Part shown: in pieces, positions 1 to 64,000 of the stretch
Layout of the letters: every line of letters begins with the position of its first letter
How positions within the stretch are numbered: position 1 is the first letter of the stretch
From: an uncultured Bacteroidales bacterium
Lineage (GTDB): Bacteria > Bacteroidota > Bacteroidia > Bacteroidales > B18-G4
DNA length: 64,000 bases
Direction of reading: 5' to 3'
NCBI GenBank assembly: GCA_963753835.1
Contig: CAVWDP010000002.1
Span: forward strand, 99,495-163,494
Notes under the pieces: model-generated
What the model saw: the letters and a program-made list of their open reading frames with translations, nothing else
Databases searched by the model: none
Told to the model about the DNA's origin: nothing
Program-made: the position numbers and the translations under genes

Positions 1-827
1 CCCCCATCCAGTGTTCTGTATAATCCCTGAGTAGTGGCGGCATATATTGTTTGGTATGCTGAATTTGGATCCATCAGCAATCGATTAACCCTCACCTTTT
101 GACTGGCAGTAAAGCTAAGGCCAGCTGTGGTCCAGGTCGCACCTCCATCAACAGACTTCATTACACCAACACTGTTATTATCATTGCTTTGCTGGCCTCC
201 AAGCGACCAGATGGATCCACCATCGCGGTCGCCGGTTGCAATATAGAGGGTATTTGGCCCTACCACAGGTTTGATCACAAGAATATCACTCACCCCCAGA
301 ACGGATAGGTCATCATTCAGCACCGTCCATGTGGAGCCATCGTTGGTTGTGTGCCAGATTCCCCCGGAAGCAGCACCTAGATAATATTCAGTTGTGCTTC
401 CTGGTACAAAGGCAACACAATTGATTCTTCCCAGGCCGGCATATCCACCAGGAGATGTACTTGGCCCCATGCTGGTCCAATTACCTGCCAGGCTCTTATT
501 ATCATCTGCTAAAGACGCATAATACTTATCAAGTTCTTTCTTATCGGGGAATTCGCCTGTTGTAGGGTCAACCCTATTCTCCCAGTACCATTCCCATCGC
601 TTGAATAATTTATAATATGGGACCTTTACCTCTTCCCCATCCTTCATGTAATACCCTTTGTCTACATTGAAAGGTTCCCAATAATCATAAAAGGCTTTTT
701 GTATTTCAAAAAAACTAAGTGTTCCACTTTCCAGTTTATCCTGAGGAAGGTCTTGTATCCATTCCTGTGAGCGGACTGTACCAAAAAGTAAAATTGAGCA
801 TAAAACCAGGAGGGTAAAATGTTTCAT
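1..827 (-). CDS. Secreted BNR/sortilin-type beta-propeller protein, N-terminal part (C-terminus lies beyond the left window edge)
   Basis: Minus-strand frame is open to the left edge. ATG (revcomp of 825-827) gives the signal peptide MKHFTLLVLCSILLFGTVRSQ. Asp-box-like motifs follow (TNDGSTWTV, SVDGGATWT). Confidence 0.7.
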   Translation of the reverse strand, partial: MKHFTLLVLCSILLFGTVRSQEWIQDLPQDKLESGTLSFFEIQKAFYDYWEPFNVDKGYYMKDGEEVKVPYYKLFKRWEWYWENRVDPTTGEFPDKKELDKYYASLADDNKSLAGNWTSMGPSTSPGGYAGLGRINCVAFVPGSTTEYYLGAASGGIWHTTNDGSTWTVLNDDLSVLGVSDILVIKPVVGPNTLYIATGDRDGGSIWSLGGQQSNDNNSVGVMKSVDGGATWTTAGLSFTASQKVRVNRLLMDPNSAYQTIYAATTQGLYRTLDG

Positions 828-1010
828 GGCTATAAAAATTTGGTCGTTTTTGGGCTGTTTAGATAACTTAAAACTATGTATACGCCTTTTCTATATATAA
901 GTTACCTTATATACAAAGTTAATATGAAAAATAGCAAAAAGCGAATTATTATTGAAAAGGGGATGTTAAAGCATGAACATCAGCATCGTACAAGCAAAAT
1001 TGTAAATAAA

Positions 1011-1039
1011 AAAAGCCCCCCGGATCGGAGGGCTTGTTT
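1011..1039 (-). terminator. Intrinsic terminator-like hairpin after the EF-G paralogue
   Basis: AAAAAAAGCCCCCCGGATCGGAGGGCTTGTTTTT: GC stem AAGCCC/GGGCTT flanked by an A-run and a T-run, directly downstream of the stop at 1040. Confidence 0.55.
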
Positions 1040-3235
1040 TTATTCTTCTTCGCTTTGTTCTTCGTAAGATTTAAGAAGCTTATCCTGTACATCAGGTGGT
1101 ACCTGTGCATATTCCGCAAAGGTCATCTCATAAGAAGCGCGTCCGCTTGTTAATGAACTCAGGGCTGTTGAATACCTGTTCATCTCTGCCAGTGGCACGC
1201 GGGCTTTGATAGAGCCTCCATCCATACCCATGATGATGGCACGACGTCCCTGCAGGTCGGTCATAACGCCACCCATTTTATCTTCGGGCACCATCACTTC
1301 CACATCATAAATTGGTTCCATGATCTTCGGGCCGGCTTCTTTAAATGCCAGGCTGAAAGCATTCCGGCCTGCCAGTTTAAAGGAAATTTCATTAGAGTCG
1401 ACAGAGTGCATCTTGCCATCATATACCATTACGCGGATATCACGGGCATAAGAGCCAGTGAGGGGACCACGCTCAATGCGTTCCATGATCCCTTTGAGAA
1501 TGGCAGGAAGGAACCTGGCATCGATGGCACCACCAACGATACAGTTGTAGAAAATAAGTTTACCGCCCCATTCGAGTTCAATTTCCTCCTTGCCCCTGAC
1601 GTTAACGGTAACCTCAGAGTCACCCTTAATGATACTGAGCGGGTTAACGGAAGACATTTTTAGCTGTTGTTTCAGTTTGAATTTTTTAGGATCTTCCATT
1701 CCTTCTGTATAGGGCTCGATGAGCATATATACTTCACCGAACTGGCCCGATCCACCAGATTGTTTTTTATGCAGGTAGTTGGCTTGAGATACCCTGGTGA
1801 TGGTTTCTCGGTAAGGGATCTTAGGTGTAAAGAATTCGATAGATATCTTATATTGATTTTCGAGGTGCCACTTCATAATATTGAGGTGCAGCTCGCCCTG
1901 TCCTTCCACGATCAACTGACGGAGTTCTTTCGAATACCCGGCAATAATGGTGGGATCAGATTTATGCATTTCGTTGAGTGCCAAACCAAGTTTCTCATCA
2001 TCAGCCTGGTTAACTGCTTTGATGGCTGCACGGAATTTAGGGTTTGGGAACTCAATTGCAGGGATTGAATCATCCCCTCCCTTGAGTGAATTAAGGGTAT
2101 TGTTGGTATGTGTATTCTTTAGTTTAATGGTAGCGAAAATATCACCAGCATATACCCTGTCAAGTTTTTCACGGTTTTTGCCACAGAAAGCAAATAATTG
2201 TGAGATCCTTTCCTTTGTCGAATTCTCGGCATTGTTCATGTCCATGCCTTCAGTGATCTCCCCACTATAGAGTTTTAAGAATGTAACCTCACCAAGATGA
2301 GATTCGATGGTTGTTTTAAAAACAAAGGCAGTTGCGGGATCAGATGTTTTACATGCAAGCTCTTTCCCACCGGTGGTTTTAATTGCCGGCATTTCATCAG
2401 GTGATGGAGCATTGTTTGTTATAAATTCAAGCAACCTGTCAACACCCATATCATGCTTCGCATTGATGCACATCACAGGGAAGAAGTTCCTTGTGGTTAG
2501 ACCGGTTTTAAGCCCGCTTCTCATTTCGTCTTCAGAAAGGGTGCCGTTTTCGAAAAAGATTTCCATGAGTGATTCGTCGCTGGCAGCAAGGTCTTCGATC
2601 ATGGCTGCCTGCATTTCTGTGGCTTTGTCTTTTTCGTTATCAGGGATGTCAAGAATTTCTGCTTTTCCACCGTCATCGGCATATTTAAACATTTTCATCT
2701 TGATCAGATCGATGAAAGAATTAAATCCGATACCGGCATTTACGGGATACTGCACAACAGTGATACCAGCACTGAAGTTTGATTTCATCTGGTTGACGGT
2801 CTCATCAAAGTTTGAGTTTTCATGTTCCAGATGATTGATCGCGAAAATGATAGGCGTACCCTGTTTGTTAGTCAGTCGCCAGACCAACTCAGTCCCCACC
2901 TCAACACCATTTTGGGCATTCACTACTACAACGGCTGTATCAACCACCTTGAGTGTTGAGACCACTTCACCCACGAAGTCATCAAAGCCAGGAGTGTCGA
3001 TGATATTGATCTTTTTATTCTGGTACAGGGTGTATAATACGGTTGAAGAAATGGAATTCTGACGTTCAAGCTCGATTTCCCTGTAGTCGGATGCAGTATT
3101 CTTATCATCTACGGATCCTCTCCGCTTGATCAGGCCACCTTCAAAGAGCATACTCTCAACGAGGGTTGTTTTACCTGATTTGGCACCGCCTAAAATAGCG
3201 ACATTCTTAATTTCATTCGTTTGATAGGCCTTCAT
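1040..3235 (-). CDS. Elongation factor G family paralogue (EF-G2-like, probably GTPase-impaired)
   Basis: 731-aa ORF with G1 GGAKSGKT, G3 DTPG and EF-G-like length and domain order. G3 reads DTPGF (catalytic His replaced by Phe) and the G4 NKxD position reads NHLE. Confidence 0.85.
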   Translation of the reverse strand: MKAYQTNEIKNVAILGGAKSGKTTLVESMLFEGGLIKRRGSVDDKNTASDYREIELERQNSISSTVLYTLYQNKKINIIDTPGFDDFVGEVVSTLKVVDTAVVVVNAQNGVEVGTELVWRLTNKQGTPIIFAINHLEHENSNFDETVNQMKSNFSAGITVVQYPVNAGIGFNSFIDLIKMKMFKYADDGGKAEILDIPDNEKDKATEMQAAMIEDLAASDESLMEIFFENGTLSEDEMRSGLKTGLTTRNFFPVMCINAKHDMGVDRLLEFITNNAPSPDEMPAIKTTGGKELACKTSDPATAFVFKTTIESHLGEVTFLKLYSGEITEGMDMNNAENSTKERISQLFAFCGKNREKLDRVYAGDIFATIKLKNTHTNNTLNSLKGGDDSIPAIEFPNPKFRAAIKAVNQADDEKLGLALNEMHKSDPTIIAGYSKELRQLIVEGQGELHLNIMKWHLENQYKISIEFFTPKIPYRETITRVSQANYLHKKQSGGSGQFGEVYMLIEPYTEGMEDPKKFKLKQQLKMSSVNPLSIIKGDSEVTVNVRGKEEIELEWGGKLIFYNCIVGGAIDARFLPAILKGIMERIERGPLTGSYARDIRVMVYDGKMHSVDSNEISFKLAGRNAFSLAFKEAGPKIMEPIYDVEVMVPEDKMGGVMTDLQGRRAIIMGMDGGSIKARVPLAEMNRYSTALSSLTSGRASYEMTFAEYAQVPPDVQDKLLKSYEEQSEEE

Positions 3236-3416
3236 ATGGATTCTGTTGTCTTAAGTTAGTTAAAGATTGCCCTAAAAGGGCTGCAAAAGTATAAAAATCT
3301 GATTAATAATAAAAACGAAAAGATGTTGGATGTTGGATTTTGGATGTTGGATTAAATTTAGATGCTAAATGCTAAATGTTAAATGCTCAATGATAAATGG
3401 AACAGACCCAAACTTC

Positions 3417-4391
3417 TTATAGATTCTCAATCATCCTAAGAGCCCTTTCCCACCCTTCCTCATCCAGCCTGGCTCCGGTGATCTCAATGATTTTTCCCGC
3501 GAGAATGCCTCCAATCATAGCACATTTGTCGAGTGGCCATTTCTGGCTAAGGCCATAAAGAAAGCCAGCAGCATAAATGTCCCCGGCCCCATTGGTGTCA
3601 ACAACATCGGCATCGATGGCGGGGATGCTGTAGATCTGATCGCCGCTCCTTACCATTGAGCCATCTTTACCAATCTTTACAACGGCAATTTCACAAATTG
3701 CAGCCAGTTCGTTCAATGCATCTTCCGGGGCTTTTCCGGTAAATGATTTTGCCTCTTCCTCATTGGCAAAAACAATGTCAACATATTCTTCAACGATGTA
3801 TTTAAGGAATTCGAGGTTTTCTTCTACCACGTTATAGCTTGCCAGATCGAGAGAAACCAGCAGCCCCTTTTCTTTGGCCAGGCGAAGTGCTTTTTCAAGC
3901 AATTCATGGTTCTGAACAAGATAGCCTTCAATGTGACAATAGTCATATCCGGAGAAATGTTCTTCAGACAGGTCTTGTGCACATAATTCTATTGCAGCAC
4001 CTAGATGAGTTGCAAAAGTGCGTTCCTTGTCGGGGCTGATCAGGGCAACTGCCCTTCCGGAATGAGTATCACTTAAAAACAACACCGGATTGATATTGCT
4101 TTTTTCAAGGTCTTCCCTGAAGATCCTGCCATAATCATCTTTTCCTGTCTTACCGATAAAGCCTGTTTCGAGCCCCAACCTGGCCAGGCCATAAATGGTG
4201 TTGGCTGCTGACCCACCGGAGGCAAAAGATGACTCAAGGTGTTCGCTGGCACTTCTCACCTTGCCTGACTTTTTAATATCTACCAGTTGCATGCTGCCTT
4301 TGGGTAATTCAAGTTCCTCCAGGAGTACATCATCTTCCAGGAATACGATGATATCCACAAGGGCATTGCCAAGACCAATTATTTTTGTCAT
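3417..4391 (-). CDS. PfkB-family carbohydrate/nucleoside kinase
   Basis: ORF 3417..4418. PfkB signature DTNGAGD near the C-terminus and N-terminal GLGNALVD. Start at MTKIIGLGN (4391) is preferred; the upstream ATG at 4418 is possible. Confidence 0.8.
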   Translation of the reverse strand: MTKIIGLGNALVDIIVFLEDDVLLEELELPKGSMQLVDIKKSGKVRSASEHLESSFASGGSAANTIYGLARLGLETGFIGKTGKDDYGRIFREDLEKSNINPVLFLSDTHSGRAVALISPDKERTFATHLGAAIELCAQDLSEEHFSGYDYCHIEGYLVQNHELLEKALRLAKEKGLLVSLDLASYNVVEENLEFLKYIVEEYVDIVFANEEEAKSFTGKAPEDALNELAAICEIAVVKIGKDGSMVRSGDQIYSIPAIDADVVDTNGAGDIYAAGFLYGLSQKWPLDKCAMIGGILAGKIIEITGARLDEEGWERALRMIENL

Positions 4392-4475
4392 AATATTTAT
4401 TCTTTTTTTGGAATTCAAGTGGCAAAAATAGATAATTACAGGATAATGAGCGTTTCCGGGTAGATTTTAACCTGG

Positions 4476-4556
4476 GTCATTTCGACCACGGGGAGAAATC
4501 TGTAGCTGAATATATTTAACAGATTTCTCCTTACGCTTTGCTACAGTCGAAATGAC
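4476..4556. repeat. Nested palindromic element (GTCATTTCGA...GAGAAATCTGT...ACAGATTTCTCC...TCGAAATGAC), copy 1
   Basis: Outer 11-bp inverted repeat GTCATTTCGAC/GTCGAAATGAC and inner 12-bp inverted repeat GGAGAAATCTGT/ACAGATTTCTCC. A second copy lies at 59126-59196. Confidence 0.8.
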
Positions 4557-4568
4557 AATGTTTTTGTA

Positions 4569-5729
4569 TTATCTGGGAATAGAGGCAATATCTTCCAGGG
4601 CCGCAATGGCGGCATCAATATGTGCTTCGGTATTAAATGGCCCAATGCTGAGCCTGACAGTGCCATGGATATCGACTGTTCCAATTCCCTCATGAACCAG
4701 GGGTGCACATTGCAGACCGGTACGGCAGGCAATATTATAATCAACATCCATCATAGTACCTACATCGCCAGAGTCAAACTTATCGATATTTATACTAAGG
4801 ACCGCATTCCTGTTGGCAGGGTCATCAGCACAATATAGTGTGATATTTCCAATGTCTTTTATCCCATTTTTGAGTTTATTCCAAAGCTTCATCTCCTGTG
4901 CATGCAAGGCTTCTATACCTTGCTCCAGCACCCATTTTGTTCCTGCGAACAGCCCAGCCACACCTATGATGTTCAGGGTTCCACACTCCATCCTGTAGGG
5001 AAACTCTGCCAGGTGTGTTTTCTGTGCCGAACGCACACCCGTACCACCAAAGCGGGTTCCTTTTATGGGCAGATTTTCTGTGATATAAGAACCCCCGATT
5101 CCTGTTGGCCCCATCAGGCACTTATGGCCGGTAAAGACAAGAGCATCTATGCCCATAGCTTTTATATCAATGGGAATGGCACCCGCACTCTGGCTTGCAT
5201 CTACCACGAAATATACACCAGCCTCTTTACAGATCTTTCCGATCTCGGTAATGGGCTGCACTGTCCCAATCACGTTGGAGCTATGGTTTACAACAACCAT
5301 TTTTGTGTTCTTACGGATGGCTTTTTTAATGTCGTCGGGATGTACATAGCCATGTTTGTCGAAAGGCACATGGGTGACCTCCGCTACTCCGTTTAATGCA
5401 AGATGATGCAAGGGTCGAAGGACAGAATTGTGTTCCAACATGGTGGTGACCACATGATCGCCTTTTTCGGCCAGGCCCATAATGATCATATTGAGGGAGT
5501 CACTTGCATTATAGCTAAAGGTCAGCCTGTTCGGATCATCTCCATTGAATATCCCGGCCAGCAATTTTCGGGCATTTTGTACAATCTCTTCAGTTTCTAT
5601 GGCTGCATCAAAGCCTGAGCGTCCGGGACTCACACCTTTTGTGCGATAAAAACTGTCCATAAATTCATAAACCACTTCTGGTTTCGGAAATGAAGTGGCC
5701 GAATTATCAAGATAGATTAAGTTGCTCAT
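4569..5729 (-). CDS. Class V aminotransferase / cysteine desulfurase (SufS/CsdA-like)
   Basis: 386 aa with PLP-lysine context FTGHKCLMGP and a C-terminal active-site loop RTGLQCAP resembling the group II RxGxHCA motif. Confidence 0.8.
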   Translation of the reverse strand: MSNLIYLDNSATSFPKPEVVYEFMDSFYRTKGVSPGRSGFDAAIETEEIVQNARKLLAGIFNGDDPNRLTFSYNASDSLNMIIMGLAEKGDHVVTTMLEHNSVLRPLHHLALNGVAEVTHVPFDKHGYVHPDDIKKAIRKNTKMVVVNHSSNVIGTVQPITEIGKICKEAGVYFVVDASQSAGAIPIDIKAMGIDALVFTGHKCLMGPTGIGGSYITENLPIKGTRFGGTGVRSAQKTHLAEFPYRMECGTLNIIGVAGLFAGTKWVLEQGIEALHAQEMKLWNKLKNGIKDIGNITLYCADDPANRNAVLSINIDKFDSGDVGTMMDVDYNIACRTGLQCAPLVHEGIGTVDIHGTVRLSIGPFNTEAHIDAAIAALEDIASIPR

Positions 5730-5751
5730 TATATTTTAGTGTTTCAGTGTT

Positions 5752-7050
5752 TCAGTGTTCCAGCACGATGGCATCTGCCACGATCTCTGCCAGGGTCTTG
5801 ATCTTCACATTAAGCTTGTATGCGGCATTGGTTTGCATAAGCTGGTCAACACAATTATGACAGGGAGTTGCCACTACGGTGACCCCTGTTGCGCTGATCT
5901 GATCGGCTTTCAATTTCGCTATACCCATCCTCCGTTCATTATACTCGCTCATGGAAAGTTGTCCGCCACCACCACCACAACAAAGGTTATCTGTTCCGGA
6001 TGGTGTCATTTCCACGAAGTTCTTCACGCATTTTTCCAGGATATACCGTTGTTCTTCATAAATACCCCCACCACGGGTGAGGTTACAGGGGTCGTGCAGG
6101 GTAACCGGCTCCTGGTTCTTTTCAGGGTCAACCTTGATTCTGCCTTCACGGATATATTCTGCAAGCAATTCTACAGAGGTAATTACATCAAAGTCAAATT
6201 CTTTTTCAAGATAGTTGGGAGCTTCCCATCGGAATGCACGTGATCCATGCCCGCACTCGGCCAGGACACAACGCTTTGATCCCAGGCTCAACATCTCATC
6301 CTCCATGCGCTTCGCAATCACCTTGCCCTCTTCAAGGCTACCTGAAAAGTAGGCATAATTGGTCACATCGTACATTTTAGTGGAGATGGTCCAGCTTTCA
6401 TCAGCGGCATAAAAAACTTTGGCCATGGCTGATATAGATAGCGGAAAGAATTTCGGTTCCCTGGGATTAAGGGTATACATGATATCCTTCCCCTTTTCGT
6501 CTAACGGGATGATGGCTTTGTCGTCGTTCACTTCAAACTGCAGGTCTTCCTCAAGCCACTTCAGGGTATCCACAAATTCTTCGGTAGCGATGCCCATATT
6601 GTTTCCGGTGGAGATGGCAGTATCGACAGTCTTTTGCAGTGTTTCTGGCACATAACCCATTTCTGCAAGCATGGAGCGACCGGTCCGGATCAGGAATTCG
6701 ATATCTACGCCAACAGAGCAATGTTTATTACAGCGTCCGCACATGGTACAGCTTCCAAAAAGCAAGTCGACCATATCCTCAATGCTGGCATCATCGAGTT
6801 TCTTTGCTCCGGTGAGCCAGGGAAAGGCTTTTCCGCTTATAGTGTTATATCTCCGGTAAACAGAGGAGACGATATCCACTTTTTTAGCTGGTACAAAATG
6901 CTCATCTGGCTTCAATCGGTAATAAATGCAACTTTCGGCACAAAGACCGCAATGCACGCAGGCGTTGACATGGGTGAGCAGCTTGCTTCCGACATCCCGC
7001 TTCAGCACCTCAAGGCCTTTCCTGATTTTCTCGTCAGTGAGCTTTTCCAT
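5752..7050 (-). CDS. Fe-S oxidoreductase of the DsrK/HdrD/GlpC type (2x[4Fe-4S] plus CCG domain)
   Basis: 432 aa with two CxxCxxCxxxC motifs (CVHCGLCAESC, CTMCGRCNKHC). C-terminal CCG-domain signature CCGGGGG ... PCHNC. Confidence 0.8.
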   Translation of the reverse strand: MEKLTDEKIRKGLEVLKRDVGSKLLTHVNACVHCGLCAESCIYYRLKPDEHFVPAKKVDIVSSVYRRYNTISGKAFPWLTGAKKLDDASIEDMVDLLFGSCTMCGRCNKHCSVGVDIEFLIRTGRSMLAEMGYVPETLQKTVDTAISTGNNMGIATEEFVDTLKWLEEDLQFEVNDDKAIIPLDEKGKDIMYTLNPREPKFFPLSISAMAKVFYAADESWTISTKMYDVTNYAYFSGSLEEGKVIAKRMEDEMLSLGSKRCVLAECGHGSRAFRWEAPNYLEKEFDFDVITSVELLAEYIREGRIKVDPEKNQEPVTLHDPCNLTRGGGIYEEQRYILEKCVKNFVEMTPSGTDNLCCGGGGGQLSMSEYNERRMGIAKLKADQISATGVTVVATPCHNCVDQLMQTNAAYKLNVKIKTLAEIVADAIVLEH

Positions 7051-7053
7051 GTC

Positions 7054-7689
7054 TTACTTTTTAATGGGCTTAGGCGGCCACACCCCTCTCCAGCCATAAA
7101 AATATCCAAGGTGATAACGGGCAGCAAAGAAGTAAACAGCATGTTTCAGTTTTCCCAGGGGAAAATATAATAGCAGCAGGGAAACAATAATATAATATGC
7201 AGGGCCAAAGTTGGCATCGATATATAAGAGCATAGTGATCAACTGAAAGTCGGTAACCAGTATATTGGAAATGTAATCGTCGGGGTTTGACAAAGCACGC
7301 AGTTCATGTTTTGTCAGCCGTTTGATCAGGATGCCGATTCCGCAGATGACAGAAATACCCATTATGGCCACCACCGCCCAATTCATCCAGCCATGCAGCC
7401 AGATGTTGAAAATGTGGAGGAAGAATAATAATATAGCCAGAAAGGTACCAATATGATAAATGATCCCGGCAATGTAGGTAGGCATGTGCATGTAAGCCGA
7501 TTCTTTCACTTTCGGACTCATGGCCCCGGTGAAAGAATAGCGAACAGCTTTTCCAATATGTCCAGCGCGCCTGGCATATTCCGGAGGATTGCCAAGGCTG
7601 ATGATCCTGTAGAAGTGATAAACACAGCTAAGCAAACAGATGAAAAAGGCAATAATTGCCACCCATTGATACCAGATCATAATAAGCAA
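7054..7689 (-). CDS. NarI/DsrM/HdrE-like polytopic membrane protein (putative di-haem b quinol-interacting subunit)
   Basis: 211 aa with about 5 hydrophobic helices and several intramembrane His (YHF, IYHIG, FLHIF, WLHGW). Starts 3 nt after the downstream gene boundary, so the two look translationally coupled. Confidence 0.6.
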   Translation of the reverse strand: MLIMIWYQWVAIIAFFICLLSCVYHFYRIISLGNPPEYARRAGHIGKAVRYSFTGAMSPKVKESAYMHMPTYIAGIIYHIGTFLAILLFFLHIFNIWLHGWMNWAVVAIMGISVICGIGILIKRLTKHELRALSNPDDYISNILVTDFQLITMLLYIDANFGPAYYIIVSLLLLYFPLGKLKHAVYFFAARYHLGYFYGWRGVWPPKPIKK

Positions 7690-7693
7690 TTAA

Positions 7694-8011
7694 TTATACA
7701 CAACCATCAGGTTTTGGTAATCCTGCAACCCTGCAGGCACCCCTTGCAGGACCGAGGGGAAAGAGCTCATAGATCTCCCTGAGCCGTATCCCTGTTTCCT
7801 GGCATATGGTCCGTACCATGGGGGCCATTCCTTTTTCTTCCCAATTCTTCCGGATAATATCTACAATAGCCCAATGCTTTTCATTCATTTCTTCGATGCC
7901 GTCGTGTTTAGCGATCAGGCGTGCAACCTCTTTGTCCCAGATCTCAGGATCAGACAGGAAGCCATCACCGTCAACATCAAATGTTCTGCCTTCAATTTCT
8001 ATTGTTGCCAT
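7694..8011 (-). CDS. dsrC: DsrC/TusE-family sulfur-relay protein, two-cysteine (DsrC-type) C-terminal arm
   Basis: 105 aa ending ...GACRVAGLPKPDGCV. It has a penultimate Cys plus a second Cys exactly 10 residues upstream, the DsrC pattern (TusE has only the last Cys). Confidence 0.8.
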   Translation of the reverse strand: MATIEIEGRTFDVDGDGFLSDPEIWDKEVARLIAKHDGIEEMNEKHWAIVDIIRKNWEEKGMAPMVRTICQETGIRLREIYELFPLGPARGACRVAGLPKPDGCV

Positions 8012-8030
8012 AAGGTTTGGTTATAAATGG

Positions 8031-8276
8031 TTATTCGTTTTCTTCTTCAAACTTATCGATGATCTCATCGAGGCTGAGGGGAGTGTTAGGAAGCACAAAA
8101 TCAGGACAAAAGCCCAGGGATTTCTTGGTATTGAATCGTGTGCAATTGCTCCACACCTCTTCATTTTTCCTGCACCACAATTCCAGGTATTCTTCCTTCT
8201 TTTTAACGTCAGGTATAACAATGCTTGTTGATACCATCCTGCAGGTATTAATATTCGGGCAAAGATTTTCAGACAT
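8031..8276 (-). CDS. Small Cys-rich acidic-tailed protein, function unknown (first gene of the DsrC operon)
   Basis: 81-aa ORF with 5 Cys (CPNINTC, WC, NC, FC) and an EEENE tail. It sits 19 nt upstream of dsrC on the same strand. No family recognised. Confidence 0.5.
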   Translation of the reverse strand: MSENLCPNINTCRMVSTSIVIPDVKKKEEYLELWCRKNEEVWSNCTRFNTKKSLGFCPDFVLPNTPLSLDEIIDKFEEENE

Positions 8277-8452
8277 AGGTTCAGTTTAAGAGGGCGAAAA
8301 TTATAAAAAATTCGCTATCTATATAGCTTAATATGTGTGGTTTTTAGTAATCTATATTGCTTTTAAATAGTAATAAGGGTACAGGGTACAGGGTTCAGGG
8401 TTTTGGAAAATCTCCTATATTTGTTTCACACATTAACCTAAAATCTACACTT

Positions 8453-9547
8453 ATGAAAAAAGTTTCCTTGTTAATCTTAAGTCTGATCATTGTGAATACG
8501 TGTTTTTCGCAGGATTATCTGGCCCGTGCCCGGGCAGATAAAGAATGGGGATATATTAATTATGAAGGTAAGTGGGTGATAAACCCTCAGTTTGCACATG
8601 TAAATGATTTCAGTGAAGGCCTTGCTGCCGTTGAGAAAGACGGTGAGTGGGGATTTGTTGATAAGGCAGGGAATTTCAAGATCAATCCCCAGTTCGATCA
8701 TGCAAGGGATTTTCATAATGGTCTTGCTGCAGTGAAGAAAGATAAAGAGTGGGGTTATGTTAACAGTGAGGGCAAGTGGGTGATCAACCCACAATTTGAA
8801 GATGCCGAGGATTTTGTTGGTGCCCTGGCTCCTGTAAATTCGGGAGGTGACTGGGGTTTTATTAATCCAAAAGGCACCTATGTTATCAATCCACAGTTCG
8901 ACAAAGTGAATCAATTTACAGAAAAGCTTGCTCCGGCACTAAAAGACAAACAGTGGGGCTATATTGACAATAAGGGAAATTGGGTGATCAATCCTCAATT
9001 TGAAAAAGCGGAGGCTTTTAATAATGGCATTGCCATGGTACGTAAAGGTGGAGAATGGGGATTTATTGATACCAAGGGAACCTATGTGATCAACCCACAA
9101 TTTGATAATGCCAGGGAATTTAGTGAGGGCCTCGCTGCAGTAAAAAAAGGGAAAGAATGGGGCTATATCGACAATAAAGGGAATTATATCATCAATCCCC
9201 AGTTCCTCAAAGCCAGGGATTTTACAGGCCAGCTGGCCGGAGTACTGAAAGGCAAGGAATGGGGTTTTATCGACGCTAAAGGCAATTATGTTGTGAACCC
9301 ACAGTTTACTGATGTGGAAGATTTCTCAAATGATAAAGCAGCTGTAAAGAAAGAGAAGGATTGGGGCTATGTGAACAGCAAGGGCGAATGGATTGTGAAC
9401 CCTCAATTTGAAAAAGCCCGCCCATTTGGGAAATCACGTGCAATGGTAAAAAAAGGTGGCGAATGGGGCTGGATCGATAATAAAGGCAAGTATGTGATCA
9501 ACCCACAATTCCCGAATGCATATCCATTTTCGAGTGTAGCCTGGTAA
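8453..9547 (+). CDS. WG-repeat (KWG-type) secreted protein
   Basis: Start at MKKVSLLILSLII (internal Met of ORF 8357..9547). Ten tandem 34-aa units of the form EWGYIDxKGxWVINPQFxxAxxFxxGLAxVKK. Confidence 0.8.
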   Translation: MKKVSLLILSLIIVNTCFSQDYLARARADKEWGYINYEGKWVINPQFAHVNDFSEGLAAVEKDGEWGFVDKAGNFKINPQFDHARDFHNGLAAVKKDKEWGYVNSEGKWVINPQFEDAEDFVGALAPVNSGGDWGFINPKGTYVINPQFDKVNQFTEKLAPALKDKQWGYIDNKGNWVINPQFEKAEAFNNGIAMVRKGGEWGFIDTKGTYVINPQFDNAREFSEGLAAVKKGKEWGYIDNKGNYIINPQFLKARDFTGQLAGVLKGKEWGFIDAKGNYVVNPQFTDVEDFSNDKAAVKKEKDWGYVNSKGEWIVNPQFEKARPFGKSRAMVKKGGEWGWIDNKGKYVINPQFPNAYPFSSVAW

Positions 9548-9702
9548 TATAGATGTTGGATTATGGATTATGGATCCTTCGACTACGCTCAGGACAGGTT
9601 GTTGGATGAAAATTTAATTATTCACTTCACCATTCTTATTCTTATTCCTTGCTTTGCAACCCGAAGTCTGAAAGACGAAGGGGTGTTCCTCTGTTCTCTA
9701 TT

Positions 9703-10029
9703 CTACTGGATACCTTTAAAAATATCCTGAATAAAGTTTCCTATCAGGGGTACGGGTTTGGTCTCTCCCTGGGCTGCAGAGATAAGTCCCATGATCCAGA
9801 GCACAAAAAGAAAAATGGCTGCCAGCCAGCCTATGATCGGGATCCAGAAGATCACCCATCCGATAATCCCAATGATATTTATTCCGAGCGACTGACGGAG
9901 GTGGTAAACGGCAAGCTCCGACTTGTCGTTTTGATACAAAACAAATGCAATGATCCAGCCGATAAGGGAAAGATAGCTTACTATGGCGATCAGTTGGCCA
10001 TTTGCTGAGGGTTGTTGTTGTTGTTCCAT
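9703..10029 (-). CDS. Small integral membrane protein (DUF4870-like topology)
   Basis: 108 aa with three hydrophobic segments. The overlapping plus-strand ORF 9649..10008 looks non-coding (charged, low complexity). Confidence 0.55.
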   Translation of the reverse strand: MEQQQQPSANGQLIAIVSYLSLIGWIIAFVLYQNDKSELAVYHLRQSLGINIIGIIGWVIFWIPIIGWLAAIFLFVLWIMGLISAAQGETKPVPLIGNFIQDIFKGIQ

Positions 10030-10101
10030 GGGTTTTGGTTTATTGTTAATATCGTTAATACGAAGATATTAAAAATTCACCCAACACTCAACACCTAACA
10101 C

Positions 10102-10866
10102 CTAAAACCTTAATGATAAACAGCTCAGCCCTCCATCCAGCTTCCTGAACTCAGACATGTCAAGAACAATAGTTTCATAACCGGCCGACACTATGTTTTT
10201 TAATGTTACAGGATATCCATCAGGTACAAGTACCGTCCCATTCAACCAAAGAGAATTGGCCGCATAAGATTCATTGTCAGGTACTGGAATGATGTCGAAA
10301 TGATGGAAAGCAGGATGTTTATCTAAGGCATCCACGGCAAGCAATATATTGTTTTCAAGGTATGAAACCCCTGACTTAAGATGCAACATGCCCGATATTT
10401 CAACAATCACAGCTGTCATACCATTTTTTTCAAGGATACTGATCAATTGTTCAGCTCCTTCAATATTTGTCCGATCAGAGAGCCCGATAAAAAAATGATC
10501 CCCACACATCATCACATCTCCGGCCTCCAGTGTTCCTGGTGAACGGATGTATTCAATATTATTATAAAACCTTTTAATGCTTGTCTCCATGCCATATACT
10601 TCTCCTCTGCGTGATGGGGCGCCCGGATTTGTAATTACCGCAACACTTTTACATAGTAATGCAGTGTCTTCAACAAAGGTGCTGTCGGGGTATTCAATAT
10701 CCGGAGGAAGAAGCGTAACATCAAGTTTGCAAGCCTGAAGTGCGTTCACATATTGTTCGTGTTGCAACAAGGCAAGATAAAAGTCCGGGATCCCCAAACC
10801 TGAAGAACTTAGCCCCTCGCTTATATTTTCACAGGGGGTGCGTACAATGGCATTGGTAAAATGCAT
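10102..10866 (-). CDS. Dimethylarginine dimethylaminohydrolase / amidinotransferase-fold enzyme
   Basis: 254 aa starting [11 protein letters not shown], with [13 protein letters not shown] and a C-terminal catalytic-Cys context [11 protein letters not shown] typical of the DDAH/arginine deiminase fold. Confidence 0.75.
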
Positions 10867-10916
10867 GAGGTAAAGTTAATAAATATAGGCGTTGGGCATT
10901 GGGCGTTGGGCAATGT

Positions 10917-10974
<58 letters not shown>

Positions 10975-11127
10975 GAAAATGACCAACAAATTTAAAGAAC
11001 TTTTTAAGCGAATAATTCATCCAGCATCCAACACTCAACATACAACCCTGCCTGCCGGCAGGCAGGACCCAACACCCAACATCTTCATGGTTTTGCATTC
11101 ATCGGCATATTATTGTATATTTATTCC

Positions 11128-12135
11128 ATGGCGCAGGTACCCGATTTCCAGAAAACACTTTTTGAAGAGATACGAGAACGTCTACCAACAGATGCTTCTT
11201 TTGTTCATGAGATCGCCGAATTGCTTGGCATTAGCTACGATAGTGCCTACCGACGTATTCGTGGAGAAAAAGCACTGGATATCCAGGATCTTTATATCCT
11301 TGCTGACTCATATAGCCTTTCGATCGACACCCTTTTCAAACGCCATGGAAATAAAATAGTTTTTGATTATTTCACCCTTGAGCCGGAAAAACTTGGGATG
11401 AAAGAATGGCTGGGCCTCATCCTGGCAGATACAAAAGAAACTGCACAGGCTTCCAATAAGCAGATTGTTTATGCTGCCAAAGATCCGCCAGTGTTTCATA
11501 ATTTTCAGATCCCTGAACTTGCAGCATTCAAGCTCTTTTTCTGGCAAAAGACCCTCTGCCAGTTCCCTGAATTTAAAGACAAGAAACTGCGCCTGGATGA
11601 TGCTGATATGAAGATCATCAATATGGGAAGGCAACTTTTATCTGTTTCCAACAAGATCCCAACCATTGAGATCTGGAACGAAGACACCTTTAACATTACA
11701 CTCAGGCAGATAGAGTATTATAAGGTATCAGGCTATTTTGAGAAAGAAGATGATGTTATAAATCTATGTGATAAACTTGAAAAATGGGTAGAGCATATCA
11801 GAAAGCAGGCCGAGTGCGGTTTTAAGTTTCTCTATGGTGAACCGGCTGAAGGCCTGGAAAATACTTTCAGTATGTATGAAAATGAAGTAGTGCTGAACGA
11901 CAATACAATTCTGGTTAGGAGGGATGAAACCACAACAGTGTATCTCACTTTCAATACACTGAGTCTTTTAATTACCAAGAGCCCCGCATTTTGCCTGAAC
12001 GTAGATAACTATTTTAACCAGCTTATCAGAAAATCCAACCAGATCAGTGTGTCCGGATCCAAGGAAAGAAATCGTTTCTTTAATAAACTCCTTCATACTA
12101 TTGAAGGATTCAGGAAAAGGATGGAGCAGCAATAG
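11128..12135 (+). CDS. Helix-turn-helix transcriptional regulator (BetR-like N-terminal HTH, uncharacterised C-terminal domain)
   Basis: ATG at 11128 (MAQVPDFQKTL); the tracked ORF start at 11113 is TTG. The N-terminal segment IAELLGISYDSAYRRIRGE is a classic HTH. Confidence 0.65.
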   Translation: MAQVPDFQKTLFEEIRERLPTDASFVHEIAELLGISYDSAYRRIRGEKALDIQDLYILADSYSLSIDTLFKRHGNKIVFDYFTLEPEKLGMKEWLGLILADTKETAQASNKQIVYAAKDPPVFHNFQIPELAAFKLFFWQKTLCQFPEFKDKKLRLDDADMKIINMGRQLLSVSNKIPTIEIWNEDTFNITLRQIEYYKVSGYFEKEDDVINLCDKLEKWVEHIRKQAECGFKFLYGEPAEGLENTFSMYENEVVLNDNTILVRRDETTTVYLTFNTLSLLITKSPAFCLNVDNYFNQLIRKSNQISVSGSKERNRFFNKLLHTIEGFRKRMEQQ

Positions 12136-12381
12136 TATTCCTTTATTTATTTTTTGAATAATTTCCCAGAGCAGGCAAATTAAGCCCTCCGATTAGTAAA
12201 TTTTGCAATTCATCATACCGAGGATACTTCCGGATTTGCAAAAACTGCAAATTTCAAGACTTCCCTCCCGCAAATCAATTTTGTTTGACATGCGTACCCC
12301 ATTAATTTTGAGGCATTAAGGCAAACCAAACGCATAACATTAATCTGGCTCGAGAAGATTTAAGAATCAAATTCAGCACAG

Positions 12382-13449
12382 ATGAAAACGCGAATCCTTA
12401 CACTGATCATCCTGCTTTTTGGGATGACTCTTCGGGCACAAGACCTCAGCCATTGTATCTCAGATACACTGTGGATGAAGTCAGGCGAAGTGATCGCCTG
12501 TAAGATCTCAACGATAGACGAAAAGAATAAGCTGATTACAATCCAACAATGCGATACCAGTGGTGTTTTGAACTATACTCCAATAGACTTATACCTTGTC
12601 AAGGACTATACTTCTGGTCAGGTGATCCAGGCCGAAGATGAACAAGGACAAAAATACAAAGTTGAATTGCTGGATGGTACCAGGCTAACCGGAACGATCA
12701 TATCTGAGAACGACTCCATCATTGTAATGGATTTGCCTGACCTGGGTGAACTCAGTATCCGCAGAGATAAGATCGACAAAATGATCTCTTCCGATGCATC
12801 AGCAGATGTAAAGAAATCACTGTGGTTTAAAAATCCCAATGCCACCCGTTTATTGTTTGCGCCCACCGCCATTCCCTTAAAGAAAGGAGAGGGATATTAT
12901 CAGAATATCTATATCGTAGCCAACATGTTTAACTATGGTGTTCTGGATAATTTATCCATCGGTGGAGGATTTGATTTTATCAGCATGTTTGCAAACTTCG
13001 GTGATGGTTGGAGCCCCATCCTGAATTTTAATGCCAAGACCGGCTTCAAAGTACATGACTATGTGCATGTTGGGGCAGGAGGAATATATGCGACCCAGAT
13101 CAATAACTTCTCTGCAGGAATAGTTTATGGACTGGGCACTTTTGGGACTTATAACAGCAATTTTACGTGCGGCCTGGGATGGGGCTTTGTAGATGGGAGC
13201 TTTGAAGAAAAACCCTTCATTATGCTTGGGGGGATGGTCAGGTGTTCTGAGAAAATCTGGTTCGTGTCAGAAAACTGGCTGGCCCCTCTTGATACAGACA
13301 ATAAATATTATTTAGCCGTTTCCTACGGGGTTAGATTCTCCGGTAAAAGGATGAGTGTAGACCTGGGATTTATCAATAGCAAAGATATTGTGGAGGTGCT
13401 CTTCATCGGCATCCCCTATGTTGATTTTGTAATAAAATTTGGAAAATAA
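12382..13449 (+). CDS. Hypothetical secreted/outer-membrane protein
   Basis: 355-aa ORF with signal peptide MKTRILTLIILLFGMTLRAQ. The C-terminal half is rich in G/F/Y, beta-barrel-like. No family recognised. Confidence 0.5.
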   Translation: MKTRILTLIILLFGMTLRAQDLSHCISDTLWMKSGEVIACKISTIDEKNKLITIQQCDTSGVLNYTPIDLYLVKDYTSGQVIQAEDEQGQKYKVELLDGTRLTGTIISENDSIIVMDLPDLGELSIRRDKIDKMISSDASADVKKSLWFKNPNATRLLFAPTAIPLKKGEGYYQNIYIVANMFNYGVLDNLSIGGGFDFISMFANFGDGWSPILNFNAKTGFKVHDYVHVGAGGIYATQINNFSAGIVYGLGTFGTYNSNFTCGLGWGFVDGSFEEKPFIMLGGMVRCSEKIWFVSENWLAPLDTDNKYYLAVSYGVRFSGKRMSVDLGFINSKDIVEVLFIGIPYVDFVIKFGK

Positions 13450-13478
13450 CACATGAGCGCATCATTTAACTATGAATC

Positions 13479-14399
13479 ATGGAAACAAAAATTATTAAAG
13501 ACATTGCCCTGAAGGATCAGATCCTGGGGTATGTTTCATCTGAGATCGCCAGATTAGAAAAGGAACATGATAAAAAGCCCGGAATTGCTTTTATAGGTTT
13601 TATGGGTGTTCCGCTGGGGAAATACAATATCCCCTTTCATATAAATTTAGCCCAGCAAATAGGGTTTAAAGTATTTAACGAAACCCAGCCGGACGATATC
13701 ACTGAAGAGGAATTATTTCAACGAATAGATGAGCTGAACAAAAACAATGAGGTTCACGCCATCGTATTGCTCCAGCCCCTGCCATCACATCTTATCCCTG
13801 TGAGGATCATGAACAGGATTAATCCGGAAAAAGAGGTTGAAGGTTTTCATCCGCAGAATATGCTCAAGACCCTGATGCCGGATATAGCTGAGGATCTCTA
13901 TCCCATGTGCCTGCCAACAGCCTTATATGAGCTGTTCAGAAGCAACGAGATCGAAGTCAAAAAAGATGATGAATGGGTGCTTTTGCTGGATGAGGAATTT
14001 TTTTCAAATCAGCTGGTAAATATGGTTACCCGATCAGCTTTTATCAAGGCAGTGCCCGATGATTGCATTTTAACAATCGTCAATAGAAAATCACAAAAAC
14101 TAATAGAGTATTGTTCAAGAGCCGACTTCCTGGTGGTGGTAACCAAAGAACCAGAATATGTGCAGGCCAGCTGGTTAAAAGAAGGTGTCTGCATCATTGA
14201 TATTTACTCAAACCTGGTTAAAGAGGTTCCATCAAAAAAAGAACCCGAGCGAATGGTGCCGATAGTCAGGGGAGGGGTGAATGTGGAGTCTGTTCAAAAT
14301 AAGGCAAAAGCCATTCTTCCCATACCCGGAGGATTGATGACGGTAGTCCTTGCGATCCTGTTTCGTAATGCATTGAGCGCATTTATGAAAACTATATAA
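13479..14399 (+). CDS. FolD-like (methylene-THF dehydrogenase/cyclohydrolase fold) protein, probably catalytically degenerate
   Basis: 306 aa with FolD landmarks LLQPLP, EVEGFHP and PIPGG. The Rossmann GxSxxxG loop region reads LLLDEEFFSNQL, and the catalytic Lys position appears substituted (alignment by eye). Confidence 0.6.
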   Translation: METKIIKDIALKDQILGYVSSEIARLEKEHDKKPGIAFIGFMGVPLGKYNIPFHINLAQQIGFKVFNETQPDDITEEELFQRIDELNKNNEVHAIVLLQPLPSHLIPVRIMNRINPEKEVEGFHPQNMLKTLMPDIAEDLYPMCLPTALYELFRSNEIEVKKDDEWVLLLDEEFFSNQLVNMVTRSAFIKAVPDDCILTIVNRKSQKLIEYCSRADFLVVVTKEPEYVQASWLKEGVCIIDIYSNLVKEVPSKKEPERMVPIVRGGVNVESVQNKAKAILPIPGGLMTVVLAILFRNALSAFMKTI

Positions 14400-14470
14400 A
14401 ATCCCGGTTACAGTGCGTAACCATAAGAAAAGAAAAACCTAATTAACAAATTTTAATGGAGGAAAGAACT

Positions 14471-15599
14471 ATGAAAAAAACAGAATTGAAAAAGAAACCA
14501 ATCATGCTCAGTATGATGCTGCTTGGCTGCATAAGCTTATCGGTATTTGTTCTGAGCTGCACAGCCTTGACAGGCTGACAACGAAGTGATGGCTGCCTAT
14601 GAAGTCCGGATGAGCGGACATGCTGACTCAGCAATTGCCATGCTGGATGAATTTATCCTGGCACATCCTGACAATGCAATGGCATATTATGAGCGGGCCA
14701 GGGCCATAAAGCATTTCAGCGAGGGTAGTAAGCTTGTCAGTGGGCCTGAGGACGTCGTAAAGGCGATCCAGGATGTAGTAGCCGATGCAAAAATAGCTAC
14801 CGAGTTGGATCCTGAAAACATGATCTATGCATCTTACTATGCGCGCAGTAAATTCTTAGCTGTATATATTGCTCTGATGATGGGTCAGGAAGACATTGGG
14901 GAGATGCTCAATGAAGCATTCATAGCCTATGAGAAAACACTGGAACTGGATCCATGTTTTGTGCCAACCCTGGTCAGCTTATCAGAAATATATTCTATGT
15001 TACCTGAAGAAATGGGCGGAGATCTTGCTGAAGCTGAATATTTTGCTAAAGTCCTGGAAGAATGTGACCCTGTGCAAGGTTTAAGGGCACAGGCCATGTT
15101 TATAGATGAGTATGCCGATTTTAGACTGTTCTGGCAGAAAGCATATGAATCTAATGGTGCCAACGCCATTATTTCTGAAGAACTGGGTCGGGCTTACCTG
15201 CTCGAAGGAGACATTGATAATGGCAAAAAATATATTGATGAAGCTGTTTCATTGAATCCCGAGAATAGCATTATCATTATTGATCTTGCAAGAGCATGCA
15301 TGATGAGTGCGATGGAAAAACAAGACAAAAGCCTGGGTCAGGAAGCAATAGATGAATCCAAGCGATACCTTGAACTGAATCCGGATGCACCTGGGCCAAT
15401 AAAAGCCTATGTCTACAATATGATGGGAATGATCAGTGGAAGGATTCTTGGAGATCAGCCGCTTGCTGAAGAGTATATGGAGAAAAAGAAAGAACTTGAT
15501 CGTTTCTGTTCAAGGGCATCTGGATCTCCTGGTATGGGATTATATGCTCCGCCAGACGTATTGGTGGCTGATGTTAGATATTATTCCAGGCCATTCTAA
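14471..15599 (+). pseudogene. TPR-repeat lipoprotein, frame break between signal peptide and TPR body
   Basis: ATG at 14471 encodes MKKTELKKKPIMLSMMLLGCISLSVFVLSC...TG then TGA at 14576. The TPR ORF (14586..15599) is open from 14571 in another frame. One indel near 14571-14576 joins them. Confidence 0.55.
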
Positions 15600-15632
15600 T
15601 TTCTCTCATTATTAAACTTTAATTATAAAAAC

Positions 15633-15956
15633 ATGGAAAAGAAATCTAAAGCCCCACTCATATACGGTTATGCCGTATGCCTTGTAGCGGTAATCACATT
15701 TCTGATTGCCATTGCCGGGATTATTTTTGCTGTGATGGACCTGGGCGATCCATTATATGCCGGCAATAATTACAATAAGGAAAGTATAGCCTCATTTGAA
15801 AACTATAAAATGGATATGTTAAAATCCCAGGGTGATAAGGAGACATGGTCTCCTGATGACGCAACCCTGAAAGCCATGTATGAGGCTGAAAAGGATGACC
15901 GTATACGCAGGGTAAACATAATTCAATGCGCAGTATATACATTCATGGCATATTGA
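15633..15956 (+). CDS. Small membrane protein, function unknown (C-terminus possibly frame-shifted)
   Basis: 107-aa ORF with an N-terminal TM helix. Just past the stop, another frame encodes a hydrophobic stretch plus HWSWMRRLGKKAERINN, which suggests a lost C-terminal TM. Confidence 0.45.
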   Translation: MEKKSKAPLIYGYAVCLVAVITFLIAIAGIIFAVMDLGDPLYAGNNYNKESIASFENYKMDMLKSQGDKETWSPDDATLKAMYEAEKDDRIRRVNIIQCAVYTFMAY

Positions 15957-16118
15957 TCATTATCTGTCTGTATCTTATTCTTTACGCACTGGAGCTGGAT
16001 GCGCAGACTTGGCAAGAAGGCGGAGCGTATTAATAATTAATATTCTTAATGAACACAAGGCAGGCTTTCATTGTTTATGTATAACTTTATAATACCGCGA
16101 AACCGGAACCATTATAAC

Positions 16119-16638
16119 ATGAGAAACATGAAAGCCAGCCTTTTCATTTTGTATTTACTTTTAGTTATACCAGCTTCATTTTCTCAGGAAGCGGCTGAAG
16201 AACATGATCATAATCATGATCATATAAGCCATGGACACTTTGAAATGAAAAATGAAGTTGGTGGAGCCATTGGTGCGGTTTTTATGTTGGAAGAGCAGGG
16301 GACGTCTTTGGGATTTCATTTACATTATTATCGGAGACTGCCCGGTAAAATGAAGCGTTTTGGTATTTCGCCTGGTCGTTGCATTCGTTTTTGGTGATCA
16401 CAGGCATTATACACTACATTTAATGATGGTGTATAGCCCTATCCATGGATGGTGGGTCAGTGCCGGTCCGGGCCTTACTTATATAGATCATGATAGTGAA
16501 TTTGTGGGATCTGCCCATATTGAAACAGGCTATGAGTTTGATCTTGGAAAGTTGCATTTAGGGCCGGTCGTGGAGTATTCCTGGGCAAAAGAAGGGCAGC
16601 ATATTATGCTTGGCCTGCACCTGGGAGTGCCTTTTTAA
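16119..16638 (+). pseudogene. His-rich secreted/outer-membrane small protein, single frame break
   Basis: ORFs 16071..16397 and 16360..16638 overlap in different frames. The signal peptide is MRNMKASLFILYLLLVIPASFSQ, followed by a HDHNHDH tract. The second part ends in the beta-strand-like LGLHLGVPF. Confidence 0.5.
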
Positions 16639-16697
16639 CAAAATACATGTCCACAGCACCTTTATGCTTGGCTTCGATCTTCCCCCTGTGGACACAT

Positions 16698-18602
16698 TCA
16701 AACTGTCTTCCTGACCAGATTATAGGTAGTACCCGAGATATTCACTTCTCCGATTTCCCCACTTGATTCCATTCTAGAGGCGATGTTCACGGTATCTCCC
16801 CAAATATCATACTGGAATTTTTTAATCCCAACGATCCCCGCAACAACAGGTCCTGTATTTATGCCGATCCTGATCTCAAAGTAAGGAAGGCCCTTGCTGG
16901 TCCTGTTTTCCTTTAGCGCAAGCATAAAATCACGAATTTCCATGGCTGCGCGTACTACATCAGAAGGGTTTGTTTTGTTGGGGATTGGCAATCCTCCTGC
17001 ACACATATAGGCATCACCGATGGTTTTGATCTTTTCTATATTGTAATTGGCAATGATGTTGTCAAAAGCTTTAAAGCAATGATCGATCTCTGCCACCAGT
17101 TCATCAGGGCTCAGCACCTCTGCCATCTTTGTGAAACCTGCGAAATCAGTGAACAAAACAGTCACCATCTCAAAGCTCCTTGCTTTGGAGCTCCCTTTTT
17201 CTTTAAGCTCCTCAGCAGTTTCTTCAGGGAGAATATTGAGCAGCAGCTTATCCGACTTCTCCTTTTCATCCTGGATGATCACATTCTTTTCTGCCAATGT
17301 ATTCCTTGTCCTTCGCACGTATCGGTAGCGGTGCAAGAGTAAGAGAGCTAACAGGAGAATTCCCCCACCCAGTCCTGCCACAGAATTTCTGATGATCTTT
17401 TGTCGCCTGATCATGAGGTCCTGTATCTTCGCGTCTTTATTGAGCAGGTCGATCTCTGCCTTCACCTGTTCATCTTCAAATTCATTGATTTTTTCCAGGG
17501 CCTTGTTTTTTTCCGTATCAAGGAGGCTCAGGCGCTCTTCATTATATTTTTCCTTGTACAAGTAGGCATTTTCAAAGTCACCAAGCCTGAAATATATATC
17601 CGCTAGTCCATCGTAAATTTCCAATTGATTTTGCCTGGCACCAAGACTGTTAGCCATGCTTTCAGCAAGCAGGTAATTTTTAAGTGATTTTTTATAAAAT
17701 TCCTGGTCTCTGTAAATTTCGGCAGTGGTAATAAAATAAACAAGCTTGCCTATCTCATCATTGGTCTGCAGGGCAAGCGTATATGATTGCTCGGCAAATG
17801 AAAGGGCCAGGCCGAATTTTTGCATATTTTTGTAGGTGATTGCCATATTTGACAGGGTGATCGACATGTCAACCTTATTATCCAGGTCTTTTTGTATCAT
17901 AAAAGCCTTGGTATAATATTCCAGGGCCTTTTCGTGCTCATCAAGCTCAGAGTAAACAGTTCCGATATTTCCATAGTTCTTCACCAGCCGACTGTGATCT
18001 TCATTTTTTTCATTGATGATGATGGCCTGTTCATAGTAGTATATGGCCTGATCATTCATTCCCATCTCTGAGTACCTGGACCCAAGGCTGTTGTAAACTT
18101 TGGCCATGCTCAATGAATCTTCTGTCTGGATAAAAATTTCAAGGGCCTTCATTAAGTATTCCAGGGAGAGCTCCAGCTGTCCCATGATGGAATAAACGAT
18201 CCCGTAATTATTATAGATGTTGCCCTGATCTTCCTTCAGGTCATATTTTATTGCCATCGACAGGGCAGAATCATACATCATGATGGCAGAATCATATTGT
18301 CCGTTCAGGTCATGACTGATGCCCTGGTACATGATCATTCGTGGGACTACCCTGTGATATGAAGAAGAAAGGGCGATATCCAATACACGCTTTGCATCCT
18401 CCATCGACTGATCGGGATCATTATACAGATCGTTATTAATACAGTGGCATAATTCAAAGAAGGTGTTGGTATCAATATTTCCACCCTCCAGTTCCCTGAA
18501 CAGGCTATCACTGAAATGCCGGTTCTGGGCACTTAGGGTACCGGCCAGACAAAAAAGTGAAAAACCGATAAAGAAAATTGAAAAAAACCTCAACATCTGC
18601 AA
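16698..18602 (-). CDS. Class III adenylate/guanylate cyclase with N-terminal TPR sensor region and one TM helix
   Basis: 634 aa with TPR-like repeats, a TM segment (GLGGGILLLALLLL), and a CYC domain (VLFTDFAGFT, IKTIGDAYM, GINTGPVVAGIVG, YDIWGDTVNIASRMES). Confidence 0.85.
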   Translation of the reverse strand: MQMLRFFSIFFIGFSLFCLAGTLSAQNRHFSDSLFRELEGGNIDTNTFFELCHCINNDLYNDPDQSMEDAKRVLDIALSSSYHRVVPRMIMYQGISHDLNGQYDSAIMMYDSALSMAIKYDLKEDQGNIYNNYGIVYSIMGQLELSLEYLMKALEIFIQTEDSLSMAKVYNSLGSRYSEMGMNDQAIYYYEQAIIINEKNEDHSRLVKNYGNIGTVYSELDEHEKALEYYTKAFMIQKDLDNKVDMSITLSNMAITYKNMQKFGLALSFAEQSYTLALQTNDEIGKLVYFITTAEIYRDQEFYKKSLKNYLLAESMANSLGARQNQLEIYDGLADIYFRLGDFENAYLYKEKYNEERLSLLDTEKNKALEKINEFEDEQVKAEIDLLNKDAKIQDLMIRRQKIIRNSVAGLGGGILLLALLLLHRYRYVRRTRNTLAEKNVIIQDEKEKSDKLLLNILPEETAEELKEKGSSKARSFEMVTVLFTDFAGFTKMAEVLSPDELVAEIDHCFKAFDNIIANYNIEKIKTIGDAYMCAGGLPIPNKTNPSDVVRAAMEIRDFMLALKENRTSKGLPYFEIRIGINTGPVVAGIVGIKKFQYDIWGDTVNIASRMESSGEIGEVNISGTTYNLVRKTV

Positions 18603-18818
18603 GAATTATTTATGCTGTTATTTCAAAAGTAAGTATTAAACATACAACACATTCATTTTGATCATTTGTACGAATATTTTGCCTCATAGTTATGATAAGA
18701 TGAACAAATAAATTTTGCTATCGTTTATTAAACAGCAAAACAACAGCCAATAGCTCATTTGCTTTGACTGGATGCATTTGTTATATTTGATTAATATTCA
18801 TATTAAACCCGGGAACCA

Positions 18819-19451
18819 ATGAAAAACCTATTTAGAGTATTCAGTTTATTTGCAATGGTATTTTTGACTGGAATTAGTGTATACGGACAGGAATATGACT
18901 GTAATACTGAAAACAACCAATTTAGAACCAAGAAAAACCAATGGATCATTAAGAATCCAGACAAGCCCTTTTCTGCATCTGATATTTCAGCCTTCAATGG
19001 TTTGTTTTATTACCCAACCGACTGTAAGTATGTATATAAAGGAAAATTGACACGCAATGAGCCCATGAAAATTGTCAATGTAGCAACAAGCAAAGGCGGA
19101 ACAATGCAGCTTTATGATTATGGTACGGTAAGTTGTCAGATTGGGCAGGAAGAATATAATCTGACTGTATATAAAAACATTGATATGCCGGAGTTCAGCA
19201 ATTCCCCGGAAACATTATTTATTCCATTTATGGACGAAACCTCAGGCCCACCGCCCAAAACTACTTTTGCTTCCGGGCGTTACCTTATCGTTCAGGCTCC
19301 TGCCAGTGGAAACAAGCTTGTACTGGACTTTAACAGGGCAACAAACCCTTTCGAAAACTATAACAGCAATTATCCCACTTTGGTGGTTCCCGATCCAAAT
19401 GTTATCCGTGTTCCCCTGGATACTGGTGAGAGAAAGTATGAAGACCGGTAA
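18819..19451 (+). CDS. DUF1684-like secreted protein
   Basis: 210-aa ORF with a signal peptide. The FNGLFYYPTD...YVYKGKL pattern is recalled from DUF1684 proteins. Assignment is from memory only. Confidence 0.5.
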   Translation: MKNLFRVFSLFAMVFLTGISVYGQEYDCNTENNQFRTKKNQWIIKNPDKPFSASDISAFNGLFYYPTDCKYVYKGKLTRNEPMKIVNVATSKGGTMQLYDYGTVSCQIGQEEYNLTVYKNIDMPEFSNSPETLFIPFMDETSGPPPKTTFASGRYLIVQAPASGNKLVLDFNRATNPFENYNSNYPTLVVPDPNVIRVPLDTGERKYEDR

Positions 19452-19495
19452 ATTGTAAAATATTTGGTACTTTGTCAGCAGAAAAACGGAAACAA

Positions 19496-20033
19496 ATGAA
19501 GCGTTTTCTCACAATTATAGTATTTCTGATTCTGCTCACTTCATGTGATCATGTGATCTTTTTGGAGCCTCAACCCCGAAAAGTCAAGACCATTAAAAGA
19601 AATACCTACCTCACTTCAGGGGATATATCTGGATGGTGATGGAGATACGCTATATGTTCATGAGCACTCATTTGCCTATAGTTCTGATGAATTTCATTCC
19701 CCGGATAAGATGCATCTTTCTGATTCTTCAGTATTGAAGGAATATTATGACCATTATTTTTATAGTACACCGCTGTTCCTTGAAGAGGGGAAGTTCTGGG
19801 TCAGTTATATCCTACGCTTAAATGAAGATGGTGCTGGCTTTGAACTATATGCTATGGATCCGGGTGATGTTGTTAAGCTGGCTAAACTTCAGGAGATCAC
19901 TTCCAAGATACGTGATATAGAGGGAGATAATCAAAGTTATTATCTCTTCAATCCTAAAAAGAAACACTATAAAAAGATCATATCCGATACTATTTTCTCG
20001 AAGATGATCTCTTTTAGGAAAATAGGGAATTAG
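19496..20033 (+). pseudogene. Lipoprotein, function unknown, frame break in an A4 run
   Basis: ATG at 19496 gives MKRFLTIIVFLILLTSC (lipobox) and terminates at TGA near 19637. The frame of ORF 19710..20033 is open back to the A-run at 19595-19598 (ATTAAAAGAAAT). One extra A would join the two. Confidence 0.55.
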
Positions 20034-20121
20034 GAAATAATAAGCCCCATGGGGTGAAATTCTAAATTCTAATAACTAAATTCTAAATAAATTTCAAATT
20101 CTAAATCTCAAAATTTAAAAA

Positions 20122-20145
20122 CCCCCTCGCCAACAGGAGAGGGGG
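20122..20145. terminator. Bidirectional terminator-like hairpin between convergent genes
   Basis: CCCCCTC-GCCAACAGGA-GAGGGGG, a 7-bp GC stem preceded by an A-run. The same module occurs inverted at 23575-23598. Confidence 0.5.
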
Positions 20146-20190
20146 TGAGGTGCATTTAGATTTATTTCAGAATAGTTCCCAGAGCATGAA

Positions 20191-21808
20191 TTATTTCTGC
20201 ACTGGTTCTGTAAGCGGATCTTTTTCCTTTACTGGAGTTCCTTTATAAGAAATTCGTTCAGCACGTGGAACGCCTGTTTTGAATCCCAGATCACTAGATT
20301 TTCCATAAAGTTCAGGATGCAGGTAGAGTCCTTTTTCGTGAGCGGGTTTATCCTCTACAGGCTTGATACGATGCTCTTGAGCATATGGATCATTCCTGAC
20401 CCCGGTGACCTGCCAGCTGACTTTAATATTCGGTTTGTTGGTCTGTATAGTAAACTCGTTACCGGAGATCTCTTCTTTCACAATAGCCTGTGCGAATTCA
20501 CCCAAAACAGTAAGTTGATACCTGAAATCAATATTCACAGCATTGAAATACGAAGGCAAGGCAACAGTAGCCATACCGTCAACATCTGTTACAACATTAC
20601 CATTATAGATATTCATCATATCAGGGCTTTCAACAAAGCTGTGTATGAGGAATTTATTTGCCGGATCTTGCGGGTGGTCGATCTTAAAGCTACCTGCAGC
20701 CTTTCCGAGTGTACCACTTACATAGACATCACCTGAAAACCAACCGGCATAATTATTTGCAGCTGCCCCCATGTCATCACCGTATACCGCCATACTATAA
20801 GTAGAACCTGATTGCCCCATGCCAGCAAAATAGCCACCGTAGTTATTATTGGTACCGCCACCACCTTCACCAAATACTCCTTCATTAAACATTGAACCGG
20901 TAGAGTATGCATGACCAAGAACTCCATAGGAAATATCAGAGGTATTGTTTTCTGACCAGCCAAATAAGGCAGGTGCGAGATTTTGTGTTGGGCTGTACAT
21001 CACACCCAGATCTGTTCCATTAGCACCAGCTGAGTTTTGTTCAACCACATGGGTCTTAACCAGGGGATCAATTACCCCGATACCGACCTTGTTGCCTTTC
21101 CATGCCATGGTCTGGTTACCGTTTTCATAAAGGAACACAGCCTGGGAGGCGGGGATTCCAGTAAAGCCATGCAACATTGCGCTGCCTGTTTCAGTGCATG
21201 GCAGAGACCACGTATTGGTTCCCGACCATCAGCCGATCGTAAAGTATGCATGAGATAGAGCATTCAAGTTTGTATGCGTCTCCGCGGACATTAATAACGT
21301 CCAAAGTGCTGGCAGGGCTATCTGTACCGATGGCCTACAAATCCGGTGTTAAAATAGATATCTCGGACCATTTGATAGCCAGGGGCTGCTTCCGCCACCA
21401 CCTGAACTGCGCTGCATACATGGCAAAGGGCACTGTGGCCAGTTTGCTCATACCCATGTCGATGAAGGTATTTCCTCCATTAGGGTCAATCTCGGTTTTG
21501 ATATAAAAATCGCCGGTGGCCCAGGGGATGGTTAGAAAATTCCCTGACAATACTGCTCCATCACCGATCATGAAGTGGAACAAACCGTAAGAGTTTGTTA
21601 ATGGTGTGTGTTTTTCTGAATAGATCATTGTTCCCGGAAGTGGACCCTGGTAAACTGACATTCGGGCACTGATCATTGTGTTGGCGATGGGAGTTCCAGC
21701 GCCGTCGCGGGCCATGCCCTGGTAGTCGATCATCTGCGGTACCTGGCCGCTTGCAATCATAGCAAAGCTAACTGCTGCTATAAACATTAATAGTCTAATC
21801 TTTTTCAT
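20191..21808 (-). pseudogene. Bacteroidota cell-surface protein (VPQMIDYQG N-terminal repeat family, Gly-rich middle, conserved C-terminal domain), at least 3 frame breaks
   Basis: ORFs 21335..21808 (signal peptide plus N-domain) and 20191..21177 (C-terminal KIDHPQDPANKFLIHSFVESPDMMNIYNG...). The gap at 21178-21420 encodes GGGGSSPWLSNG, DIYFNTGFVG and GIGTDSPASTLDV in three different frames. Confidence 0.65.
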
Positions 21809-21825
21809 AGGTTTATTTTTTTTGG

Positions 21826-22332
21826 TTACATCCTGATTAATTTGATTGATTTAAATTGTTTGTCAGTGCCGGAGGCTGTAATAATCATCAGGTTATACAT
21901 TCCCGGCGGTAAATTACTCAGGTCGATGACCTCCTGATAGGAGTTTTCTCCTGACAACTTTTCACTGATCAATGCCTTTCCGCTGAAATCATACAGCGTA
22001 TAGCTGACCCCTGTAGGCAGTTCAAATGTTGCATTTAGCTGAACATAATCACTGCATGGGTTGGGATAAACAAGGAATTCACCTTCCTCATTTATTTCCG
22101 TAACGCTTACCGGCAGGTCGTCGAGTTGTTGAAATCCCGAACTGAGGATAATCGCTGGATGGTAGGTTGTTGCCAGAGGACCTGCCTGGCCGATAGTCCA
22201 GGAAGCCTCAATGACAGCCGTTTCGTAATAGCCGCCTCCTGCACTGAACACATGTCTGGGCAGCTCCTGGGAGAACCCTGTGAAGGCAAGAGAAACAGCA
22301 ATTACCACGAGTAATGGTTTTAAGTGTTTCAT
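21826..22332 (-). CDS. Small secreted protein with T9SS C-terminal sorting domain
   Basis: 168 aa with a signal peptide. C-terminal LVYPNPCSDYVQL...LPPGMYNLMI...KLIRM is the T9SS type A CTD pattern. Confidence 0.7.
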   Translation of the reverse strand: MKHLKPLLVVIAVSLAFTGFSQELPRHVFSAGGGYYETAVIEASWTIGQAGPLATTYHPAIILSSGFQQLDDLPVSVTEINEEGEFLVYPNPCSDYVQLNATFELPTGVSYTLYDFSGKALISEKLSGENSYQEVIDLSNLPPGMYNLMIITASGTDKQFKSIKLIRM

Positions 22333-22622
22333 ATAATGAATGGTTTTAAAGGATCAAGTTGTGATCTGGCAGGAACTCAAAATAGTAAGACCCGTCAACC
22401 TTATTATAATGAGATAGGGTAAATGTACAAAATAAGTATATGGGATGCAAATAATTATAATACCGGGTACTACGTATTTGGTATTAGGTATTACGACGGA
22501 TATCGATTAGAGTAATGATAAAAATTTGAAGGTTTATATATTGAGGGGAATATATTTTCGTAATACGTAGTTCCTGATACCTAATACGATAATAACTATC
22601 TTTATCCGGCAATCAAGCTGAT

Positions 22623-23208
22623 TTGACAGCAGAAGATAACCATAAGCCCAATCTGGATCCATCACGCTGGCTCAGCGAGCATGGAGATTACCTTTTTTCG
22701 TATGCTTTTTCAAGGATCAGCAAACGGGAACAGGCCGAGGACATCGTACAGGAAACCCTTTTATCGGCTTACCAGGCCCGTGATAATTTCCGGGGAGGCA
22801 GTTCAGAAAGGACCTGGCTGGTCTCCATCCTGAAAAGAAAGGTGATCGATTATTATCGTAAGCAGTCGAGGAATCCGGAATCACTCACCAGAATCATTTG
22901 AGATGCCTTTTCATCAGGGAGGCATGCATGACGGTACCTGGCTCAGCGATCATGCCCCTTCCCCATGGGATGATGATGCTTTGAAAGATGATGATGGTGT
23001 CCTGATGGAGGTGATACAATACTGCATATCACTTTTAGGCGCAAAGATGGCCGCCACCTTCAGCATGAAAACACTGGAAGATATTTCAAGTGAAGAAATT
23101 TGTAAGGAATTAGGAATATCGGAGTCCAACTTATGGGTGCTCTTGCACAGGGCAAGGCTTCAGCTTCGCGAATGTGTTGAAAATAAATGGTTTAAAGAAT
23201 TGAAATGA
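22623..23208 (+). pseudogene. ECF-type sigma-70 factor, single frame break between regions 2 and 4
   Basis: ORF 22623..22901 (AEDIVQETLLSAY...SSERTWL, region 2) and ORF 22903..23208 (region 4 HTH ICKELGISESNLWVLLHRARLQLR) are in different frames. The second frame is open from 22846. Confidence 0.65.
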
Positions 23209-23489
23209 TAGAGAAGGCAAAAATATGGATGAACAATGCGATGCATCGCCTGATGCTCTCGTGCGATAGAGCGACTTTCTTAATAACCAAAAAGGAATAT
23301 CAAAAACTTACCTGCAAGGAAAATGCCCAGCTTAAACTGCACCTGATGGGATGCAAATTTTGTCGTGCATTCAAGGACCAGAATGCGATCTTATCTGATC
23401 AGCTCAGAACCCTTGTGGAAAATCCATCCAGGGCTGAACTTTCTGAAGAAAAGAAAAAAGAGATCGCGGAAACATTAAATGCTCAGTAG
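23205..23489 (+). CDS. Putative anti-sigma factor (small, Cys/His motif)
   Basis: 94 aa with an ATGA start/stop overlap with the sigma gene. HLMGCKFCRAF resembles a zf-HC2-type motif. Confidence 0.45.
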   Translation: MIEKAKIWMNNAMHRLMLSCDRATFLITKKEYQKLTCKENAQLKLHLMGCKFCRAFKDQNAILSDQLRTLVENPSRAELSEEKKKEIAETLNAQ

Positions 23490-23875
23490 TTGCACAAGGG
23501 TAAAATTCTAAACTCTAAGCCCTAAACTCTAAACAAACTTCAAATTACAAATTTCAATGCACCTCACCCCCAAACCCCCTCTCCTGAAGGCGAGGGGGCT
23601 TTATTATGTTGAGAATTGGATTTTGAAGTTTGGAGTTTGGGCTACCTGGCCTTAAGAATGAAATAATCATTTCCATTCTCCTGATGATTGCTGTCCTTAT
23701 CGCAATCTTTTCAGCTGCTTCCCGGCCCTTTATATCCACACCCTGCAGAAATGCGGGGTTTTTTTCATTGTGTTAAAGATATGTTAAAAACCAGTAAGCC
23801 AGCGTATTAAGAATTACTTTCACAGCGTCATGTCACGATTAAATTCTAAAAGGGATGAACTAAAACAAAAATAAG

Positions 23876-25265
23876 ATGGTACCAAATGCAGAAAATACCT
23901 CAGGATTAAATTCAGCCATTTCCGGAAATGTGATCCTTCCCGGTGATGGCAACTATGATGAAACACGGAAGATATGGAACGGGATGTTTGACAAAAAGCC
24001 GGGCATAATTGTACAATGCAAGAGCGCATCAGATGTGGTAAGGGCTGTAAATTTTGCAAGAGAGAATGGCCTTCTGATGGCCATTAAGGTGAGGGCACAA
24101 TTCGGCAGGAACCGCTTCATGTGATGATGGCATGATGCTCGACCTTTCATTGATGCAGCGTGTGGAGGTAAACACAAACAACAATACAGCAAAAGCTGAA
24201 GGTGGTTGCCTGCTGGGAGCCGTTGACAAAGCAACACAGGAACATGGGCTTGCTGTTTCATCAGGTATCATTTCACACACCGGAGTTGGCGGATTGACCC
24301 TTGGTGGCGGGATGGGATGGATCAGCCGCAAGCATGGGTTTTCAGTAGACAATCTTTTATCGGCAGAGGTAGTGACTGCCAATGGTGATATTGTTCATGC
24401 GAGCAAAGATGAAAACACTGATTTGTTTTGGGCTATTCGAGGAGGAGGAGGCAACTTTGGTGTTGTTACCAATTTTGAATTTCAATGTGCTGATATTGGA
24501 ACAGAGGTTTATTCCGGTCCGATCGTCAAGCGATTCGAAGATGCAAAGGAATATATCAGGTTTCACAGGGAATTTGTGAAAACAATGCCTGATGAGATGA
24601 CCGTATGGCTGGTAATCAGGCATGCTCCACCATTACCATTTATTCCTGAGCAATATCATGGGAAAATGGTTGTGCTTGTCCCCTTTGTATACCTGGGTGA
24701 TGACGAAAAAGGGAAAGGACTGATGCAGCCTGTTCGTGATTTTGGAGAAACATTGGGTGATGGTTCTGCCATGCATCCATGGGTGGGCTGGCAATCTGCT
24801 TTTGATGGCCTGGTTGATCATGGGGCAAGAAACTATTGGAAATCGCATCATTTAAAGAATTTATCGGATGATTGTACTGATGTAATAGTCGATTATGCAT
24901 CCAAAATGCCTTCCGGCGAGTGCGAAGTGTTTATCCCACATATGGAGGGAGTTCCTTCCAGGGTGAGTGCTGATGAAACAGCATTTTCGCACCGAAGCAC
25001 CCCTTTCGTCATGAATATTCATACCAGGTGGCGTGAAGCTGCAGACGATGAAAAATGCATGAAATGGGCAAAGGGTTTCTTTGACGAAACAAAGGCTTTC
25101 AGCCAGGGAGTGTATGTGAACTTCATAAGCGATGAAGGGGAGAACAGGACAAAAGAGGCATATACCCCGGAGGTATGGGAAAGACTTGTAAAAGTTAAAA
25201 ACACATGGGATCCCGGAAACCTGTTCAGGGTGAACCAGAATATTAAACCAAACGGATCATCATAA
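23876..25265 (+). pseudogene. FAD-linked oxidase (FAD_binding_4 plus BBE-like C-terminus), single frame break
   Basis: ORF 23876..24124 ends ...LLMAIKVRAQ. The next frame reads GHNSAGTASCDDGMMLDLS and continues as ORF 24132..25265 (GGGGNFGVVT, ...WDPGNLFRVNQNI). The break lies near 24088-24095 inside the expected GGGH motif. Confidence 0.7.
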
Positions 25266-25269
25266 GGGA

Positions 25270-26184
25270 TTATTCCTTAAAGATCTTCAGATTTACATTA
25301 CCTTCATAAACCTTAATGAGGATAACCTGTCCGGCTTTCCAGTTGTGGGTCATCCTATAATCTTCATCTATATACATTCTCTCGGTTCTGCGATCTTCAG
25401 GACCCTGAACATTGTCAGGTAATTCAATACCATCTTGATATATGTGGTAGATAAATTTTGCAGGGGTGTCGCCGGTGTTTTTCACGATGAATTTATGGTA
25501 TACCGTTTCAACGATCGGCACACTGATTTCCATTCCCCGGCTTGCTATCATATCGACAGGCACAGCCACCTCTTTGCTCATCCATTCTTTTGGTGGATCA
25601 GGTTCTGGAATCACGGGATTCAGGTTCTCATCTACTTCGATATAGTCGCCAGGAACCTCAAAGAATGAAGGGTCAACTTTCCACTTTTCTATATTTTCAA
25701 GCTGCACGAGACCAATCTCTTCCCCAAGGTTCTGTTCCAATTTTACCGGAAAGTTCAGCTCTTCAGAAAACCATTGAGTATATAATACCTTTCCATCATA
25801 GTATATAGCCTTCTTGATGCAGTCATAACCTGATATATTTTCTTCACCAAGGATCTTTTCTTCGCCATATATTTTAGTTGCGTTATAAGCCTGCACGGGA
25901 TCGTTCATAGCGCTCATCATGCCATCACTTTTAGTATAGTGTACTTTCTTTTCACCAACCAGCATGACGGCTGTAACATTGGTAGATGGATTTGTGATCA
26001 CAACCCCATCCATCCCGTCTTGATTGAATTCATAGCGGTACTGGACAAGGTCGGAATAAACTTTGTACTGATCTCCGGGGGCGGCACTGCTGGCCATGTT
26101 CATATCGGCCTGCCATTGGCCAAGGCTCACAGAGGGTATGATCAATAGCACGATGATGCAAAGGAAGAATTTTCTCTTTTTCAT
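25270..26184 (-). CDS. Hypothetical secreted protein
   Basis: 304-aa ORF with signal peptide MKKRKFFLCIIVLLIIPSVSLGQ. No family recognised with confidence. Confidence 0.5.
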   Translation of the reverse strand: MKKRKFFLCIIVLLIIPSVSLGQWQADMNMASSAAPGDQYKVYSDLVQYRYEFNQDGMDGVVITNPSTNVTAVMLVGEKKVHYTKSDGMMSAMNDPVQAYNATKIYGEEKILGEENISGYDCIKKAIYYDGKVLYTQWFSEELNFPVKLEQNLGEEIGLVQLENIEKWKVDPSFFEVPGDYIEVDENLNPVIPEPDPPKEWMSKEVAVPVDMIASRGMEISVPIVETVYHKFIVKNTGDTPAKFIYHIYQDGIELPDNVQGPEDRRTERMYIDEDYRMTHNWKAGQVILIKVYEGNVNLKIFKE

Positions 26185-26362
26185 GGGATTGGTTTTTGGG
26201 TTAACATCTGTAGTATGCCTTTCATAATCAGATCAGCACTATTAACTCAAAGATAATACAAATTTGACGTTCAAAGACAGACATCATTAATGATTCAAGA
26301 TGAATAATTGTTGTACTTTTGGCCACGTTAACAGAATGAGCTGATTTTATTACTTTATAAAA

Positions 26363-27061
26363 ATGAAGCAGGAAAATAGTGGCCCTGTTCGCAGCACCAA
26401 CACTTTTACTGATTTTAAGTACTATCTTTTTCACAAGCCACCTTTCAAGACATTGGTAGAACAGACTAATTCTGATGCCAGGGTTAGTCTGGGCAAAAGT
26501 ATCCTACAACGAACCGGTATAGATGTAGAAAGTTACAAGATGCTCAATCTTCACAGGGTAGGCATAGAAACTCCCGCCAGCTATGTATTTGATGAGTTGT
26601 TGGCATGGAGCGGTAACTCCATTTGTTGGCCTAACCATATTGCAAGGGTAGATTTGCAGGACAACAAACTGGAACAGATAAAAATATACCTTTTCGGGGT
26701 TACGAAACGATTTTTGGGTACAAACCTGTTTCACCTATTTGACTTGAGTGCCATACGCATACAAAAGGTTCCGGCAGACTCAGATTTTGATAATGCCAGG
26801 TATCTGCTTTATGAGTGCAAGGGAGGATACCCGATTGGTGTCTTTTCTATATACGTTAGGTCGTCTATTCCCGATAGGGGAGAAACAGAAATGTCGCAAC
26901 TTTTCATGATGGTGAGCTTTAACTTTTATGGTAAGAAAAGAAAAAGACGAACCCTCTTTAACCGGATATGGGAAAGAATCCATAACAGGGTAACATCCAA
27001 TGTTCTTTATCGTTTCAAGCGATTATGTGAATGGAAGTTCGAAAATTTTGTTAACGAATAG
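26363..27061 (+). CDS. Hypothetical protein
   Basis: 232-aa ORF with ordinary amino-acid composition. No motif recognised. Confidence 0.45.
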   Translation: MKQENSGPVRSTNTFTDFKYYLFHKPPFKTLVEQTNSDARVSLGKSILQRTGIDVESYKMLNLHRVGIETPASYVFDELLAWSGNSICWPNHIARVDLQDNKLEQIKIYLFGVTKRFLGTNLFHLFDLSAIRIQKVPADSDFDNARYLLYECKGGYPIGVFSIYVRSSIPDRGETEMSQLFMMVSFNFYGKKRKRRTLFNRIWERIHNRVTSNVLYRFKRLCEWKFENFVNE

Positions 27062-27138
27062 CGGATAACAAGCTCGCTTTATATTGTACTATTAAGCTCA
27101 GGATCATAGCTCGGAGCTGACAAGATATTTTAAAAAAC

Positions 27139-27170
27139 TATTGATTTTTTAAGGATAATATTTATCTTTG
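27139..27170 (+). promoter_or_regulatory. Bacteroidota sigma-A type promoter for tRNA-Asn (-33 TTG / -7 TATCTTTG)
   Basis: TTG at 27141-27143 and TATCTTTG at 27163-27170 (TAnnTTTG consensus), 19-nt spacer, 22 nt upstream of the tRNA. Confidence 0.45.
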
Positions 27171-27192
27171 CACTCGCTTTTAAAGCAAACCT

Positions 27193-27266
27193 TCCTCTTT
27201 AGCTCAGTTGGTTAGAGCATCTGACTGTTAATCAGAGGGTCCTTGGTTCGAGTCCAAGAAGAGGAG
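27193..27266 (+). tRNA. tRNA-Asn (anticodon GTT)
   Basis: Cloverleaf read by hand: acceptor TCCTCTT/AAGAGGA, D-arm GCTC..GAGC, anticodon stem TCTGA/TCAGA with loop CTGTTAA, T-arm CTTGG-TTCGAGT-CCAAG, discriminator G. No encoded CCA. Confidence 0.9.
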
Positions 27267-27690
27267 CGGTAAAAAAGGGGCGCACGTTGTGCAGCCCCTT
27301 TTTTGATATGTGAAATCTGAACTCTGATATTTGAAGTTTGAAGTTTCTGCTCCGCCAGTTGAGTGCACCTGTCATCCTGCATCGCCCGCTGTAGCTTTAG
27401 CGAAAGCGGGAGAGTTGCGGAGCGAGCGTAGCAAGTGACGAGGGACCCCCATCAATTAAGCTCCAAGCCGTCAAAAGCCAAATTTCAATAAAACTCCAAA
27501 CTGTCAAGTTCCAAATTCATCCAACACTCAACACTCAACATCCAACACCTTTATGTATCAAGGCTTTCGGGAGCTGCAACTCTTCATTTAAAAAAATCGG
27601 TGATTTTGGGGGGAGTTGCAGCTTTTTTATGTACCGATCCCTCCCCTGTTTTTAGACCCCCAAACAATCGTTCCATTATTTGGTCCCCAA
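27267..27690 (+). repeat. Modular intergenic repeat, copy 1 (T-A-B-C-F plus extra hairpins)
   Basis: Terminator hairpin, then a GATAT/GAAGTTT tract, then CTGCTCCGCCAGTTGAGTGCACCT and GTCATCCTGCATCGCCCGCT..AGCGGG..GAGGGACCCCCATCA. An AAACTCCAAACTGTCAAG tract follows, then the GAGCTGCAACTC..GAGTTGCAGC hairpin. Confidence 0.85.
27271..27306 (+). terminator. Terminator hairpin after tRNA-Asn (T module of the repeat family)
   Basis: AAAAAA-GGGGCGCAC-GTT-GTGCAGCCCC-TTTTTTTT. Confidence 0.65.
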
Positions 27691-27710
27691 CCCATAGTTG
27701 ACTTCCCCTC

Positions 27711-27769
27711 CCACTTTTCGTATTTTTATAAAAATCAATAAACCGCGCCATAGCAGCGGCCGTTATCGG
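27711..27769 (+). repeat. Upstream module J (gene-oriented), copy in front of 27789 CDS
   Basis: CTTTTCGTATTTTTATAAAAATCAATAAACCGCGCCATAGCAGCGGCCGTTATCGG matches the reverse complement of the left part of 45151-45285. It ends 20 nt before the ATG. Confidence 0.65.
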
Positions 27770-27788
27770 TTAGTGCTAAAAATCTACT

Positions 27789-28769
27789 ATGAGAATTTTC
27801 TTTTTATTTCTATTCATCAATCTATACCTGGCTGCTTCTAGTCAGGTTATAAAGGGAACCATTTTTGAGAAGAAAACAAACAATATCATTTGCTTTGCAA
27901 CAATCTATTTTAATGGAACCTTTGTTGGTACTTTATCAGATCAAAATGGAAATTTCGAGTTGTATATCTCGAAAGAAAATAGATCAATGCCATTAACAGT
28001 AAGTTGTATAGGTTACTATTCTGTTACTCTTACTGATTTTTCTATTACTGAACCGTTGATAATTTATTTGGAACCCCAGTTATATGAATTAAAAGATGTT
28101 ATTATTAGTGGTAAATCTCTGGAAAGGAAGAGAAGAAGAAATTTAAGATTGTTTAGAAAAGAATTTATTGGCACTACTGCCAATGCGCATGGATGTAATA
28201 TATTGAATGAAAATGATATTACCTTCAACTATGATTCTGATGATGATACGGTGAAGGCATATGCGTTGAAACCAATTTTGATTGAGAATACGGCATTAGG
28301 ATACAAAATCACTTATTTCCTAGATAGATTTGAATATTATAAAAAAACTCAAGCTACTTTTTTTAGTGGGAATTTTATATTCATTAAGGATCTTAATGAT
28401 GATGAAGCACAGACTCAATTTTATAAAAGCAGAAGAGAACACACCTATTTAGGATCAAGAATGCACTTTTTCAGAGTACTTTGGTCTGGGCAGTTAGATT
28501 CTTCAGGATTTATAGTTAGAAGTCCATCGTATGACACTCTCAATCTTGACACAATCGTATTTCAAGATGATAAACAAAATAAATTTCTTGGATTCACCTC
28601 TAACATATTAATAGAATATAACAACAGTAAAAGCACTATTGAATTTGTTCAGGAGTTTGTTTATTTTGATGAATCGGGATTATTCAGTCCCGGGATTAAA
28701 TGGAGTGGTGAGATGGCTCGACAGCGAATTGCAGACTGGCTTCCATATGAATATTCAATCGAGCAGTAA
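27789..28769 (+). CDS. CarboxypepD_reg-like domain secreted protein
   Basis: 326 aa with a signal peptide. N-terminal VIKGTIFEKKTNNIICFATIYFNGTFVGTLSDQNGNFEL is typical of the carboxypeptidase-regulatory-like fold. Visibly AT-rich. Confidence 0.6.
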   Translation: MRIFFLFLFINLYLAASSQVIKGTIFEKKTNNIICFATIYFNGTFVGTLSDQNGNFELYISKENRSMPLTVSCIGYYSVTLTDFSITEPLIIYLEPQLYELKDVIISGKSLERKRRRNLRLFRKEFIGTTANAHGCNILNENDITFNYDSDDDTVKAYALKPILIENTALGYKITYFLDRFEYYKKTQATFFSGNFIFIKDLNDDEAQTQFYKSRREHTYLGSRMHFFRVLWSGQLDSSGFIVRSPSYDTLNLDTIVFQDDKQNKFLGFTSNILIEYNNSKSTIEFVQEFVYFDESGLFSPGIKWSGEMARQRIADWLPYEYSIEQ

Positions 28770-28973
28770 CAACCCAAACAATAAATAAAAACCATACGCC
28801 TCTTATTCAGACAGTTGTGCGTTTTTTTTAGAAATACCATTTTTTTCAGACCTTATGTAATATGTATTGAAAGTATTTTTATAAAGTTGAAGAACCTAGA
28901 CATAATAGAAGACAAAAGCAGTTATTGTATTAGATATAGTATTCCTCTGTTCTCTTATTATCTTTTAAGACCT

Positions 28974-29003
28974 GACCTCACAGGTTCAAGAACCTGTGAG
29001 GTC
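28974..29003. terminator. Perfect 11-bp hairpin (possible terminator)
   Basis: GACCTCACAGG-TTCAAGAA-CCTGTGAGGTC. The T-run is weak. It is followed by further GC hairpin modules up to 29190 (GCCATAGCTTCAGCG / CGCTAAAGCTATGGC inverted pair). Confidence 0.4.
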
Positions 29004-29192
29004 TCTTTGGCTGCAACTTCCGCCCCACCTTCGTCCCGAGTGCTCGGAACTCCGGCGGGTAAAAAAGAAACCACCTCCGCCAACCGCGTGTCGCCATAGC
29101 TTCAGCGGTGGCACAGGCTACGGCGGTTGTAAAGGGAGCAACAAAAAAGGGCCACCCCACCGTCGCTAAAGCTATGGCGGGCAAAGGCGAGT

Positions 29193-29495
29193 CCCTTTTT
29201 TGATACTCGATACTTGATACTTGATATTTGAAGTTTTCTGATCAGCCAGTTAAGTACTACCGGTCATCCTGCATCGCCCGCCGAAACCTTGGTGGAGGCG
29301 GGAGAGCAGCATCGCGAAGCGATGCAAAGGAAGGGACCTGTTGGCGGCTAGCACCTCCCTATCAAAAAGCACCCCTTCTATTAAACTCCAAACTGTCAAA
29401 CACCAAATTTCAAAAAAACTCCAAACTGTCAAATTGCAAATTCCAAACTAATCCAACACTATATTCCCCATCCATTATCCATAAATCATCATTCG
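29193..29495 (+). repeat. Modular intergenic repeat, copy 2 (A-B-C-E-F)
   Basis: CCCTTTTTT, then the GATACTCGATACTTGATACTTGATATTTGAAGTTT tract, then TCTGATCAGCCAGTTAAGTACTACCG and GTCATCCTGCATCGCCCGCCGAAACCTTGGTGGAGGCGGG. GCATCGCGAAGCGATGC, GGGACC, CTGTTGGCGG and the AAACTCC.. tract follow. Confidence 0.9.
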
Positions 29496-29616
29496 TAGTT
29501 TTTCTACGTTAGGCGGTAAAATCCCGTTGGTTTTAAAATCGATTGTTATTTAATTTTATACTGTTATAAATTGTTCCGGGTAAGCTTTTTGCTTTCGCAA
29601 GGATATAAAATTAAAT

Positions 29617-30948
29617 ATGATGAAAAAGCTATTCGTGCTTTCGATCATTAGCCTTATGATGATCTCTGTGAATTTTGGTCAGAAGCCTTCGATAGACCTC
29701 TCGTTTACTTCTGTTAATGATACTGCCTGGATTCAGATGGACAGTATCAGGTTGGTCAACCGCACCCTGGGAGGTGATACCGTGTTGTATTATCCCGATA
29801 CAGTGCTGTCTGTAAATTATGTCGGTATTTCTGAAATTTCAAATAAGATGAAAGGATTTCAGGTTTTCCAGAACTATCCCAACCCCGTTACAAACCAGAC
29901 CAAGATTACCATGTTCGTGCCTGAAAAGGACAACATTAGCGTGATTGTTGCAGACATGTTGGGAAGGATTATATTAAAATCTAGCAGGACTCTAGATAAA
30001 GGGATGCATGCCTTCAGATTCACACCCGGAGGTGGAAATCTATATTTTTTCACGGCACAATGGAGGGGAAACAATAGCAGTATTAAGATCCTGCAGGCAG
30101 GGGGTAATCCAGGAGGCTCGAAATCACTTGAATACATAGGCGGTGAGTACACATCTCCACAGACAATGATAAAGAAAACTATTCAGGGATTTGTTTTCAA
30201 CCCCGGTGATGAACTGCTGTACATCGGTTATGCCGGTGGTTTGCAGTCCGGCTTTCTTGACAAGCCGGAGGAAAGCCATGCTTATGCCTTCCAATTTGCC
30301 ACAAATATCCCCTGCCCGGGAACACCCTTGGTGGAATACGAAGGGAAGGTGTATAATACCATTCAAATTTTCAGCCAATGCTGGCTGAAAGAAAACCTGA
30401 ATGTTGGAATAATGATTAATGGAATGGTAGAAATGACGGACAATGGAATTATAGAGAAATACTGTTATTATAATGATACAAACAGATGTAATCAATACGG
30501 CGGTCTTTACCAGTGGGATGAGATGATGACATATTCCACACAATCAGGAGCCCAGGGAATTTGCCCCCCTGACTGGCATTTGCCTTCGGATGAGGAATGG
30601 AAGGTGTTGGAGGGGGCAGTAGACAGTCTATATGAAATTGGAGATCCAATATGGAACCTTTATGGGCTCAGGGGTTTTAATGCAGGAACTAATCTTAAGT
30701 CAACGACCGGATGGTCAGGTATTGGCAATGGTTCCGGTCTGTTTATGTTTGCAGGTCTGCCAGGAGGTTATCGTTACAGCGATGGTTATTTCTATTATAC
30801 CAACCTTCATGCTCTATGGTGGTCATCAACTGATGGTAATGCAACGAGCGCATGGAATCGTTATCTCAGCTATAATAATCCGATAGTGGATCGTGACTTT
30901 GGCAACAACAAGGGATTCGGTTTCAGTGTCCGCTGTATCAAAGATTGA
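29617..30948 (+). CDS. Secreted protein with internal T9SS-sorting-like domain and C-terminal FISUMP (Fibrobacter succinogenes major paralogous) domain
   Basis: 443 aa. Residues around 83-160 read FQNYPNPVTNQTKITMF...GMHAFRF...NLYFFTA...SIKIL (CTD-like). The C-terminal part reads CWLKENLNVG...YGGLYQWDEMM...CPPDWHLPSDEEW...GFGFSVRCIKD. Confidence 0.7.
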   Translation: MMKKLFVLSIISLMMISVNFGQKPSIDLSFTSVNDTAWIQMDSIRLVNRTLGGDTVLYYPDTVLSVNYVGISEISNKMKGFQVFQNYPNPVTNQTKITMFVPEKDNISVIVADMLGRIILKSSRTLDKGMHAFRFTPGGGNLYFFTAQWRGNNSSIKILQAGGNPGGSKSLEYIGGEYTSPQTMIKKTIQGFVFNPGDELLYIGYAGGLQSGFLDKPEESHAYAFQFATNIPCPGTPLVEYEGKVYNTIQIFSQCWLKENLNVGIMINGMVEMTDNGIIEKYCYYNDTNRCNQYGGLYQWDEMMTYSTQSGAQGICPPDWHLPSDEEWKVLEGAVDSLYEIGDPIWNLYGLRGFNAGTNLKSTTGWSGIGNGSGLFMFAGLPGGYRYSDGYFYYTNLHALWWSSTDGNATSAWNRYLSYNNPIVDRDFGNNKGFGFSVRCIKD

Positions 30949-31035
30949 TATCAAATCTTTACACTTGCTCTGTCGCCACCATATTAATTTAGTTATTTAT
31001 TTCTGGTTTAAATATGACATAAGTATAGTGCGAGG

Positions 31036-31355
31036 CCCTTTTTTGATATCTGATACTCGATACTTGATACTTGATATTTGAAGTTTTCTGATCAGCCAGT
31101 TAAGTACTACCGGTCATCCTGCATCGCCCGCCGAAACCTTGGTGGAGGCGGGAGAGCCGCAGCGCGAAGCGATGCAAAGGAGGGAACTGTTGGCGGTTAG
31201 CACCTCCCTATCATAAAGCACCCCTTCACTAAACTCCAAACTGTCAAACTCCAAATTAATCCAACACTCACTTCGTCCGCCGAAGTTTTAACGAAGGCGG
31301 AACACCCAACACTTTCCCGCGAATGCGGGAAAAACGGTGGTTTATTTGGTCAAGG
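31036..31355 (+). repeat. Modular intergenic repeat, copy 3 (A-B-C-E-F-G)
   Basis: Near-identical to copy 2 through A-B-C-E. It then has hairpins TCCGCCGAAGTTTTAACGAAGGCGGA and TTCCCGCGAATGCGGGAA, followed by GGTGGTTTATTTGGTCA. Confidence 0.9.
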
Positions 31356-31501
31356 GGTGAAATCTTATTCAGTTTAACGTTTGGTGTAAGAAGAGTAGCC
31401 GAAAGCGGAAGTAAAAACTTTCAGTTTACTGCAAATTTTATGCGGGCTGCAATGTTCATATTTAATACAATCTCGGCTATTATTTTTATACTTTGTTGTG
31501 C

Positions 31502-32570
31502 TTAGTACTTGTTCAATTTTTTGTCCTTTTTGTAATTTTTTATCATTTTCCCAAAATCCTTGTCTTTCTTACGTTTTTCAGCAACAGTCGATTCAAAATG
31601 TTCTTTTTCCCGTTCCATTTTCAAGTAGTTTTCATAGGACGATTTATCTATTTCTCCACTTTCTACGCTTGCTATAACTGCACAGTCAATTTCTGTTGTA
31701 TGTGTGCAATCTTTAAATTTGCAATCTTTGGATAGTTCTACTATTGTTTCAAATGTAATTTCTAATCCATCTGTTGAATCTGCAATCCCAACTTCTCTCA
31801 TTCCAGGATTGTCAATTAAAATCCCTCCATTTTCGAGAACCAACAATTCACGGTGACTTGTAACGTGTCGTCCTTTGTTTGTACTTGTACTAATTGTGTT
31901 TGTTTTCATAAATTGTTTACCTGAAAGATTGTTCACAAGAGTTGATTTTCCTACTCCTGATGAACCTAACAAGCAGTAAGTTTTACCTTTTATGATACTT
32001 ATCTTTTAGTCTATCGATTCCTATTAGGGTTTCATTGCTTATAGTAATTACAGGTACTTGCTTAATTCTATCTTGAACATTAGCAATCAACTTTGTTAAT
32101 TCTCTATCTTCTATCAGGTCAATCTTGTTGAGAATGATAATTGGTTTTACGTTGGATGTATTGCAAATAGTCAGGTACCTTTCTATTCGGTTGATGTTAA
32201 AATCCCTGTCAACTGCTTGTACAATAAAAGCAAAGTCAATATTTGTTGCTATAATTTGTTTTTCGCCTTGTTTGCCAACTGCTTGTCTTTCAATGATGGT
32301 ATTTCTTGGAAAAATGGAATGAATAAGTACTTTATCTTCATCATATTCAGAAATTGCAACCCAGTCACCAACAGCAGGGAAATCAGACCTTTTATGTGCC
32401 GAAAATCTTAAATTTCCGATTATTTCAGCATCATATTCATTTTCGGTAGTTTTTACAACGTATCTTTCCTTGTGTTCGGAAATAACTCGTCCCACTCCAA
32501 ATGAATCAAGATTTTGGTCCTTTCGGTAATTTTCCAATTCTATATTATATCCTAAATCTTCAAGTGTCAT
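31502..32570 (-). pseudogene. rsgA: Ribosome small-subunit-dependent GTPase A, frame break in an A4 run
   Basis: ORF 31983..32570 (OB-fold N-terminus and circularly permuted G4 NKIDL) and ORF 31502..31972 (GSSGVGKST, DNPG, C-terminal Cys cluster CKFKDCTH..C). The frame carrying GKTYCLLGSSGVGKS is reached by one A fewer/more at 31988-31991. AT-rich. Confidence 0.8.
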
Positions 32571-32593
32571 TTCTTTTCTCCTGTATTAAGCAC

Positions 32594-33238
32594 AACTTGT
32601 TTATTGATTCACCTTTATTATCATTATATGTCTAAATTGGGGTTGTAATGGTAATGATATGTGCTATTATGTTTCAAAATCCTCTATTGGGGTTTTGACT
32701 TAATTAAACAGCTTATCAGTAAAGATAAAAAATATTGGTGCTGCAACTTCCACCAAAAAAGAGGAGCGGTAAAAAAGGGGCGCACGTTGTGCAGCCCCTT
32801 TTTTGATATCTGATATCTGATATTTGAAGTTTGAAGTTTCTGCTCCGCCAGTTGAGCGCACCTGTCATCCTGCATCGCCCGCTGTAGCTTTAGCGAAAGC
32901 GGGAGAGTTGCGGAGCGAGCGTAGCAAGTGACGAGGGACCCCCATCAGTTTTGCACCTCGCTATCATGCAGCACCTCTTCTATTAAACTCCAAACTGTCA
33001 AACACAAAATTTCAAAAAAATACCAAACTGTCAAACTCCAAATTCCAAATTAATCCATCACTATATTCCCCATCCATCATCCACTGTGTCCTCTGTAGCT
33101 ATCCGCGAGCGCAGAAGCTACTCAGCGGAGGCGCTAGCGAAAGAGGATAATTCATCATCCATAATTATTTCCGCGAATGCGGAAATCCCGCCCCGGTTGC
33201 CTGGGACCGGAATAAAATCGTTCCTTTATTTGGTCACG
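32594..33238 (+). repeat. Modular intergenic repeat, copy 4 (165-bp AT-rich leader, tRNA 3-prime-like fragment, T-A-B-C-E-F, extra multi-stem module, G)
   Basis: 32594-32870 and 32933-33062 are identical to 37751-38027 and 38048-38177. 32759-32935 is nearly identical to 27259-27455. Extra module TCCTCTGTAGCT..AGCTAC..AGAGGA at 33089-33147. Confidence 0.9.
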
Positions 33239-33371
33239 TTTTGAAATCTAATTCTGTTTTAACGGTCGAGGGTATGTGACGTAAGGGATTGCGGAGCAGT
33301 TTCCTGTCCGCTGATACAAAAGTTTGAGTGGGCTACAATCCTTGAAATAATTGCTATCACAGCTATTATTT

Positions 33372-34459
33372 TTATACATTGTTAGGTGGAGTTTTTTCTT
33401 CGTCTTGTGTATTTAATCTGTCGATTATATTATATTTCGCCTGTCTTTTCTTCCACCTATCCCTTGCATATTTTTGCATGTCAACTATGGTATCGGTTTC
33501 ATCAATTATTTCAAGACCTAGCAAAGTTTCAATAATATCTTCCATTGTTACAATTCCGTCAAAACCACCATATTCATCTACAATTAATGCAATATGTTCT
33601 TTTTTTTCCAATAGTTTTTCCCACAAAGCAAAAAGTTCTATACTATATGGAACAATAACTATCTCTCGTTTAATATCTTTCAGTTTTAATTCATGTTGGT
33701 CTTCGGCTAGTTTTTCAAAAACTTCCTGCCTAAAAACATATCCTGTTATGTTTTCTTCATTTTCTGAATATATAGGAATACGTGAAAATTTTAGATAATC
33801 TTTATTCTTAAAAAAATCTTTTAAGGATAATTTCTCATCGGCAACAGCAACAACAACTCTTGGGGTCATAATTTCTGCTACTTTCACATTTTTGAGCCGA
33901 AGTAAATTTTGAATTATTTTATGTTCATTATTTGAAAAAACACCTTCATCTGCTCCTATATTTGCTAATGCTGCAATTTCCTCTCGGCTAGTAGTTTGCT
34001 CTTGTCTGTTTTTTGAATAAGTTTCGTAATGACTGCTGACATTACAACCAATGGATAGGTAATAATTATCATACCTTGTATAATTCGAGAAGAAATCATG
34101 GCTAGATTTCGCCAATATCTGGCTCCAATTGTTTTTGGAATAATTTCGGTAATTACTAGAATTAAAATTGTTAAAATAGCTGATATAATTCCAAAAGAAG
34201 CTTCACCAAATACTTTAACTGCTTGTGCTCCAACTCCAGCGGCACCAACTGTATGTGCTACGGTATTTAATGATAAAATTGCAGATAAAGGCTTGTCAAT
34301 ATTGGTTTTTAAATCAACAAATGATTTTGCCCAGGTATTTCCTTCTTCATGCTTAACAATCAAGAAGGATTGTGGTGTTGAAAGAAGCACGGCTTCCATT
34401 ATAGAACAAAGAAATGAAACAACAAGAGCAAGAAATAAATAGAATAAAAGTAATATCAT
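33372..34459 (-). pseudogene. CNNM/CorC-HlyC family protein (DUF21 TM domain plus CBS pair), frame break in a 6-nt homopolymer
   Basis: ORF 33965..34459 (DUF21-like TM helices) and ORF 33372..34115 (SREEIAAL...IMTPR, CBS pair, DEYGG..GIVTMEDIIE). The frames join at the T6 run at 34009-34014. The last about 8 codons and the stop lie in sequence shared with the rsgA 3-prime flank. Confidence 0.75.
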
Positions 34460-34661
34460 GTATTTTCTTTCAAAATTACGACAGTATGAATTAATTTAGG
34501 ATGATGTCTTCGTTAAAATACCACCTAGCGGTTCTAATATGGGGCGTTGGGCATTTTGAAACACCTACCTATCAAACCGCAATATGTTTTATTAAATGTT
34601 CTCATTTTCAATTTTGCCAATCCGCCCAATGACCTATATTTATTGTTATCAACAGAATGTG

Positions 34662-35816
34662 CTATTTCTGTTGATTTAACCAAATTTCATTAGAGTATTC
34701 ATTGGAACCACCATCAAAATTTGAAATAAAAACATCATTAATCCCATCATTATTAAGATCTTTAATTATAGGACGCTGAAAAAGATTTTTGCTTCCGATT
34801 ATAGAATCACTCTCTGTAAAATTCCCATTTCCATCATTATACCAGATTCTGTTTGCTTCGCCTAAACTTGTAATAAATAGATCTAATGAGCCATCACCAT
34901 TTAAATCTCCTATCCCAATTCTTCCAAAAATAGCAGGAGATAGTTTTTGTTCACTATAAGTAAATATCCCTTTTCCATTGTTTAATAATATTTTCGAGGG
35001 AGTACTAAAATTACGGGTGCCATTTGTTAATATGATATCCAAATCGTTATCATTATCTATATCTCCGGATACAAAAGAACCATAAATTATTGTAGTGTCT
35101 TTCATAGTCCAATATTTCATAAAGTTCCCCCCATCATTAATTAGAGATTCGAAACCACTTCCTACTTGTCTGGAGAATATATCCATATCCCCATCATTAT
35201 CCACATCAAGAAGCAGTGGATTTTTAGGAATTGTAACGTCACTTTTGGTGAATTCTCCATTTCCATTATTCAAATACAAAATATTTGCTGCCGAATTGTA
35301 TTCTATTATGGCGTCAATATCTCCATCGGAATCCATATCAGCTAATTGTATTGCATTACCACTAAACTTTTCATCGCCAAGGTTTTGCTTGCTATCATAA
35401 AACTGCCCCTTACCGTTGTTAAAATAAATTTTGCTAGGGATTTCATTATATTTTTCTTCATTTTCGCTTTTATAACCCGCACATACAATAAATATATCAG
35501 GACTGCCATCACCATTTAAGTCATCAATACCAACACCATGACCCTGTTGAGTGAGTTTTTGACCGGAATCTGTAAAGTTACCATTCCCATCATTGAACAA
35601 TATTTGACTATGATTATATCCCATATTGGCGCACACGGCATCTAAATCCCCATCCATATCCAAATCCTCAAGTCCAATTTGATAGGTGCTTTTCTTATGT
35701 GAATATTGGTTGTTTTTTTTGAGATTAACAATGGTCTTTTGGGCATAAATACTATTCAAACAACTGCATGCCATAATAGAATAAATCAATAGATTTTTAA
35801 GTGAATTTACTACCAT
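34662..35816 (-). CDS. FG-GAP/VCBS repeat (CRTAC1/ASPIC-like) secreted protein
   Basis: 384 aa with at least 7 repeats carrying DxDxDGDxD calcium-binding loops (DLDMDGDLDAV, DDLNGDGSPDIF, ADMDSDGDIDAI, GDLNGDGSLDLF...). AT-rich. Confidence 0.8.
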   Translation of the reverse strand: MVVNSLKNLLIYSIMACSCLNSIYAQKTIVNLKKNNQYSHKKSTYQIGLEDLDMDGDLDAVCANMGYNHSQILFNDGNGNFTDSGQKLTQQGHGVGIDDLNGDGSPDIFIVCAGYKSENEEKYNEIPSKIYFNNGKGQFYDSKQNLGDEKFSGNAIQLADMDSDGDIDAIIEYNSAANILYLNNGNGEFTKSDVTIPKNPLLLDVDNDGDMDIFSRQVGSGFESLINDGGNFMKYWTMKDTTIIYGSFVSGDIDNDNDLDIILTNGTRNFSTPSKILLNNGKGIFTYSEQKLSPAIFGRIGIGDLNGDGSLDLFITSLGEANRIWYNDGNGNFTESDSIIGSKNLFQRPIIKDLNNDGINDVFISNFDGGSNEYSNEIWLNQQK

Positions 35817-35838
35817 GTTTATTTCCTTTTATTTTGTT

Positions 35839-35858
35839 GATAACGGATGGGGCTATGA
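35839..35858 (-). promoter_or_regulatory. CATAGC-N6-CCGTTATC motif upstream of FG-GAP gene
   Basis: The minus strand reads TCATAGCCCCATCCGTTATCAAC, 22 nt upstream of the ATG at 35816. Related to GCCATAGCAGCGGCCGTTATCGG (27747) and GCCATAGCAGCGGCCGTTGGC (revcomp of 45151). Confidence 0.4.
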
Positions 35859-36134
35859 AGCGTCCCGAGTCCTCGGGATGCGATATTAGCCTGTGTTATG
35901 TTTAGTATTTATTCTAAATTCCCTTTTAATCAAACTTCATTTTATTTATTTCAAATAAATAGGTAGTCTGTAAATTTACTCACTTATTCTTTTTACTACA
36001 GACGAATTCAATGTATTTTTATGGTTTTATATCAATCTCCAGCTGATATAATGCCGTAAGAAGAATGACAGGAAGGCCCCGATTGATTTAGACTGTGATT
36101 CCTGAAATGCTTTTAAGTCAACAATAAATGGGTT

Positions 36135-37119
36135 TTACCTGATTACAAACTGTGAGGTCAGTACACCATCATCAGTGTAGAATACAACTGTGTACACACC
36201 ACTTTTCAAGTCAGATGTATTTATCGTTACGTTAAAGTTGCTTATCTCAATAGCTTCGACTAGTTTTCCGGTGACATCGATTATCTCAATCCTGTTAACA
36301 TCAGATAATTCATTTATATTCAACTTGTCCGCTTGCGGGGTTCGGATAAATAACATATTCAGCCCTTGTTTTGGATTCAAAAATACCGGGAATACAGTAC
36401 ACCCCAGACATCATTCACTGTCATCCATGTTGTATCAATAACAGTTATCATGCGATTTCCACTAACAAGTTCTTCACCATTGTCCCAGCTGGGTTCATTG
36501 TTAATAATACGGTAATATTTATATTCATAATCACCTTGATATAAATACAGACCGTGGGTATAAATATAGTCATCGACTTCACCAAATGGAGCCATCTTGT
36601 ATTGGGGGATAGTACCTGGCATAGCCCAATTATTGGCCAGGCTTCCTGCAATATATAGAAATTCTATCGCCGGATTGAAACCCTCCACTTCCATCAAATC
36701 AATCCAAAAATATACTGCTACAGGTTTATCACTCCAGTAATCACTATAAATTGATTTCTTCCGTAAGGATGATGTCTACGGTTGGGGTCACCCTCCCATT
36801 CATCATTATCCCAACTTGCTTCGCCGTTGATAACACGAAAATATTTATACAAGATCTCCCCAGAATCCACTTCCACGCGTAAGTTCATAAACATTTAGGT
36901 CCAATCCGAGTATTAATTTATAGGTCGGATCATCGCCGGGTTTCTCCCAATCAGTAAATGTACCAGAGATATATACTTCATCTGTTGTCGGATTAAATTC
37001 TTCGGATTCACTCATGTCGACTTTAAAAGTGACTGTAAAATTAGTTTGTCCAAATGCAACAGATCCCAGTAAGCAAAACAGACAAAAGTGTAAAAATAGT
37101 TAACGTAGTATGTTTTCAT
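36135..37119 (-). pseudogene. Degraded T9SS cargo gene (tandem carbohydrate-binding-like domains plus CTD), multiple frame breaks/stops
   Basis: ATG at 37119 gives an N-terminal hydrophobic stretch. Fragments 36377..36697 (YEYKYYRIINNEPSWDNGE) and 36135..36380 (CTD ...LKSGVYTVVFYTDDGVLTSQFVIR) are in different frames. 36700-37100 has a second copy of the domain broken by stops. Confidence 0.65.
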
Positions 37120-37384
37120 AATGCATAGTTTTTACTCCATAAAGATAATCAAGAAAAATGCAAAATGTACCATAGTAAGTAATCAAATAATGAGACTATT
37201 TCGAACTATCCCATTAAACAGGGTTGTCAGGTAAATTCTTTTATTGAAATACGTTATGATTTGTGGTAACTTTTTAAACCAATCACAACAGTTTTTATGA
37301 TTGGAATATCTTACTGAATATCTATAAACTATTCTCCAGCCTGTGAATACATCCCAATTCTATTATGTAAATAGGCATATTAAA

Positions 37385-37531
37385 CATAACGTTTGGCGGC
37401 TATGCAGCGTGCGGCCATTTTCGGCCGCATTGCTAAAATTACGAAAATATCTGGCGCATGCGGTATGAGGAGCTGTTATGGAAGCGTAGGACCGCCTGCG
37501 GGCCATGCGCCAAGGTATTGGCGCAGAATTT
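37385..37531 (-). repeat. Upstream module J, copy (about 265 nt upstream of the degraded gene start at 37119)
   Basis: Shares AAAATTACGAAAATATCT, GTTATGGAAGCGTAGGACCGCC and GCGCCAAGGTATTGGCGCAGAATTT with 45151-45285. The left end CATAACGTTTGGCGGCTATGC carries the CATAGC..GTTAT motif. Confidence 0.7.
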
Positions 37532-37750
37532 GACCTCTCGCCCCCATGGGCGAAATGCCTCTCCGCAGACTTGAAATTGGCACAACATTTCGCCCTAAAT
37601 TCTGTGCCAATACCGGGTAGGATCAGCTTTGGGATTATTGGCTTGCACGATGGCACGATTGTGCGATATTCGATTTCCGAAGGAATCAAAAACCTGCTAC
37701 AATTATTTGCAAAGGAAGATTTGGAATGTTAGGGTGGGGCTATGTTCTAT

Positions 37751-38275
37751 AACTTGTTTATTGATTCACCTTTATTATCATTATATGTCTAAATTGGGGT
37801 TGTAATGGTAATGATATGTGCTATTATGTTTCAAAATCCTCTATTGGGGTTTTGACTTAATTAAACAGCTTATCAGTAAAGATAAAAAATATTGGTGCTG
37901 CAACTTCCACCAAAAAAGAGGAGCGGTAAAAAAGGGGCGCACGTTGTGCAGCCCCTTTTTTGATATCTGATATCTGATATTTGAAGTTTGAAGTTTCTGC
38001 TCCGCCAGTTGAGCGCACCTGTCATCCCGAACCCCGAGTACTCGGGGGAGGGACCCCCATCAGTTTTGCACCTCGCTATCATGCAGCACCTCTTCTATTA
38101 AACTCCAAACTGTCAAACACAAAATTTCAAAAAAATACCAAACTGTCAAACTCCAAATTCCAAATTAATCCATCACTCACTTCGTCCGCCGAAGTTTTAA
38201 CGAAGGCGGAACACCCAACACCTTTTTCCGCTATGGCGGGGAAAACCGGTGGTTTATTCGGTAAGGGCTGGGGGC
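37751..38275 (+). repeat. Modular intergenic repeat, copy 5 (leader, tRNA 3-prime-like fragment, T-A-B-short C-E-F-G)
   Basis: Perfect duplicate of copy 4, except that the 62-nt C insert is replaced by the 20-nt CGAACCCCGAGTACTCGGGG and the sequence diverges after TAATCCATCACT. Confidence 0.9.
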
Positions 38276-38355
38276 TTTATTCTGTTTAATGGTTTTGTGG
38301 ATACCAGATATAATTGGCTTTACGTATTGTTTGGTGCAGTTTATTTTCTTTCAAA

Positions 38356-38814
38356 TCAATTTCTTAATAATATGAAAGCATTCAATGATGTAGCAATCAT
38401 TAACCAAATGACATACGGGAGAATCAATATAGATTTTAATTTTAACTCTGGCCAATAATAGAATAGAAAGAATCCAACAAGTAGGGTTAGTCCTGCTATT
38501 ATGAAGAGCCCAGCTGAAACATTGTGGTAATAAAAGAAAGTTGGGTTCCATCCTACATTCAATATCCATTGAGCTGCATATAAACCAACCAGGAGTTTTT
38601 TGTTCTCAATGACTGGCCACGCATACGCCATGTAAATACCAAAAAGAATCATGATTGTAGTCCATGCAGCTCCAAAGACCCATCCTGGAGGAGTCCATGG
38701 AGCTTTAGCCAAACTTATATACCATTCGGACGGGACTCCTTTTCCTGTAAATACCCCCCCTATTGCAAGTGCACCAAAATTGAGTGCTAAGAATATGATA
38801 AGCCTATAAATCAT
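38356..38814 (-). CDS. tspO: TspO/MBR family tryptophan-rich sensory protein
   Basis: 152 aa with five TM helices and Trp-rich motifs (APWTPPGWVFGAAWTTIM, WNPTFF). Confidence 0.85.
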   Translation of the reverse strand: MIYRLIIFLALNFGALAIGGVFTGKGVPSEWYISLAKAPWTPPGWVFGAAWTTIMILFGIYMAYAWPVIENKKLLVGLYAAQWILNVGWNPTFFYYHNVSAGLFIIAGLTLLVGFFLFYYWPELKLKSILILPYVIWLMIATSLNAFILLRN

Positions 38815-38852
38815 TCCGTTTTATGTGTTTAATCTTGGATAATATTTCTTCC

Positions 38853-39047
38853 TTACTTTTTTAGATTTCTCGGTAGAATCAATTCATATTCTTCAAATCG
38901 ATGCCTTCTAATAGGTCTGATCGTGGGATCTGTAGAAAAATATAAAAGCAGACAAGGGCTTATTGATTTGTATTCATCCACATATTCATACCCGATTAGT
39001 TCATTGTTTTTAATTCGTTGCTTAATTTTATTGTGATATGGATACAT
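38853..39047 (-). CDS. Small conserved hypothetical protein
   Basis: 64-aa ORF MYPYHNKIKQRIKNNELIGYEYVD...RPIRRHRFEEY. The pattern is recalled from small conserved bacterial proteins of unknown function. Confidence 0.45.
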   Translation of the reverse strand: MYPYHNKIKQRIKNNELIGYEYVDEYKSISPCLLLYFSTDPTIRPIRRHRFEEYELILPRNLKK

Positions 39048-39134
39048 TGAGTGTAGTGCTTAATTATATCTAATGTGTTTATATGTACCCCATTGGTAAC
39101 CATACATACCAATATAGGCTGGATAAAAACACGT

Positions 39135-39440
39135 TTATTAGTAAAGATATAAAATTTCTATTCTGCAACTTCCACCCCCAAAGGGGCTGCACAAGGTGCG
39201 CCCCTTTTTTGATATTTGAAATCTGATCCTTCGACTTCGCTCAGGACAGGTTATCTGATATTTGAAGTTTGAAGTTTCTGTTCCGCCAGTTAATTGCACT
39301 TGTCATCCCGATCCTGAGTACTCGGGAGAGGGACCTGCTGGCGTTTGCACCTCCCCATTAAAAAGCACCATTTCCCCGTCCCTTGCCCCTCGTACCCCGC
39401 ACCCCATCCATCATCCATAATTCATAATCCATAATTATTT
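39135..39440 (+). repeat. Modular intergenic repeat, copy 6 (T hairpin inverted, A with CCTTCGACTTCGCTCAGGACAGG insert, B, short C, E)
   Basis: CTGCAACTTCCACC is followed by GGGGCTGCACAAGGTGCGCCCC, which is the reverse complement of the copy 1 hairpin. Then TTTTTTGATATTTG..., GTCATCCCGATCCTGAGTACTCGGGAGAGGGACC and CTGCTGGCGTTTGCACCTCC. Confidence 0.85.
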
Positions 39441-39498
39441 TTAATCTTGACAATGGCTGGAATATCAATTGCCATTATAGTACTGGCAAACGGATTTA

Positions 39499-40237
39499 CT
39501 ATTTTATTTGAAAAAATATTTTTTTAAACCTTTGAGGAAGTTCATCTTTTAGATGGACTATTTCATTTGTAAACGGATGTATAAATTTTAAAGAATAGGC
39601 ATGTAAATACAATCCTTTTCCGTTTAAAATTAAATTTTCAATTCCATATTCTTTATCTCCCAATATCGGATTTCCGATACGTGACAGATGTATGCGTAAC
39701 TGATGTCTTCTCCCGGTTTTAGGTTTTAATTTCACCAGGTTGAGTTTGCCGAATTTTTTTGAGGGAACGGTTTTGATTAGTGTATAATTCTGATCGTGAT
39801 TTCTTGCCGTCGATTGTTGAAATGATTTTTCCCCGATGTTCCATTTCACCAATAGTAATGGCATAATAGGTTTTCTTAATCTCATTGTCTTCAAACATTT
39901 TATTTAAAGCACGAATGCTACTCCTCGTTTTCCCAACCAATAAAATACCTGTGGTTGGATAATCTAATCGGTGAACAGCTTGTGGTGTTGTAGCATCAGG
40001 AAGATTACTTTGTTTGATGTTTTGAGCCAAGGCATTGGCAATGGTTTTAAAACTATTTCCGCTCACCAAAATACCTGCAGGTTTATGAATCACGGCTAAG
40101 TGATTGTCTTCAAATAATACTTCAAGTGGAAAGACCAGTTTTTTCTTAGGACTGACCTCTTCTGGAATGGATAAGCTAATGGTTTCACCACCATTTATAA
40201 AAGTAGCGGAAGTAGCAATAACATTATTAACCGTCAC
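39499..40237 (-). pseudogene. RluA-family pseudouridine synthase with S4-like N-terminus, frame break and no usable start codon
   Basis: ORF 39719..40237 (HRLDYPTTGILLVGKT) and ORF 39499..39894 (TGRRHQLRIHL) are in different frames, joining near 39800. The N-terminal S4-like frame is open to 40385 without ATG, GTG or TTG. Confidence 0.7.
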
Positions 40238-40432
40238 ATACTGTTTCTTTAATACTTTCTTTAAGGCTGATTTGGTTAAAGCGGCATTAAAAATACCTAC
40301 ACCATACTCTTGAAGTCGAATAGGAGTAGTTAGTTTTGGAACAATATGGGTTTCACTTGCGTTGATGACGTTTTTTCTATATATGCCAACTTGTTTAAAT
40401 GTGATTCACTCAAATATACAAAAGTTTAATTG

Positions 40433-40676
40433 GTCCTTTTTGAAATCTGAAATCTGATATTTGAAATTTGATATTTGAAGTTTTCTGCTCCGCTGGTTAA
40501 GATCTACCGGTCATCTTGCCTCGCCCGCCGAAACCTTGGTGAAGGCGGGAGAGCCGTAGAGCTTTTCCACCTTCGCTAACGCCTCCGCTGAGTAGCTTCA
40601 GCGCTCGCGGAAAGCTACGGTGGATGATAGATGCGGAGGAAGGACCTCCTGGCGATTCGCAGAGCATCAGTTTAAT
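40433..40676 (+). repeat. Modular intergenic repeat, copy 7 (A-B-C, inverted multi-stem module, E)
   Basis: GAAATCTGAAATCTGATATTTG..., CTGCTCCGCTGGTTAAGATCTACCG and GTCATCTTGCCTCGCCCGCCGAAACC. 40566-40624 is the reverse complement of the module at 33089-33147 (about 52/59 by eye). Confidence 0.85.
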
Positions 40677-40743
40677 GTACTTCCAGCGTATTGCAGAACC
40701 TTGGCAGAAAGTCCACCATTAGTATAATATCACAGGAATAATT

Positions 40744-42315
40744 CTATTCAAGAAATACTTTAGTAGGTGTGCCGGACCATGAGCGTCTCTGGAACATGGT
40801 CATCTCATAAGGCACTAAGCCCTCTTGAACTACCCTGTCCTGAAATTCCAGAATGTCATTGAAGTTGATCTCACAATAATGCCTGTGCCAGTCCTGTATC
40901 ATGCAAACTAACTGAAACAGGTAATTTTTGTTGCCAAAGTCTTCGTATTTGTTTTTAAGATCAGGATGCTCCCGCAGCATGCTGTTTGCCTTGGAGCCAG
41001 GAAAAGGGATCAGGGTTCCCCACTCAAACCTGTCAAAGTTGTCAAATTCTGTAAGTTTCTTTAGAAATCCAATTGTTCTTTCCAGGCTTTCTTTGCTTTC
41101 ACCCTGTACCCCGACTACAACACCAGCTATCACACCAATCCTGTATTTCTGCAACAACTTCATGGCTCTTAGATTATCCTCGATCTTTGCTCTTTTATTC
41201 ATGCTTTCCAGCATTTTAGGATCGCCTGATTCCATACCAACAAAGACACTGACACATCCAGACTCAGCAAGTAAGCTGGCAGTTTCCTCATCTATGTTTT
41301 CGGCATCAACATAATTGGTGTAAGGGATATTTAATCGCTTTGGTTTTGCCGCACAGAAAGCCTTGAACCACTCTTTGTCTCCTACAAGGTTATCAGACGG
41401 ATCCCAGATGAAATCTGCCTGGTATTTCTCGACCAGGGATGAAATCTCATCCCAGACCAGCTTAGGCTTCCTAAGCCGCAGATCATAATAAGGAACTGAG
41501 CAGAATACACAGCCGCCTTCTTCCTGTGAGCGCCACATGCATCCTTTCTGGGAATAAATGTTCATGGGTCTCTTAAATGGATCACAGATCGGATATGCAG
41601 GATCTTTACTGTTCTTAAAATACACTTCCATATCCAGGAGATCCCTGTCTGGTGGTGGAAGCTTGTCAAGACATGGCAGCTTTACAGGATTTTCCCTGAT
41701 CTCATGATTGTCGCGATAAACAAGATTCTCTATTGAACCTAATGGTTCATCGGCAACATACTTTGAAAAAGCTATCTCGCCATCATATCTGATCACAGCA
41801 TCTACAAAGTCATAGTATTTTAAGATCTCCTTTGCAAGTGGAGTGGCAGCAGCTCCTCCCAGGATTACCCTTGCACCTTTTTGCTTTGCAATTTCAGCCA
41901 CTTTAATAGCATGATCATAACCACCGGCTGTTGTTGAAATACCCACAACATCAGCATCAAGCTTGTCAATCACCTGATCTAGGGTGAGAACATTGTTTCC
42001 ATCAAGAATCTCTACCTCAACACCAGGATTATTCTGCCTGATGTAAGTCCCTACAGATACAATGCCCAGCGGCTGAGGCCATCGTGCAAATTTGGCTATA
42101 TATTTATCTTGTTTCTCAGGCTGATGCGGAATCAGACCATTAAGCATAGTGGCAAACATGTCACTGGATACAGCCCTCTCAGCCAGCCAGAAGATAAATT
42201 CCCGGGCATAGCGAGCAAAAGGCTGAGGCAATGTTGCAAATTTGGTAGTAATCGTATCTGGCCTTCTGGGAGGAGGAAGAACCAACTGGACCTTTTCTAT
42301 ATTCTTGTATCTCAT
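40744..42315 (-). CDS. B12-binding-domain radical SAM protein (class B), orphan
   Basis: 523 aa with a Rossmann-like cobalamin-binding region (VVGISTTAGGYDHAIKVAEIAK..ILGG) followed by a radical SAM core. The Cys triad is spaced GCMWRSQEEGGCVFC (CX9CX2C rather than CX3CX2C). Host-like composition. Confidence 0.7.
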   Translation of the reverse strand: MRYKNIEKVQLVLPPPRRPDTITTKFATLPQPFARYAREFIFWLAERAVSSDMFATMLNGLIPHQPEKQDKYIAKFARWPQPLGIVSVGTYIRQNNPGVEVEILDGNNVLTLDQVIDKLDADVVGISTTAGGYDHAIKVAEIAKQKGARVILGGAAATPLAKEILKYYDFVDAVIRYDGEIAFSKYVADEPLGSIENLVYRDNHEIRENPVKLPCLDKLPPPDRDLLDMEVYFKNSKDPAYPICDPFKRPMNIYSQKGCMWRSQEEGGCVFCSVPYYDLRLRKPKLVWDEISSLVEKYQADFIWDPSDNLVGDKEWFKAFCAAKPKRLNIPYTNYVDAENIDEETASLLAESGCVSVFVGMESGDPKMLESMNKRAKIEDNLRAMKLLQKYRIGVIAGVVVGVQGESKESLERTIGFLKKLTEFDNFDRFEWGTLIPFPGSKANSMLREHPDLKNKYEDFGNKNYLFQLVCMIQDWHRHYCEINFNDILEFQDRVVQEGLVPYEMTMFQRRSWSGTPTKVFLE

Positions 42316-42348
42316 TTGCTCTAAGAGAATATACTAGATTCTAGAAAC

Positions 42349-42655
42349 TTTTTTTTGATATCTGATATTTGATATCTGATATTTGAAGTCAGAAGTTTTC
42401 TGATCCGCCAGTTAAGTACTACCGGTCATCCTGCATCGCCCGCCGAAACCTTGGTGGAGGCGGGAGAGCAGCAGCGCGAAGCGATGCAAAGGAGGGACCC
42501 CCATCAATTAAACTCCAAACTGTCAAACACCAAATTTCAAACAAATACCATACTGTCAAATTGAAAATTCCAAATTAATCCAACACCCAACACTCAACAC
42601 TTTTTCCGCATTCGCGGAAAAACCGCCCTGGCGATTTGCACCCAAGCATCAAAGT
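42349..42655 (+). repeat. Modular intergenic repeat, copy 8 (A-B-C-F-G with inverted small hairpin)
   Basis: Fills the whole gap between the PIG-L stop and the radical SAM start. The hairpin TTCCGCATTCGCGGAA (42604-42619) is the inverted form of TTCCCGCGAATGCGGGAA. Confidence 0.9.
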
Positions 42656-42683
42656 ACAAATATTTTTTGACAGTGGTTTGGTA

Positions 42684-43568
42684 TTATTTTTCGATAACTC
42701 TAAAAAACTCCCGATCCCAAACGGAGAAGTAAGTTTCAGCGTCAAACTCTTCATAGTAGATTAGAAATTTTCTAAGGTTCTTTCTAACACTTTCCGGGTA
42801 TGCCCTTAAGTAGGTCATTTTTGTTTCTGCCTGGTCTGTGATATTAATTTGAACGTCTGCTTCAGGCATTCCGTCAATACCATATAATGCGTTAGCAGCC
42901 GGACTTGCCTGTGGATAACCCCATTTTTCCATTTTAGGTGTCATCAATTTATCTATCTCTGCTTCTGTGTGTTTTGTTAAAACACTCTGATAAATCCATT
43001 GCGCATTAATTTTACCTTCATTGAATAAATCTAAAACCAGTTGACTTAAAAAAATATGATCCGGATGACCATACCCTCCTTTTATGTTATCAAGCGTGAA
43101 CAGTACAGAAGGATTAAATTCATTTATTTGTGTTATTAAAGCATTCGCCACTTTTTCATGAAGAAACTGTTTTTTAATCTCTTCATAGGGTATCGGCATA
43201 TAAGGGTATTTTACCGTGTCTTTCCCCGGGCGATAAAGCCCGTCGTCCAATATTTTTTCGGAACCCTCGCAAATAATATGTGCAGGATTTCTATCCCCTC
43301 CGGGCATATTATGCGTCTCAAAGCATAGCTGTTTGATTGTCCAGCCATTTGCTGTTAGTTTAGCTATTGTGCCTGACATCATGCAGTCATCGTCATCATG
43401 GGCAACAATTATCAAAGCTTTTTTATTGGTTATCGTATCTAAATTCGAATCTTCCGAATAAGATTCTGTAGCTGCAAATATTTGAAGTTCTTCAATTGTC
43501 GGTTTGTTTGAACAAGAAATTATACTTAAAGTTAAAATTGCGAAAATTGTCATTTTAAACTTTTCCAT
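42684..43568 (-). CDS. PIG-L/LmbE-family deacetylase lipoprotein
   Basis: 294 aa with signal/lipobox ...LSIISC. Motifs VAHDDDD and GHPDH of the LmbE zinc-deacetylase fold. AT-rich. Confidence 0.7.
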   Translation of the reverse strand: MEKFKMTIFAILTLSIISCSNKPTIEELQIFAATESYSEDSNLDTITNKKALIIVAHDDDDCMMSGTIAKLTANGWTIKQLCFETHNMPGGDRNPAHIICEGSEKILDDGLYRPGKDTVKYPYMPIPYEEIKKQFLHEKVANALITQINEFNPSVLFTLDNIKGGYGHPDHIFLSQLVLDLFNEGKINAQWIYQSVLTKHTEAEIDKLMTPKMEKWGYPQASPAANALYGIDGMPEADVQINITDQAETKMTYLRAYPESVRKNLRKFLIYYEEFDAETYFSVWDREFFRVIEK

Positions 43569-43698
43569 AATATATTTTGCTTTAAAAGTCTCTATTGTCT
43601 GCTAGCTTGATTAGATGATCGCTTTTTTAATCATCTATATACGAACGATATATAATGGTTTCATATTATAATTTTACATTATATCATTTAGAAAAAAG

Positions 43699-44012
43699 TT
43701 TTTTGAAATATGAAATCTGAAATCCGATATTTGAAGTTTGAAGTTTTTCTGCTTCGCCAGTTAAGCACTACCGGTCATCCTGCTTCGCACGCCGAAGCTT
43801 TTTATCCTTTGCCAAGGCTCGGATGATGAAAAGCGAAGGTGGGAGAAAAGTTGAGGGTGTGACGAGGGATCTCCTGGCACTGTGCACCTCACTTCCAAAA
43901 GCACTAAATCCTAATTCCTAAATCCGAAACAAATCTCAAATCCCCAATTAACTCAACACTCAATACTAAACACTCATCCCGCGAATGCGGGAAAACAAGT
44001 GGTTATTTGTTG
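43699..44012 (+). repeat. Modular intergenic repeat, copy 9 (A-B-variant C-E-F-G)
   Basis: GAAATATGAAATCTGAAATCCGATATTTGAAGTTTGAAGTTT, CTGCTTCGCCAGTTAAGCACTACCG, GTCATCCTGCTTCGCACGCC..GAGGGATC, CTCCTGGCACTGTGCACCTC and CATCCCGCGAATGCGGGAA. Confidence 0.85.
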
Positions 44013-44022
44013 TTAGCATACG

Positions 44023-45123
44023 TTATTTAATGACCAATTTTGTGGTTATAATTCTATTTGTGCGTACGCTTTTAATAATGAAGATGTATAAGCCTTTAGG
44101 AAGGTCCGAGATGTCAATTTGTTTATTGGCTGATGTTTTTAGTAAATCCCCTTGCAAATTATAAATTTTCGCAATTGATAAATCCTTATTTCTAATATGA
44201 ACTGTGTTCGTAGCAGGGTTGGGATAAATAAGATCATTCCTTTCTTCAAGATCTTCAAAACCCAATGCATAATTAGTATTAAGCCTATAAAGAGTTGGAT
44301 CCCCGGTAGGGCTTTCCTCTGCTGTTAGATAATATTGATTTTGATTCAGGAACGAGATGCTTTCTATTTGAATGGAAGAACCAGTTGGTGGATCAAGCAA
44401 ATATCGTTCAACTGTTCCGCCAGAAAACTGACCAGGCGTAAAACCACTTATTTCTATTGAGAAAGGCGAAATGATCGTATACCCTGTCAGCAGAATGGTA
44501 TTTATTGCAGAATTATAAGTGGCAGCTGTCACAAGACCTTGGGCGTTAATACTGTCGATCTTTTCAATTTGATAAGTTCCTGGTGTTTTTGGCAGCGCAT
44601 AAATATTTGTCCAATAATTACCCCAGTTTTTAGTAAAAATATATAAGCTGTCATTACAGGAGATTAAAGCTTCAGCATCGAAATTCGTCGTGAATGGACC
44701 CGGAGAAAAATTCGTTTGATCTGAATAACTGAAATTTATCGTATCAACGGTAACGGTATCATTGGTGCTCATTAAATAATCTGAAATTGGCAGGCGATAT
44801 ATTTTCAGATCTGTTCTTGATCCATTATTATTTCCAAAATCAGCGATGTATATGTATGTGCTATCATAACACAAATCTTCCCAGTCAATATTGGTGGCGT
44901 TGCTAATAAAAACCGCACGGGAAACATGTCCCGAAATACTATCAAATTCATACAATATAGGCTCTCCTCCAGAGTCATTGTGCGTGATAAGCTTTTGGTT
45001 CAGGTAAATTAAGCCGGAGGTTTCATTTATTGAATCATGAAGAGTAGTTACATATATAATTTGTTGACCATGAACTAATAGTGGGAAAATGATCACAAGA
45101 AACGATATATAAATTAATTTCAT
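44023..45123 (-). CDS. Secreted beta-propeller-like protein with T9SS C-terminal sorting domain
   Basis: 366 aa with a signal peptide. ETSGLIYLNQKLITHNDSGG and IADFGNNNGSRTDLKIYRL motifs. CTD LIYPNPATNTVHI...LPKGLYIFII...KLVIK. AT-rich. Confidence 0.65.
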   Translation of the reverse strand: MKLIYISFLVIIFPLLVHGQQIIYVTTLHDSINETSGLIYLNQKLITHNDSGGEPILYEFDSISGHVSRAVFISNATNIDWEDLCYDSTYIYIADFGNNNGSRTDLKIYRLPISDYLMSTNDTVTVDTINFSYSDQTNFSPGPFTTNFDAEALISCNDSLYIFTKNWGNYWTNIYALPKTPGTYQIEKIDSINAQGLVTAATYNSAINTILLTGYTIISPFSIEISGFTPGQFSGGTVERYLLDPPTGSSIQIESISFLNQNQYYLTAEESPTGDPTLYRLNTNYALGFEDLEERNDLIYPNPATNTVHIRNKDLSIAKIYNLQGDLLKTSANKQIDISDLPKGLYIFIIKSVRTNRIITTKLVIK

Positions 45124-45150
45124 GATGAATATATTCTGTCTATTTTGGAT

Positions 45151-45285
45151 GCCAACGGCCGCTGCTATGGCACGTGATCTTATTGGTTTGTATAAAATTA
45201 CGAAAATATCTTGTGCGCTATAGCTTGTGTTATAGAAGCGTAGGCCCGCCAGGGTGATGCGGCCAAGGTATTGGAGCAGAATTTT
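45151..45285 (-). repeat. Upstream module J, copy directly in front of the 45123 start
   Basis: The minus strand reads ...AGATATTTTCGTAATTTTATACAAACCAATAAGATCACGTGCCATAGCAGCGGCCGTTGGC, then 27 nt, then ATG. Confidence 0.7.
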
Positions 45286-45467
45286 CTTTTTTTATGTCCT
45301 TTCTTTAGAAGAAAGGACGAAAGAATCAAAGTCTTCAAAGGCAATTTTTATCCTCGTTTTCTCGGACAAAACCGCTGACATTTTTTCGCTTCATGCACTG
45401 TCCCACCTTCGGCGGGACGCAATTCCGCTCAAAATGCAGCTATTGCTACTGAAGACTTTCCAACAAA

Positions 45468-45589
45468 GCCGCCAGCTTTGTTTATCATGCAGTGTTACTT
45501 CTACCGGTCATCCTGCATCGCCCGCCGAAACCTTGGTGGAGGCGGGAGAGCAGCAGCGCGAAGCGATGCAAAGGAAGTACCCCCATCAT
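45468..45589 (+). repeat. Modular intergenic repeat, copy 10 (partial: B-like, C)
   Basis: GCCGCCAG...CTACCG-GTCATCCTGCATCGCCCGCCGAAACCTTGGTGGAGGCGGGAGAGCAGCAGCGCGAAGCGATGCAAAGGAAGTACCCCCATCA. The terminal CATCA overlaps the NUDIX stop codon. Confidence 0.85.
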
Positions 45590-46185
45590 TTAATATAATA
45601 ATCAAATGCAATTTTAGTCCAGGTTTCCATCCCTTCATAAAATTCAGCTAGATCAGCTTTATCAATCCAGTCTGCTGTCATTTTATCCGTTTCATTAATA
45701 TCAACATCTTTATTTGATATATGGATGATAAATAATAGCCCTATATGAACGCGGCCAACCGGAATTGTATCATCATTAATAAAGCCAATAAATGCTATAT
45801 CCTCTATTAAACATGTATTTAATAGATTGACCTCCTCAAACAACTCTCTTTTTAATTCATTGATCAGATACTTTTCTTTTGATTCCTTTGAGTTGCCAGG
45901 GTTCATATGCCCACCTATTCCTAAAGAGAATTTATTGTGTAACCTTTTTTCTGTTTGCCCGGATGTTCTATTAAATAAGTAAAATGATTCTTGATTGGAA
46001 ATAACTGCATACGGAATAATTTGCTTAAAGGAAGGGTCTTCTTCCAATTCACTCCTTTTGCGGAACAGACCATTTTGAATAACCACTTTCAACACATCAC
46101 TATTTTCTTTTATTAACCCTTTCTCTTTATAGGTTAATAATTTCCATAGCTCATCTGTTGGTAAAGCAAATACTAATTCTTCCAA
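45586..46185 (-). CDS. NUDIX-fold hydrolase (YmaB-like)
   Basis: 199 aa with NUDIX box GIGGHMNPG...ELKRELFEEVNL. Recalled similarity to YmaB-type proteins linked to dNTP metabolism. 12 nt downstream of the ThyA-like gene. Confidence 0.65.
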   Translation of the reverse strand: MEELVFALPTDELWKLLTYKEKGLIKENSDVLKVVIQNGLFRKRSELEEDPSFKQIIPYAVISNQESFYLFNRTSGQTEKRLHNKFSLGIGGHMNPGNSKESKEKYLINELKRELFEEVNLLNTCLIEDIAFIGFINDDTIPVGRVHIGLLFIIHISNKDVDINETDKMTADWIDKADLAEFYEGMETWTKIAFDYYIK

Positions 46186-46197
46186 AATACTTGTTGG

Positions 46198-47289
46198 TTA
46201 AACAGCCATACTCCTTCTGATTGGAGGATGAGGGTCATAATCTTCTACAATAAAGTCATCAATAGTTAGCTGATCAAAAGGTTTTTTTGCAATTTGTAAT
46301 TTAGGTAAAGGCCTGGGTTCTCTTGATAATTGTTCAAGAATTGCGGTTACATGATCATATTTTTCTTCATTGCCGTCACCGGGAGCATTTTTATTAATCC
46401 ATTCAACTACTTCTAAATATCCTTCTCTTGCAGAAACATTCCGTATTCTTTTTTGTAAATTCTTGAAATTATCTCCGTGCCATTGGGTTCTCTTTCCAAT
46501 ACCGGCATAAAAATGCGAATCACCGAAGGTGTGGATAAATGTTTTCGGGACCATCCCTGCTTCTTGAGCAATTATCTGGGTAAGAGCAGCATAACTGGCT
46601 ATATTAAAAGGAACACCTAAAAACTGATCACAACTTCTCTGGTAAAGTTGTAATTCTAATTCGCCTTGTTCATTAGCAGTGGCTTGATAAAGAACATGAC
46701 AAGGCGGTAAGGACATGTTAGGGGTGTCTCCGGGATTCCATGAATCAACAATGTGTTTTTTTCCAGTAGGTTTCTTTTTTAAACCATTTATTAGTTTCTC
46801 TAGTTGATCAATTTCAACAAAGCTCCCTTTGTCGTGATCAAAATATTCCCATCTTCTCCATTGTTTCCCATAAATCGGACCAGCATCGCCCCATCTTTCT
46901 GCAAAATCAGGATCTTCTTTTATTCTCTGACCATATTCTTTCATTGCTTTGTCCCAATCAGGTGAATACTTTACAAGACTTTCAGGAAAAAGTCCTTCTT
47001 TTTGCATTCCGGAAAGATTGCCCTGAAAAGCATCAGGCCTCCAGATAGGGCAGTTATAGTCTTCAAGGTATTTAATATTTGTATCTCCCCTTAAGAACCA
47101 TATTGTTTCATGAAACATAGATTTTGTAGCCATCTTTTTAGTAGTCAATAATGGATACCCTTCTCTAAGATCATATTCGTTTTGATACCCGAATAAAGAG
47201 ATAATCCCCGAACCTTTGCTTCCTCCTTTAAAATTTGAACGATCAGAAGTTAAAATTGCTTTTGAATGATCTAAATATTGTTGCGCCAT
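46198..47289 (-). CDS. Thymidylate synthase (ThyA) family protein, long divergent form
   Basis: 363 aa with LPPCH catalytic Cys, LYQRSCDQFLGVPFNIASYA and LSREPRPLPKL. It has an L. casei-type insert after IW and a second insert of roughly 45-50 aa between HFY and LSREP. The positions of E. coli R21, R126 and R127 are not Arg (by eye). Confidence 0.75.
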   Translation of the reverse strand: MAQQYLDHSKAILTSDRSNFKGGSKGSGIISLFGYQNEYDLREGYPLLTTKKMATKSMFHETIWFLRGDTNIKYLEDYNCPIWRPDAFQGNLSGMQKEGLFPESLVKYSPDWDKAMKEYGQRIKEDPDFAERWGDAGPIYGKQWRRWEYFDHDKGSFVEIDQLEKLINGLKKKPTGKKHIVDSWNPGDTPNMSLPPCHVLYQATANEQGELELQLYQRSCDQFLGVPFNIASYAALTQIIAQEAGMVPKTFIHTFGDSHFYAGIGKRTQWHGDNFKNLQKRIRNVSAREGYLEVVEWINKNAPGDGNEEKYDHVTAILEQLSREPRPLPKLQIAKKPFDQLTIDDFIVEDYDPHPPIRRSMAV

Positions 47290-47395
47290 TTTTTATTCTG
47301 TTATAGATTATTTTGTGATCAAAAGTAGTTTTTATTTCGGTTCTTTTTCGAACTACGATGTCTACAATTTGGGGGAAATTATTAACAAAAGATAG

Positions 47396-47488
47396 GATAT
47401 CTGATCCTTCGACTTCGCTCAGGACAGGTTATCTGATATTTGAAGTTTGATATTTGAACTTCTCTGCTCCGCCAGTCAAGCACTACCG
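47396..47488 (+). repeat. Modular intergenic repeat, copy 11 (A with CCTTCGACTTCGCTCAGGACAGG insert, B; truncated)
   Basis: GGATATCTGATCCTTCGACTTCGCTCAGGACAGGTTATCTGATATTTGAAGTTTGATATTTGAAC..CTGCTCCGCCAGTCAAGCACTACCG, then unrelated sequence. Confidence 0.8.
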
Positions 47489-47510
47489 CTCCTTCTGAGG
47501 TGAAAGCATA

Positions 47511-47545
47511 AAAAAAGCCACCACCTCCGGTGATGGCTTTTTACA
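47511..47545 (-). terminator. Intrinsic terminator after the degraded T9SS gene
   Basis: AAAAAAAGCCACCACCTCCGGTGATGGCTTTTT: 8/9-bp stem GCCACCACC/GGTGATGGC with A-run and T-run, 16 nt below the stop at 47561. Confidence 0.6.
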
Positions 47546-47560
47546 TAATATATCAAGTGA

Positions 47561-49636
47561 TTATTTTACTATCATTTTTTTTGAAACGCGTTCGTTTGCA
47601 ATAGTAACCGTGTAGAGATATACACCTGCTTCAAGATTGCTTACGTCAATGTTAACGCTCATGTTTCCGTTAATGATACCGGCATCTATTGTGCAAACAG
47701 TTTGTCCGATAATATTTGAAATCTTCAACAGTAACCGAAGCAACAGTTTCACTGCTAATCTCGATGGTTGTGATTAGCTGTAGCCGGATTTGGCAGGTTT
47801 TGAGAAACACTGATGTTTGATGGTCCTGAAAATTCATCTACACCAACAGGAATTGGTACAATTGCATCGAATGTTATACCAGTCTACATATTGAACATGA
47901 ATAGCATCCGCAGAGGCAACTAGTGTTAGTATAAAAATCATCAATATTAACAGCATTCACCATAGGAACAGTAAAAGTTTCATCATCAGCATTATAATAG
48001 GCATATTCAGCTGCCTGGATATACCAGTAATATTCAAAAGGAAATGTTGTACCGCAAGTAAAGCAAACAGCATCTGTATGTTCGCCAGTAGTTAAATTAT
48101 AAGACCAACCCTTTAAATCAGGCTTATAATTCTCCACTAACACGATCTCCTTCCGGTGAATCGGTCCATGTTACAAAGAATTCTTCTGAGCGTTCATCTT
48201 TAGTAAGTTGCAGTCTGTGCAGCCAGCCATCTGTGCCACAATACAATGAGTCATTTGGTTCCACTAGTAAGGGATTGAGCGGCATTTGACATCAATGAAT
48301 CAACCAACATAATATCAATTAATTCATCTCCAATGGTGAATTTAAACAGATACTACCAGCGCGATTATATCTGGAACCAATATTTTCGTTGTTAAATTCA
48401 TAATTATCCCAGTCATTAAGAAAGTCATGATAGTGGCTTGTCACATCACCAAATAATTGCAAATTCCCATCAGCATCAACTGCACCTGCAGTAGCATTGA
48501 ACCATGGAATAGCAAAATCTGTGAATTCTTCACATAGTATCTCTGACAGGGGAAAATTAACCAATCTGTGGGCTCTTCTGCGCCATGTTTAAAAGAACTT
48601 CCTGCCAATCATCATCCTAGGAAGTCAAGTTCAAGTTATCCCAATTACCTCCGCCATCAGTGGTTTTAAAAACAATTGGTTGGTAACCGGTTTCCGCATT
48701 TTCATAGTTGCACCAGCCATCCATGCATATCCAATCATGCCATCATCTGACCAAACAATACCTGCTGCCTACATCAGAAAAGGTCCATTTACCAGCCCAC
48801 ACGGCATCATCACCAGATTAAGATCAAAAGGCATATCGTATAGACAGAATCTTCCAGTAACCCAGTCAAATCCGGTACCATTGTAATTTCCTGTGATATC
48901 TTCCAATTTAAATTGATGTAAAAGCAGCCCAGTCCTCCTGCAGTCATAAGTATTAAAGCACTTTATGATATCTTCTTTTTGGGTTAATCCAAAGTGATTG
49001 TAATATCCATCATATATCATGCGTGTTTTCAAAATATTCGGTAAAATAATTAGCACCACCAAAGGTACTTGCATCCGAACGCCTGGTTGTCCCAATCTGC
49101 CAGGTGCCTAGGATTATCAGGAGCAACACCCTGGTACACACCATAAGCATTTGCTACAACGGCATTGCCGCTTGGGTTATAAATAATACCTGTTAAGTAA
49201 TAATTACGCAATTCTCAGCGCTTAAATCTGAAAGAAGTACAGGTCCGGTCCATGTCAGGCCATGATCCTCGGAATAGAAGATTCCAACAGATCCGTCACT
49301 TAAAGCAATACCTGGATAAGTTTCTTCATCCAGGATAAAAGACATAGCTTATCAAATCCAGATCTTTATTATAAGATAATAACTCTATATCCTTCACGAC
49401 GAAAAGATCTTTGGCTATGCGCTATTCCAACAGGAACTTTCACAATGTCACCTGCCACTTGCTTTATAATCATTAGTATAATTGGAGGCATTGTTCTGCA
49501 TGGTGGAATTGGCTCTTTGATATTCACTTTCAAGAACTTTCAATTGAGCATCCACTTGAACTCTTGCAGTAGCATTTTGGGCATGTGCACCCATAATAAA
49601 GAATGCTGCCACTAATAATAGTAATAGTTTTTTCAT
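47561..49636 (-). pseudogene. Heavily degraded gene for a large secreted T9SS cargo protein (at least 4 frame changes)
   Basis: The signal peptide ORF 49448..49636 (MKKLLLLLVAAFFIMGAHAQ), fragments 48769..49095, 48319..48564 and 47874..48143, and the CTD fragment 47561..47752 (LEAGVYLYTVTIANERVSKKMIVK) fall in different frames with gaps between them. Confidence 0.7.
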
Positions 49637-49796
49637 GTGTTTAATTTTAAGTAGTTAGAATGATATCAAAGATAGGAAATTTCTATCCAATTAAACGTCA
49701 GGCAAATTGATACACCTTGAAATTCATGATGGAGGACTTCAAAATGCTTAAAAATTTAAATTACCAAAAGTTGTTATTAAGATCAACGATTGCCAA

Positions 49797-50042
49797 CCCA
49801 CTTTTTGATATTTGATATTTGATATCTGATACCTGATATTTGAAGTTTTTCTGCTTCGCCAGTAAAGCACTACCGGTCATCCTGCATCGCCCGCTGAAGC
49901 TTTAGCGTAGGCGGGAGAGTCGCGGAGCTTTTCCACCTTCGCTAATGCTACAGTGGATGATTGAAGCGGTGGAAGGACCTCCTGGCTGTGTGCCACTCGC
50001 TATTATAGAGCACCAAACAATAAAGCCCCAAGTTCCAAACAG
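49797..50042 (+). repeat. Modular intergenic repeat, copy 12 (A-B-C-short multi-stem-E)
   Basis: CTTTTTGATATTTGATATTTGATATCTGATACCTGATATTTGAAGTTT, CTGCTTCGCCAGTAAAGCACTACCG, GTCATCCTGCATCGCCCGCTGAAGCTTTAGCGTAGGCGGG, TTCCACCTTCGCTAATGCTACAGTGGA, GAAGGACC and CTCCTGGCTGTGTGCCACTCGC. Confidence 0.85.
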
Positions 50043-50243
50043 AAAATTCTGCATGCTCAATTAAAATTTTTAGTAGTTTTGCAAACGGCTGATCTTGAGG
50101 GAAGCGCCCAGTCAGCCAAACCTAAACCTACCTACCCTTAATTCCAAGTGAATTTAATTTTAGATTTGGAAACCAGATCTATTATTGTATAATTATATCT
50201 GGTAAAGAATCAGACAAGACCGGATTAATAAATATTCAAAACA

Positions 50244-51383
50244 ATGAAAAACATTACACTTAGCATCCTGATCGTTCTGACCCAAACACTTCTTTTTGCG
50301 CAATGCCCACCAGGAGATCTGATCATCTTTTCATCGCAGGCCCAGATCAATGAGTTTCAAACCTATTACCCCAATTGTACTGAGTTAGATGCAGATGTGG
50401 TAATCAGTGGTGGCAGCATTGTTAATTTATATGGATTGAATAAGATCACGTCTATCACAGGCAATCTTAGCTTCCTTTACAACCAGACACTTTATAACTT
50501 GCAGGGATTGGAAAGCCTGACTTCGGTCGGGGGCAACCTGGTATTTCTGGAGAACTATGTCATGTTAAACCTAACAGGACTTCAAAGTGTTTCCTCCGTA
50601 GGAGGGGATCTTGTCATCAGCACGAATAATTTGCTGAACAGCCTTAATGGGCTGAATAACCTGACCACAATAGGAGGTGATTTCTATGTAGGCTATAATG
50701 CCAAGGTGGATAATTTTACAGGATTTGATAACCTGGTCTCTGTAGGAAATAGTCTTCAAGTTGAACATTGTTCAGTCCTGTCCAGCCTGATGGGGCTTGA
50801 AAGTCTTGTTTCTGTAGGGGGCTCTCTTTTAATTGAATATAACGATACTCTGGCCTCACTGACGGCTCTGGAAGCCTTAACTTCTATCGGGGGAGACCTT
50901 TCCATCAGAAGCAATTATGCCCTGAATAGCCTGTCCGGATTGGATAATATTGATGCGGCTTCAATCAACAACTTATCCTTTTATTCCAACACCTCATTGA
51001 GCAGCTGTGAAGTCATTAGCGTATGCACTTATCTGGCTGATCCCAATGGCGGTATCACCATTCTTAATAATGCCACAGGTTGTAAAAACAAAGCGGAGGT
51101 TGAAGCGGCTTGCGAGCTGGTATCCGTATATGAGCAGAAACAGAGAAACAGCTTATCCATCTACCCAAATCCTGCATATTCCATCATTACAATTGATCTG
51201 GCAAACACGCCATCTCAAAATGCTTTTCTGACAATTTCAAACACCAGTGGGCAGCAGCTCATTACACAAATTGTATCGGATTCCAAGACCCAAATCGACA
51301 TCAGTCGATTGCCAAAAGGCATTTATATTGTCAAAATGCAGCTTGGAAAAGACCTGCTTAATAGGAAGCTGGTTGTGAATTAA
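50244..51383 (+). CDS. Leucine-rich-repeat (receptor L-domain/BspA-like) protein with T9SS C-terminal sorting domain
   Basis: 379 aa with a signal peptide. About 10 repeats LxxLxSIGGxLxIxxNxxLxSLxGL. CTD SIYPNPAYSIITI...LPKGIYIVKM...KLVVN. Confidence 0.75.
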   Translation: MKNITLSILIVLTQTLLFAQCPPGDLIIFSSQAQINEFQTYYPNCTELDADVVISGGSIVNLYGLNKITSITGNLSFLYNQTLYNLQGLESLTSVGGNLVFLENYVMLNLTGLQSVSSVGGDLVISTNNLLNSLNGLNNLTTIGGDFYVGYNAKVDNFTGFDNLVSVGNSLQVEHCSVLSSLMGLESLVSVGGSLLIEYNDTLASLTALEALTSIGGDLSIRSNYALNSLSGLDNIDAASINNLSFYSNTSLSSCEVISVCTYLADPNGGITILNNATGCKNKAEVEAACELVSVYEQKQRNSLSIYPNPAYSIITIDLANTPSQNAFLTISNTSGQQLITQIVSDSKTQIDISRLPKGIYIVKMQLGKDLLNRKLVVN

Positions 51384-51395
51384 GAGAACAGCATT

Positions 51396-51483
51396 AAAGG
51401 GGCGTACCTAGTGCAGCCCCTTCTTGATATTTGATATCTGATATTTGAAGTTTGAAGCTTCTGCTCCGCCAGTGAAGTACTAA
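51396..51483 (+). repeat. Modular intergenic repeat, copy 13 (T-A-B only; ends at the stop of the next gene)
   Basis: AAAGGGGCGTACCTAGTGCAGCCCCTTCTTGATATTTGATATCTGATATTTGAAGTTTGAAGCTTCTGCTCCGCCAGTGAAGTACTAA. It may also act as the terminator for 50244..51383. Confidence 0.85.
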
Positions 51484-53808
51484 TTATAAGTTGCCTTGCA
51501 TTGATTCCTCCAACTGTCTTGCATAGCCTAAAAAGGTCTCGGTATCCATTTCTTTATAAAAGACCAATCCATGAGCAGCCCGCAGCCGGGGGTTGTCATT
51601 CTCATAAAAATAGTTTTTCCCAAGCAGCAGCTGGATGTGTTTCATCTGTTCGATCCATATCCGCTGCGAAAGCGTGCTGAATTTCCCATCAAAGCGGTAG
51701 CTTGGAAAAGAAGCATCCACCTGGCTCAGATAGCAATCGGCAAAGGCATCTTCCAGAATAGCCAGGGAGTTTAAGGAAACCGGCACGATCACATCTGCTT
51801 CAGCAGGGTGGAACTGGTACCAGACATTCCGGTATCCAAGAATACGCAGATCATTTACTCCTTCTTCATCCTGCCACATGCGGATGGCTTCTGCCACTAC
51901 CTGCAGCACCTTATAATGTGTGTCGGGCCCGCTGCCTTCCGGATCAAGTGCTACACTGATAATCGTCGGCTTGATCTTCTTCAGCATATTCAGTACAGGC
52001 ATGACATCACGTTCCGGCACAGGCTGTTCAGTGAAGATGTCGCCGGTGTAAAATCCCAGCCTCAGATGATGCACATTTTTCACCTGAACGCCAAAGTGAG
52101 CCCATACCAGCTCTTCTTCAAATTCGCGCAGCATTCCTTTTAACTGTTGGATCTCGGAAGAGTTTTTTTCACCGTCATAGGCATCCTTAAGTTCCTTGAT
52201 CACTCCCTTTACTTTCTTTCTGAGGGAGGCAACATCCTGCACCTGATAAATATCAACAATAGCCCTGACCATACGATGACTCAAGCCCCGTCTTCTTTCA
52301 TGGGGTTCTCCTGATGCCACCTTGTCGAGATAATGGTACACATCTTTATCCCACTTTAGCTTATAACCCGTTTCAAAAAAGTCGGGATAGTTGAGCATTT
52401 GTATCTTACCCTCACCCATGAACTGTAGAATATCAGTAAGGGCATGGATGATGAACTTATTGGTAATGGCAGTAAAGCCTGAGGTGAGGATGGTAAAGTC
52501 AAAAGTATTGGATGCCTGGCGCAGCTGTTGTGCCACAGAAGGCAAGATCCCGAGCATGATATCGTCGTGGTGGGGACCAGTATGGAAATACCGCTGCTCT
52601 TTTTCTTTGATCATTCCCCGCCTGATCTTCTCCTTGAACCTTCCGATTACATCATCAATGGTGTTTTTATTAATCCCCGGGATCAGTCTGCAATACTCAT
52701 CGTATTTCAGGTCATTGAGGGTGAGATGATGGCCATACTTATCAATTTTTTTCACCAGGTCCAGCACTGCTCGTTCGGTTTTTACCTGAGTCCATTCACC
52801 GTCCCTGTAATATGCATCAATACTGTCGGTGAGTTTGACCGAGGCTCCTTTCGTGAGGTAAAAACGCGCATTCTTGAGCTTATGTAAGGCCGTGGCCGGA
52901 TAGGCAATGCTTGCTTCTTCTTCCATGGCATGCTGAATAACATCTGCCTTTGCTTCCCCGGCTGCAATGATGATTGCCACAGCATCAGCTTTGTAGGTGA
53001 TCGTACGAAGCCCAATGGTGATCACCAGCCTGTTTCGGGCTATTTCTATCCCCCCAAGGTCACCGGCAGCAACAGCCTGTGTTTCAAAATTTGTTTCCGT
53101 TAATCGGGTAGTTGAATAGTGATCAGATCCACGGATGTTAAAAGCAATATGGCCGTCGGGCCCAATGCCACCAAGGAAAAAACCAATACCACCTTTTTCC
53201 CTGATCTTTTGCTCATAGGATGCGCACCAATCATCGATCATCAGGATTGATTGCTTCTGAATTTCCTCAAAGGTACTGGCGGCTTCACGATATCTTAATG
53301 ACAGGTCGACACATTGATCAGGGAATACATCCCGGTATGAGCGACCCTCATAAAGTGGAATCTCATCGGTATTGATCATAAGGGCTTTGTCAGGGTCCAA
53401 CCCGAAACCCTTAATATAATATTCGCTGATATAATAGGAGAAACTGTTGTGCTGTGTTGGATCAATGGGATAAAATTCATCGATCTGTACAAAGTGTAAT
53501 CCTCCCAGACCAGGTTTGCTGATATCTCCTAAACCATATTTTTTGCGGATGGATTTCCCTTTTTCATCATCCCAGTGATCCAGTAGGAACCTAACCCATC
53601 GTATGAAGTATTCCGGTGTTTTTCCTGTGGGCAGACTGATAATCCCATCAGGGTTTTCTGACACCCATTCCAGGAATCGCAATGCAGTTAAAAAGCCTAA
53701 CTGTGGGAAATTTTCAACAACAATATAAGGGATAAAGACCCTACTGCCTGAAATTTTGCTTTTTTCATAAAAGTGTTGCTCAACGGAGGAAAAATGTTGG
53801 GTTTCCAT
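51484..53808 (-). CDS. Glucosamine-6-phosphate deaminase (NagB)-like domain fused to LmbE/PIG-L-like domain and C-terminal extension
   Basis: 774 aa. The N-terminus has ISLPTGKTPEYF and GGIGPDGHIAFN (NagB/6-phosphogluconolactonase fold). The middle has HTGPHHDDIMLG (PIG-L motif). Long forms of this fusion are recalled from Bacteroidota. Confidence 0.7.
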   Translation of the reverse strand: METQHFSSVEQHFYEKSKISGSRVFIPYIVVENFPQLGFLTALRFLEWVSENPDGIISLPTGKTPEYFIRWVRFLLDHWDDEKGKSIRKKYGLGDISKPGLGGLHFVQIDEFYPIDPTQHNSFSYYISEYYIKGFGLDPDKALMINTDEIPLYEGRSYRDVFPDQCVDLSLRYREAASTFEEIQKQSILMIDDWCASYEQKIREKGGIGFFLGGIGPDGHIAFNIRGSDHYSTTRLTETNFETQAVAAGDLGGIEIARNRLVITIGLRTITYKADAVAIIIAAGEAKADVIQHAMEEEASIAYPATALHKLKNARFYLTKGASVKLTDSIDAYYRDGEWTQVKTERAVLDLVKKIDKYGHHLTLNDLKYDEYCRLIPGINKNTIDDVIGRFKEKIRRGMIKEKEQRYFHTGPHHDDIMLGILPSVAQQLRQASNTFDFTILTSGFTAITNKFIIHALTDILQFMGEGKIQMLNYPDFFETGYKLKWDKDVYHYLDKVASGEPHERRRGLSHRMVRAIVDIYQVQDVASLRKKVKGVIKELKDAYDGEKNSSEIQQLKGMLREFEEELVWAHFGVQVKNVHHLRLGFYTGDIFTEQPVPERDVMPVLNMLKKIKPTIISVALDPEGSGPDTHYKVLQVVAEAIRMWQDEEGVNDLRILGYRNVWYQFHPAEADVIVPVSLNSLAILEDAFADCYLSQVDASFPSYRFDGKFSTLSQRIWIEQMKHIQLLLGKNYFYENDNPRLRAAHGLVFYKEMDTETFLGYARQLEESMQGNL

Positions 53809-53947
53809 GGCCTAAGGGTGAAGTTGATCCTACAATATGTGTGCATGCGTTTAGGGAGAATAAAGATAGGGATAATTCGCATGTAAAGCCTGCTTGGACC
53901 GGAATTTGAAAGGTTTTAATTTTTGTAACTTTGCCTGCATACATCAT

Positions 53948-55210
53948 ATGACGAACAAAGGAATAATAGCGCTGTTTTTCTTTATTTTAGTTTCCGGAGG
54001 ATTTACCACATCCCATGCCCAGGGAAGCTGGGAAGTTGTTGATTTACCTACGGAGCAACACCTTCGATCGGTATATTTTACCGATAGTCTTTATGGTTGG
54101 GCCGTGGGGGATACAGGCACTATTGTTCATACTAATGATGGAGGAGAAAGCTGGACAGTACAGGATGCAGGAACTGCAAACAAGATCGTTCATGTTTTTT
54201 TTCTTGACCGGCAAACTGGCTGGGCATCTTCATGGAACTATACAGGCTTTTTTGGCACCTTACTACTTAAAACCACCAATGGCGGAGCAACATGGATTGC
54301 AGAGCCTTATCCTGAAGACAATATCTTTATGAATTGCATCCTTTTCCTGGATTCCCTGACGGGATGGATGGGCGGAAGTCCGCATGCCCTGGTAAAAACA
54401 ATTGATGGAGGACAAAGCTGGATCCAGGCATCTATTGACACCAGTGCCCTGGCATTTTTCCCTGTGTTGAATGTGTATTTTTATGATGAAGATCATGGCT
54501 ATGCCTGTGGGGGGATGTTCGATATTGCCGGTGTTACCTGGAGCACATCCAACGGTGGAGAAATCTGGTATCCCATCAATAATGAAGATGCCCCTGCCGA
54601 TGAAGTGCATGGGATGCATTTGTTTGGCCCGCTCAATGTTCAGGGTGCGGGAGGCGATCCGGATCAGGGCTATGGTGTAGCCATGATACGAACAAGTAAT
54701 GGTGGTGTCGATTGGGATTATGAAGAGTTGTCGATGCCGGGAAATGCCTTCGACATTGATTTCAGGAATAATACAGAGGCCTGGGCACCCTTAGGGCCCC
54801 AGCAAAACCTGATCTACAGCCTGGATGCAGGCATCAGCTGGACTCAGATCCCATGTCCGGAAAATGTTTCCATTTTTGATATGATTTTTCCGGATAGCCT
54901 CCATGGATATGCTGTGGGCTATCACGGAGCATTTATTAAATATAAACCCCAGGGAGTGGGAGTTGAGGAACATGATGGATTGGATATTGGAATGAGGATC
55001 TTTCCCAATCCTGCATATCAACAGCTTGTAGTTCAGTTTGACCTGAGAACTGGAGAGGGGGAGAACTGGAGAGGGGGAGAGATAAAATTCATTGACAACT
55101 ACGGGAGGATTGTAAAGAAGATTATTCTGAATGATCTTTCAGGTGGAGAAACCCTGGTCAGTGTAGATGTTTCCGGTCTTCCTGCGAGGGGTATACATTT
55201 GCAAGCTTGA
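53948..55210 (+). CDS. Ycf48/BNR-like beta-propeller protein with T9SS CTD (CTD tail appears frame-damaged)
   Basis: Start at MTNKGIIALFFFILV. Repeats TNDGGESWTV, TTNGGATWIA, TIDGGQSWIQ, TSNGGEIWYP, SLDAGISWTQ. The CTD begins RIFPNPAYQQLVVQF. After 55185 the expected GVYICKLDT...HKKLILR is split over other frames. Confidence 0.7.
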   Translation: MTNKGIIALFFFILVSGGFTTSHAQGSWEVVDLPTEQHLRSVYFTDSLYGWAVGDTGTIVHTNDGGESWTVQDAGTANKIVHVFFLDRQTGWASSWNYTGFFGTLLLKTTNGGATWIAEPYPEDNIFMNCILFLDSLTGWMGGSPHALVKTIDGGQSWIQASIDTSALAFFPVLNVYFYDEDHGYACGGMFDIAGVTWSTSNGGEIWYPINNEDAPADEVHGMHLFGPLNVQGAGGDPDQGYGVAMIRTSNGGVDWDYEELSMPGNAFDIDFRNNTEAWAPLGPQQNLIYSLDAGISWTQIPCPENVSIFDMIFPDSLHGYAVGYHGAFIKYKPQGVGVEEHDGLDIGMRIFPNPAYQQLVVQFDLRTGEGENWRGGEIKFIDNYGRIVKKIILNDLSGGETLVSVDVSGLPARGIHLQA

Positions 55211-55298
55211 CACTTAGAGATAGTCAGGGAACAAGTTTTTGGCTTCACAAAAACTGATTTTAAGGTAAGAATACCATTTTGCAGCTTTGAAGTGGCCG

Positions 55299-56886
55299 TC
55301 AACACTCAGGGAACAGATATATATACCGGGCTTTATCCCCATAAGCTTCCTGCATCAAAATGAGTTTCATACTTCCCCGCCCGGGAAGTATCCATCTACC
55401 AGTAACCTTAATCTCTTTTCCCCACTGGTCATATACGCTCAATATAATTTGTGCAGCCTCCTTAAGCAAATACCTGATGCTTGTGCGTCCATTGAAAGGG
55501 TTGGGCCTGTTTTGCAGTAATTCAAACGAAGACTCTTTTTGTATCGTTTCTCTCAGGGAGTTCAGGGAGGAGAAGTCGATGGGCACAGTCCATATCTGGT
55601 ATACACCACTTGAGTTGTCCATCCACACCGGACAGAGCTTGCTGTCGGTGGAGGTGATGTCGATATTATCGCCCTGGTATCCCTGGCCAAGCCCGCCAAT
55701 GGGTTCGGGTTTGTAGTTATGGTCACTGATCTCATATTCTATCCAGCTATCCCCACCATCAGTGGAACGTGCAAGAGATACTCCTGCCGAGTCGGATGTA
55801 GTATTTCTGTCATCATAAAAGATGATATCCAATGCACCGAAACGGTCGACATGTGCTGCAGGGGAAAATTGTGTTTTGCCGTTATCAGGAATGTCCTGGT
55901 TTACCCTGATTGCATCCGACCAGTAATGCCTCCATCTTCCGATCGGTTGAGGATGATATCAGGGTCGGTACCTGCAGGAGGCAGGTTTTTTTGCCCCGTT
56001 ACGAATATAGATCCACCCCTGTCTTTCGCCGGAAGTAGTATCAACAGTTATTCCAGGCAGGCCATTCACCCTGATATTTCCTTTTTCGGGCAGCAGGCCG
56101 GTAATGCCATTCATACTAAAAGCATTTTCTTTTATATTCCAGTCGGCCCCGCCATTTGCTGAGGATGCAAAGCCAACATGGATTTCCTTAAAGGGGGAAA
56201 CATCACTAACTCCTGCCCAACAAACATAAACCTCACCATTCGGCCCTATACAGATATCGCCTCCGGCACTTCTGTTGGGAGGGTTGTTGATCTGTTTAGG
56301 ATCAGTCCAGCTTATGCCACCGTCATCTGTATAAGCCATCATCATGGGGAAAGGCGGTGCGAACTTTACCCAAACAGCATAGGTTCTTCCATAATAAGGG
56401 CTTGAAGGGAAATAATCCGTGGCCACAGAGGCCCTTTCCAGGTCGTCAGTAGAGATTACCTGTTGTGCCGACCATGTCAATCCCTGGTCAGTTGAGAAGT
56501 GAGAATACAATCCTGAAAATGGTGACCTGCCCAATCGGGTAAGGATAAATGTTCCATTCTTATCGATGGCAATACCCGGATCGCCCCCATGAAATGCTTG
56601 TGGTTCACCGGTACAGGTATCATTGCCCTGCCAGGAGCCCCCCCATCCATTGAAACATATATGCCCTCACTCACAAAGAATGGGATAAATGAAAGGGTGT
56701 TGCAGGAAGAAAAAGAATATTGTGATCCTGTGGGTTATTCACAATAAATACCTCTGTCTGGTTTACACTCCCTGGATGTAACCTGAAATTTTCCTCTGGT
56801 TCAAAGCTCAAATGATCGACCTGGGCCATCATGGTAAAGCATGACAGGAATAATACTATGTTGATATAAATATGCGGTTTCCTCAT
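55299..56886 (-). pseudogene. Degraded BNR/sialidase-like T9SS cargo gene (at least 3 frame changes)
   Basis: N-terminal signal ORF 56671..56886, then fragments 56477..56674, 55959..56534 (TDQGLTWSA, TDDGGISWTD, SSANGGADWN) and 55299..55832 (STDGGDSWIE plus CTD LLQNRPNPFNGRTSIRY) in different frames. Confidence 0.7.
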
Positions 56887-56889
56887 TGT

Positions 56890-59043
56890 TTAAAAGCGAT
56901 ACCCCAGGCTAAGGGATGCAAAATAGTTTCTCGGTTCTCCAGCTTCGTAGAACCTCCTGTCGGCTGAGTTGGTGTTGGTAAAGCCAACATAAACCACATC
57001 CAGCATGTTGTTCATGCTTCCCGACAGCAAGATGTTTAGCTTCCCGAATTCCATGTCGAGGCCCAACACTCCATTTAATAAATTATATGCCTTTGTTTTA
57101 TCGGAATTGGCATCATCTACCCAAAGACCGCTTACACCTGTATAGCTGAATTTTATAAATCCACTCACATTCCTGTGGAACGGATAGGCATATGAAAGTG
57201 CAAGGTAGAGATTGTTCTCAGGAACACTGGGGACAATGTTCCCGGCAAAATCATTTTCTTCTTCCTCAATATTTCCTTCATCGTCGACCTCTATGGTTTT
57301 GGCATTGTATTCCTGGTAAACGAAGTTGGAGTAAGTATATGCCAGGGTGAAGTTCAGGTCTTTGACAATCTCAAGGCTGGATCCAAGTTCAATTCCGCGA
57401 CGATTTGTTTTGGCAGCATTCCGAAAAAACACATCCCCGAAAACCTCAAAGGGGATGATCTCATTACTGATCCATATGTCGAATAGTGTTAATTCAAATA
57501 GGATTTTTCGGAAGAAATATCGCTCGTATTTGTACAAAAATCCTTTGATACCCAATTCCAGATTTTTTGATTCCTGTGCCTCCAGCTCATGATTGTACAG
57601 CATTGTAGGATCAAGGCTCTCCAGTTCATTTTTCGCCGGGCTGTCGAAACTCAAACCAAATGATGTATACAAGGAAATCCATGTGGCCAGCTTATAATTA
57701 AAGGCCAGCTTCGGAGTGAATGCAGCAAAGTTCCTGTTGTCGGTACGTGAAGGGAGGGTTTCTTCGCTGAGTTTGTAGGTTACATTATCATACCTTCCGG
57801 TCAGCAAAACAAAAAACTTGTCTTTTAGGATCTCAAAATTGTCTGAGATATAAAAGCCGGTATTGCCGATTTTTTCATTCGTCAGCTGCAGGATCTGGTC
57901 CCCCTTTTGTCCGCTGATATTGTCATAATATTCAGTCCTTGCAGGCTGAAATAGCAAATCGCCTCCGACTGAAAATTCATTTGATGACCTTCCGATTCGG
58001 CCTTTATTAGTATACCTGGCTGTCAGCCCAAACCCCTGCCTATTGATGATTCTGTACTGTCGTGAAGTCCTTTCAAAGTACTTCATGGTGGCGTAGGTGG
58101 TGATCTCAATTTCATTATTCAGCGTCTTTCCAAAGCTGGCGTTATAACGTATTCCCAACCTGCCTTTGGTCGATAGGCGTTTAAGGTCACGATCTACAGC
58201 ACGGGGATCGGCCTGGAAAGGATCCTGCTCAAACTCTTCTTTAGTGAGGGAGCCGGGAAGCCGGATCATGCCATCCACGAAATAGAATAGGATTTTGAGC
58301 GATGTGTTTTCTGAGGGTTTCGTTTCAAGCACCGTATTCAGAATATGCCAGTGCTCACTATTATGCTCGCGGAAACCATCGTACTGCTGGTAACTGTAGG
58401 TATTCAAAAAAGCATATTTATCGGTCCTGATGCCGAACTTGAGCCCATTTCTCATCAGGCCGAACGAACCGAATTGATTAAACTGTTTAAGGAATGAAGT
58501 GGGGAAATCAATATCATTTATAAAGTTAACCACGCCACCTGGCGCATTGGTGTAAAGGGAAGAAGAATTTCCCTTTGCGATCTCGATCCTGCCAATAGAG
58601 TTGAAGTCGATCGCCTCGATCCGGGTTTGCCCATCCGGCTCTGATTCCGGAATATCATCCAGCAATATCCGTACCCCCCTGATGCCCGAATTGGATTTAC
58701 TGCCGAATCCCCTGATGGAGATCCTTACATCGTGGTTCCCATATCGTGATTGAATGAACATTCCGGGAACTGCGGGGAGAACATCATTCACACCTGCACT
58801 CTTGTCGTAGCGGTAACTCATGTTATTTATCCTTACCACTGAATAGGGGATGTCGATGATCCTTTTTGAAACCCTCGTTCCAGTGATCACAACTTCATCC
58901 AGCTCATTAAATAAGGAGTCGTAAGGAGCGTAAACAATAATTGTATCGGGTGATACTTTCTCCTGGGAAAACACCCAACTATTGCCGCCAATGATGAGAA
59001 ACAACAAAATGATGACAGAAAAAATGATCCTGGGACTATTCAC
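56890..59043 (-). CDS. TonB-dependent outer-membrane receptor
   Basis: 717 aa with a signal peptide, plug region (VVITGTRVSKRIIDIPYSV...NDVLPAVPGMF...IRGFG) and a beta-barrel ending in ...SLSLGYRF (terminal aromatic). Confidence 0.85.
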   Translation of the reverse strand: MNSPRIIFSVIILLFLIIGGNSWVFSQEKVSPDTIIVYAPYDSLFNELDEVVITGTRVSKRIIDIPYSVVRINNMSYRYDKSAGVNDVLPAVPGMFIQSRYGNHDVRISIRGFGSKSNSGIRGVRILLDDIPESEPDGQTRIEAIDFNSIGRIEIAKGNSSSLYTNAPGGVVNFINDIDFPTSFLKQFNQFGSFGLMRNGLKFGIRTDKYAFLNTYSYQQYDGFREHNSEHWHILNTVLETKPSENTSLKILFYFVDGMIRLPGSLTKEEFEQDPFQADPRAVDRDLKRLSTKGRLGIRYNASFGKTLNNEIEITTYATMKYFERTSRQYRIINRQGFGLTARYTNKGRIGRSSNEFSVGGDLLFQPARTEYYDNISGQKGDQILQLTNEKIGNTGFYISDNFEILKDKFFVLLTGRYDNVTYKLSEETLPSRTDNRNFAAFTPKLAFNYKLATWISLYTSFGLSFDSPAKNELESLDPTMLYNHELEAQESKNLELGIKGFLYKYERYFFRKILFELTLFDIWISNEIIPFEVFGDVFFRNAAKTNRRGIELGSSLEIVKDLNFTLAYTYSNFVYQEYNAKTIEVDDEGNIEEEENDFAGNIVPSVPENNLYLALSYAYPFHRNVSGFIKFSYTGVSGLWVDDANSDKTKAYNLLNGVLGLDMEFGKLNILLSGSMNNMLDVVYVGFTNTNSADRRFYEAGEPRNYFASLSLGYRF

Positions 59044-59125
59044 TTCACCTCCTGTATTACCTTCAAAATTACGAAGATATTTTGGCTTTCTTGCTTATAA
59101 AGTTTTCTTGGATAGAAACAAAAAA

Positions 59126-59196
59126 GTCATTTCGAGTAAAGCGAGAAATCTGTACCCAGGTATGAAAGACAGATTTCTCCCTTTGGTCGAAATGAC
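59126..59196. repeat. Nested palindromic element, copy 2
   Basis: GTCATTTCGAGTAAAGCGAGAAATCTGTACCCAGGTATGAAAGACAGATTTCTCCCTTTGGTCGAAATGAC has the same outer and inner inverted repeats as 4476-4556. Confidence 0.8.
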
Positions 59197-59223
59197 CTGA
59201 TGGATCAAATTAGTGATCCGGAT

Positions 59224-62142
59224 TTATTTTCGAATAATAAGCTTTTCAATCCACCTGCCCTGCTTATTATACACTGTTACCATGTATATGCCGGACGGCT
59301 GGGATGTAAGGTCTATGTTTACAAGCCCTGAATTATCAATGCGGAGGTCTTGCTCTTCATATACGGCAACACCCCTGTTGTTATACACCTTAATGTTCAG
59401 GTCGAGGGACTTTTTAGTATTGATCTGCAAAGAGAATTCTCCCTGGCCGGGATTTGGATACAGATTAATATCCTCTATGCCTGCCAGCTCACCAATACCA
59501 GTACAATCCTGGAATTCAACCATTACGGTATCGGATCCACGACAAATATTGCCATCAGTTACATAAACAATGAACATATGGGTTCCAAGGCCATAACCAG
59601 CTGTGTCGACGGTTATAGAAGCCGTGGTTTCTCCACCGGGATACCACTCATAGGCAGTAGCGCCGACGGTGGTAGCATCAAGGATGACCGACTCATCAGA
59701 GCAAACAGAATAGTCAGGACCCAGGTCGGGATGTGGATAGTCATTGACCGTAATGGTCTGGCTGTCTGAATTAGTACAAGTATTGCCATCAGTATATTCA
59801 TACATCAGGGTATGGGTTCCAAGACCTGCTACCACAGGATCAAACATGCCACCGCTGACACCTGGCCCGGAATATGTTCCCCCGCTTGGTAATCCACCAC
59901 TAAGGGCAAATGCCGCATCATTCAGACAGACATCAGGAATGGGTGTGAATGCAACAGAAGGAAGGTTGTGTATCGTCAGGGTCACCATGGTGGCCAGGCT
60001 TTCACAGCCTCCGCCTGTTTGGGTCACATAGTAAAAATATATACCAGGACCGGTTTCTCCGGTTGAAAATGTATCTCCTGCATGGACCAGGACAAGCAGA
60101 TCCGGATCACTATACCATTGTATCATAGTTCCTGTTGCAATCAAGTCGGGGACAGTATCTCCAACACAAACCTCCTGGTCTGAACTTACAGGGGCTGGTG
60201 GCGATACCATTACTTCAATATAATCAAGCTTTGTATGACTATTACTGCCAACACTGTTGGTAGCCTCTAAGGTAACATCATACATACCAGGAGTGAAATA
60301 AACAATACCAAGTGGATTCTGATCTGTTGATGTTGATGGAGTGCCACCATCAAAAGTCCACAACCAGGATGTTGGAGCTTCACTTGACAGATCTGTAAAG
60401 TCTGTAGATTTTCCAGCACAAAATATTGTTTCGCTGGCTTCAAAATCTGCAGTTGGTGCTGACCCAGCAACTACGTTCACAATGGCTGTCCTGATATGTA
60501 CAGGTGTGCCATTGGGTCCTGTTCCTGTGAGGGTTAAATCATACATTTGCTCCGGAACACCTCCCACAACACTAATTTCGATTGGGAGACTTCCCGGGAA
60601 ACTTGATAGGGTGGCTCCATTTGGGAAATCAATATTGAAAGATCCTGATGCAGGTGTTTCTACAATTACACTAAAAGTAATATCCTCCGTCCATCCTTTA
60701 ATGGAAGGTACTTCGGCTGTAAAGCTAGCTGTGCCACCACTGGTTGTGCCTATTGCAGGCAAAATCTCCATGGCATAGTCAGGAAAATAAGCAGTCAATG
60801 ATTTAAAGTTGCCGTCTCTGAAATCTGCCCATGTAGACATAGAGGTAACCTCATTAGATACAATGGCATTATAGTCGCCCAGGTATCTTGGAGTTCCCCC
60901 GCCCCCACAAGTATTACAGTTGATCTTCATCTTTTCATTGGAGATCGCATGATTTTCTACAAAAGTTTGTCCTCCATCATCAGAATAGGAAGCATAGATC
61001 AATGCGCTGTCGGTTGTTGGCACATCACGTGTGTCCATCCATTGAACATAAAGGCGGCCAGTTTCGTAATCACACCAGGTGGCTGGATGCCACTGTGCAT
61101 GATCCTCTGAATCAGGATCGTCATTTACGGTAATATCTGATGACCAGGTAGTTCCGCCATCGTCAGAATATCGGCAAAATATATCAGGGTTGTTTCCATT
61201 GCCGGCCGGTTCATTAGAAGCATAGATGAGGTAAAGCCTGCCACGATAAGTACCATTGCTGTTGTCGGCAGTGATAAAGGGATAGGGCCGGGTACGCATA
61301 TTTGAAACAGAGTTCCTGTTATTCACATTGGAACCGACATAGTTTGCAAAACTTTGCTGCGATTTAAGTGAAAAGGTTGCTCCACCATCAAGTGATTGAT
61401 AAAAAGAATATGTCGAGGCGAATGCACTTCCTGAGTTGGTAACAACATATACTGCTCCGCCATCGGTTGCGTTCCATGCTCCAACGCACACCATCATGCC
61501 AGGCAGAGATTGTGTTCCGGGCTGGAAAGTAGTTGTAAATGAGTCACCCTGGTCGGTGCTTCGGGCAAAATTGCCACCACCACTCCTGGTCATGGTAGTA
61601 TAAACGTAATCAGCATAAGGTCCGTCAGTTTGATCGGCAGCCAACCAGTTTTTATCGACACCGGAAATGGCGACCACCGAACTGGACCATGTTTGTCCGT
61701 TGTCAGTTGATTTTACAATCACACAACCCGAAGGTGAACCATACATGCTTTCATAATAAAGGTTGCCATCACCGTCATAGGCAGTTACAGGGTCTCCCCG
61801 TATGGTGTATCCCCCCCAGGCAACATTGGAATCAAACCAATCGTAGCCATCCGTCGTGTAATGGGGCTCGTCGATGTTAAATGCAGTAAAATATTCACCG
61901 GGAGCAAGCGGGTTTTCACTGATATGACCTTCGGCAAAATCAATGCCGAGATAATAATTATCATAGCCATCAATTGTATATACCGTACTTAGCATCGGAC
62001 TTCTGTTCTCCTGGTGAAGAAGGAAGTCTTCAGGAATTCTGTCAAGGTTAGGATCGTCAACCTGGCTAAAAAGCGTGATTGACCCTCCAATAATGAGTAG
62101 TCCTGACAGCATTAGGCGAAAAGCGGAGTTAAGTTTTTTCAT
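59224..62142 (-). CDS. Large secreted BNR/sialidase-like propeller - PKD - Ig-like repeats - T9SS CTD protein
   Basis: 972 aa with a signal peptide. Asp-boxes STDNGQTWSS, SDDGGTTWSS, SDDGGQTF. PKD domain (ADFEAS...WLWTFDGGTPSTSTDQNP...YDVTLEATN). CTD INLYPNPGQGEFSL...PSGIYMVTVYNKQGRWIEKLIIRK. Confidence 0.8.
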   Translation of the reverse strand: MKKLNSAFRLMLSGLLIIGGSITLFSQVDDPNLDRIPEDFLLHQENRSPMLSTVYTIDGYDNYYLGIDFAEGHISENPLAPGEYFTAFNIDEPHYTTDGYDWFDSNVAWGGYTIRGDPVTAYDGDGNLYYESMYGSPSGCVIVKSTDNGQTWSSSVVAISGVDKNWLAADQTDGPYADYVYTTMTRSGGGNFARSTDQGDSFTTTFQPGTQSLPGMMVCVGAWNATDGGAVYVVTNSGSAFASTYSFYQSLDGGATFSLKSQQSFANYVGSNVNNRNSVSNMRTRPYPFITADNSNGTYRGRLYLIYASNEPAGNGNNPDIFCRYSDDGGTTWSSDITVNDDPDSEDHAQWHPATWCDYETGRLYVQWMDTRDVPTTDSALIYASYSDDGGQTFVENHAISNEKMKINCNTCGGGGTPRYLGDYNAIVSNEVTSMSTWADFRDGNFKSLTAYFPDYAMEILPAIGTTSGGTASFTAEVPSIKGWTEDITFSVIVETPASGSFNIDFPNGATLSSFPGSLPIEISVVGGVPEQMYDLTLTGTGPNGTPVHIRTAIVNVVAGSAPTADFEASETIFCAGKSTDFTDLSSEAPTSWLWTFDGGTPSTSTDQNPLGIVYFTPGMYDVTLEATNSVGSNSHTKLDYIEVMVSPPAPVSSDQEVCVGDTVPDLIATGTMIQWYSDPDLLVLVHAGDTFSTGETGPGIYFYYVTQTGGGCESLATMVTLTIHNLPSVAFTPIPDVCLNDAAFALSGGLPSGGTYSGPGVSGGMFDPVVAGLGTHTLMYEYTDGNTCTNSDSQTITVNDYPHPDLGPDYSVCSDESVILDATTVGATAYEWYPGGETTASITVDTAGYGLGTHMFIVYVTDGNICRGSDTVMVEFQDCTGIGELAGIEDINLYPNPGQGEFSLQINTKKSLDLNIKVYNNRGVAVYEEQDLRIDNSGLVNIDLTSQPSGIYMVTVYNKQGRWIEKLIIRK

Positions 62143-62413
62143 AGATCTGTTTTTGATTAAAAAAATTCAGCAGATTAATAGTTAATATAGTATTAACACA
62201 TAAGTTCAATAAAAGATCAATAATTTTTTTAAAAAAATAATAACGGCGAAGTTAGCAAAATTTATTCTGGGAACTTATTTGGCGAATAGTAGTTTACAAA
62301 AATAAGATTTTAGTATACTCCTGGAGAGCATCCCCGATCTGTTAATGATAAGAAAATATACTGGCAAGGCTTAAATCATAGCTTGCTTCAGACGGTAAGG
62401 TGGGGCTATTATA

Positions 62414-62542
62414 TCAGCAGGCACAGATTACGAAGAGGAATATGAGAGATCCCAGCGAGGTGAGTATCATGGCCCCAAGGCATCCATAAATCAAATACAT
62501 ACCGCAGCAGCCAAAGCGGCGAACAGTTTTTTCAGTTTCCAT
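62414..62542 (-). CDS. Candidate 42-aa Cys-rich membrane micro-protein
   Basis: Hand translation gives METEKTVRRFGCCGMYLIYGCLGAMILTSLGSLIFLFVICAC*. It is below the ORF-track size cutoff, has one TM helix and six Cys, and has no homology support. Confidence 0.3.
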   Translation of the reverse strand: METEKTVRRFGCCGMYLIYGCLGAMILTSLGSLIFLFVICAC

Positions 62543-62686
62543 AACTTATTTTGTTTGGTTGTAAGTACGCACTTTTAAAACCGTTAAACAAAAAAATACC
62601 TGTTTGATTGTTTTCGAAACAATGTGAATTATCTTTCATTTTTTTGTGACATATTAAACTATTTTATATATTAGCCAGGATTAAAT

Positions 62687-63406
62687 ATGATAAGGCTGCC
62701 AGGCATGACAGAGAAGTATAACAATAAGCCGAACAGTTGTAAAGATTGTGCAGTTAAATCAAGTTCTGTATTCAATCTTAACGATGAAGAAATGGAAATT
62801 CTGTGCAGCAATAGCACAGAGATCCAATTCCGGAAGCATGAAAACATCATTAAACAAGGTACGTTCACGCAGAACATTGTGTTTATTAAGTCCGGGATTT
62901 TTAAGATCCATCTGACAGGAAGCCATGGCAAGGATGAGATCCTCAAAATTGACAAGGCTCCTCTTTTTGTAGGTGTTTCAGATGTTTTTGCCAATAAGAT
63001 CCATAGCTATGCAGTAACAACGCTGAGCGATACTGTTGCCTGTTTTATTGATTACAGCGGATATAAGTTTCTGATTGAAAATAACGGACGATTTGCGCTT
63101 GAGGTGATGAAGACACTCAGTACAGATATTGTTGAACACTACCATATTTTCGTTGATAAGATCCACAAGCAGCTGAATGCCCGCTTCGCTGATGCACTGA
63201 TCTATTTCTCTAAACATATTTATGGCAATAATATTATTGAGATTCCCCTGACCAGAACAGAGCTTGGTGCTTACATTGGCACATCTCGTGAGACGGTCAC
63301 CAAGATCATTCATGACTTTTCGGAAGATGGCATCATTGAGGTGGATGGGAAAATGATCAAGCTACTGAAAATGGATCTCCTTCATAAGATCAGCCAGGCC
63401 GGTTGA
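62687..63406 (+). CDS. Crp/Fnr-family transcriptional regulator
   Basis: 239 aa with a cNMP-binding-like beta-roll (IIKQGTFTQNIVFIKSGIFKI) and a C-terminal HTH (RTELGAYIGTSRETVTKIIHDF). N-terminal CKDC pair. An alternative start is Met7 (62705). Confidence 0.8.
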   Translation: MIRLPGMTEKYNNKPNSCKDCAVKSSSVFNLNDEEMEILCSNSTEIQFRKHENIIKQGTFTQNIVFIKSGIFKIHLTGSHGKDEILKIDKAPLFVGVSDVFANKIHSYAVTTLSDTVACFIDYSGYKFLIENNGRFALEVMKTLSTDIVEHYHIFVDKIHKQLNARFADALIYFSKHIYGNNIIEIPLTRTELGAYIGTSRETVTKIIHDFSEDGIIEVDGKMIKLLKMDLLHKISQAG

Positions 63407-63450
63407 TTTATTTTCGTACCTTTCACTTGTATCCCTAAACCTTTAACAAT

Positions 63451-64000
63451 ATGAGTTACAAAGCACTTATTGCCGTCATTATATTACTGTGTTTTATTAC
63501 GACATGCTTTTCTCAACATGAGCAAGAGCAACGTATAAGTAAAGGTCCTGAAAACGGGCACCTGGTGATTGTTGGTGGTAGCCTGAGTGACCCCGCCATA
63601 TATGCAAAATTCCTTGATCTGGCCGGGGGGCCGGATGCTGAGATTATCATCATTCCTACTGCAGGTAGTGATGAATACCTGCTTGATGCAAAGGGTATGG
63701 AGATGATCGAAAAAAGGTTCTGGGAGAATGGAATTAAGAACATCACATTTCTACATACGCGTGATCCGGAGGAAGCCAACACAGATGAATTTGTAAAACC
63801 AATAAAAGAAGCTGATGGCCTCTGGTTTACGGGCGGTCGACAATGGCGCCTGGCTGACTCATATCTGAATACCCTTACACATAAAGAAATACTGAATCTC
63901 CTTGATCGAGGAGGTGTTGTAGGGGGGAGCTCAGCCGGGGCTTCTATCATGGGTTCATTCCTGGTAAGGGGCGATACCAAAACAAATGTGGTGATGATGG
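63451..64000 (+). CDS. Cyanophycinase-like S51 peptidase, N-terminal part (runs off the right edge)
   Basis: ATG at 63451 gives MSYKALIAVIILLCFITTCFSQ (signal peptide), then GHLVIVGG, IIIIPTAG, GLWFTGGRQ and the nucleophile context GGSSAGASIMG. The opposing ORF 63513..63980 is rejected. Confidence 0.7.
   Translation, partial: MSYKALIAVIILLCFITTCFSQHEQEQRISKGPENGHLVIVGGSLSDPAIYAKFLDLAGGPDAEIIIIPTAGSDEYLLDAKGMEMIEKRFWENGIKNITFLHTRDPEEANTDEFVKPIKEADGLWFTGGRQWRLADSYLNTLTHKEILNLLDRGGVVGGSSAGASIMGSFLVRGDTKTNVVMM

Follow-up and report, generated by a model that had tools for sequence, protein, structure and literature searches.

The spacers of this stretch of DNA from an uncultured Bacteroidales bacterium (64,000 nt, the window in what follows) contain many short tandem arrays of 7-base units, and the question that they raise is whether the period of seven is real and, if so, what produces it. 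The initial annotation had read every low-complexity intergenic tract parsed between 3322 and 23548 as such an array, and had proposed, as one speculative reading, that they are slippage-prone stacks of promoter-like half sites. Heptanucleotides are the commonest class of longer simple-sequence repeats in prokaryotes, and a lineage in which the period is almost purely 7 is an unusually clean case.

Results

Period 7 dominates the arrays in the spacers of the window

Arrays were searched for with one scoring rule across periods 4 to 12, an array being called once its net matches at lag p reached 12. In the window this finder returned 17 arrays at period 7, one at period 8 and none at periods 4–6 and 9–12 (17–29 head-to-tail arrays over its runs). 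Tandem Repeats Finder assigned period 7 to 37 of its 67 rows, and further rows of period 14 and 21 covered the same arrays. As controls, the same finder was run on spacers shuffled with preservation of dinucleotides and on 50 kb of E. coli DNA. The latter gave no arrays, and the sole array surviving the shuffling was one that the crude gene caller had placed in a gene and that had hence been left unshuffled. Base identity at lag 7 was 0.301 in the spacers vs 0.250 in coding DNA, and the self-identity of the spacers peaked at lags 7, 14 and 21, with z of about 8–11 against shuffles, whereas no peak at these lags was seen in the coding DNA of the window. Thus, the period-7 excess holds against the worry of cherry-picked parsing voiced in the initial annotation, and the arrays of the window are more numerous and longer than expected by chance from composition.

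Spacers make up about 23% of the window, yet all 17 period-7 arrays are non-coding. Crude gene calls placed 16 of them in spacers, and the remaining one (8376–8402) is also regarded as non-coding because it precedes the likely true start of the WG-repeat gene, the spacer around it being conserved in relatives. The tracts listed earlier were all found, at the positions given for them or within 1–2 bases (Table 1), and their alternation with GC hairpins was confirmed at many loci. Nevertheless, not every low-complexity tract has period 7, as there are a few period-8 arrays (5734–5763, 19541–19558), and the phenomenon continues well past 23548, to about 51,460. The tract reported at 9551–9571 is real, but it spans 9552–9574 and resumes in register after a 25-base insertion. 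The inserted word, TCCTTCGACTACGCTCAGGACAGGT, has three matches in the window vs 0 expected, all three within heptamer arrays.

The arrays share a period rather than a sequence, with 82 canonical units among 121 arrays. Their density per kb differed little between spacer types (tandem 1.7, divergent 1.2 and convergent 1.5 in the window; 0.46, 0.40 and 0.64, respectively, in relatives), and they were not concentrated just upstream of start codons. A strong G/C asymmetry was detected, one strand being nearly free of C (asymmetry 0.71 in arrays vs 0.30 in other spacer DNA; p about 1e-10, uncorrected for repeat copies).

Table 1. Heptamer arrays, foldbacks and composite repeat copies in the window
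Feature	Position	Strand	Description
Array	3322–3352		GATGTTG x4.4; spacer between the PfkB stop and the start of the EF-G-like gene
Array	3353–3399		TAAATGC-type x6, scored as period 21 too
Array	8376–8402		AGGGTAC x3.8, GGG every 7 bases; upstream of DsrC-like operon
Array	9552–9574		GATGTTG GATTATG GATTATG GA; resumes at 9600
Inserted word	9575–9599	+	TCCTTCGACTACGCTCAGGACAGGT; also at 39227–39251 and 47405–47429
Array	10069–10110		CACCCAA/CACCTAA; convergent spacer
Array	10888–10911		GGCGTTG x3.6; divergent spacer
Array	10917–10974		GTAGGCR x8.3; cleanest array, 98% matches
Arrays and hairpin	11014–11083		CATCCAG/CAACACT and ACCCAAC heptamers flanking GC hairpin CCTGCCTGCCGGCAGGCAGG (11047–11066)
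Foldback	20057–20190		AAATTCT-type array (20057–20119), GC hairpin (20121–20146), then T-rich ATTTAGA-type units; convergent spacer
Array	22466–22493		GGTATTA x4; divergent spacer
Foldback	23503–23640		AAACTCT/CAAATTT arrays (23503–23557), terminator-like GC hairpin (23572–23601), complementary TTGGAGT array (23616–23640)
Composite copy 1	27270–27560	+	Terminator-like hairpin and T run, 6 GATATCT/GAAGTTT units, GC hairpins, CAAACTC/CAACACT units
Composite copy 2	29186–29500	+	5 units in left tract
Composite copy 3	31028–31340	+	6 units, one more than copy 2
Composite copy 4	32786–33100	+	5 units
Composite copy 5	37943–38240	+	5 units; within 100% segmental duplication of copy 4
Composite copy 6	39196–39436	+	6 units split by TCCTTCGACTACGCTCAGGACAGGT; CATCCAT array (39405–39435)
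Composite copy 7	40437–40660	+	6 units
Composite copy 8	42351–42615	+	6 units; CCAACAC array on right (42580–42601)
Composite copy 9	43691–44000	+	6 units; CTAAATC and ACTCAAC arrays on right
Composite copy 10	45501–45593	+	Partial, core only
Composite copy 11	47396–47500	+	Short, carries TCCTTCGACTACGCTCAGGACAGGT
Composite copy 12	49794–49990	+	6 units, TTTGATA x5.7
Composite copy 13	51411–51482	+	4 units, truncated

Arrays of relatives differ by whole units

Comparison with related taxa, suggested in the initial annotation, revealed the same lag-7 signal in close relatives (z = 4–10 in loci L003, L005, L006, L007, L090 and L091); a further relative with 77% protein identity (L008) had no lag-7 signal. 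Among wider relatives (80 loci, 755 kb), 54 arrays of period 7 and 36 of period 8 were found, with at most 7 for any other period.

Differences in length were of whole units, both among orthologues and among the paralogous copies described below, which bears out the slippage-prone part of the earlier proposal. The array at 8376–8402 (ACCCTGT) keeps its position and its flanks in four species; three of these carry 3–4 units, and L007 carries about 12. Between L044 and L047, which are 98.9% identical, the only indels longer than one base were two of 14 bases, both within arrays. Two contig pairs at 99.9% identity (L005/L006 and L052/L055) showed no differences in array length, and therefore the arrays are not hypermutable over short time scales.

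Arrays come and go at orthologous spacers without change in the neighbouring genes. In the PfkB/EF-G spacer they are present in only two of four species: the orthologous spacer of L003 has arrays with other units, and those of L005 and L007 have none. The trait is a property of the lineage, an uncultured Bacteroidales clade, and not of particular genes.

Some arrays form foldbacks around GC-rich hairpins

Two spacers hold foldbacks, in which heptamer arrays lie on either side of a GC hairpin (Table 1). RNA folding gave a z of −4.6 for 23490–23650 and of −3.1 for 20040–20190, and at both the arrays flanking the terminator-like hairpin pair together into long stems. A hairpin of the form GCACCTCACCCCC...CCCCCTCTCC...GGCGAGGGGG is common to both foldbacks, and was also found in L090 in the opposite orientation. 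The orthologues of the 20057–20190 spacer in L090 and L091 retain TTTAGAR units. This unit family is thereby shared by three species at one orthologous convergent spacer, although the protein encoded next to it is just 69–78% identical among them; such persistence suggests either constraint or continual renewal.

These foldbacks bear on the possibility that the arrays have a function as single strands or as structures, either as A-/T-rich flank extensions of bidirectional terminators or as sites where a protein covering 7 bases, for instance one with a cold-shock domain, is loaded and modulates termination or mRNA stability. Besides the long stems, the same layout is kept by L090 at the orthologous convergent spacer, one array strand is nearly without C, and array positions are conserved across species, at one locus together with the unit family. 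Moreover, CspB of Bacillus binds heptamer repeats with one protein per heptamer (PMC4679880). Against this stand the extreme diversity of the units, the many arrays that are solitary, distant from hairpins or in divergent spacers, and their presence or absence at orthologous spacers whose genes are unchanged. In addition, the rule that A/C-type units lie 5' and T/G-type units 3' of the hairpin is true only for the composite family and the two foldbacks, and fails in relatives (3:3 and 2:2). Such a function seems unlikely. The second of two novel readings of these data, equally speculative, is that selection may preserve the arrays because their C-free single strands act as arms in the tuning of bidirectional terminators.

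A composite repeat disperses some arrays

Between 27.3 and 51.5 kb, 13 copies of a composite repeat of about 250–300 bases were found, in one orientation throughout; GC hairpins occupy its centre, flanked by T/G-type heptamers to the left and A/C-type heptamers to the right. The left tracts measure 27, 34, 35, 41, 42 or 43 bases, which to within 1 base corresponds to 4, 5 or 6 units. Alignment of 12 copies showed ragged, modular ends, and neither fixed-sequence terminal inverted repeats nor target-site duplications were seen in them. As in the foldbacks at 20.1 and 23.5 kb, the inverted heptamer arms of the composite family vary in unit number and have no fixed termini. The family was not found in any of the 88 related loci examined.

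The copies raise the possibility that small mobile foldback elements, such as MITEs or REP/BIME elements, have the arrays as their arms, and that the 7-base register spreads along with them. The dispersal of the composite repeat in a single orientation would fit such an origin, as would the hairpin shared by the two foldbacks and inverted in L090, and the insertion of TCCTTCGACTACGCTCAGGACAGGT into three arrays. However, the ends of the copies are ragged and modular, the 88 related loci without the composite family still carry heptamer arrays, and most arrays outside 27–52 kb consist of unrelated units without a partner. Length differences, moreover, occur at fixed orthologous positions. Mobility would explain at most the copying of some arrays and not their period, and as an account of the whole it is improbable.

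The arrays do not look like promoters

The housekeeping promoter consensus described in the Bacteroides promoter literature consists of TTTG, 19–21 bases and TAnnTTTG. According to the initial annotation, many units carry TTG or TTTG, so that the arrays could be slippage-prone stacks of −33 half sites tuning transcription. Indeed, both words are enriched in the unit consensus when all arrays are counted (TTG 0.59 vs 0.28 expected; TTTG 0.38 vs 0.11), and the left tract of the composite repeat contains TTTG at 7-base intervals. The enrichment, however, comes mainly from the copies of this one dispersed family, and outside it a hand count gave TTG in about 3–4 of 11 arrays, near expectation. None of the 22 intergenic TAnnTTTG boxes of the window lies inside an array, convergent spacers, which need no promoter, are as dense in arrays as divergent and tandem ones, and the number of different units is too high for a single binding motif. 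Read on the downstream gene's strand, the array of the PfkB/EF-G spacer is CA-rich and lacks TTTG, and the promoter-like block TTTTTATACTTTTGCA of this spacer, which lies outside the arrays and is kept in four species, adjoins arrays in just two of them. A promoter role is thus not supported, the half-site part of the earlier proposal being highly improbable, and assignment to Bacteroidota housekeeping promoters was rejected, as the arrays lack the TAnnTTTG boxes and are not conserved with the downstream gene. Phase-variation (contingency) repeats were likewise rejected: all arrays are outside reading frames, and none lies between recognisable promoter elements, because no array contains a TAnnTTTG box.

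Finally, an assembly or sequencing artefact or selective parsing can practically be dismissed, since the unbiased scan picks out period 7, the shuffled spacers and E. coli do not reproduce the arrays, the signal recurs on independent ENA, NCBI and JGI contigs whose record names point to different assemblies, and nothing in favour of such an origin was found.

Discussion

Direct observations are the excess of 7-base arrays, their restriction to non-coding DNA, their change in length by units, the diversity of these units, and the occurrence of arrays irrespective of spacer type and also in relatives. We consider it likely, with a probability of about 0.7, that the arrays are heptanucleotide simple-sequence repeats remodelled by gain and loss of whole units and tolerated solely in non-coding DNA, and not promoters. 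Arrays would arise and change in steps of whole 7-base units, probably through replication slippage or unequal alignment, as the whole-unit indels suggest, and would persist in non-coding DNA alone, since a step of 7 bases disrupts a reading frame. Amplification appears to be independent of unit sequence, so that any short non-coding word could expand, and subsequent point mutation would erode the array and give it its degenerate look. Most arrays are probably neutral or nearly so; some are also carried around within the dispersed composite repeat, or form both arms of foldbacks that enclose GC-rich, terminator-like hairpins.

The G/C asymmetry and the complementary arms around hairpins count against pure slippage, which predicts neither. 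The unchanged array lengths in the contig pairs at 99.9% identity and the persistence of TTTAGAR units in three species also weigh against this reading. Slippage also leaves the step size of 7 itself outside what the evidence accounts for. One could speculate, with some reserve, that each lineage inherits a replication or repair machinery that sets the step size of tandem duplication, with almost any non-coding word being amplified in 7-base steps in this clade, and sister Bacteroidales also using steps of 8. If this were the case, comparison of replisome, primase and mismatch-repair genes among heptamer-rich, octamer-rich and repeat-free relatives could reveal what sets the number. Close relatives without arrays, or with mixed heptamers and octamers, make the question of why seven approachable by comparative genomics, and the dozens of unrelated units allow a sequence-independent process to be separated from any motif-specific one. 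At the practical level, the arrays inflate spacers and create spurious open reading frames and weak matches to E. coli-type promoters, and they provide length markers at the strain level for metagenomes.

The arrays described here are genuine and belong to a kind of bacterial simple-sequence repeat already known from cyanobacteria, Xanthomonas and Beggiatoaceae. As summarised in two later papers (PMC4679880, PMC4692102), Mrazek, Guo and Shah (2007) reported heptanucleotides as the most abundant long simple-sequence repeats (5–11 base class) of many prokaryotes, in tandem units above chance, mostly non-coding and of sporadic, lineage-specific spread, and proposed polymerase slippage as their origin. 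The arrays of the window correspond in having at least about three head-to-tail units, above chance and in non-coding DNA, with length changes of whole units. They differ in that the rich genomes named by that survey are Burkholderia, cyanobacteria, actinobacteria and Xanthomonas, in that the sister lineages here also carry many octamer arrays, and in that an uncultured Bacteroidales clade was not among the described heptanucleotide-rich cases, as far as our search of this literature went.

Modular spacer mosaics of GC hairpins and other motifs, often adjoining terminator-like hairpins, liken the composite repeat to REP/BIME elements and MITEs, but its arms are tandem heptamers of variable number instead of fixed inverted repeats, and it shows no target duplication or defined ends. 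The STRR of cyanobacteria and the TAACTGA repeats of Beggiatoaceae, cyanobacteria and five Bacteroidetes (MacGregor 2015, PMC4679880) are also heptanucleotide tandems in spacers, from which the arrays here differ in not being concentrated just upstream of start codons; membership was rejected, as TAACTGA, CCCCAGT, TTGGTCA and CAACAGT never occur in tandem within the window.

A close likeness is to the GGGAATC and GGGGAYT heptamers of Xanthomonas and Nostoc (Rehm et al. 2015, PMC4692102), which are intergenic and occupy matching inter-gene positions in relatives. Two species of Xanthomonas have them between the same genes; they vary extensively in length and sequence there, and some form inverted pairs in convergent spacers. 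The AGGGTAC array of the window has the same pattern of three G every 7 bases, and is the only one to fit a G-quadruplex type (a G run of at least 3 per unit and at least 4 units), the others being without G3 runs; assignment of the arrays as a whole to this type was rejected. The difference is that one dominant, quadruplex-capable, G-rich unit prevails there, whereas here the same period is carried by dozens of unrelated, mostly AT-rich units.

The 7-base period and its confinement to spacers

The window carries the gene content of an ordinary bacterial chromosome by Pfam matches, including an EF-G-like GTPase, a PfkB kinase, a class V aminotransferase, a DsrC-like operon, thymidylate synthase and several proteins with a type IX secretion sorting domain. 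The closest named relatives of the aminotransferase, at 90% identity, are annotated as "Bacteroidales bacterium" metagenome-assembled genomes, and the only Rfam family in the window is a single tRNA-Asn gene. About 23% of the window consists of spacers, in which the 7-base periodicity was confirmed. Tandem Repeats Finder returned 67 rows, 37 of them of period 7; several others cover these arrays with periods of 14 or 21. Our own array finder, applying one rule to periods 4–12 (a net 12 or more matches at lag p, with arrays of truly shorter period excluded), detected 17 period-7 arrays and a single period-8 array, with no other period in that range represented; it detected no arrays in a 50-kb control stretch of E. 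coli K-12. After dinucleotide-preserving shuffling of the spacers, the sole surviving array was one that the crude gene caller had put inside a gene. Base identity at lag 7 was 0.301 in spacers versus 0.250 in coding DNA, and spacer identity peaked at lags 7, 14 and 21, with z = 8–11 relative to shuffles. Sixteen of the 17 period-7 arrays lie in spacers; the seventeenth precedes the probable true start of the WG-repeat gene, where the spacer is kept in relatives.

The initial annotation had described a pervasive intergenic 7-nt register between 3322 and 23548. Every tract that it listed is present, and the heptamer tracts (A and F) of the 13 copies of a dispersed composite repeat parse as it stated, but a few octamer arrays also exist and the phenomenon continues to about 51.46 kb. 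The tract placed at 9551–9571 is real; it extends over 9552–9574 and resumes in register at 9600, past a 25-base insertion.

The WG-repeat gene itself contains nine to ten tandem 102-base (34-residue) WG beta-repeat units (PF14903, E = 3e-112), an ordinary coding repeat with no relation to the heptamer arrays. Elsewhere, a gene on the minus strand is apparently split into two reading frames, the 328-residue frame having homologues of about 530 residues in relatives; a frameshift, pseudogene or sequencing error appears to be the cause. Another pair of reading frames looks split in like manner.

Positions of the features discussed in the text
Feature	Source	Position	Strand
Period-7 array upstream of the WG-repeat gene	window	8376-8402
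Array with GGG every 7 bases	L007	2968-3055
Octamer arrays	window	5734-5763; 19541-19558
102-base WG repeats	window	8521-9519
Split gene	window	20191-21177; 21335-21808	-
Second pair of split frames	window	23876-24124; 24132-25265
Foldbacks	window	20040-20190; 23490-23650
REP-like GCACCTCACCCCC hairpin	window	20100-20150	-
REP-like GCACCTCACCCCC hairpin	window	23560-23601	+
REP-like GCACCTCACCCCC hairpin	L090	about 11675-11725
25-base word TCCTTCGACTWCGCTCAGGACAGGT	window	9575-9599; 39227-39251; 47405-47429
GTCATTTCGAC...GTCGAAATGAC element	window	4476-4560; 59126-59180
GTCATTTCGAC...GTCGAAATGAC element	L003	11170-11290
GTCATTTCGAC...GTCGAAATGAC element	L007	10290-10330
Segmental duplication	window	32594-33062; 37751-38177
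TTGATA-17-GATATT matches	window	27303-27331; 29200-29228; 31043-31071

Heptamers and octamers in related loci

The same lag-7 signal was found in the syntenic loci L003, L005/L006 and L007 (z of 4–10; aminotransferase 87–90% identical); it was not found in L008, a 77% relative. L090 (from the L003 genome) and L091, both anchored on another window gene, gave z = 5.5 and 6.6, with four and five heptamer arrays, respectively, and no octamers. Across 80 metagenome loci (755 kb) anchored on thymidylate synthase at 89–93% protein identity, heptamer arrays numbered 54 and octamer arrays 36, with no more than seven of any other period; the heptamer density was about one-fourth that of the window. Ratios of heptamer to octamer arrays were 24:3 in the window lineage versus 65:37 in the others (Fisher p = 0.011), and heterogeneity of this ratio among the loci outside the window lineage was not significant. 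The window lineage thus seems somewhat more purely heptameric than the wider set, the difference being modest. Octamers from the thymidylate synthase loci (L017, L032, L033, L073 and others) include GGTCTTGC and GTTATGCG.

Units are highly diverse, with 82 canonical units among the 121 arrays of the window and its relatives. No unit described from cyanobacteria, Beggiatoaceae, Xanthomonas or Nostoc is found in tandem here. A scan of a genome collection for CTGATATTTGAAGTTTGAAG gave just two matches, both unrelated, one being a Bacteroidales genome bin with four copies of TTTGAAG adjoining a tRNA gene.

Change by whole units

That the arrays are prone to slippage, as had been proposed from the sequence, is supported by differences of whole units. 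The ACCCTGT-type array upstream of the DsrC-like operon lies between conserved flanking blocks in four species; it numbers about 12 units in L007 and 3–4 in each of the other three (the window, L003 and L005). Over 2.9 kb, L044 and L047 share 98.9% identity and differ by only two indels longer than one base, each exactly 14 bases and each within a heptamer array. Among the paralogous composite-repeat copies, the tract on the left (from the T run to a conserved anchor) measures 27, 34, 35, 41, 42 or 43 bases, corresponding to 4, 5 or 6 units within one base. L044/L047 was the one informative pair, as near-identical pairs mostly lack indels and indel spectra across all related loci were too noisy below about 97% identity.

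In two contig pairs at 99.9% identity no array differed in length, and a TTTAGAR array family persists in one convergent spacer that is orthologous across three species, with only 69–78% identity in the flanking protein. The arrays are therefore not hypermutable, and some are long-lived. The PfkB/EF-G spacer holds GATGTTG and GCTAAAT arrays in the window and the related but different GATTATG and GTGAAAT in L003, and has no arrays in L005 and L007.

Arrays and promoters

The initial annotation had also, as a speculation, read the TTG and TTTG words within the units as promoter-like half sites, and this part is not supported. The TTG/TTTG excess is mostly due to copies of the composite family, and a hand count of the array list put the rate outside this family near expectation. 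None of the 22 intergenic TAnnTTTG boxes, most of which lie 5–90 bases upstream of gene starts, is inside an array. Array density was similar in tandem, divergent and convergent spacers (per kb, 1.7, 1.2 and 1.5 in the window and 0.46, 0.40 and 0.64 in relatives), some arrays are CA-rich when read on the downstream gene's strand, and the promoter-like block TTTTTATACTTTTGCA adjoining the PfkB/EF-G arrays is kept in all four species (window, L003, L005 and L007). The arrays in convergent spacers, the CA-rich reading on the downstream-gene strand and the conserved promoters beside variable arrays all speak against a promoter role. Weak matches from an E. coli-type promoter scan inside arrays (TTGATA-17-GATATT) arise as a side effect of the 7-base periodicity (3 x 7 + 2), and that promoter type is wrong for Bacteroidota.

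Hairpins, strand bias and putative insertions

Many arrays adjoin GC-rich, terminator-like hairpins. In the two foldbacks, an A/C-type array and the complementary T/G-type array beyond a GC hairpin fold together with it into one long stem (fold z of -4.6 at the downstream site and -3.1 at the upstream one), and the orthologous spacer of L090 has the same layout with the hairpin element in reverse orientation. A rule by which A/C-type arrays lie 5' and T/G-type arrays 3' of GC hairpins fails in the relatives. The arrays also show a strong G/C asymmetry, one strand being almost without C (0.71, as against 0.30 in the remaining spacer DNA; p about 1e-10, uncorrected for repeat copies). Array pairs flanking hairpins, this strand bias, the choice of 7 and long persistence would allow for a structural or single-strand-binding function, which we consider unlikely. 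A quadruplex reading fits one array only, the AGGGTAC array upstream of the window's WG-repeat gene, which has GGG every 7 bases (G3 pattern) as in Xanthomonas GGGAATC repeats; this is the array ahead of the DsrC-like operon whose position four species share and which reaches about 12 units in L007.

The same features leave room for small mobile elements having spread a subset of the arrays, a reading that we rate as less likely still. The word TCCTTCGACTWCGCTCAGGACAGGT occurs three times in the window, where none is expected, each time within a heptamer array, preceded by GA and followed by T; since its excision restores the array register, it looks like a tiny array-targeting insertion. It is absent from 88 related loci.

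The composite repeat (about 250–300 bases, 13 copies between 27.3 and 51.5 kb) is modular, with a terminator-like hairpin and T run, GATATCT/GAAGTTT units, GC hairpins and CAAACTC/CAACACT units in that order. It has ragged ends and no visible target duplication, matches nothing in Rfam or among plasmids, and is missing from the 88 related loci. All 13 copies share one orientation, yet the flanking genes change strand at about 31.5 kb, which points to local duplication or to some bias tied to replication, and not to a connection with transcription. A recent segmental duplication that included one composite copy is seen in two blocks (277 and 130 bases) repeated with 100% identity at spacings of 5157 and 5115 bases.

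Two hairpin or palindromic elements were noted. A REP-like family with a terminator-like score, GCACCTCACCCCC followed by CCCCCTCTCC-loop-GGCGAGGGGG, occurs twice in the window and, reversed, at the orthologous convergent spacer of L090, and is absent from L091. The palindromic element GTCATTTCGAC...GTCGAAATGAC is found in the PfkB/aminotransferase spacer of both the window and L003, and recurs elsewhere in the window and in L007.

Comparison with known heptanucleotide repeats

The evidence best supports a reading of the arrays as heptanucleotide simple-sequence repeats, which would be produced and remodelled by gain and loss of whole units and tolerated solely outside reading frames. The earlier interpretation is partly supported, in its slippage and not in its promoter half sites. 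Such repeats are of a kind already known. According to two later papers (PMC4679880, PMC4692102), Mrazek and colleagues reported that heptanucleotides outnumber the other longer repeats in many prokaryotes, and proposed that polymerase slippage gives rise to them. Intergenic heptamers of Xanthomonas and Nostoc keep conserved positions between genes, vary in length and sequence, and form inverted pairs (Rehm et al., PMC4692102). TAACTGA repeats occur in Beggiatoaceae, cyanobacteria and five Bacteroidetes, and other heptamer repeats were noted in spacers of some Bacteroidetes (MacGregor, PMC4679880). Three things set the present case apart from these: its host clade, an almost exclusive period of 7 combined with dozens of unrelated units, and the presence of sister lineages that mix heptamers with octamers.

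Follow-up and report, generated by a model that had tools for sequence, protein, structure and literature searches.

A Bacteroidota operon linking a cysteine desulfurase with DsrC and a DsrMK-like pair as a candidate DsrAB-independent redox cycle

The analysed window, a stretch of 64,000 nucleotides from an uncultured Bacteroidales bacterium, contains a set of five co-oriented genes on the minus strand (4569-8276; ORFs checked in the sequence). They encode a small Cys-rich protein, a two-cysteine DsrC, a NarI/HmcE-like membrane protein, a DsrK-like Fe-S protein and a cysteine desulfurase, with conserved catalytic residues and tight evolutionary linkage. We propose that the operon forms a self-contained DsrC redox cycle, independent of DsrAB and fed by its dedicated cysteine desulfurase, and assign this reading a probability of about 50%. 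The parts that we infer are that sulfur passes from the desulfurase to DsrC, that electrons flow in the proposed direction and that a quinone donates them. If the reading is true, the operon would act as a quinol-oxidising electron sink and sulfide route, and would point to an undescribed conversion of cysteine sulfur to H2S in anaerobic Bacteroidota, with the usual sulfite reductase absent nearby. The features are as follows.

8031-8276, minus strand: gene of the 81-aa Cys-rich protein (ORF)
7694-8011, minus strand: DsrC gene, 105 aa (ORF)
7054-7689, minus strand: membrane protein gene, 211 aa as called (ORF)
5752-7050, minus strand: DsrK-like Fe-S protein gene, 432 aa (ORF)
4569-5729, minus strand: cysteine desulfurase gene, 386 aa (ORF)
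8277-8356, minus strand: upstream intergenic region, putative operon promoter (inferred only)

The gene gaps of 19, 4, 3 and 22 nt given in the original prediction hold for the ORFs as called, except that the gap of 4 nt between the DsrC and membrane protein genes is likely 13 nt, because translation of the latter gene most likely begins with the ATG at 7680 and gives a 208-aa product. Met4 of the called protein is kept in 98% of homologues, and an identical 208-aa product is present in the protein collection (P0121). As had been stated, no dsrAB is in view: a Pfam scan of every window ORF of 294 aa or more yielded no sulfite reductase. Five Por_Secre_tail proteins of the T9SS bear out the assumed Bacteroidota background, as does synteny with Bacteroidales MAGs at 85-89% identity. 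An Rfam search of the whole window returned one tRNA and no other element.

The DsrC protein matches PF04358 (9e-34, Pfam) and exceeds the cutoff of TIGR03342 (98.9 vs 53.5 bits), while it stays below that of the TusE equivalog model (60 vs 191 bits). A PDB search showed 49% identity, gapless, to the Desulfomicrobium DsrC 2xsj_C (E 1.3e-31), compared to only 3.5e-7 for the TusE-family 'sulfurtransferase' chain 7syb. By these scores, the protein is far closer to the DsrC of sulfate reducers than to TusE. Reductive-type DsrCs gave values of 1e-31 to 6e-27 and the oxidative DsrC of A. vinosum 2.6e-24. The C-terminus, CRVAGLPKPDGCV, carries both expected cysteines, CysB (Cys93) and the penultimate CysA (Cys104), with 10 residues between them; neither varies among 49 homologues. 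C70 is a further invariant cysteine. The C-terminus specific to this family, ...AGLPKPDGCV, retains its KPDGCV tail even in the distant loci L081 and L084.

The membrane protein had no matches in the Pfam scan, and its NCBIfam values for HmcE (5e-6) and TmcC (1.4e-5) are both far below the cutoffs. Its AF2 model has a pLDDT of 79, and the top eight Foldseek matches in the PDB are all NarI chain C (probability 1.0, E 0.03-0.1, TM about 0.45-0.48). Four histidines are conserved (H68 98%, H79 100%, H183 100%, H193 83%), and in hhalign the motifs YHxGTF and PxGKLKH align with FHVG and PFSKLVH of a NarI/DsrM-positive protein. The weak HmcE/TmcC scores, the PDB folds and the histidines agree with the proposed NarI/DsrM-like fold, and we predict a dihaem cytochrome b that acts as the quinol-oxidising subunit. 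The homology of the membrane protein depends on weak scores.

In the 432-aa protein, the two CxxCxxCxxxC motifs that had been noted were located at C31xxC34xxC37xxxC41 and C101xxC104xxC107xxxC111. The protein also has a single complete CCG motif (C322-X34-C357C358G-X38-C397xxC400, spacing checked) and an invariant ECGH cysteine, C266, in the context AECGHG. Each of the 13 motif cysteines is at least 97% conserved among 80 sequences. Pfam matches are CCG and Fer4_8, and the N-terminus, as read in the sequence, shows no signal and no Tat motif. The NCBIfam matches TmcB (2e-89, 300 bits), HmcF (6e-85, 286 bits) and DsrK (5e-67, 226 bits) are all below their equivalog cutoffs of 735, 750 and 400 bits, respectively. 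The predicted DsrK/HdrD-like nature therefore stands as membership of the DsrK/HmcF/TmcB group, but not as orthology to DsrK: in an NJ tree the family forms its own clade, with 33-36% identity to reference DsrK, HmcF and TmcB-like representatives. GlpC was rejected as an identity (6.5e-11, compared to 2e-89 to 5e-67 for the DsrK/HmcF/TmcB models), as were the lactate-utilisation proteins LutB/LldF (1.9e-5 only). The original prediction had set two outcomes of profile searches against itself, and neither was found: the 432-aa protein did not fall into GlpC/LutA-type families, nor the membrane protein outside the NarI/DsrM fold. The 432-aa protein is assigned as a cytoplasmic HdrD-type catalytic subunit with two ferredoxin-type [4Fe-4S] motifs. 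One CCG motif and a strictly conserved cysteine in T/GECGH have been tied to DsrC reduction in DsrK, HmcF and TmcB (PMC10861901), and exactly those features are recognisable in its sequence.

The desulfurase had been called SufS/CsdA-like, but it misses the SufS cutoff (248 vs 475 bits) and belongs instead to TIGR01977, the EF2568/SclA family, whose cutoff it exceeds (433 vs 377 bits). It falls below the cutoff of the SclA model (318 vs 525 bits) and matches Pfam Aminotran_5 with 2.7e-86. K203 (GHK) is its PLP lysine and C341 (LQCAP) its catalytic cysteine; both residues and H202 are conserved. Module-linked desulfurases of distant loci exceed the TIGR01977 cutoff as well (428.6 and 408.3 bits). 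SclA, the sole characterised member of TIGR01977, favours selenocysteine (bioRxiv 10.1101/2020.02.07.939272).

Dozens of species-level genomes and metagenome contigs show the same succession of DsrC, membrane protein, Fe-S protein and desulfurase genes, so the arrangement is not due to chance. The four-gene core, i.e. the DsrK-like gene with DsrC, membrane protein and desulfurase, occurs complete in 44 of 64 informative GTDB genome loci. An independent scan of metagenome loci, anchored on DsrC, found DsrC followed by membrane protein, DsrK-like protein and desulfurase in 22 of 28 informative cases. The neighbourhood survey suggested earlier thus identifies the core as a conserved unit. Its carriers include Bacteroidales, Ignavibacteria, Lentimicrobiaceae, Rikenellaceae and also human-gut contigs, and their settings are gut, rumen, digesters and sediments. 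The desulfurase remains linked in three different gene orders and at DsrK-like identities as low as 40%: it is relocated upstream in L084, L148 and L149 and inverted in L081, L082, L138, L142, L146 and L161, with DsrK-like identities of 40-49% at the lowest in the rearranged loci. Natural fusions join the membrane domain to the DsrK-like protein (P0289, phmmer 1.6e-21) and the DsrK-like protein to a DsrC-like domain (P0282, P0354). The adjacent desulfurase is missing in 5 of the 64 genome loci, and in rumen and termite lineages the module is split, with DsrC and membrane protein at one site and the DsrK-like gene alone elsewhere. Among the neighbours of the module in 80 + 80 + 6 loci, neither dsrAB nor any other conserved gene was found. 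Synteny, linkage kept through rearrangement and domain fusions uphold the predicted coupling of the desulfurase to the DsrC-DsrMK-like set, and on this comparative evidence a functional coupling is strongly supported. The searchable literature yielded no description of such a module, in line with the earlier failure to match it to a described pathway.

In the proposed cycle, the TIGR01977 enzyme would take sulfur from L-cysteine, leaving alanine and a persulfide at Cys341, and the sulfane sulfur would move to the penultimate Cys104 of DsrC. Cys93 would then resolve the persulfide, giving H2S and oxidised DsrC in a disulfide or sulfur-bridged form, which the HdrD-type subunit would re-reduce at its noncubane [4Fe-4S]/ECGH-Cys site. 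Menaquinol would supply the electrons to the HdrD-type subunit via the NarI-like dihaem membrane subunit, so that L-cysteine and menaquinol would yield L-alanine, H2S and menaquinone. As read from their sequences, none of the soluble module proteins has an export signal, which places these components on the same side of the membrane. IscS with cysteine persulfurates the penultimate cysteine of DsrC in vitro (PMC3397948). DsrMKJOP was experimentally shown to be a menadiol:DsrC-trisulfide oxidoreductase, and DsrMK by itself could suffice (PMC10861901). According to the same study, DsrC trisulfide is the sole demonstrated substrate of DsrMK-type enzymes, and its potential is declared unknown. Formation of a trisulfide from a persulfide needs an oxidant; the DsrC cycle therefore presumes a disulfide or a persulfide as substrate. 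Points against this cycle are the selenocysteine preference of SclA, the 5 of 64 loci lacking the desulfurase, the split modules and the weak membrane-protein scores.

Among known systems, DsrC with DsrMK or DsrMKJOP (PMC10861901) resembles the module in its two-cysteine DsrC, 49% identical to that of a sulfate reducer, in the combination of a NarI-type membrane subunit with a cytoplasmic HdrD-type subunit, and, for DsrK, in two [4Fe-4S] motifs, a single CCG and the ECGH cysteine. In contrast, the module lacks linked dsrAB, dsrJOP, dsrD and dsrN, its Fe-S subunit shares only 33-36% identity with true DsrK and misses the equivalog cutoff, and its membrane subunit is far shorter and more diverged than DsrM, with no PF02665 and no match to the DsrM model. 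The DsrC tail is KPDGCV instead of the canonical KPTGCV, and the sulfur source is apparently the cysteine desulfurase and not sulfite reduction as in sulfate/sulfite reducers. TmcBC and HmcEF of the Desulfovibrio complexes TmcABCD and HmcABCDEF provide the best-scoring curated models for both subunits, and TmcB/HmcF share the single CCG and T/GECGH architecture. However, the scores of the module fall far short of the equivalog cutoffs (735 and 750), the cytochrome c subunits TmcA and HmcA are missing, as is TmcD, and the donor is presumably the quinone pool instead of periplasmic hydrogen or cytochrome c3. Methanogen HdrED likewise pairs a dihaem cytochrome b anchor with a CCG-domain Fe-S catalytic subunit and uses electrons from a membrane carrier to reduce a disulfide, as proposed for the module. 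HdrD has two complete CCG motifs, whereas the module protein has one and the ECGH cysteine, and its predicted substrate is the protein DsrC and not CoM-S-S-CoB. With SclA (EF2568), the desulfurase shares TIGR01977, the group II NifS-like PLP enzyme type and the conserved His100, Lys and Cys, but it misses the SclA-specific cutoff, does not lie beside selD and instead accompanies DsrC and the DsrMK-like pair at over 60 loci.

The same gene content is compatible with either direction of electron flow. DsrC thiol or persulfide electrons might instead enter menaquinone, with the resulting DsrC disulfide or trisulfide providing activated sulfane sulfur to biosynthesis or storage. In sulfur oxidisers, DsrMK(JOP) is proposed to act in a parallel way: according to the introduction of the DiSCo article (PMC8477390), it oxidises persulfurated DsrC to the trisulfide. 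The desulfurase would supply just that kind of persulfide, and HdrD-type enzymes are reversible in principle. About 160 loci lack linked DsrAB or another trisulfide consumer, the DsrC is nearer to the reductive type, and an electron sink should be of more use to the fermentative anaerobes that carry the module than an extra electron source; we regard this oxidative direction as rather unlikely. Service to DsrAB, AsrABC or another siroheme enzyme elsewhere, which would make the module a dispersed part of an ordinary dissimilatory system with a loosely related desulfurase, is unlikely in our view. In its favour, two-cysteine DsrC nearly always accompanies DsrAB (PMC3397948), dsrAB is known in some Ignavibacteria MAGs (PMC6018805) and some Bacteroidetes are reported to have asrABC (review PMC13232883). 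No such enzyme was found in the 64-kb window or among the conserved neighbours at the 80 + 80 + 6 loci, and the desulfurase is the sole partner kept through rearrangements. The DsrK score, the separate clade and the non-canonical DsrC tail also argue against it. Finally, the module is frequent among Bacteroidales of rumen, termite gut and human gut, from which, to our knowledge, dsrAB is not known.

The family of the desulfurase raises selenium handling, in which a selenocysteine lyase would pass selenium to DsrC and the quinol-linked reductase, to be carried and reduced to selenide for selenophosphate synthetase or detoxification. SclA, the founding member of TIGR01977, adjoins selD (PMC2276186) and is selenocysteine-specific in vitro, with cysteine inhibitory (bioRxiv 10.1101/2020.02.07.939272), and the window desulfurase passes the TIGR01977 cutoff. 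It remains well under that of the SclA-specific model, however, and neither the window nor the conserved neighbours include selD, selA, selB, tRNA-Sec or YedE/YedF. Every characterised DsrC is a sulfur carrier, and a respiratory-type membrane complex would seem disproportionate for a trace element. Selenium handling is thus decidedly improbable. A relay in which the DsrC homologue carries desulfurase sulfur to a tRNA or cofactor thiolation enzyme is disfavoured as highly improbable. TusE is a DsrC homologue, and in the E. coli IscS-TusA-TusBCD-TusE-MnmA relay persulfide sulfur from a cysteine desulfurase reaches the penultimate cysteine of this DsrC-family protein (PMC3397948); one cluster member is annotated by JGI as 'tRNA 2-thiouridine synthesizing protein E'. 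TusE has one functional cysteine, whereas the second DsrC cysteine is invariant here, the TusE model and PDB values are far weaker than those for DsrC, no TusA, TusBCD or MnmA gene is linked, and the Tus relay has no place for a quinol-linked membrane reductase.

The 81-aa protein is acidic, and its cysteines C6, C12, C35, C45 and C57 are all invariant in 31-34 homologues. Only 38 homologues, all unnamed or 'hypothetical', are present in 5.8 billion proteins; Pfam and NCBIfam scans matched no family, and the helical AF2 model (pLDDT 71.6) has no fold match in the PDB. Its gene precedes that of DsrC in 32 of 64 informative genome loci. In tblastn it was detected in none of the loci labelled Ignavibacteria, and the Ignavibacteria loci checked contain no Cys-rich ORF 5' of DsrC. 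The protein is assigned as a Bacteroidota-specific accessory, possibly one that binds metal or sulfur.

The region at 8277-8356, the putative operon promoter, lies between the operon and a divergently oriented WG-repeat gene. In the sequence, TATAAT at 8305-8300 overlaps TAATTTTC at 8303-8296, 20-29 nt 5' of the ATG. The Bacteroidetes -7 consensus is TAnnTTTG, and TAATTTTC comes near to it. A short inverted repeat, GCGAA...TTCGC, is located at 8315-8294.

All five minus-strand open reading frames of the original prediction are present in the window at the coordinates given for them. They are, in the order of transcription:

8031-8276, minus strand: ORF, gene of the 81-aa Cys-rich protein, first of the operon
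7694-8011, minus strand: ORF, DsrC gene, 105 aa
7054-7689, minus strand: ORF, membrane protein gene, 211 aa as called
5752-7050, minus strand: ORF, DsrK-like Fe-S protein gene, 432 aa
4569-5729, minus strand: ORF, cysteine desulfurase gene, 386 aa

The gaps between the genes as called are 19, 4, 3 and 22 nt, as had been stated, except that the gap between the DsrC gene and the membrane protein gene becomes 13 nt when the latter starts at 7680. The ATG at 7680 is probably the true start, because Met4 of the called protein is conserved in 98% of the homologue alignment and an identical 208-aa product (P0121) is found in the protein collection. Exact sequences of all five proteins are present in that collection, on one contig of 1,474,148 bp (NCBI, ENA). 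The window is assigned to Bacteroidota because five of its proteins carry the T9SS Por_Secre_tail domain (Pfam) and its nearest syntenic relatives are Bacteroidales MAGs (85-89% identity). A Pfam scan of the 64 kb yielded no sulfite reductase or selenium gene among the ORFs of at least 294 aa, which agrees with the earlier remark that no dsrAB is in view. The sole RNA gene of the window is a tRNA-Asn, and no riboswitch was found in it. Ahead of the first gene, at a distance of 20-40 nt, a short inverted repeat, GCGAA-N12-TTCGC (8294-8315), overlaps a promoter-like TATAAT/TAATTTTC sequence; its arms measure 5 bp, and it may be due to chance.

The operon is a functional unit. Four independent lines lead to this conclusion: two scans anchored on different genes, a linkage that survives changes in gene order, and gene fusions. 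With the DsrK-like protein as query and one genome per GTDB species, 80 loci were obtained. Sufficient flanking DNA is available for 64 of them, and 44 of these 64 contain the full set of DsrC, membrane gene and desulfurase; among the taxa are Bacteroidales, Rikenellaceae, Lentimicrobiaceae, Porphyromonadaceae, Muribaculaceae, Ignavibacteria and Ca. Eisenbacteria. In the independent DsrC-anchored scan, which covered metagenome contigs and yielded another 80 loci, DsrC is followed by the membrane gene, the DsrK-like gene and the desulfurase in 22 of 28 informative cases, the human-gut contigs L124 and L134 being among these. The neighbourhood survey thus bears out the view of a tight operon of coupled genes. 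The desulfurase is convergent in six loci (L081, L082, L138, L142, L146 and L161) and lies upstream of the module in three (L084, L148 and L149), so that its linkage is kept through rearrangement, down to 40-49% identity of the DsrK-like protein. In these distant loci the desulfurases still belong to TIGR01977 and the DsrC proteins still end in KPDGCV. Among the fusions, P0289 (locus L086, 6001-8013) joins an N-terminal membrane domain matching the window membrane protein (phmmer 1.6e-21) to the DsrK-like protein, while in P0282 (locus L083, 2019-3668) and P0354 the DsrK-like protein carries, at its C-terminal end, a DsrC-like domain without the C-terminal cysteines. Clustering of 1058 neighbouring ORFs from 80 loci revealed no further conserved partner and no dsrAB, dsrJOP, tus or sel gene as conserved neighbour; the next-best clusters are housekeeping genes common to close relatives only.

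The linkage has exceptions. The adjacent desulfurase is absent in five genome loci. In Bacteroidales from rumen, termite gut and deer the module is split, with DsrC and the membrane gene in one locus and the DsrK-like gene in another (L064-L079, e.g. L069 6784-9287 and L071 6667-9293, as well as L143, L152, L154, L156-L159 and L162). No desulfurase adjoins either part in these loci. In L152 (e.g. 6001-6991) DsrC and the membrane gene are followed by queA, and in six split loci the lone DsrK-like gene lies directly downstream of a MalY/PatB-like C-S lyase. The human-gut contig L116 was rejected as an exception without a DsrK-like gene, the gene being truncated at about 7500, where the contig appears to be a chimeric assembly: low-GC Bacteroidales sequence gives way abruptly to high-GC sequence partway through the DsrK-like gene. 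Some variant architectures were noted in addition. In L083 the P0282 fusion gene is flanked on one side by a gene of NarI/DsrM type and on the other by a homologue of DsrC without the penultimate cysteine. By eye, the DsrK-like relative P0283 appears to carry a C-terminal response-regulator receiver domain, and a hydrophobic N-terminus suggests an N-terminal membrane domain on the relative P0306.

The DsrC protein matches PF04358 with 9e-34 and 116.5 bits (cutoff 24.9) and TIGR03342 with 98.9 bits (cutoff 53.5). It aligns with the structure of a sulfate-reducer DsrC (PDB, 1.3e-31) over all 105 residues without gaps, at 49% identity. The penultimate cysteine CysA is C104, and CysB is C93, 11 positions upstream. 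Both are invariant in 49 homologues, in accordance with the two-cysteine DsrC proposed originally, and C70 is an extra invariant cysteine in the same set. DiSCo uses the DsrC-specific C-terminal motif AGLPKPTG..C with one mismatch tolerated (PMC8477390). The tail AGLPKPDGCV has one difference (T to D) and therefore satisfies this motif. The Asp of KPDGCV is invariant in the family of the window protein; canonical DsrC has Thr at this position. Identity with TusE was rejected, as the score on the TusE equivalog NF008562 is 60.1 bits against a cutoff of 191 and the TusE-family PDB chain 7syb is matched with only 3.5e-7. No dsrAB was found near any of about 160 related loci.

The 81-aa protein has five invariant cysteines and only 38 homologues, all unnamed. 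It showed no Pfam or NCBIfam family and no fold match in the PDB. It is restricted to the Bacteroidota versions of the operon, and no equivalent small Cys-rich ORF was found upstream of DsrC in the Ignavibacteria loci inspected for it.

The best curated matches of the 432-aa protein are TmcB (2e-89), HmcF (6e-85) and DsrK (5e-67). It features two CxxCxxCxxxC [4Fe-4S] motifs, whose cysteines (C31/34/37/41 and C101/104/107/111) show a conservation of 97% or more across 80 sequences, and one complete CCG motif (C322-X34-CC357/358-G-X38-C397xxC400) with all cysteines invariant, in a lone PF02754 stretch at 316-404. A further invariant cysteine, Cys266, lies within AECGHG, in which the residues E, C, G, H and G all reach a conservation of 95% or more. 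According to Barbosa et al. (PMC10861901), the signature of DsrK, HmcF and TmcB is exactly one complete CCG motif (CXnCCGXnCX2C) for the noncubane cluster plus a strictly conserved cysteine in T/GECGH. The latter is a remnant of the second CCG motif that HdrD and HdrB carry, and its cysteine is probably essential for catalysis (PMC10861901). At the signature level the 432-aa protein hence qualifies as a member of the DsrK/HmcF/TmcB group of HdrD homologues, and the DsrK/HdrD-like CCG protein originally described is recovered. GlpC (6.5e-11) and LutB/LldF (1.9e-5) are far weaker matches than TmcB, and the GlpC or lactate-utilisation reading was rejected. The protein fails the equivalog cutoffs of DsrK (226 against 400 bits), HmcF (286 against 750) and TmcB (300 against 735). 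In a neighbour-joining tree of representatives from an exhaustive HMMER search, classified with NCBIfam, it forms its own clade, and its identity to the reference representatives (DsrK, HmcF and TmcB-like) is 33-36%. By these comparisons it is orthologous to none of the three.

For the membrane protein, model matches are weak (HmcE 5.2e-6, 26 bits against 275; TmcC 1.4e-5), and no Pfam match was found, PF02665 included. An hhalign comparison with a protein scoring on the DsrM and NarI models gave E 0.003 and a probability of 10%, and placed YHxGTF and PxGKLKH on FHVG and PFSKLVH of that protein. In a Foldseek search of the PDB with the AF2 model (pLDDT 79), the best eight matches were NarI chain C (prob 1.0, TM 0.43-0.48, E 0.03-0.1); the ninth falls to E 0.8. 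There is thus moderate support for a NarI-type helical-bundle fold in the predicted structure. Two histidine pairs, H68 and H79 on helix 66-90 and H183 and H193 on the C-terminal helices, are 83-100% conserved. We read the protein as a diverged NarI-type dihaem cytochrome b, in which these residues would bind the haems. From the proposal of a minimal DsrMK module, the DsrK-group signature stands and the NarI-like fold has moderate support.

The desulfurase passes TIGR01977 (EF2568 type) with 433 bits against a cutoff of 377, and both the PLP lysine K203 (GHK) and the catalytic C341 (LQCAP) are conserved. The label SufS/CsdA-like had to be dropped, since the scores are far below the cutoffs of the SufS subfamily (248 against 475), the SufS equivalog (176 against 661) and CsdA (157 against 607). 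SclA, the only characterised TIGR01977 member, is selenocysteine-specific and adjoins selD (PMC2276186; bioRxiv 10.1101/2020.02.07.939272). Orthology to it (NF040779) was rejected as well: the protein scores 318.5 bits against 525, and no selD was found within the 64-kb window or among the conserved neighbours of related loci. In L047 (5369-6847), L063 (about 6429-6975) and L020 (5566-6765) a second class-V aminotransferase/NifS-like gene lies directly upstream of DsrC, additional to the downstream TIGR01977 desulfurase. Its product has about 490 aa and a C-terminal RGGCACAG.

Cysteine desulfurases yield an enzyme persulfide and alanine. In vitro, IscS and cysteine persulfurate the penultimate cysteine of DsrC (Stockdreher et al., PMC3397948). 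In DsrMKJOP, electrons pass from menadiol via haems b and the noncubane cluster of DsrK to the DsrC trisulfide, with release of sulfide, and DsrMK alone may suffice (PMC10861901). Combining these precedents with the anatomy of the module, we infer the following scheme, the best-supported one for the module, with regard both to each sulfur or electron transfer and to the direction in which electrons flow. The desulfurase would build a persulfide on C341, from which sulfur would pass to C104 of DsrC. C93 would resolve the DsrC persulfide, giving H2S and oxidised DsrC, and the DsrK-like subunit would re-reduce the latter with electrons from menaquinol, delivered via the NarI-like subunit. The net reaction would be cysteine + menaquinol to alanine + H2S + menaquinone. 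For the oxidised DsrC species, disulfide, persulfide and trisulfide forms are all conceivable; the trisulfide would need an oxidant. We tentatively suggest an unrecognised respiratory-type pathway, "cysteine-sulfur respiration", in which a dedicated desulfurase would load DsrC and a minimal DsrMK-like quinol:DsrC oxidoreductase would release H2S, providing fermentative Bacteroidota and Ignavibacteriota, among them members from gut and rumen, with a DsrAB-independent electron sink that oxidises quinol. The pathway would also be a new enzymatic source of H2S and alanine from cysteine. We assign this reading a probability of about 0.35.

The same proteins would also allow other readings. DsrC and the membrane complex might work in an oxidative or trafficking direction, which we regard as unlikely. 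Slightly less likely still is that the module serves a sulfite reductase encoded elsewhere in the genome: some Ignavibacteria MAGs carry dsrAB (PMC6018805) and asrABC is reported in some Bacteroidetes (PMC13232883), but the desulfurase is the only retained partner and no sulfite-reductase genes are linked in any locus surveyed. The retention of the desulfurase alone equally argues against selenium handling, for which the specificity of SclA and its position beside selD would speak; no selenium genes are linked in any surveyed locus either, and we consider this function improbable. A TusE-type thiolation relay is disfavoured and has very little probability; the DsrC protein lies far below the TusE equivalog cutoff.

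DsrC and its membrane reductase are taken to be hallmarks of a dissimilatory sulfur cycle that depends on DsrAB. According to Stockdreher et al. (PMC3397948), a second cysteine in DsrC occurs almost exclusively in organisms that have DsrAB, and where a genome lacks DsrAB, DiSCo scores its DsrC as a false positive (PMC8477390). The window module would function like DsrC/DsrMK and resembles the HdrED, TmcBC and HmcEF cores in architecture, but has a desulfurase where sulfite reducers have DsrAB. Its proteins qualify, at the superfamily or signature level, as a DsrC, a DsrK/HmcF/TmcB-type HdrD homologue, a NarI-like protein and a TIGR01977 desulfurase; they are not orthologues of DsrK, HmcF, TmcB, DsrM, SufS, CsdA, SclA or TusE. 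Full-text literature searches found no description of the module. The arrangement is not mentioned in DiSCo, Neukirchen 2023, Stockdreher 2012, Barbosa 2024 or a 2026 review of gut sulfide (PMC13232883), and is absent from large Dsr synteny surveys. Public annotations of the proteins are generic ('(Fe-S)-binding protein', 'TusE/DsrC/DsvC family sulfur relay protein', 'hypothetical protein'). Taken together, the module is real, strongly conserved and, as far as we can tell, hitherto undescribed; it is not a new kind of chemistry.

The module calls into question whether DsrC and DsrK are valid markers of DsrAB-type metabolism. If the proposed pathway is correct, it would be a widespread, self-contained DsrC cycle fed by a cysteine desulfurase. 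Matches to DsrC and DsrK in metagenomes would then no longer be read as signs of sulfate or sulfite respiration, the thiol chemistry of the DsrC/HdrD type would also operate apart from sulfite reduction, and abundant anaerobes would possess a new way, linked to quinone, of turning cysteine into H2S. Carriers include human-gut and rumen Bacteroidales, in whose habitats sulfide production is relevant to health and agriculture. The two-subunit complex also offers a simple system for studying single-CCG HdrD-type catalysis.

Several other features of the window were recorded. A WG-repeat (PF14903) secreted protein with nine repeats is encoded divergently from the operon (8357-9547, plus strand). 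It is considered to be outside the module, as it adjoins it only in the closest relatives (L001, L002, L005, L008, L014, L021 and L031). A near-perfect heptamer tandem repeat, GTAGGCA x 8.3 (98% matches, 10917-10974), lies upstream of an amidinotransferase/ADI-like gene (10102-10866) with a weak Pfam arginine deiminase match, and just ahead of a 340-aa ORF starting at 11113. A TPR-rich adenylate/guanylate cyclase (634 aa, 16698-18602, minus strand) and a B12-binding radical SAM protein (523 aa, 40744-42315, minus strand) are not linked to the operon in related loci. The GC content of 32000-40700 is 0.33-0.38, compared to about 0.42-0.46 elsewhere, and only short ORFs of at most 172 aa occur between 35.8 and 40.7 kb; possible explanations of the low-GC stretch are an island, degraded genes and non-coding DNA. 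The thymidylate synthase at 46198-47289 (minus strand) has 363 aa but matches its 266-position Pfam profile over the full length, which implies about 100 inserted residues.

Follow-up and report, generated by a model that had tools for sequence, protein, structure and literature searches.

The sequence that recurs at 32.76 and 37.92 kb of the window, i.e., of the whole 64-kb stretch analysed here from a 1.47-Mb source contig, is best read as the junction module that forms the left end of a composite intergenic repeat specific to this lineage. Such modules are, with a probability of about one half, the att-like junctions of a cassette array made by recombination at tRNA-Asn-type sites and then homogenised by gene conversion. 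The array, whose limits are those seen locally in this window, comprises approximately 13 co-oriented repeat units between one- or two-gene segments at 27.3-51.5 kb, with tRNA-Asn at its head (Table 1). The repeat copies occupy the intergenic gaps of this region and are confined to it within the window: both the 27 kb preceding the tRNA and the 12.5 kb that follow 51.5 kb are free of repeats and modules. The genes between the copies are mutually unrelated, as judged by ORFs and Pfam, and the G+C content is lower in 28-39 kb.

Table 1. Coordinates of the features of the tRNA-Asn array in the window.
Feature	Position	Strand	Parts and basis
tRNA-Asn (GTT), head of array	27193-27266/7	+	ARAGORN; Rfam RF00005, 72 bits
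tRNA 3' end, CCAAGAAGAGGAGC	27254-27267	+	Sequence
Whole array	27268-51483	+	Self-BLAST, motif scans, ORFs, Pfam, lower G+C
Terminator-like hairpin t1	27271-27304	+	A6, GGGGCGCAC-GTT-GTGC(A)GCCCC, T6; sequence
Repeat body of unit 1	27305-27548	+	Self-BLAST family; repeat families D3-D8
Hairpin AGCTGCAACTC..GAGTTGCAGCT, then T run	27573-27623	.	Motif scan
Interrupted module	29010-29205	+	M0 29010-29021; core-like AAAGGGAGC 29131-29139; then hairpin and T run; split by small palindromes; motif scan
Junction module d1	32594-32804	+	Leftward promoter-like piece 32594-32739; M0 32740-32751; triplet ACC; core AAAAAAGAGGAGC 32755-32767; hairpin t1 32771-32804
Repeat body of d1	32805-33062	+	
Junction module d2, identical to d1	37751-37961	+	M0 37897-37908; core 37912-37924; hairpin t1 37928-37961
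Repeat body of d2	37962-38177	+	Central hairpin replaced by CCCCGAGTACTCGGGG
Partial module d3	39127-39215	+	Promoter-like piece; TCTGCAACTTCC 39162-39173; without core; t1 hairpin in inverted sequence orientation; repeat family D9
Degenerate terminal module d4, AAGAGAACAGCATTAAAGGGGCGTACCTAGTGCAGCCCCTTCTTGAT..	51382-51482	+	Body truncated; adjoins 3' end of 774-aa gene
Other repeat bodies	~29190-29480, 31028-31390, 39216-39420, 40430-40680, 42349-42630, 43697-44010, 45477-45595, 47396-47500, 49794-50030		

The module is built of GCTGCAACTTCC (M0), a conserved 12-nt non-tRNA motif, three variable nucleotides, the core AAGAAG(A/G)GGAGC and a terminator-like hairpin, and it usually precedes a mosaic repeat body of 250-400 nt as the head of the composite repeat. 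The core, directly 5' of which M0 always stands, is a 12-14-nt copy of the T-stem/acceptor 3' strand of tRNA-Asn; at 32.76 and 37.92 kb the match covers the final 11-13 nt of the tRNA. The stretch mimicked is CCAAGAAGAGGAGC (the T-stem 3' strand, the acceptor 3' strand, the discriminator and one more base), and this 14-mer is found identically at module sites of the related contigs L047, L059 and L066. At the head of the array, the 3' end of tRNA-Asn itself stands in the core position, at the same distance from the hairpin as the core, and is followed by the same hairpin and body. The t1 hairpin has 28 instances on 22 metagenome contigs. The body of unit 1 runs in the order of heptad repeats, a CTGCTCCGCCAG..GTCATCC box, nested hairpins, a GGGACC box and A/C-rich heptads; the hairpin at 27573-27623 bears the GCTGCAACT motif on both strands and also comes after t2-type modules in L047, L048, L051 and L068.

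The first-pass annotation had reported a recurrence of the tRNA-Asn 3' end and its flank at 32.76 and 37.92 kb, and this was confirmed by alignments and by a scan with the 22-mer AGAGGAGCGGTAAAAAAGGGGC, which has exactly three exact matches, at 27260, 32760 and 37917 of the + strand, against an expectation of none from 100 shuffles. The stretch 27256-27545 aligns with 32756-33041 at 84.6% over 293 nt, the two differing by a heptad indel of 7 nt and a small number of SNPs, and with 37913-38179 at 73.8%, the latter value being due to a swapped central hairpin. The string TGGTGCTGCAACTTCCACCAAAAAAGAGGAGCGG, described upstream of both distal copies, is present there. The distal copies are identical to one another over 277 nt (32594-32870 and 37751-38027) and over a further 130 nt (32933-33062 and 38048-38177), and the earlier reading had not recorded that this identity already begins 165 nt before the tRNA-like piece. 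Three more copies had been missed as well, an interrupted one at 29010-29205, whose uninterrupted homologue lies at L040 12545, a partial one at 39162-39215 and a degenerate one at 51382-51482; most repeat units in the window are without M0-core. The earlier caveat that the match might be no more than the left end of the repeat was, as a description, correct.

Taken over the window and 11 related uncultured Bacteroidales contigs with two or more sites each, M0 has 49 matches, 41 of them unique. All but one (48/49) are of the junction type and share one direction within each contig, whatever the direction of the genes, and the sole match in reverse belongs to the hairpin at 27573-27623, as its partner arm; with the sum of (n-1) of about 25, the chance of such co-orientation is about 2^-25. 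In the window, in L040 and in L068 this direction is also that of the tRNA, and wherever a contig has a tRNA the sites lie downstream of tRNA-Asn and are dense there, with no module or repeat in approximately 43 kb upstream of tRNA-Asn in L039, L040, L043 and L068. At least six hairpin types are joined to the core, varying in sequence while a hairpin is nearly always present, as would be expected if anything landing beside the tRNA had to supply its terminator. The real tRNA-Asn end and M0-core are followed by the same downstream types (t1a in L041, t1b in L040, t6 in L043), and the t2 behind the tRNA-Asn end in L068 is found also at the M0-core site L048 3494. The module with its tRNA-like core occurs in several other species-level lineages, and the 27-nt M0-core is strongly conserved across species while all around it changes, which suggests selection on the block itself.

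Related strains share the sequence up to a module and differ beyond it. In four independent pairs the left flank, M0 and the triplet are 100% identical and the divergence is complete after ..GGAGC, with a SNP inside the core in three of the four. A 4.3-kb segment between two cores in L040 is missing from L056, and L040 and L041, 95.5% identical over the 10.9 kb up to the tRNA and hairpin, are unrelated further on. The window shares its rSAM segment (40715-42348) with L046 at 95.7% identity, in a setting of different neighbours. For the TPR gene, the identity of L040 and L043 is 92%, against 77% in the flanks, and homology sets in 120-200 nt before the gene instead of at a core; at longer divergence the cassettes do not keep the left hairpin and body. 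The t1 and t4 hairpins are exchanged in otherwise identical contexts of L040 and L056. The precision of the breakpoints is no proof of a site-specific enzyme, because the same breakpoint would result if the 27-nt block had served for homologous recombination or gene conversion.

tRNA-Asn is a real integration target in the related strain L053 (98% identical to L040), where a 22-nt copy of its 3' end, starting at the T-loop, is separated by 170 nt from the N-terminus of an integrase, which has an Arm-DNA-bind_5 domain; the fragment of a second integrase is nearby, and an IS21 lies between the two. The left arm of that element is unlike M0, and the relatives of the second integrase adjoin mnmE, not a tRNA. 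The absence of an integrase from the locus, claimed in the first-pass annotation, held for the 64-kb window, in which Pfam scans revealed no integrase or transposase and a tblastn search with the L053 integrase fragments, together with Pfam, gave no integrase remnant. No recombinase was found in the 30 array ORFs, out of 55, that were scanned individually, among the first 25 of the 67 families listed when all 55 were scanned together, or in L040.

Under the cassette-array reading, the modules would be att-like sites, and recombination of the tRNA 3' end with M0-core sites would lead to the gain, loss and exchange of small DNA segments. The outcome would be tandem accretion, catalysed in trans, of elements that may afterwards have lost any integration genes, and gene conversion among the copies would produce mosaic, locally identical repeats, such as the 100% pair at 32.6 and 37.75 kb. 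We infer a site-specific, not a homologous, exchange and, as its enzyme, a tyrosine integrase of the Arm-binding type of Bacteroidota. Counted against this reading are the recombinase-free window, the lost left hairpins and bodies, the hairpin-only swaps, the units without M0-core, and the left arm and mnmE context of the L053 element.

The main, though less probable, alternative is an intergenic repeat, mosaic and either selfish or structural, like BIME/REP or MITE sequences, spread and homogenised via gene conversion, local duplication or unknown transposition, in which the tRNA-like 12-14 nt and hairpin would be a fossil of the tRNA-Asn terminator region, incorporated into one module, and not a recombination site. 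It would accommodate the nested modules with free exchange of sub-modules (the d1/d2 central hairpin; t1/t4), the tiny palindromes inserted everywhere, even in a tRNA copy, the many window units that are missing M0-core and the recombinase not found locally. The heptad tracts on the left and right form imperfect inverted repeats of each other, which folds pair (z of -2 to -3), and the likeness of repeat bodies is far greater inside one genome than from genome to genome, a sign of concerted evolution. However, it explains neither why the sites keep so strictly to the downstream side of tRNA-Asn (none in 27 kb upstream in the window or in about 43 kb of upstream flank in four contigs) nor their uniform orientation. 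The conservation of the 27-nt M0-core between species suggests selection on the block, and real and mimic tRNA ends are interchangeable before the same downstream types.

Purely local segmental duplication or recent conversion, with the tRNA likeness derived from one earlier duplication of the tRNA region and no mobile element, is unlikely. The 100% match of 32594-32870 to 37751-38027 includes 146 nt of rsgA-upstream sequence left of M0, and the remaining repeat copies are 62-93% alike, yet the genes between the copies are unrelated and the module and core are found at 41 unique sites, several other species-level lineages included; recent conversion accounts for the identity of d1 and d2, not for the family. 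As a complete explanation it is largely refuted, because the module is conserved across species.

Two classical islands (27.27-32.76 and 32.76-37.92 kb) with their own tRNA-Asn-specific integrases later deleted would match the intact tRNA at one end, the direct repeats of its 3' end, the reduced G+C in 28-39 kb and the targeting of tRNA-Asn in L053, but are highly improbable given that neither Pfam nor tblastn gave an integrase remnant, that the intervals are split by further units (29.0-29.5 and 31.0-31.4 kb) and the interrupted module at 29.01 kb, that modules at 39.16 and 51.38 kb stretch the pattern to 24 kb, that the repeats reach far past an att core on both sides (at least 190 nt beyond the tRNA copy and 165 nt upstream in the distal pair), and that ordinary single genes make up the content (a CarboxypepD_reg-like protein, a Fib_succ_major protein, rsgA, CNNM and an FG-GAP protein). 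Among the related contigs there was none of matching gene order that had, or lacked, precisely these two 5-kb blocks as whole units, and the module proved to be common and almost never beside a tRNA in them. Of the integration at the tRNA proposed initially, the two discrete islands of 5.2-5.5 kb are therefore not supported, while the broader idea, att-type copies of the tRNA 3' end at recombination junctions, is in agreement with M0 upstream, the co-orientation downstream of the tRNA, the strain divergence at modules and the L053 integrase.

Many small repeat-bounded cassettes strung one way behind a tRNA are closest in layout to a tandem accretion of integrase-less elements. The BIME/REP sequences of Enterobacteria are composite extragenic repeats of exchangeable palindromic modules, often near terminators and homogenised within a genome, that are scattered round the chromosome in alternating unit orientation, with no known tRNA anchor or tRNA-derived core. 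The intergenic repeat described here is likewise a mosaic of exchangeable modules, but it is co-oriented, tRNA-anchored and provided with a tRNA-derived core. NBU1 and NBU2 of Bacteroides encode tyrosine integrases with an N-terminal arm-binding domain and insert singly at a tRNA 3' end, via a common core of approximately 13-14 bp, as 10-12-kb elements with int and mob genes. The phylum, the tRNA 3' end and the short common core are thus shared, whereas an array of integrase-less cassettes, as observed here, is not known to be formed by NBUs. Integron arrays and CALINs consist of gene-sized cassettes with co-oriented structured sites of variable sequence and short conserved motifs, a fixed primary anchor site and a recombinase outside the cassettes. 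Gene-sized cassettes, co-oriented sites, a fixed anchor and a recombinase not in the cassettes are common to both. Unlike in integrons, there is no intI and no evident attC-type R''/R' (RYYYAAC/GTTRRRY) pair, the cassette genes face in either direction, a tRNA 3' end takes the place of attI as the anchor, and the inter-cassette elements are 250-500-nt mosaics.

CIMEs and the tandem accretion of ICEs/IMEs at tRNA genes, e.g., Streptococcus ICESt1/ICESt3, keep att sites with the loss of integration genes (PMC5704250). Such arrays usually contain two or three large ICE-derived elements, in contrast to at least a dozen gene-sized units here, which bear no trace of conjugation or integration modules and whose mobility is inferred from comparisons only. 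In the ssrA islands of Dehalococcoides, a high-plasticity region downstream of the tmRNA gene carries tandem co-oriented direct repeats of the small-RNA-gene 3' end, a conserved motif of approximately 15 nt, not alignable to the RNA gene, immediately 5' of each repeat, and strain-specific content between the repeats, with an inferred crossover in or near the T-loop (PMC3146451). The strain-specific content is matched in the present array. Most of these islands are of 10-30 kb with a six-gene integration module and a CcrB-like serine recombinase, and some units without integration genes have been proposed to be cis-mobilizable (PMC3146451). The present units differ in their target, tRNA-Asn, in their size of about 1-5 kb, in having no recombinase in those examined, in the tyrosine type of the only integrase fragments seen nearby, and in the obligatory terminator hairpin and large mosaic repeat that follow each site; they resemble the ssrA islands in the co-oriented repeats of an RNA-gene 3' end, with M0 in the role of the upstream motif.

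The acceptor 3' strand, the discriminator and the downstream sequence of tRNA-Asn are repeated further along the window, as the first-pass annotation had stated for 32.76 and 37.92 kb: the 22-mer AGAGGAGCGGTAAAAAAGGGGC has three exact matches, at 27260, 32760 and 37917, all on the plus strand, with none expected by chance. The copy of the tRNA 3' end is exact over 11-13 nt at 32759 and 37916 and degenerate at 51382, always in the orientation of the tRNA gene. In self-comparison, the tRNA-proximal copy is 84.6% identical to 32756-33041 over 293 nt and 73.8% identical to 37913-38179, while the two distal copies are 100% identical to each other over 277 nt (32594-32870 and 37751-38027) and again over 130 nt, with a swapped central hairpin between these blocks. 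As the 277-nt block begins at 32594 and 37751, the identity of the distal pair reaches 165 nt 5' of the tRNA-like piece, into the rsgA upstream region. The shared sequence is not confined to an att core and continues for at least 190 nt downstream into the body of a repeat; the duplicated sequence is the left end of that repeat, as had been suspected. An exact AAAAAGAGGAGC at 62957-62968 (minus strand), inside a Crp-like gene, is taken as chance because neither the hairpin nor the motif M0 of the repeat lies close by.

Self-comparison of the window gave about 13 copies of one composite repeat in 27.3-51.5 kb, all on the plus strand, which fill essentially every intergenic gap of the array regardless of the direction of the neighbouring genes; self-comparison and motif scans found no copies in the remaining 40 kb. 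The segments between the repeats hold one or two mutually unrelated genes each: a CarboxypepD_reg-like protein, a Fib_succ_major protein, rsgA, a CNNM/CBS protein, an FG-GAP protein, fragments of a type IX secretion substrate, TspO, an RluA-like pseudouridine synthase, a B12-binding radical SAM enzyme, a PIG-L deacetylase, a type IX substrate, a 199-aa protein with thymidylate synthase, a broken type IX substrate, and a Recep_L/LRR type IX substrate. The G+C content of the array (0.32-0.44) is somewhat lower than outside it (0.42-0.47). Three frameshifts lie at or near A runs (rsgA, 31972-31983; CNNM, about 34019; rluA-like, 39719-39894) and may be homopolymer assembly errors rather than decay; in rsgA, the removal of one extra A in AAAA restores ..KGKTYCLLGSSGVGKST.. 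Outside the array, an inverted repeat of about 80 nt (75% identity) joins 20089-20163 and 23549-23631, with a weak heptad-like match on the minus strand in its copy at 23535, and the gene 8357-9547, unrelated to the present finding, encodes ten WG_beta_rep repeats with a strong internal DNA periodicity of about 102 nt.

Each full unit starts with an optional left piece resembling a leftward Bacteroidota promoter (reverse complement TATCTTTAC), followed by M0, three variable bases, the core, three bases, an A run, a G+C-rich stem-loop and a T run. The junction site has the pattern GCTGCAACTTCC-N3-AAGAAGRGGAGC, where M0 is GCTGCAACTTCC and the core, a copy of the tRNA-Asn 3' end, is AAGAAG(A/G)GGAGC; together with the terminator-like hairpin this forms the junction module that heads the repeat body. 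At tRNA-Asn itself the gene's own 3' end (CCAAGAAGAGGAGC) occupies the place of M0 and core, at the same spacing to the same hairpin. Past the T run come GAT with heptad repeats, a CTGCTCCGCCAG..GGTCATCC box, nested small palindromes, a GGGACC box and A/C-rich heptads, then often a hairpin AGCTGCAACTC..GAGTTGCAGCT, and at the right end a rightward promoter-like piece. The heptad direct repeats GATATCT/GATATTT/GAAGTTT lie at 27305-27346, 32805-32839 and 37962-37996, and the A/C-rich tracts at 27455-27548 and 32975-33062 are their imperfect reverse complement across the central hairpins; predicted folds pair the left and right heptad tracts with z of -2 to -3. Neither a target duplication nor a transposase was found for the repeat body, whose heptad tracts form imperfect inverted repeats on its two sides. 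Intergenic heptamer repeats have been reported for Beggiatoaceae genomes (PMC4679880). At the Rfam gathering threshold the tRNA was the sole match, and the other matches obtained with the E-value limit relaxed to 5 lay far below the gathering scores of their families and were taken as chance. Very small G+C-rich palindromes (CCGCC..GGCGG, CCCCGAGTACTCGGGG, TCCACCTTCGC..GGTGGA) have been inserted into the repeat hairpins or have taken their place; in L060, one of the related uncultured Bacteroidales contigs used for comparison (L039-L069), a tRNA-Asn copy has them instead of its anticodon arm and is also interrupted by them in the T-loop. A hammerhead-like or k-turn-like core (CTGAGGAG..CGAAGGACC), suggested by eye in some copies, was rejected, with flanking helices of the wrong topology, A15.1 absent and no support from any tool.

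Coordinates of the tRNA gene, the module copies and the compared sites
Feature	Contig	Position	Strand	Remark
tRNA-Asn(GTT)	window	27193-27266	+	ARAGORN and Rfam; sole tRNA of the window
Interrupted module copy	window	29010-29205	+	
Distal module copy	window	32594-32804	+	
Distal module copy	window	37751-37961	+	
Partial module copy	window	39162-39215	+	hairpin inverted
Degenerate module copy	window	51382-51482	+	
Palindrome insertion site	window	29022-29190		
Palindrome insertion site	window	32871-32932		versus 38028-38047
Palindrome insertion site	L046	2757-2880		
Palindrome insertion site	L060	380-470		
Integrase locus	L053	687-4179		IS21 between two integrase N-terminal fragments facing each other
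IstA of IS21	L053	1290-2831		
IstB of IS21	L053	2844-3593		
Strain pair	L040 versus L047	16899 versus 127		127/127 nt
Strain pair	L040 versus L056	12571 (L040)		
Strain pair	L047 versus L065	1769 versus 126		
Site pair	L050			two sites within the contig

Besides the two full modules, the window thus contains an interrupted (29.01 kb), a partial (39.16 kb) and a degenerate one (51.38 kb). The stretch TGGTGCTGCAACTTCCACCAA had been read as a decayed T-arm. M0, however, shows no variation among its 41 unique sites, is present at 39162 with no core beside it, and forms both arms of a distinct hairpin at 27573-27623. It is therefore regarded as a motif in its own right, one that is a poor match to the T-loop but may be homologous to it. 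The 41 unique sites stem from 49 M0 matches in the window and 11 related multi-copy contigs; all but one (48/49) are of the junction type and co-oriented within their own contig, and the only match in reverse orientation forms the second arm of the hairpin at 27573-27623. At least six kinds of terminator-like hairpin follow the M0-core sites. Too few informative sites were available for placing a crossover by comparing the core variants with the left and right flanks.

Homologues of the gene just upstream of tRNA-Asn gave syntenic contigs. Those in which its protein is 74-84% identical (L039-L044) have tRNA-Asn after the same gene and then the same kind of repeat, and the further modules of L040 at 12545, 16873 and 20262 read GCTGCAACTTCC-NNN-AA(G/C)AAGGGGAGC. 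All three of these, and one module in L068, lie downstream of tRNA-Asn and are co-oriented with it, and upstream of the gene no module or repeat was found in 27 kb of the window and about 43 kb of related contigs. A metagenome scan for the hairpin returned 28 instances on 22 contigs, with an intact tRNA-Asn beside just one and a decayed tRNA-Asn beside another. The 19-mer GTCATCCTGCATCGCCCGC, present in seven window copies, gave 37 single chance matches in unrelated high-G+C genomes of the species-representative collection, from which the repeat family is therefore considered absent; the module was also not found in viral contigs (two patterns) or in phage and plasmid collections, and nothing describing the motif or module was met in Rfam, in these collections or in the literature searched. 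In the array contig L064, two module sites (reverse strand, 2392 and 6591) are identical, and so are the genes that follow them (GFA and DUF1254 proteins), which shows that about 4.2 kb has been duplicated in tandem.

The differences between strains fall at the modules. L040 and L041 are 95.5% identical over 10.9 kb up to the tRNA, the hairpin and TTTTTTGAT and unrelated thereafter, and the switch of repeat subfamily between them starts directly after ..GGAGC. In four independent pairs the left flank, M0 and the triplet are 100% identical and the sequences diverge completely past the core, with a single SNP within the core in three of the four. A 4.3-kb segment of L040 (DUF1538 genes to CNNM) lies between two cores and is absent from L056, and the downstream types t1a, t1b, t2 and t6 occur behind both real tRNA ends and M0-core sites. 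Such module-bounded, strain-specific content was seen in the relatives (L040 versus L041, L047 and L056; L047 versus L065; within L050), and for the window itself in the comparison with L046 only (GenBank metagenome contig LGVF01114964.1): the radical SAM segment at 40715-42348 shares 95.7% identity with L046 1070-2703. This match comprises the B12-binding radical SAM gene and only 15-33 nt on each side; in L046 a different gene lies to its left, and the flanking repeats are of another make-up. L040 has a TPR gene beside its tRNA whose counterpart in L043 is 92% identical, against only 77% for the flanks. On a larger scale, genes for 232-aa (26363-27061) and 774-aa (51484-53808) proteins bracket the tRNA and array in the window and are direct neighbours on one strand in the more distant L067 (10001-13069), L068 and L069 (727-3805). 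In the window the orientation of the 774-aa gene is reversed, in L040 this gene lies 10 kb upstream, and in L068 the tRNA-Asn array lies 6 kb further on; judged by gene order, the chromosome region around the array is much rearranged between relatives. In none of the relatives examined does the sequence found at 38.3 or 51.5 kb come straight after the tRNA.

These observations are taken to suggest, at about even odds (roughly 0.5), that the modules are att-like junctions of a cassette array. A recombination enzyme supplied in trans would exchange the cassettes at these junctions, and the mosaic structure of the repeats and their local identity would stem from gene conversion at a later stage. 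The reading is favoured because the anatomy matches the tandem ssrA islands behind the tmRNA gene of Dehalococcoides and the accretion model with CIMEs, elements that have att sites but lack integration genes. However, no enzyme was found in the sequence searched, the comparison rests on local sequence, homologous recombination would also give divergence at the end of the shared 27-nt block, and over longer divergence the hairpins and bodies exchange independently of the genes.

Tyrosine-type integrase fragments are encountered at tRNA-Asn in the relative L053, which is 98% identical to L040 over the hairpin, the repeat body and the TPR gene. The integrase locus stands there in place of the tRNA-Asn body, and the tRNA is reduced to its last 22 nt, from the T-loop, the classical crossover position, to the end. 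At 170 nt from this piece begins an ORF, interrupted by IS21, whose Arm-DNA-bind_5 domain is the one that forms the N-terminus in tyrosine integrases of Bacteroidota; beyond IS21 lies a second integrase N-terminus (Arm-DNA-bind_5 and Phage_int_SAM_5). This population is accordingly taken to have tRNA-Asn as a genuine target of integration. Two points call for caution: the left arm of the L053 element is unlike M0, and the homologues of the second fragment adjoin mnmE with an HTH_17 gene and no tRNA, and are uninformative on tRNA-Asn. The first fragment has no homologues in the database searched. The sequence GGTGTAA-CTAT-GGTGTAA occurs only at L053 795-812, beside the integrase and 110 nt left of the 22-nt copy, and at L040 12630-12647, 58 nt right of a core at the start of the 4.3-kb segment, and may be an arm-type integrase-binding site.

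The principal rival, judged rather unlikely, is a BIME-like mosaic repeat that carries a fossil tRNA end; it explains the modularity well but leaves the polarity, the clustering behind the tRNA and the conservation of the 27-nt block unexplained. Unlike dispersed REP/BIME or MITE elements, the copies are clustered in 27.3-51.5 kb and co-oriented, with none in the 40 kb of other window sequence. The tRNA-targeted integration proposed by the first-pass annotation is supported in part: the tRNA-end copies are probably of att type and mark a hot spot of recombination, but they were not left behind by two islands with integrases (27.27-32.76 and 32.76-37.92 kb), a simple reading that fails because the modules are common in related contigs at repeat copies unrelated to any tRNA. 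The absence of an integrase noted there was borne out, as Pfam scans of the larger ORFs gave no Phage_integrase, Resolvase, rve or transposase in the window, and tblastn with the L053 integrase fragments gave no match in it. An IS200/IS605-type (PATE) element with a fixed target and replication-linked orientation was also considered but not retained as the principal account, since copies occur on one side of the tRNA only and their hairpins are of differing sequence.

The cassette-array reading may be extended, tentatively and at somewhat less than even odds, to an integron-like gene capture in uncultured sediment Bacteroidales, in which the tRNA-Asn 3' end would be the primary site for recombinase-less, gene-sized cassettes, often of type IX-secreted surface proteins, each with a 27-nt att-like site and its own terminator, and a tyrosine integrase acting in trans, encoded by the chromosome or by an element, would insert, excise and shuffle them into co-oriented arrays of tens of kilobases. 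Should the modules be recombination sites, they would represent a cassette-accumulating system outside the integron paradigm, in which cassettes with one or two genes each dock at a tRNA gene and the enzyme acts in trans, in a poorly known Bacteroidales lineage from sediments; this would account for a hypervariable region rich in secreted surface proteins and would offer a concrete, testable 27-nt site. If they are merely a mosaic repeat, the case is a caution that the duplication of a tRNA end beside the tRNA is alone no evidence of an island. Partial tRNA copies of this kind would be mis-scored as island boundaries by island-finding software, and short-read assemblies break at the repeats, as seen from the many related contigs that end there.

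As compared with a tRNA-targeted genomic island, the array likewise has an intact tRNA at one boundary and a co-oriented direct repeat of its 3' end at the far boundary, but no integrase or remnant was detected, and the boundary identity runs past the att core on both sides. A difference from integrons and CALINs is the lack of an integrase, and inspection of the aligned modules revealed no RYYYAAC..GTTRRRY pair bracketing the inter-cassette elements. With the tandem accretion of ssrA islands and CIMEs the array shares multiple copies of the target 3' end that have one orientation and lie only downstream of the target gene, a conserved foreign motif directly 5' of each copy (here M0), and strain-specific content between the copies, here seen in the relatives, with some units devoid of integration genes. 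The array is best filed as a variant of the tandem accretion array with an integron-like cassette size.
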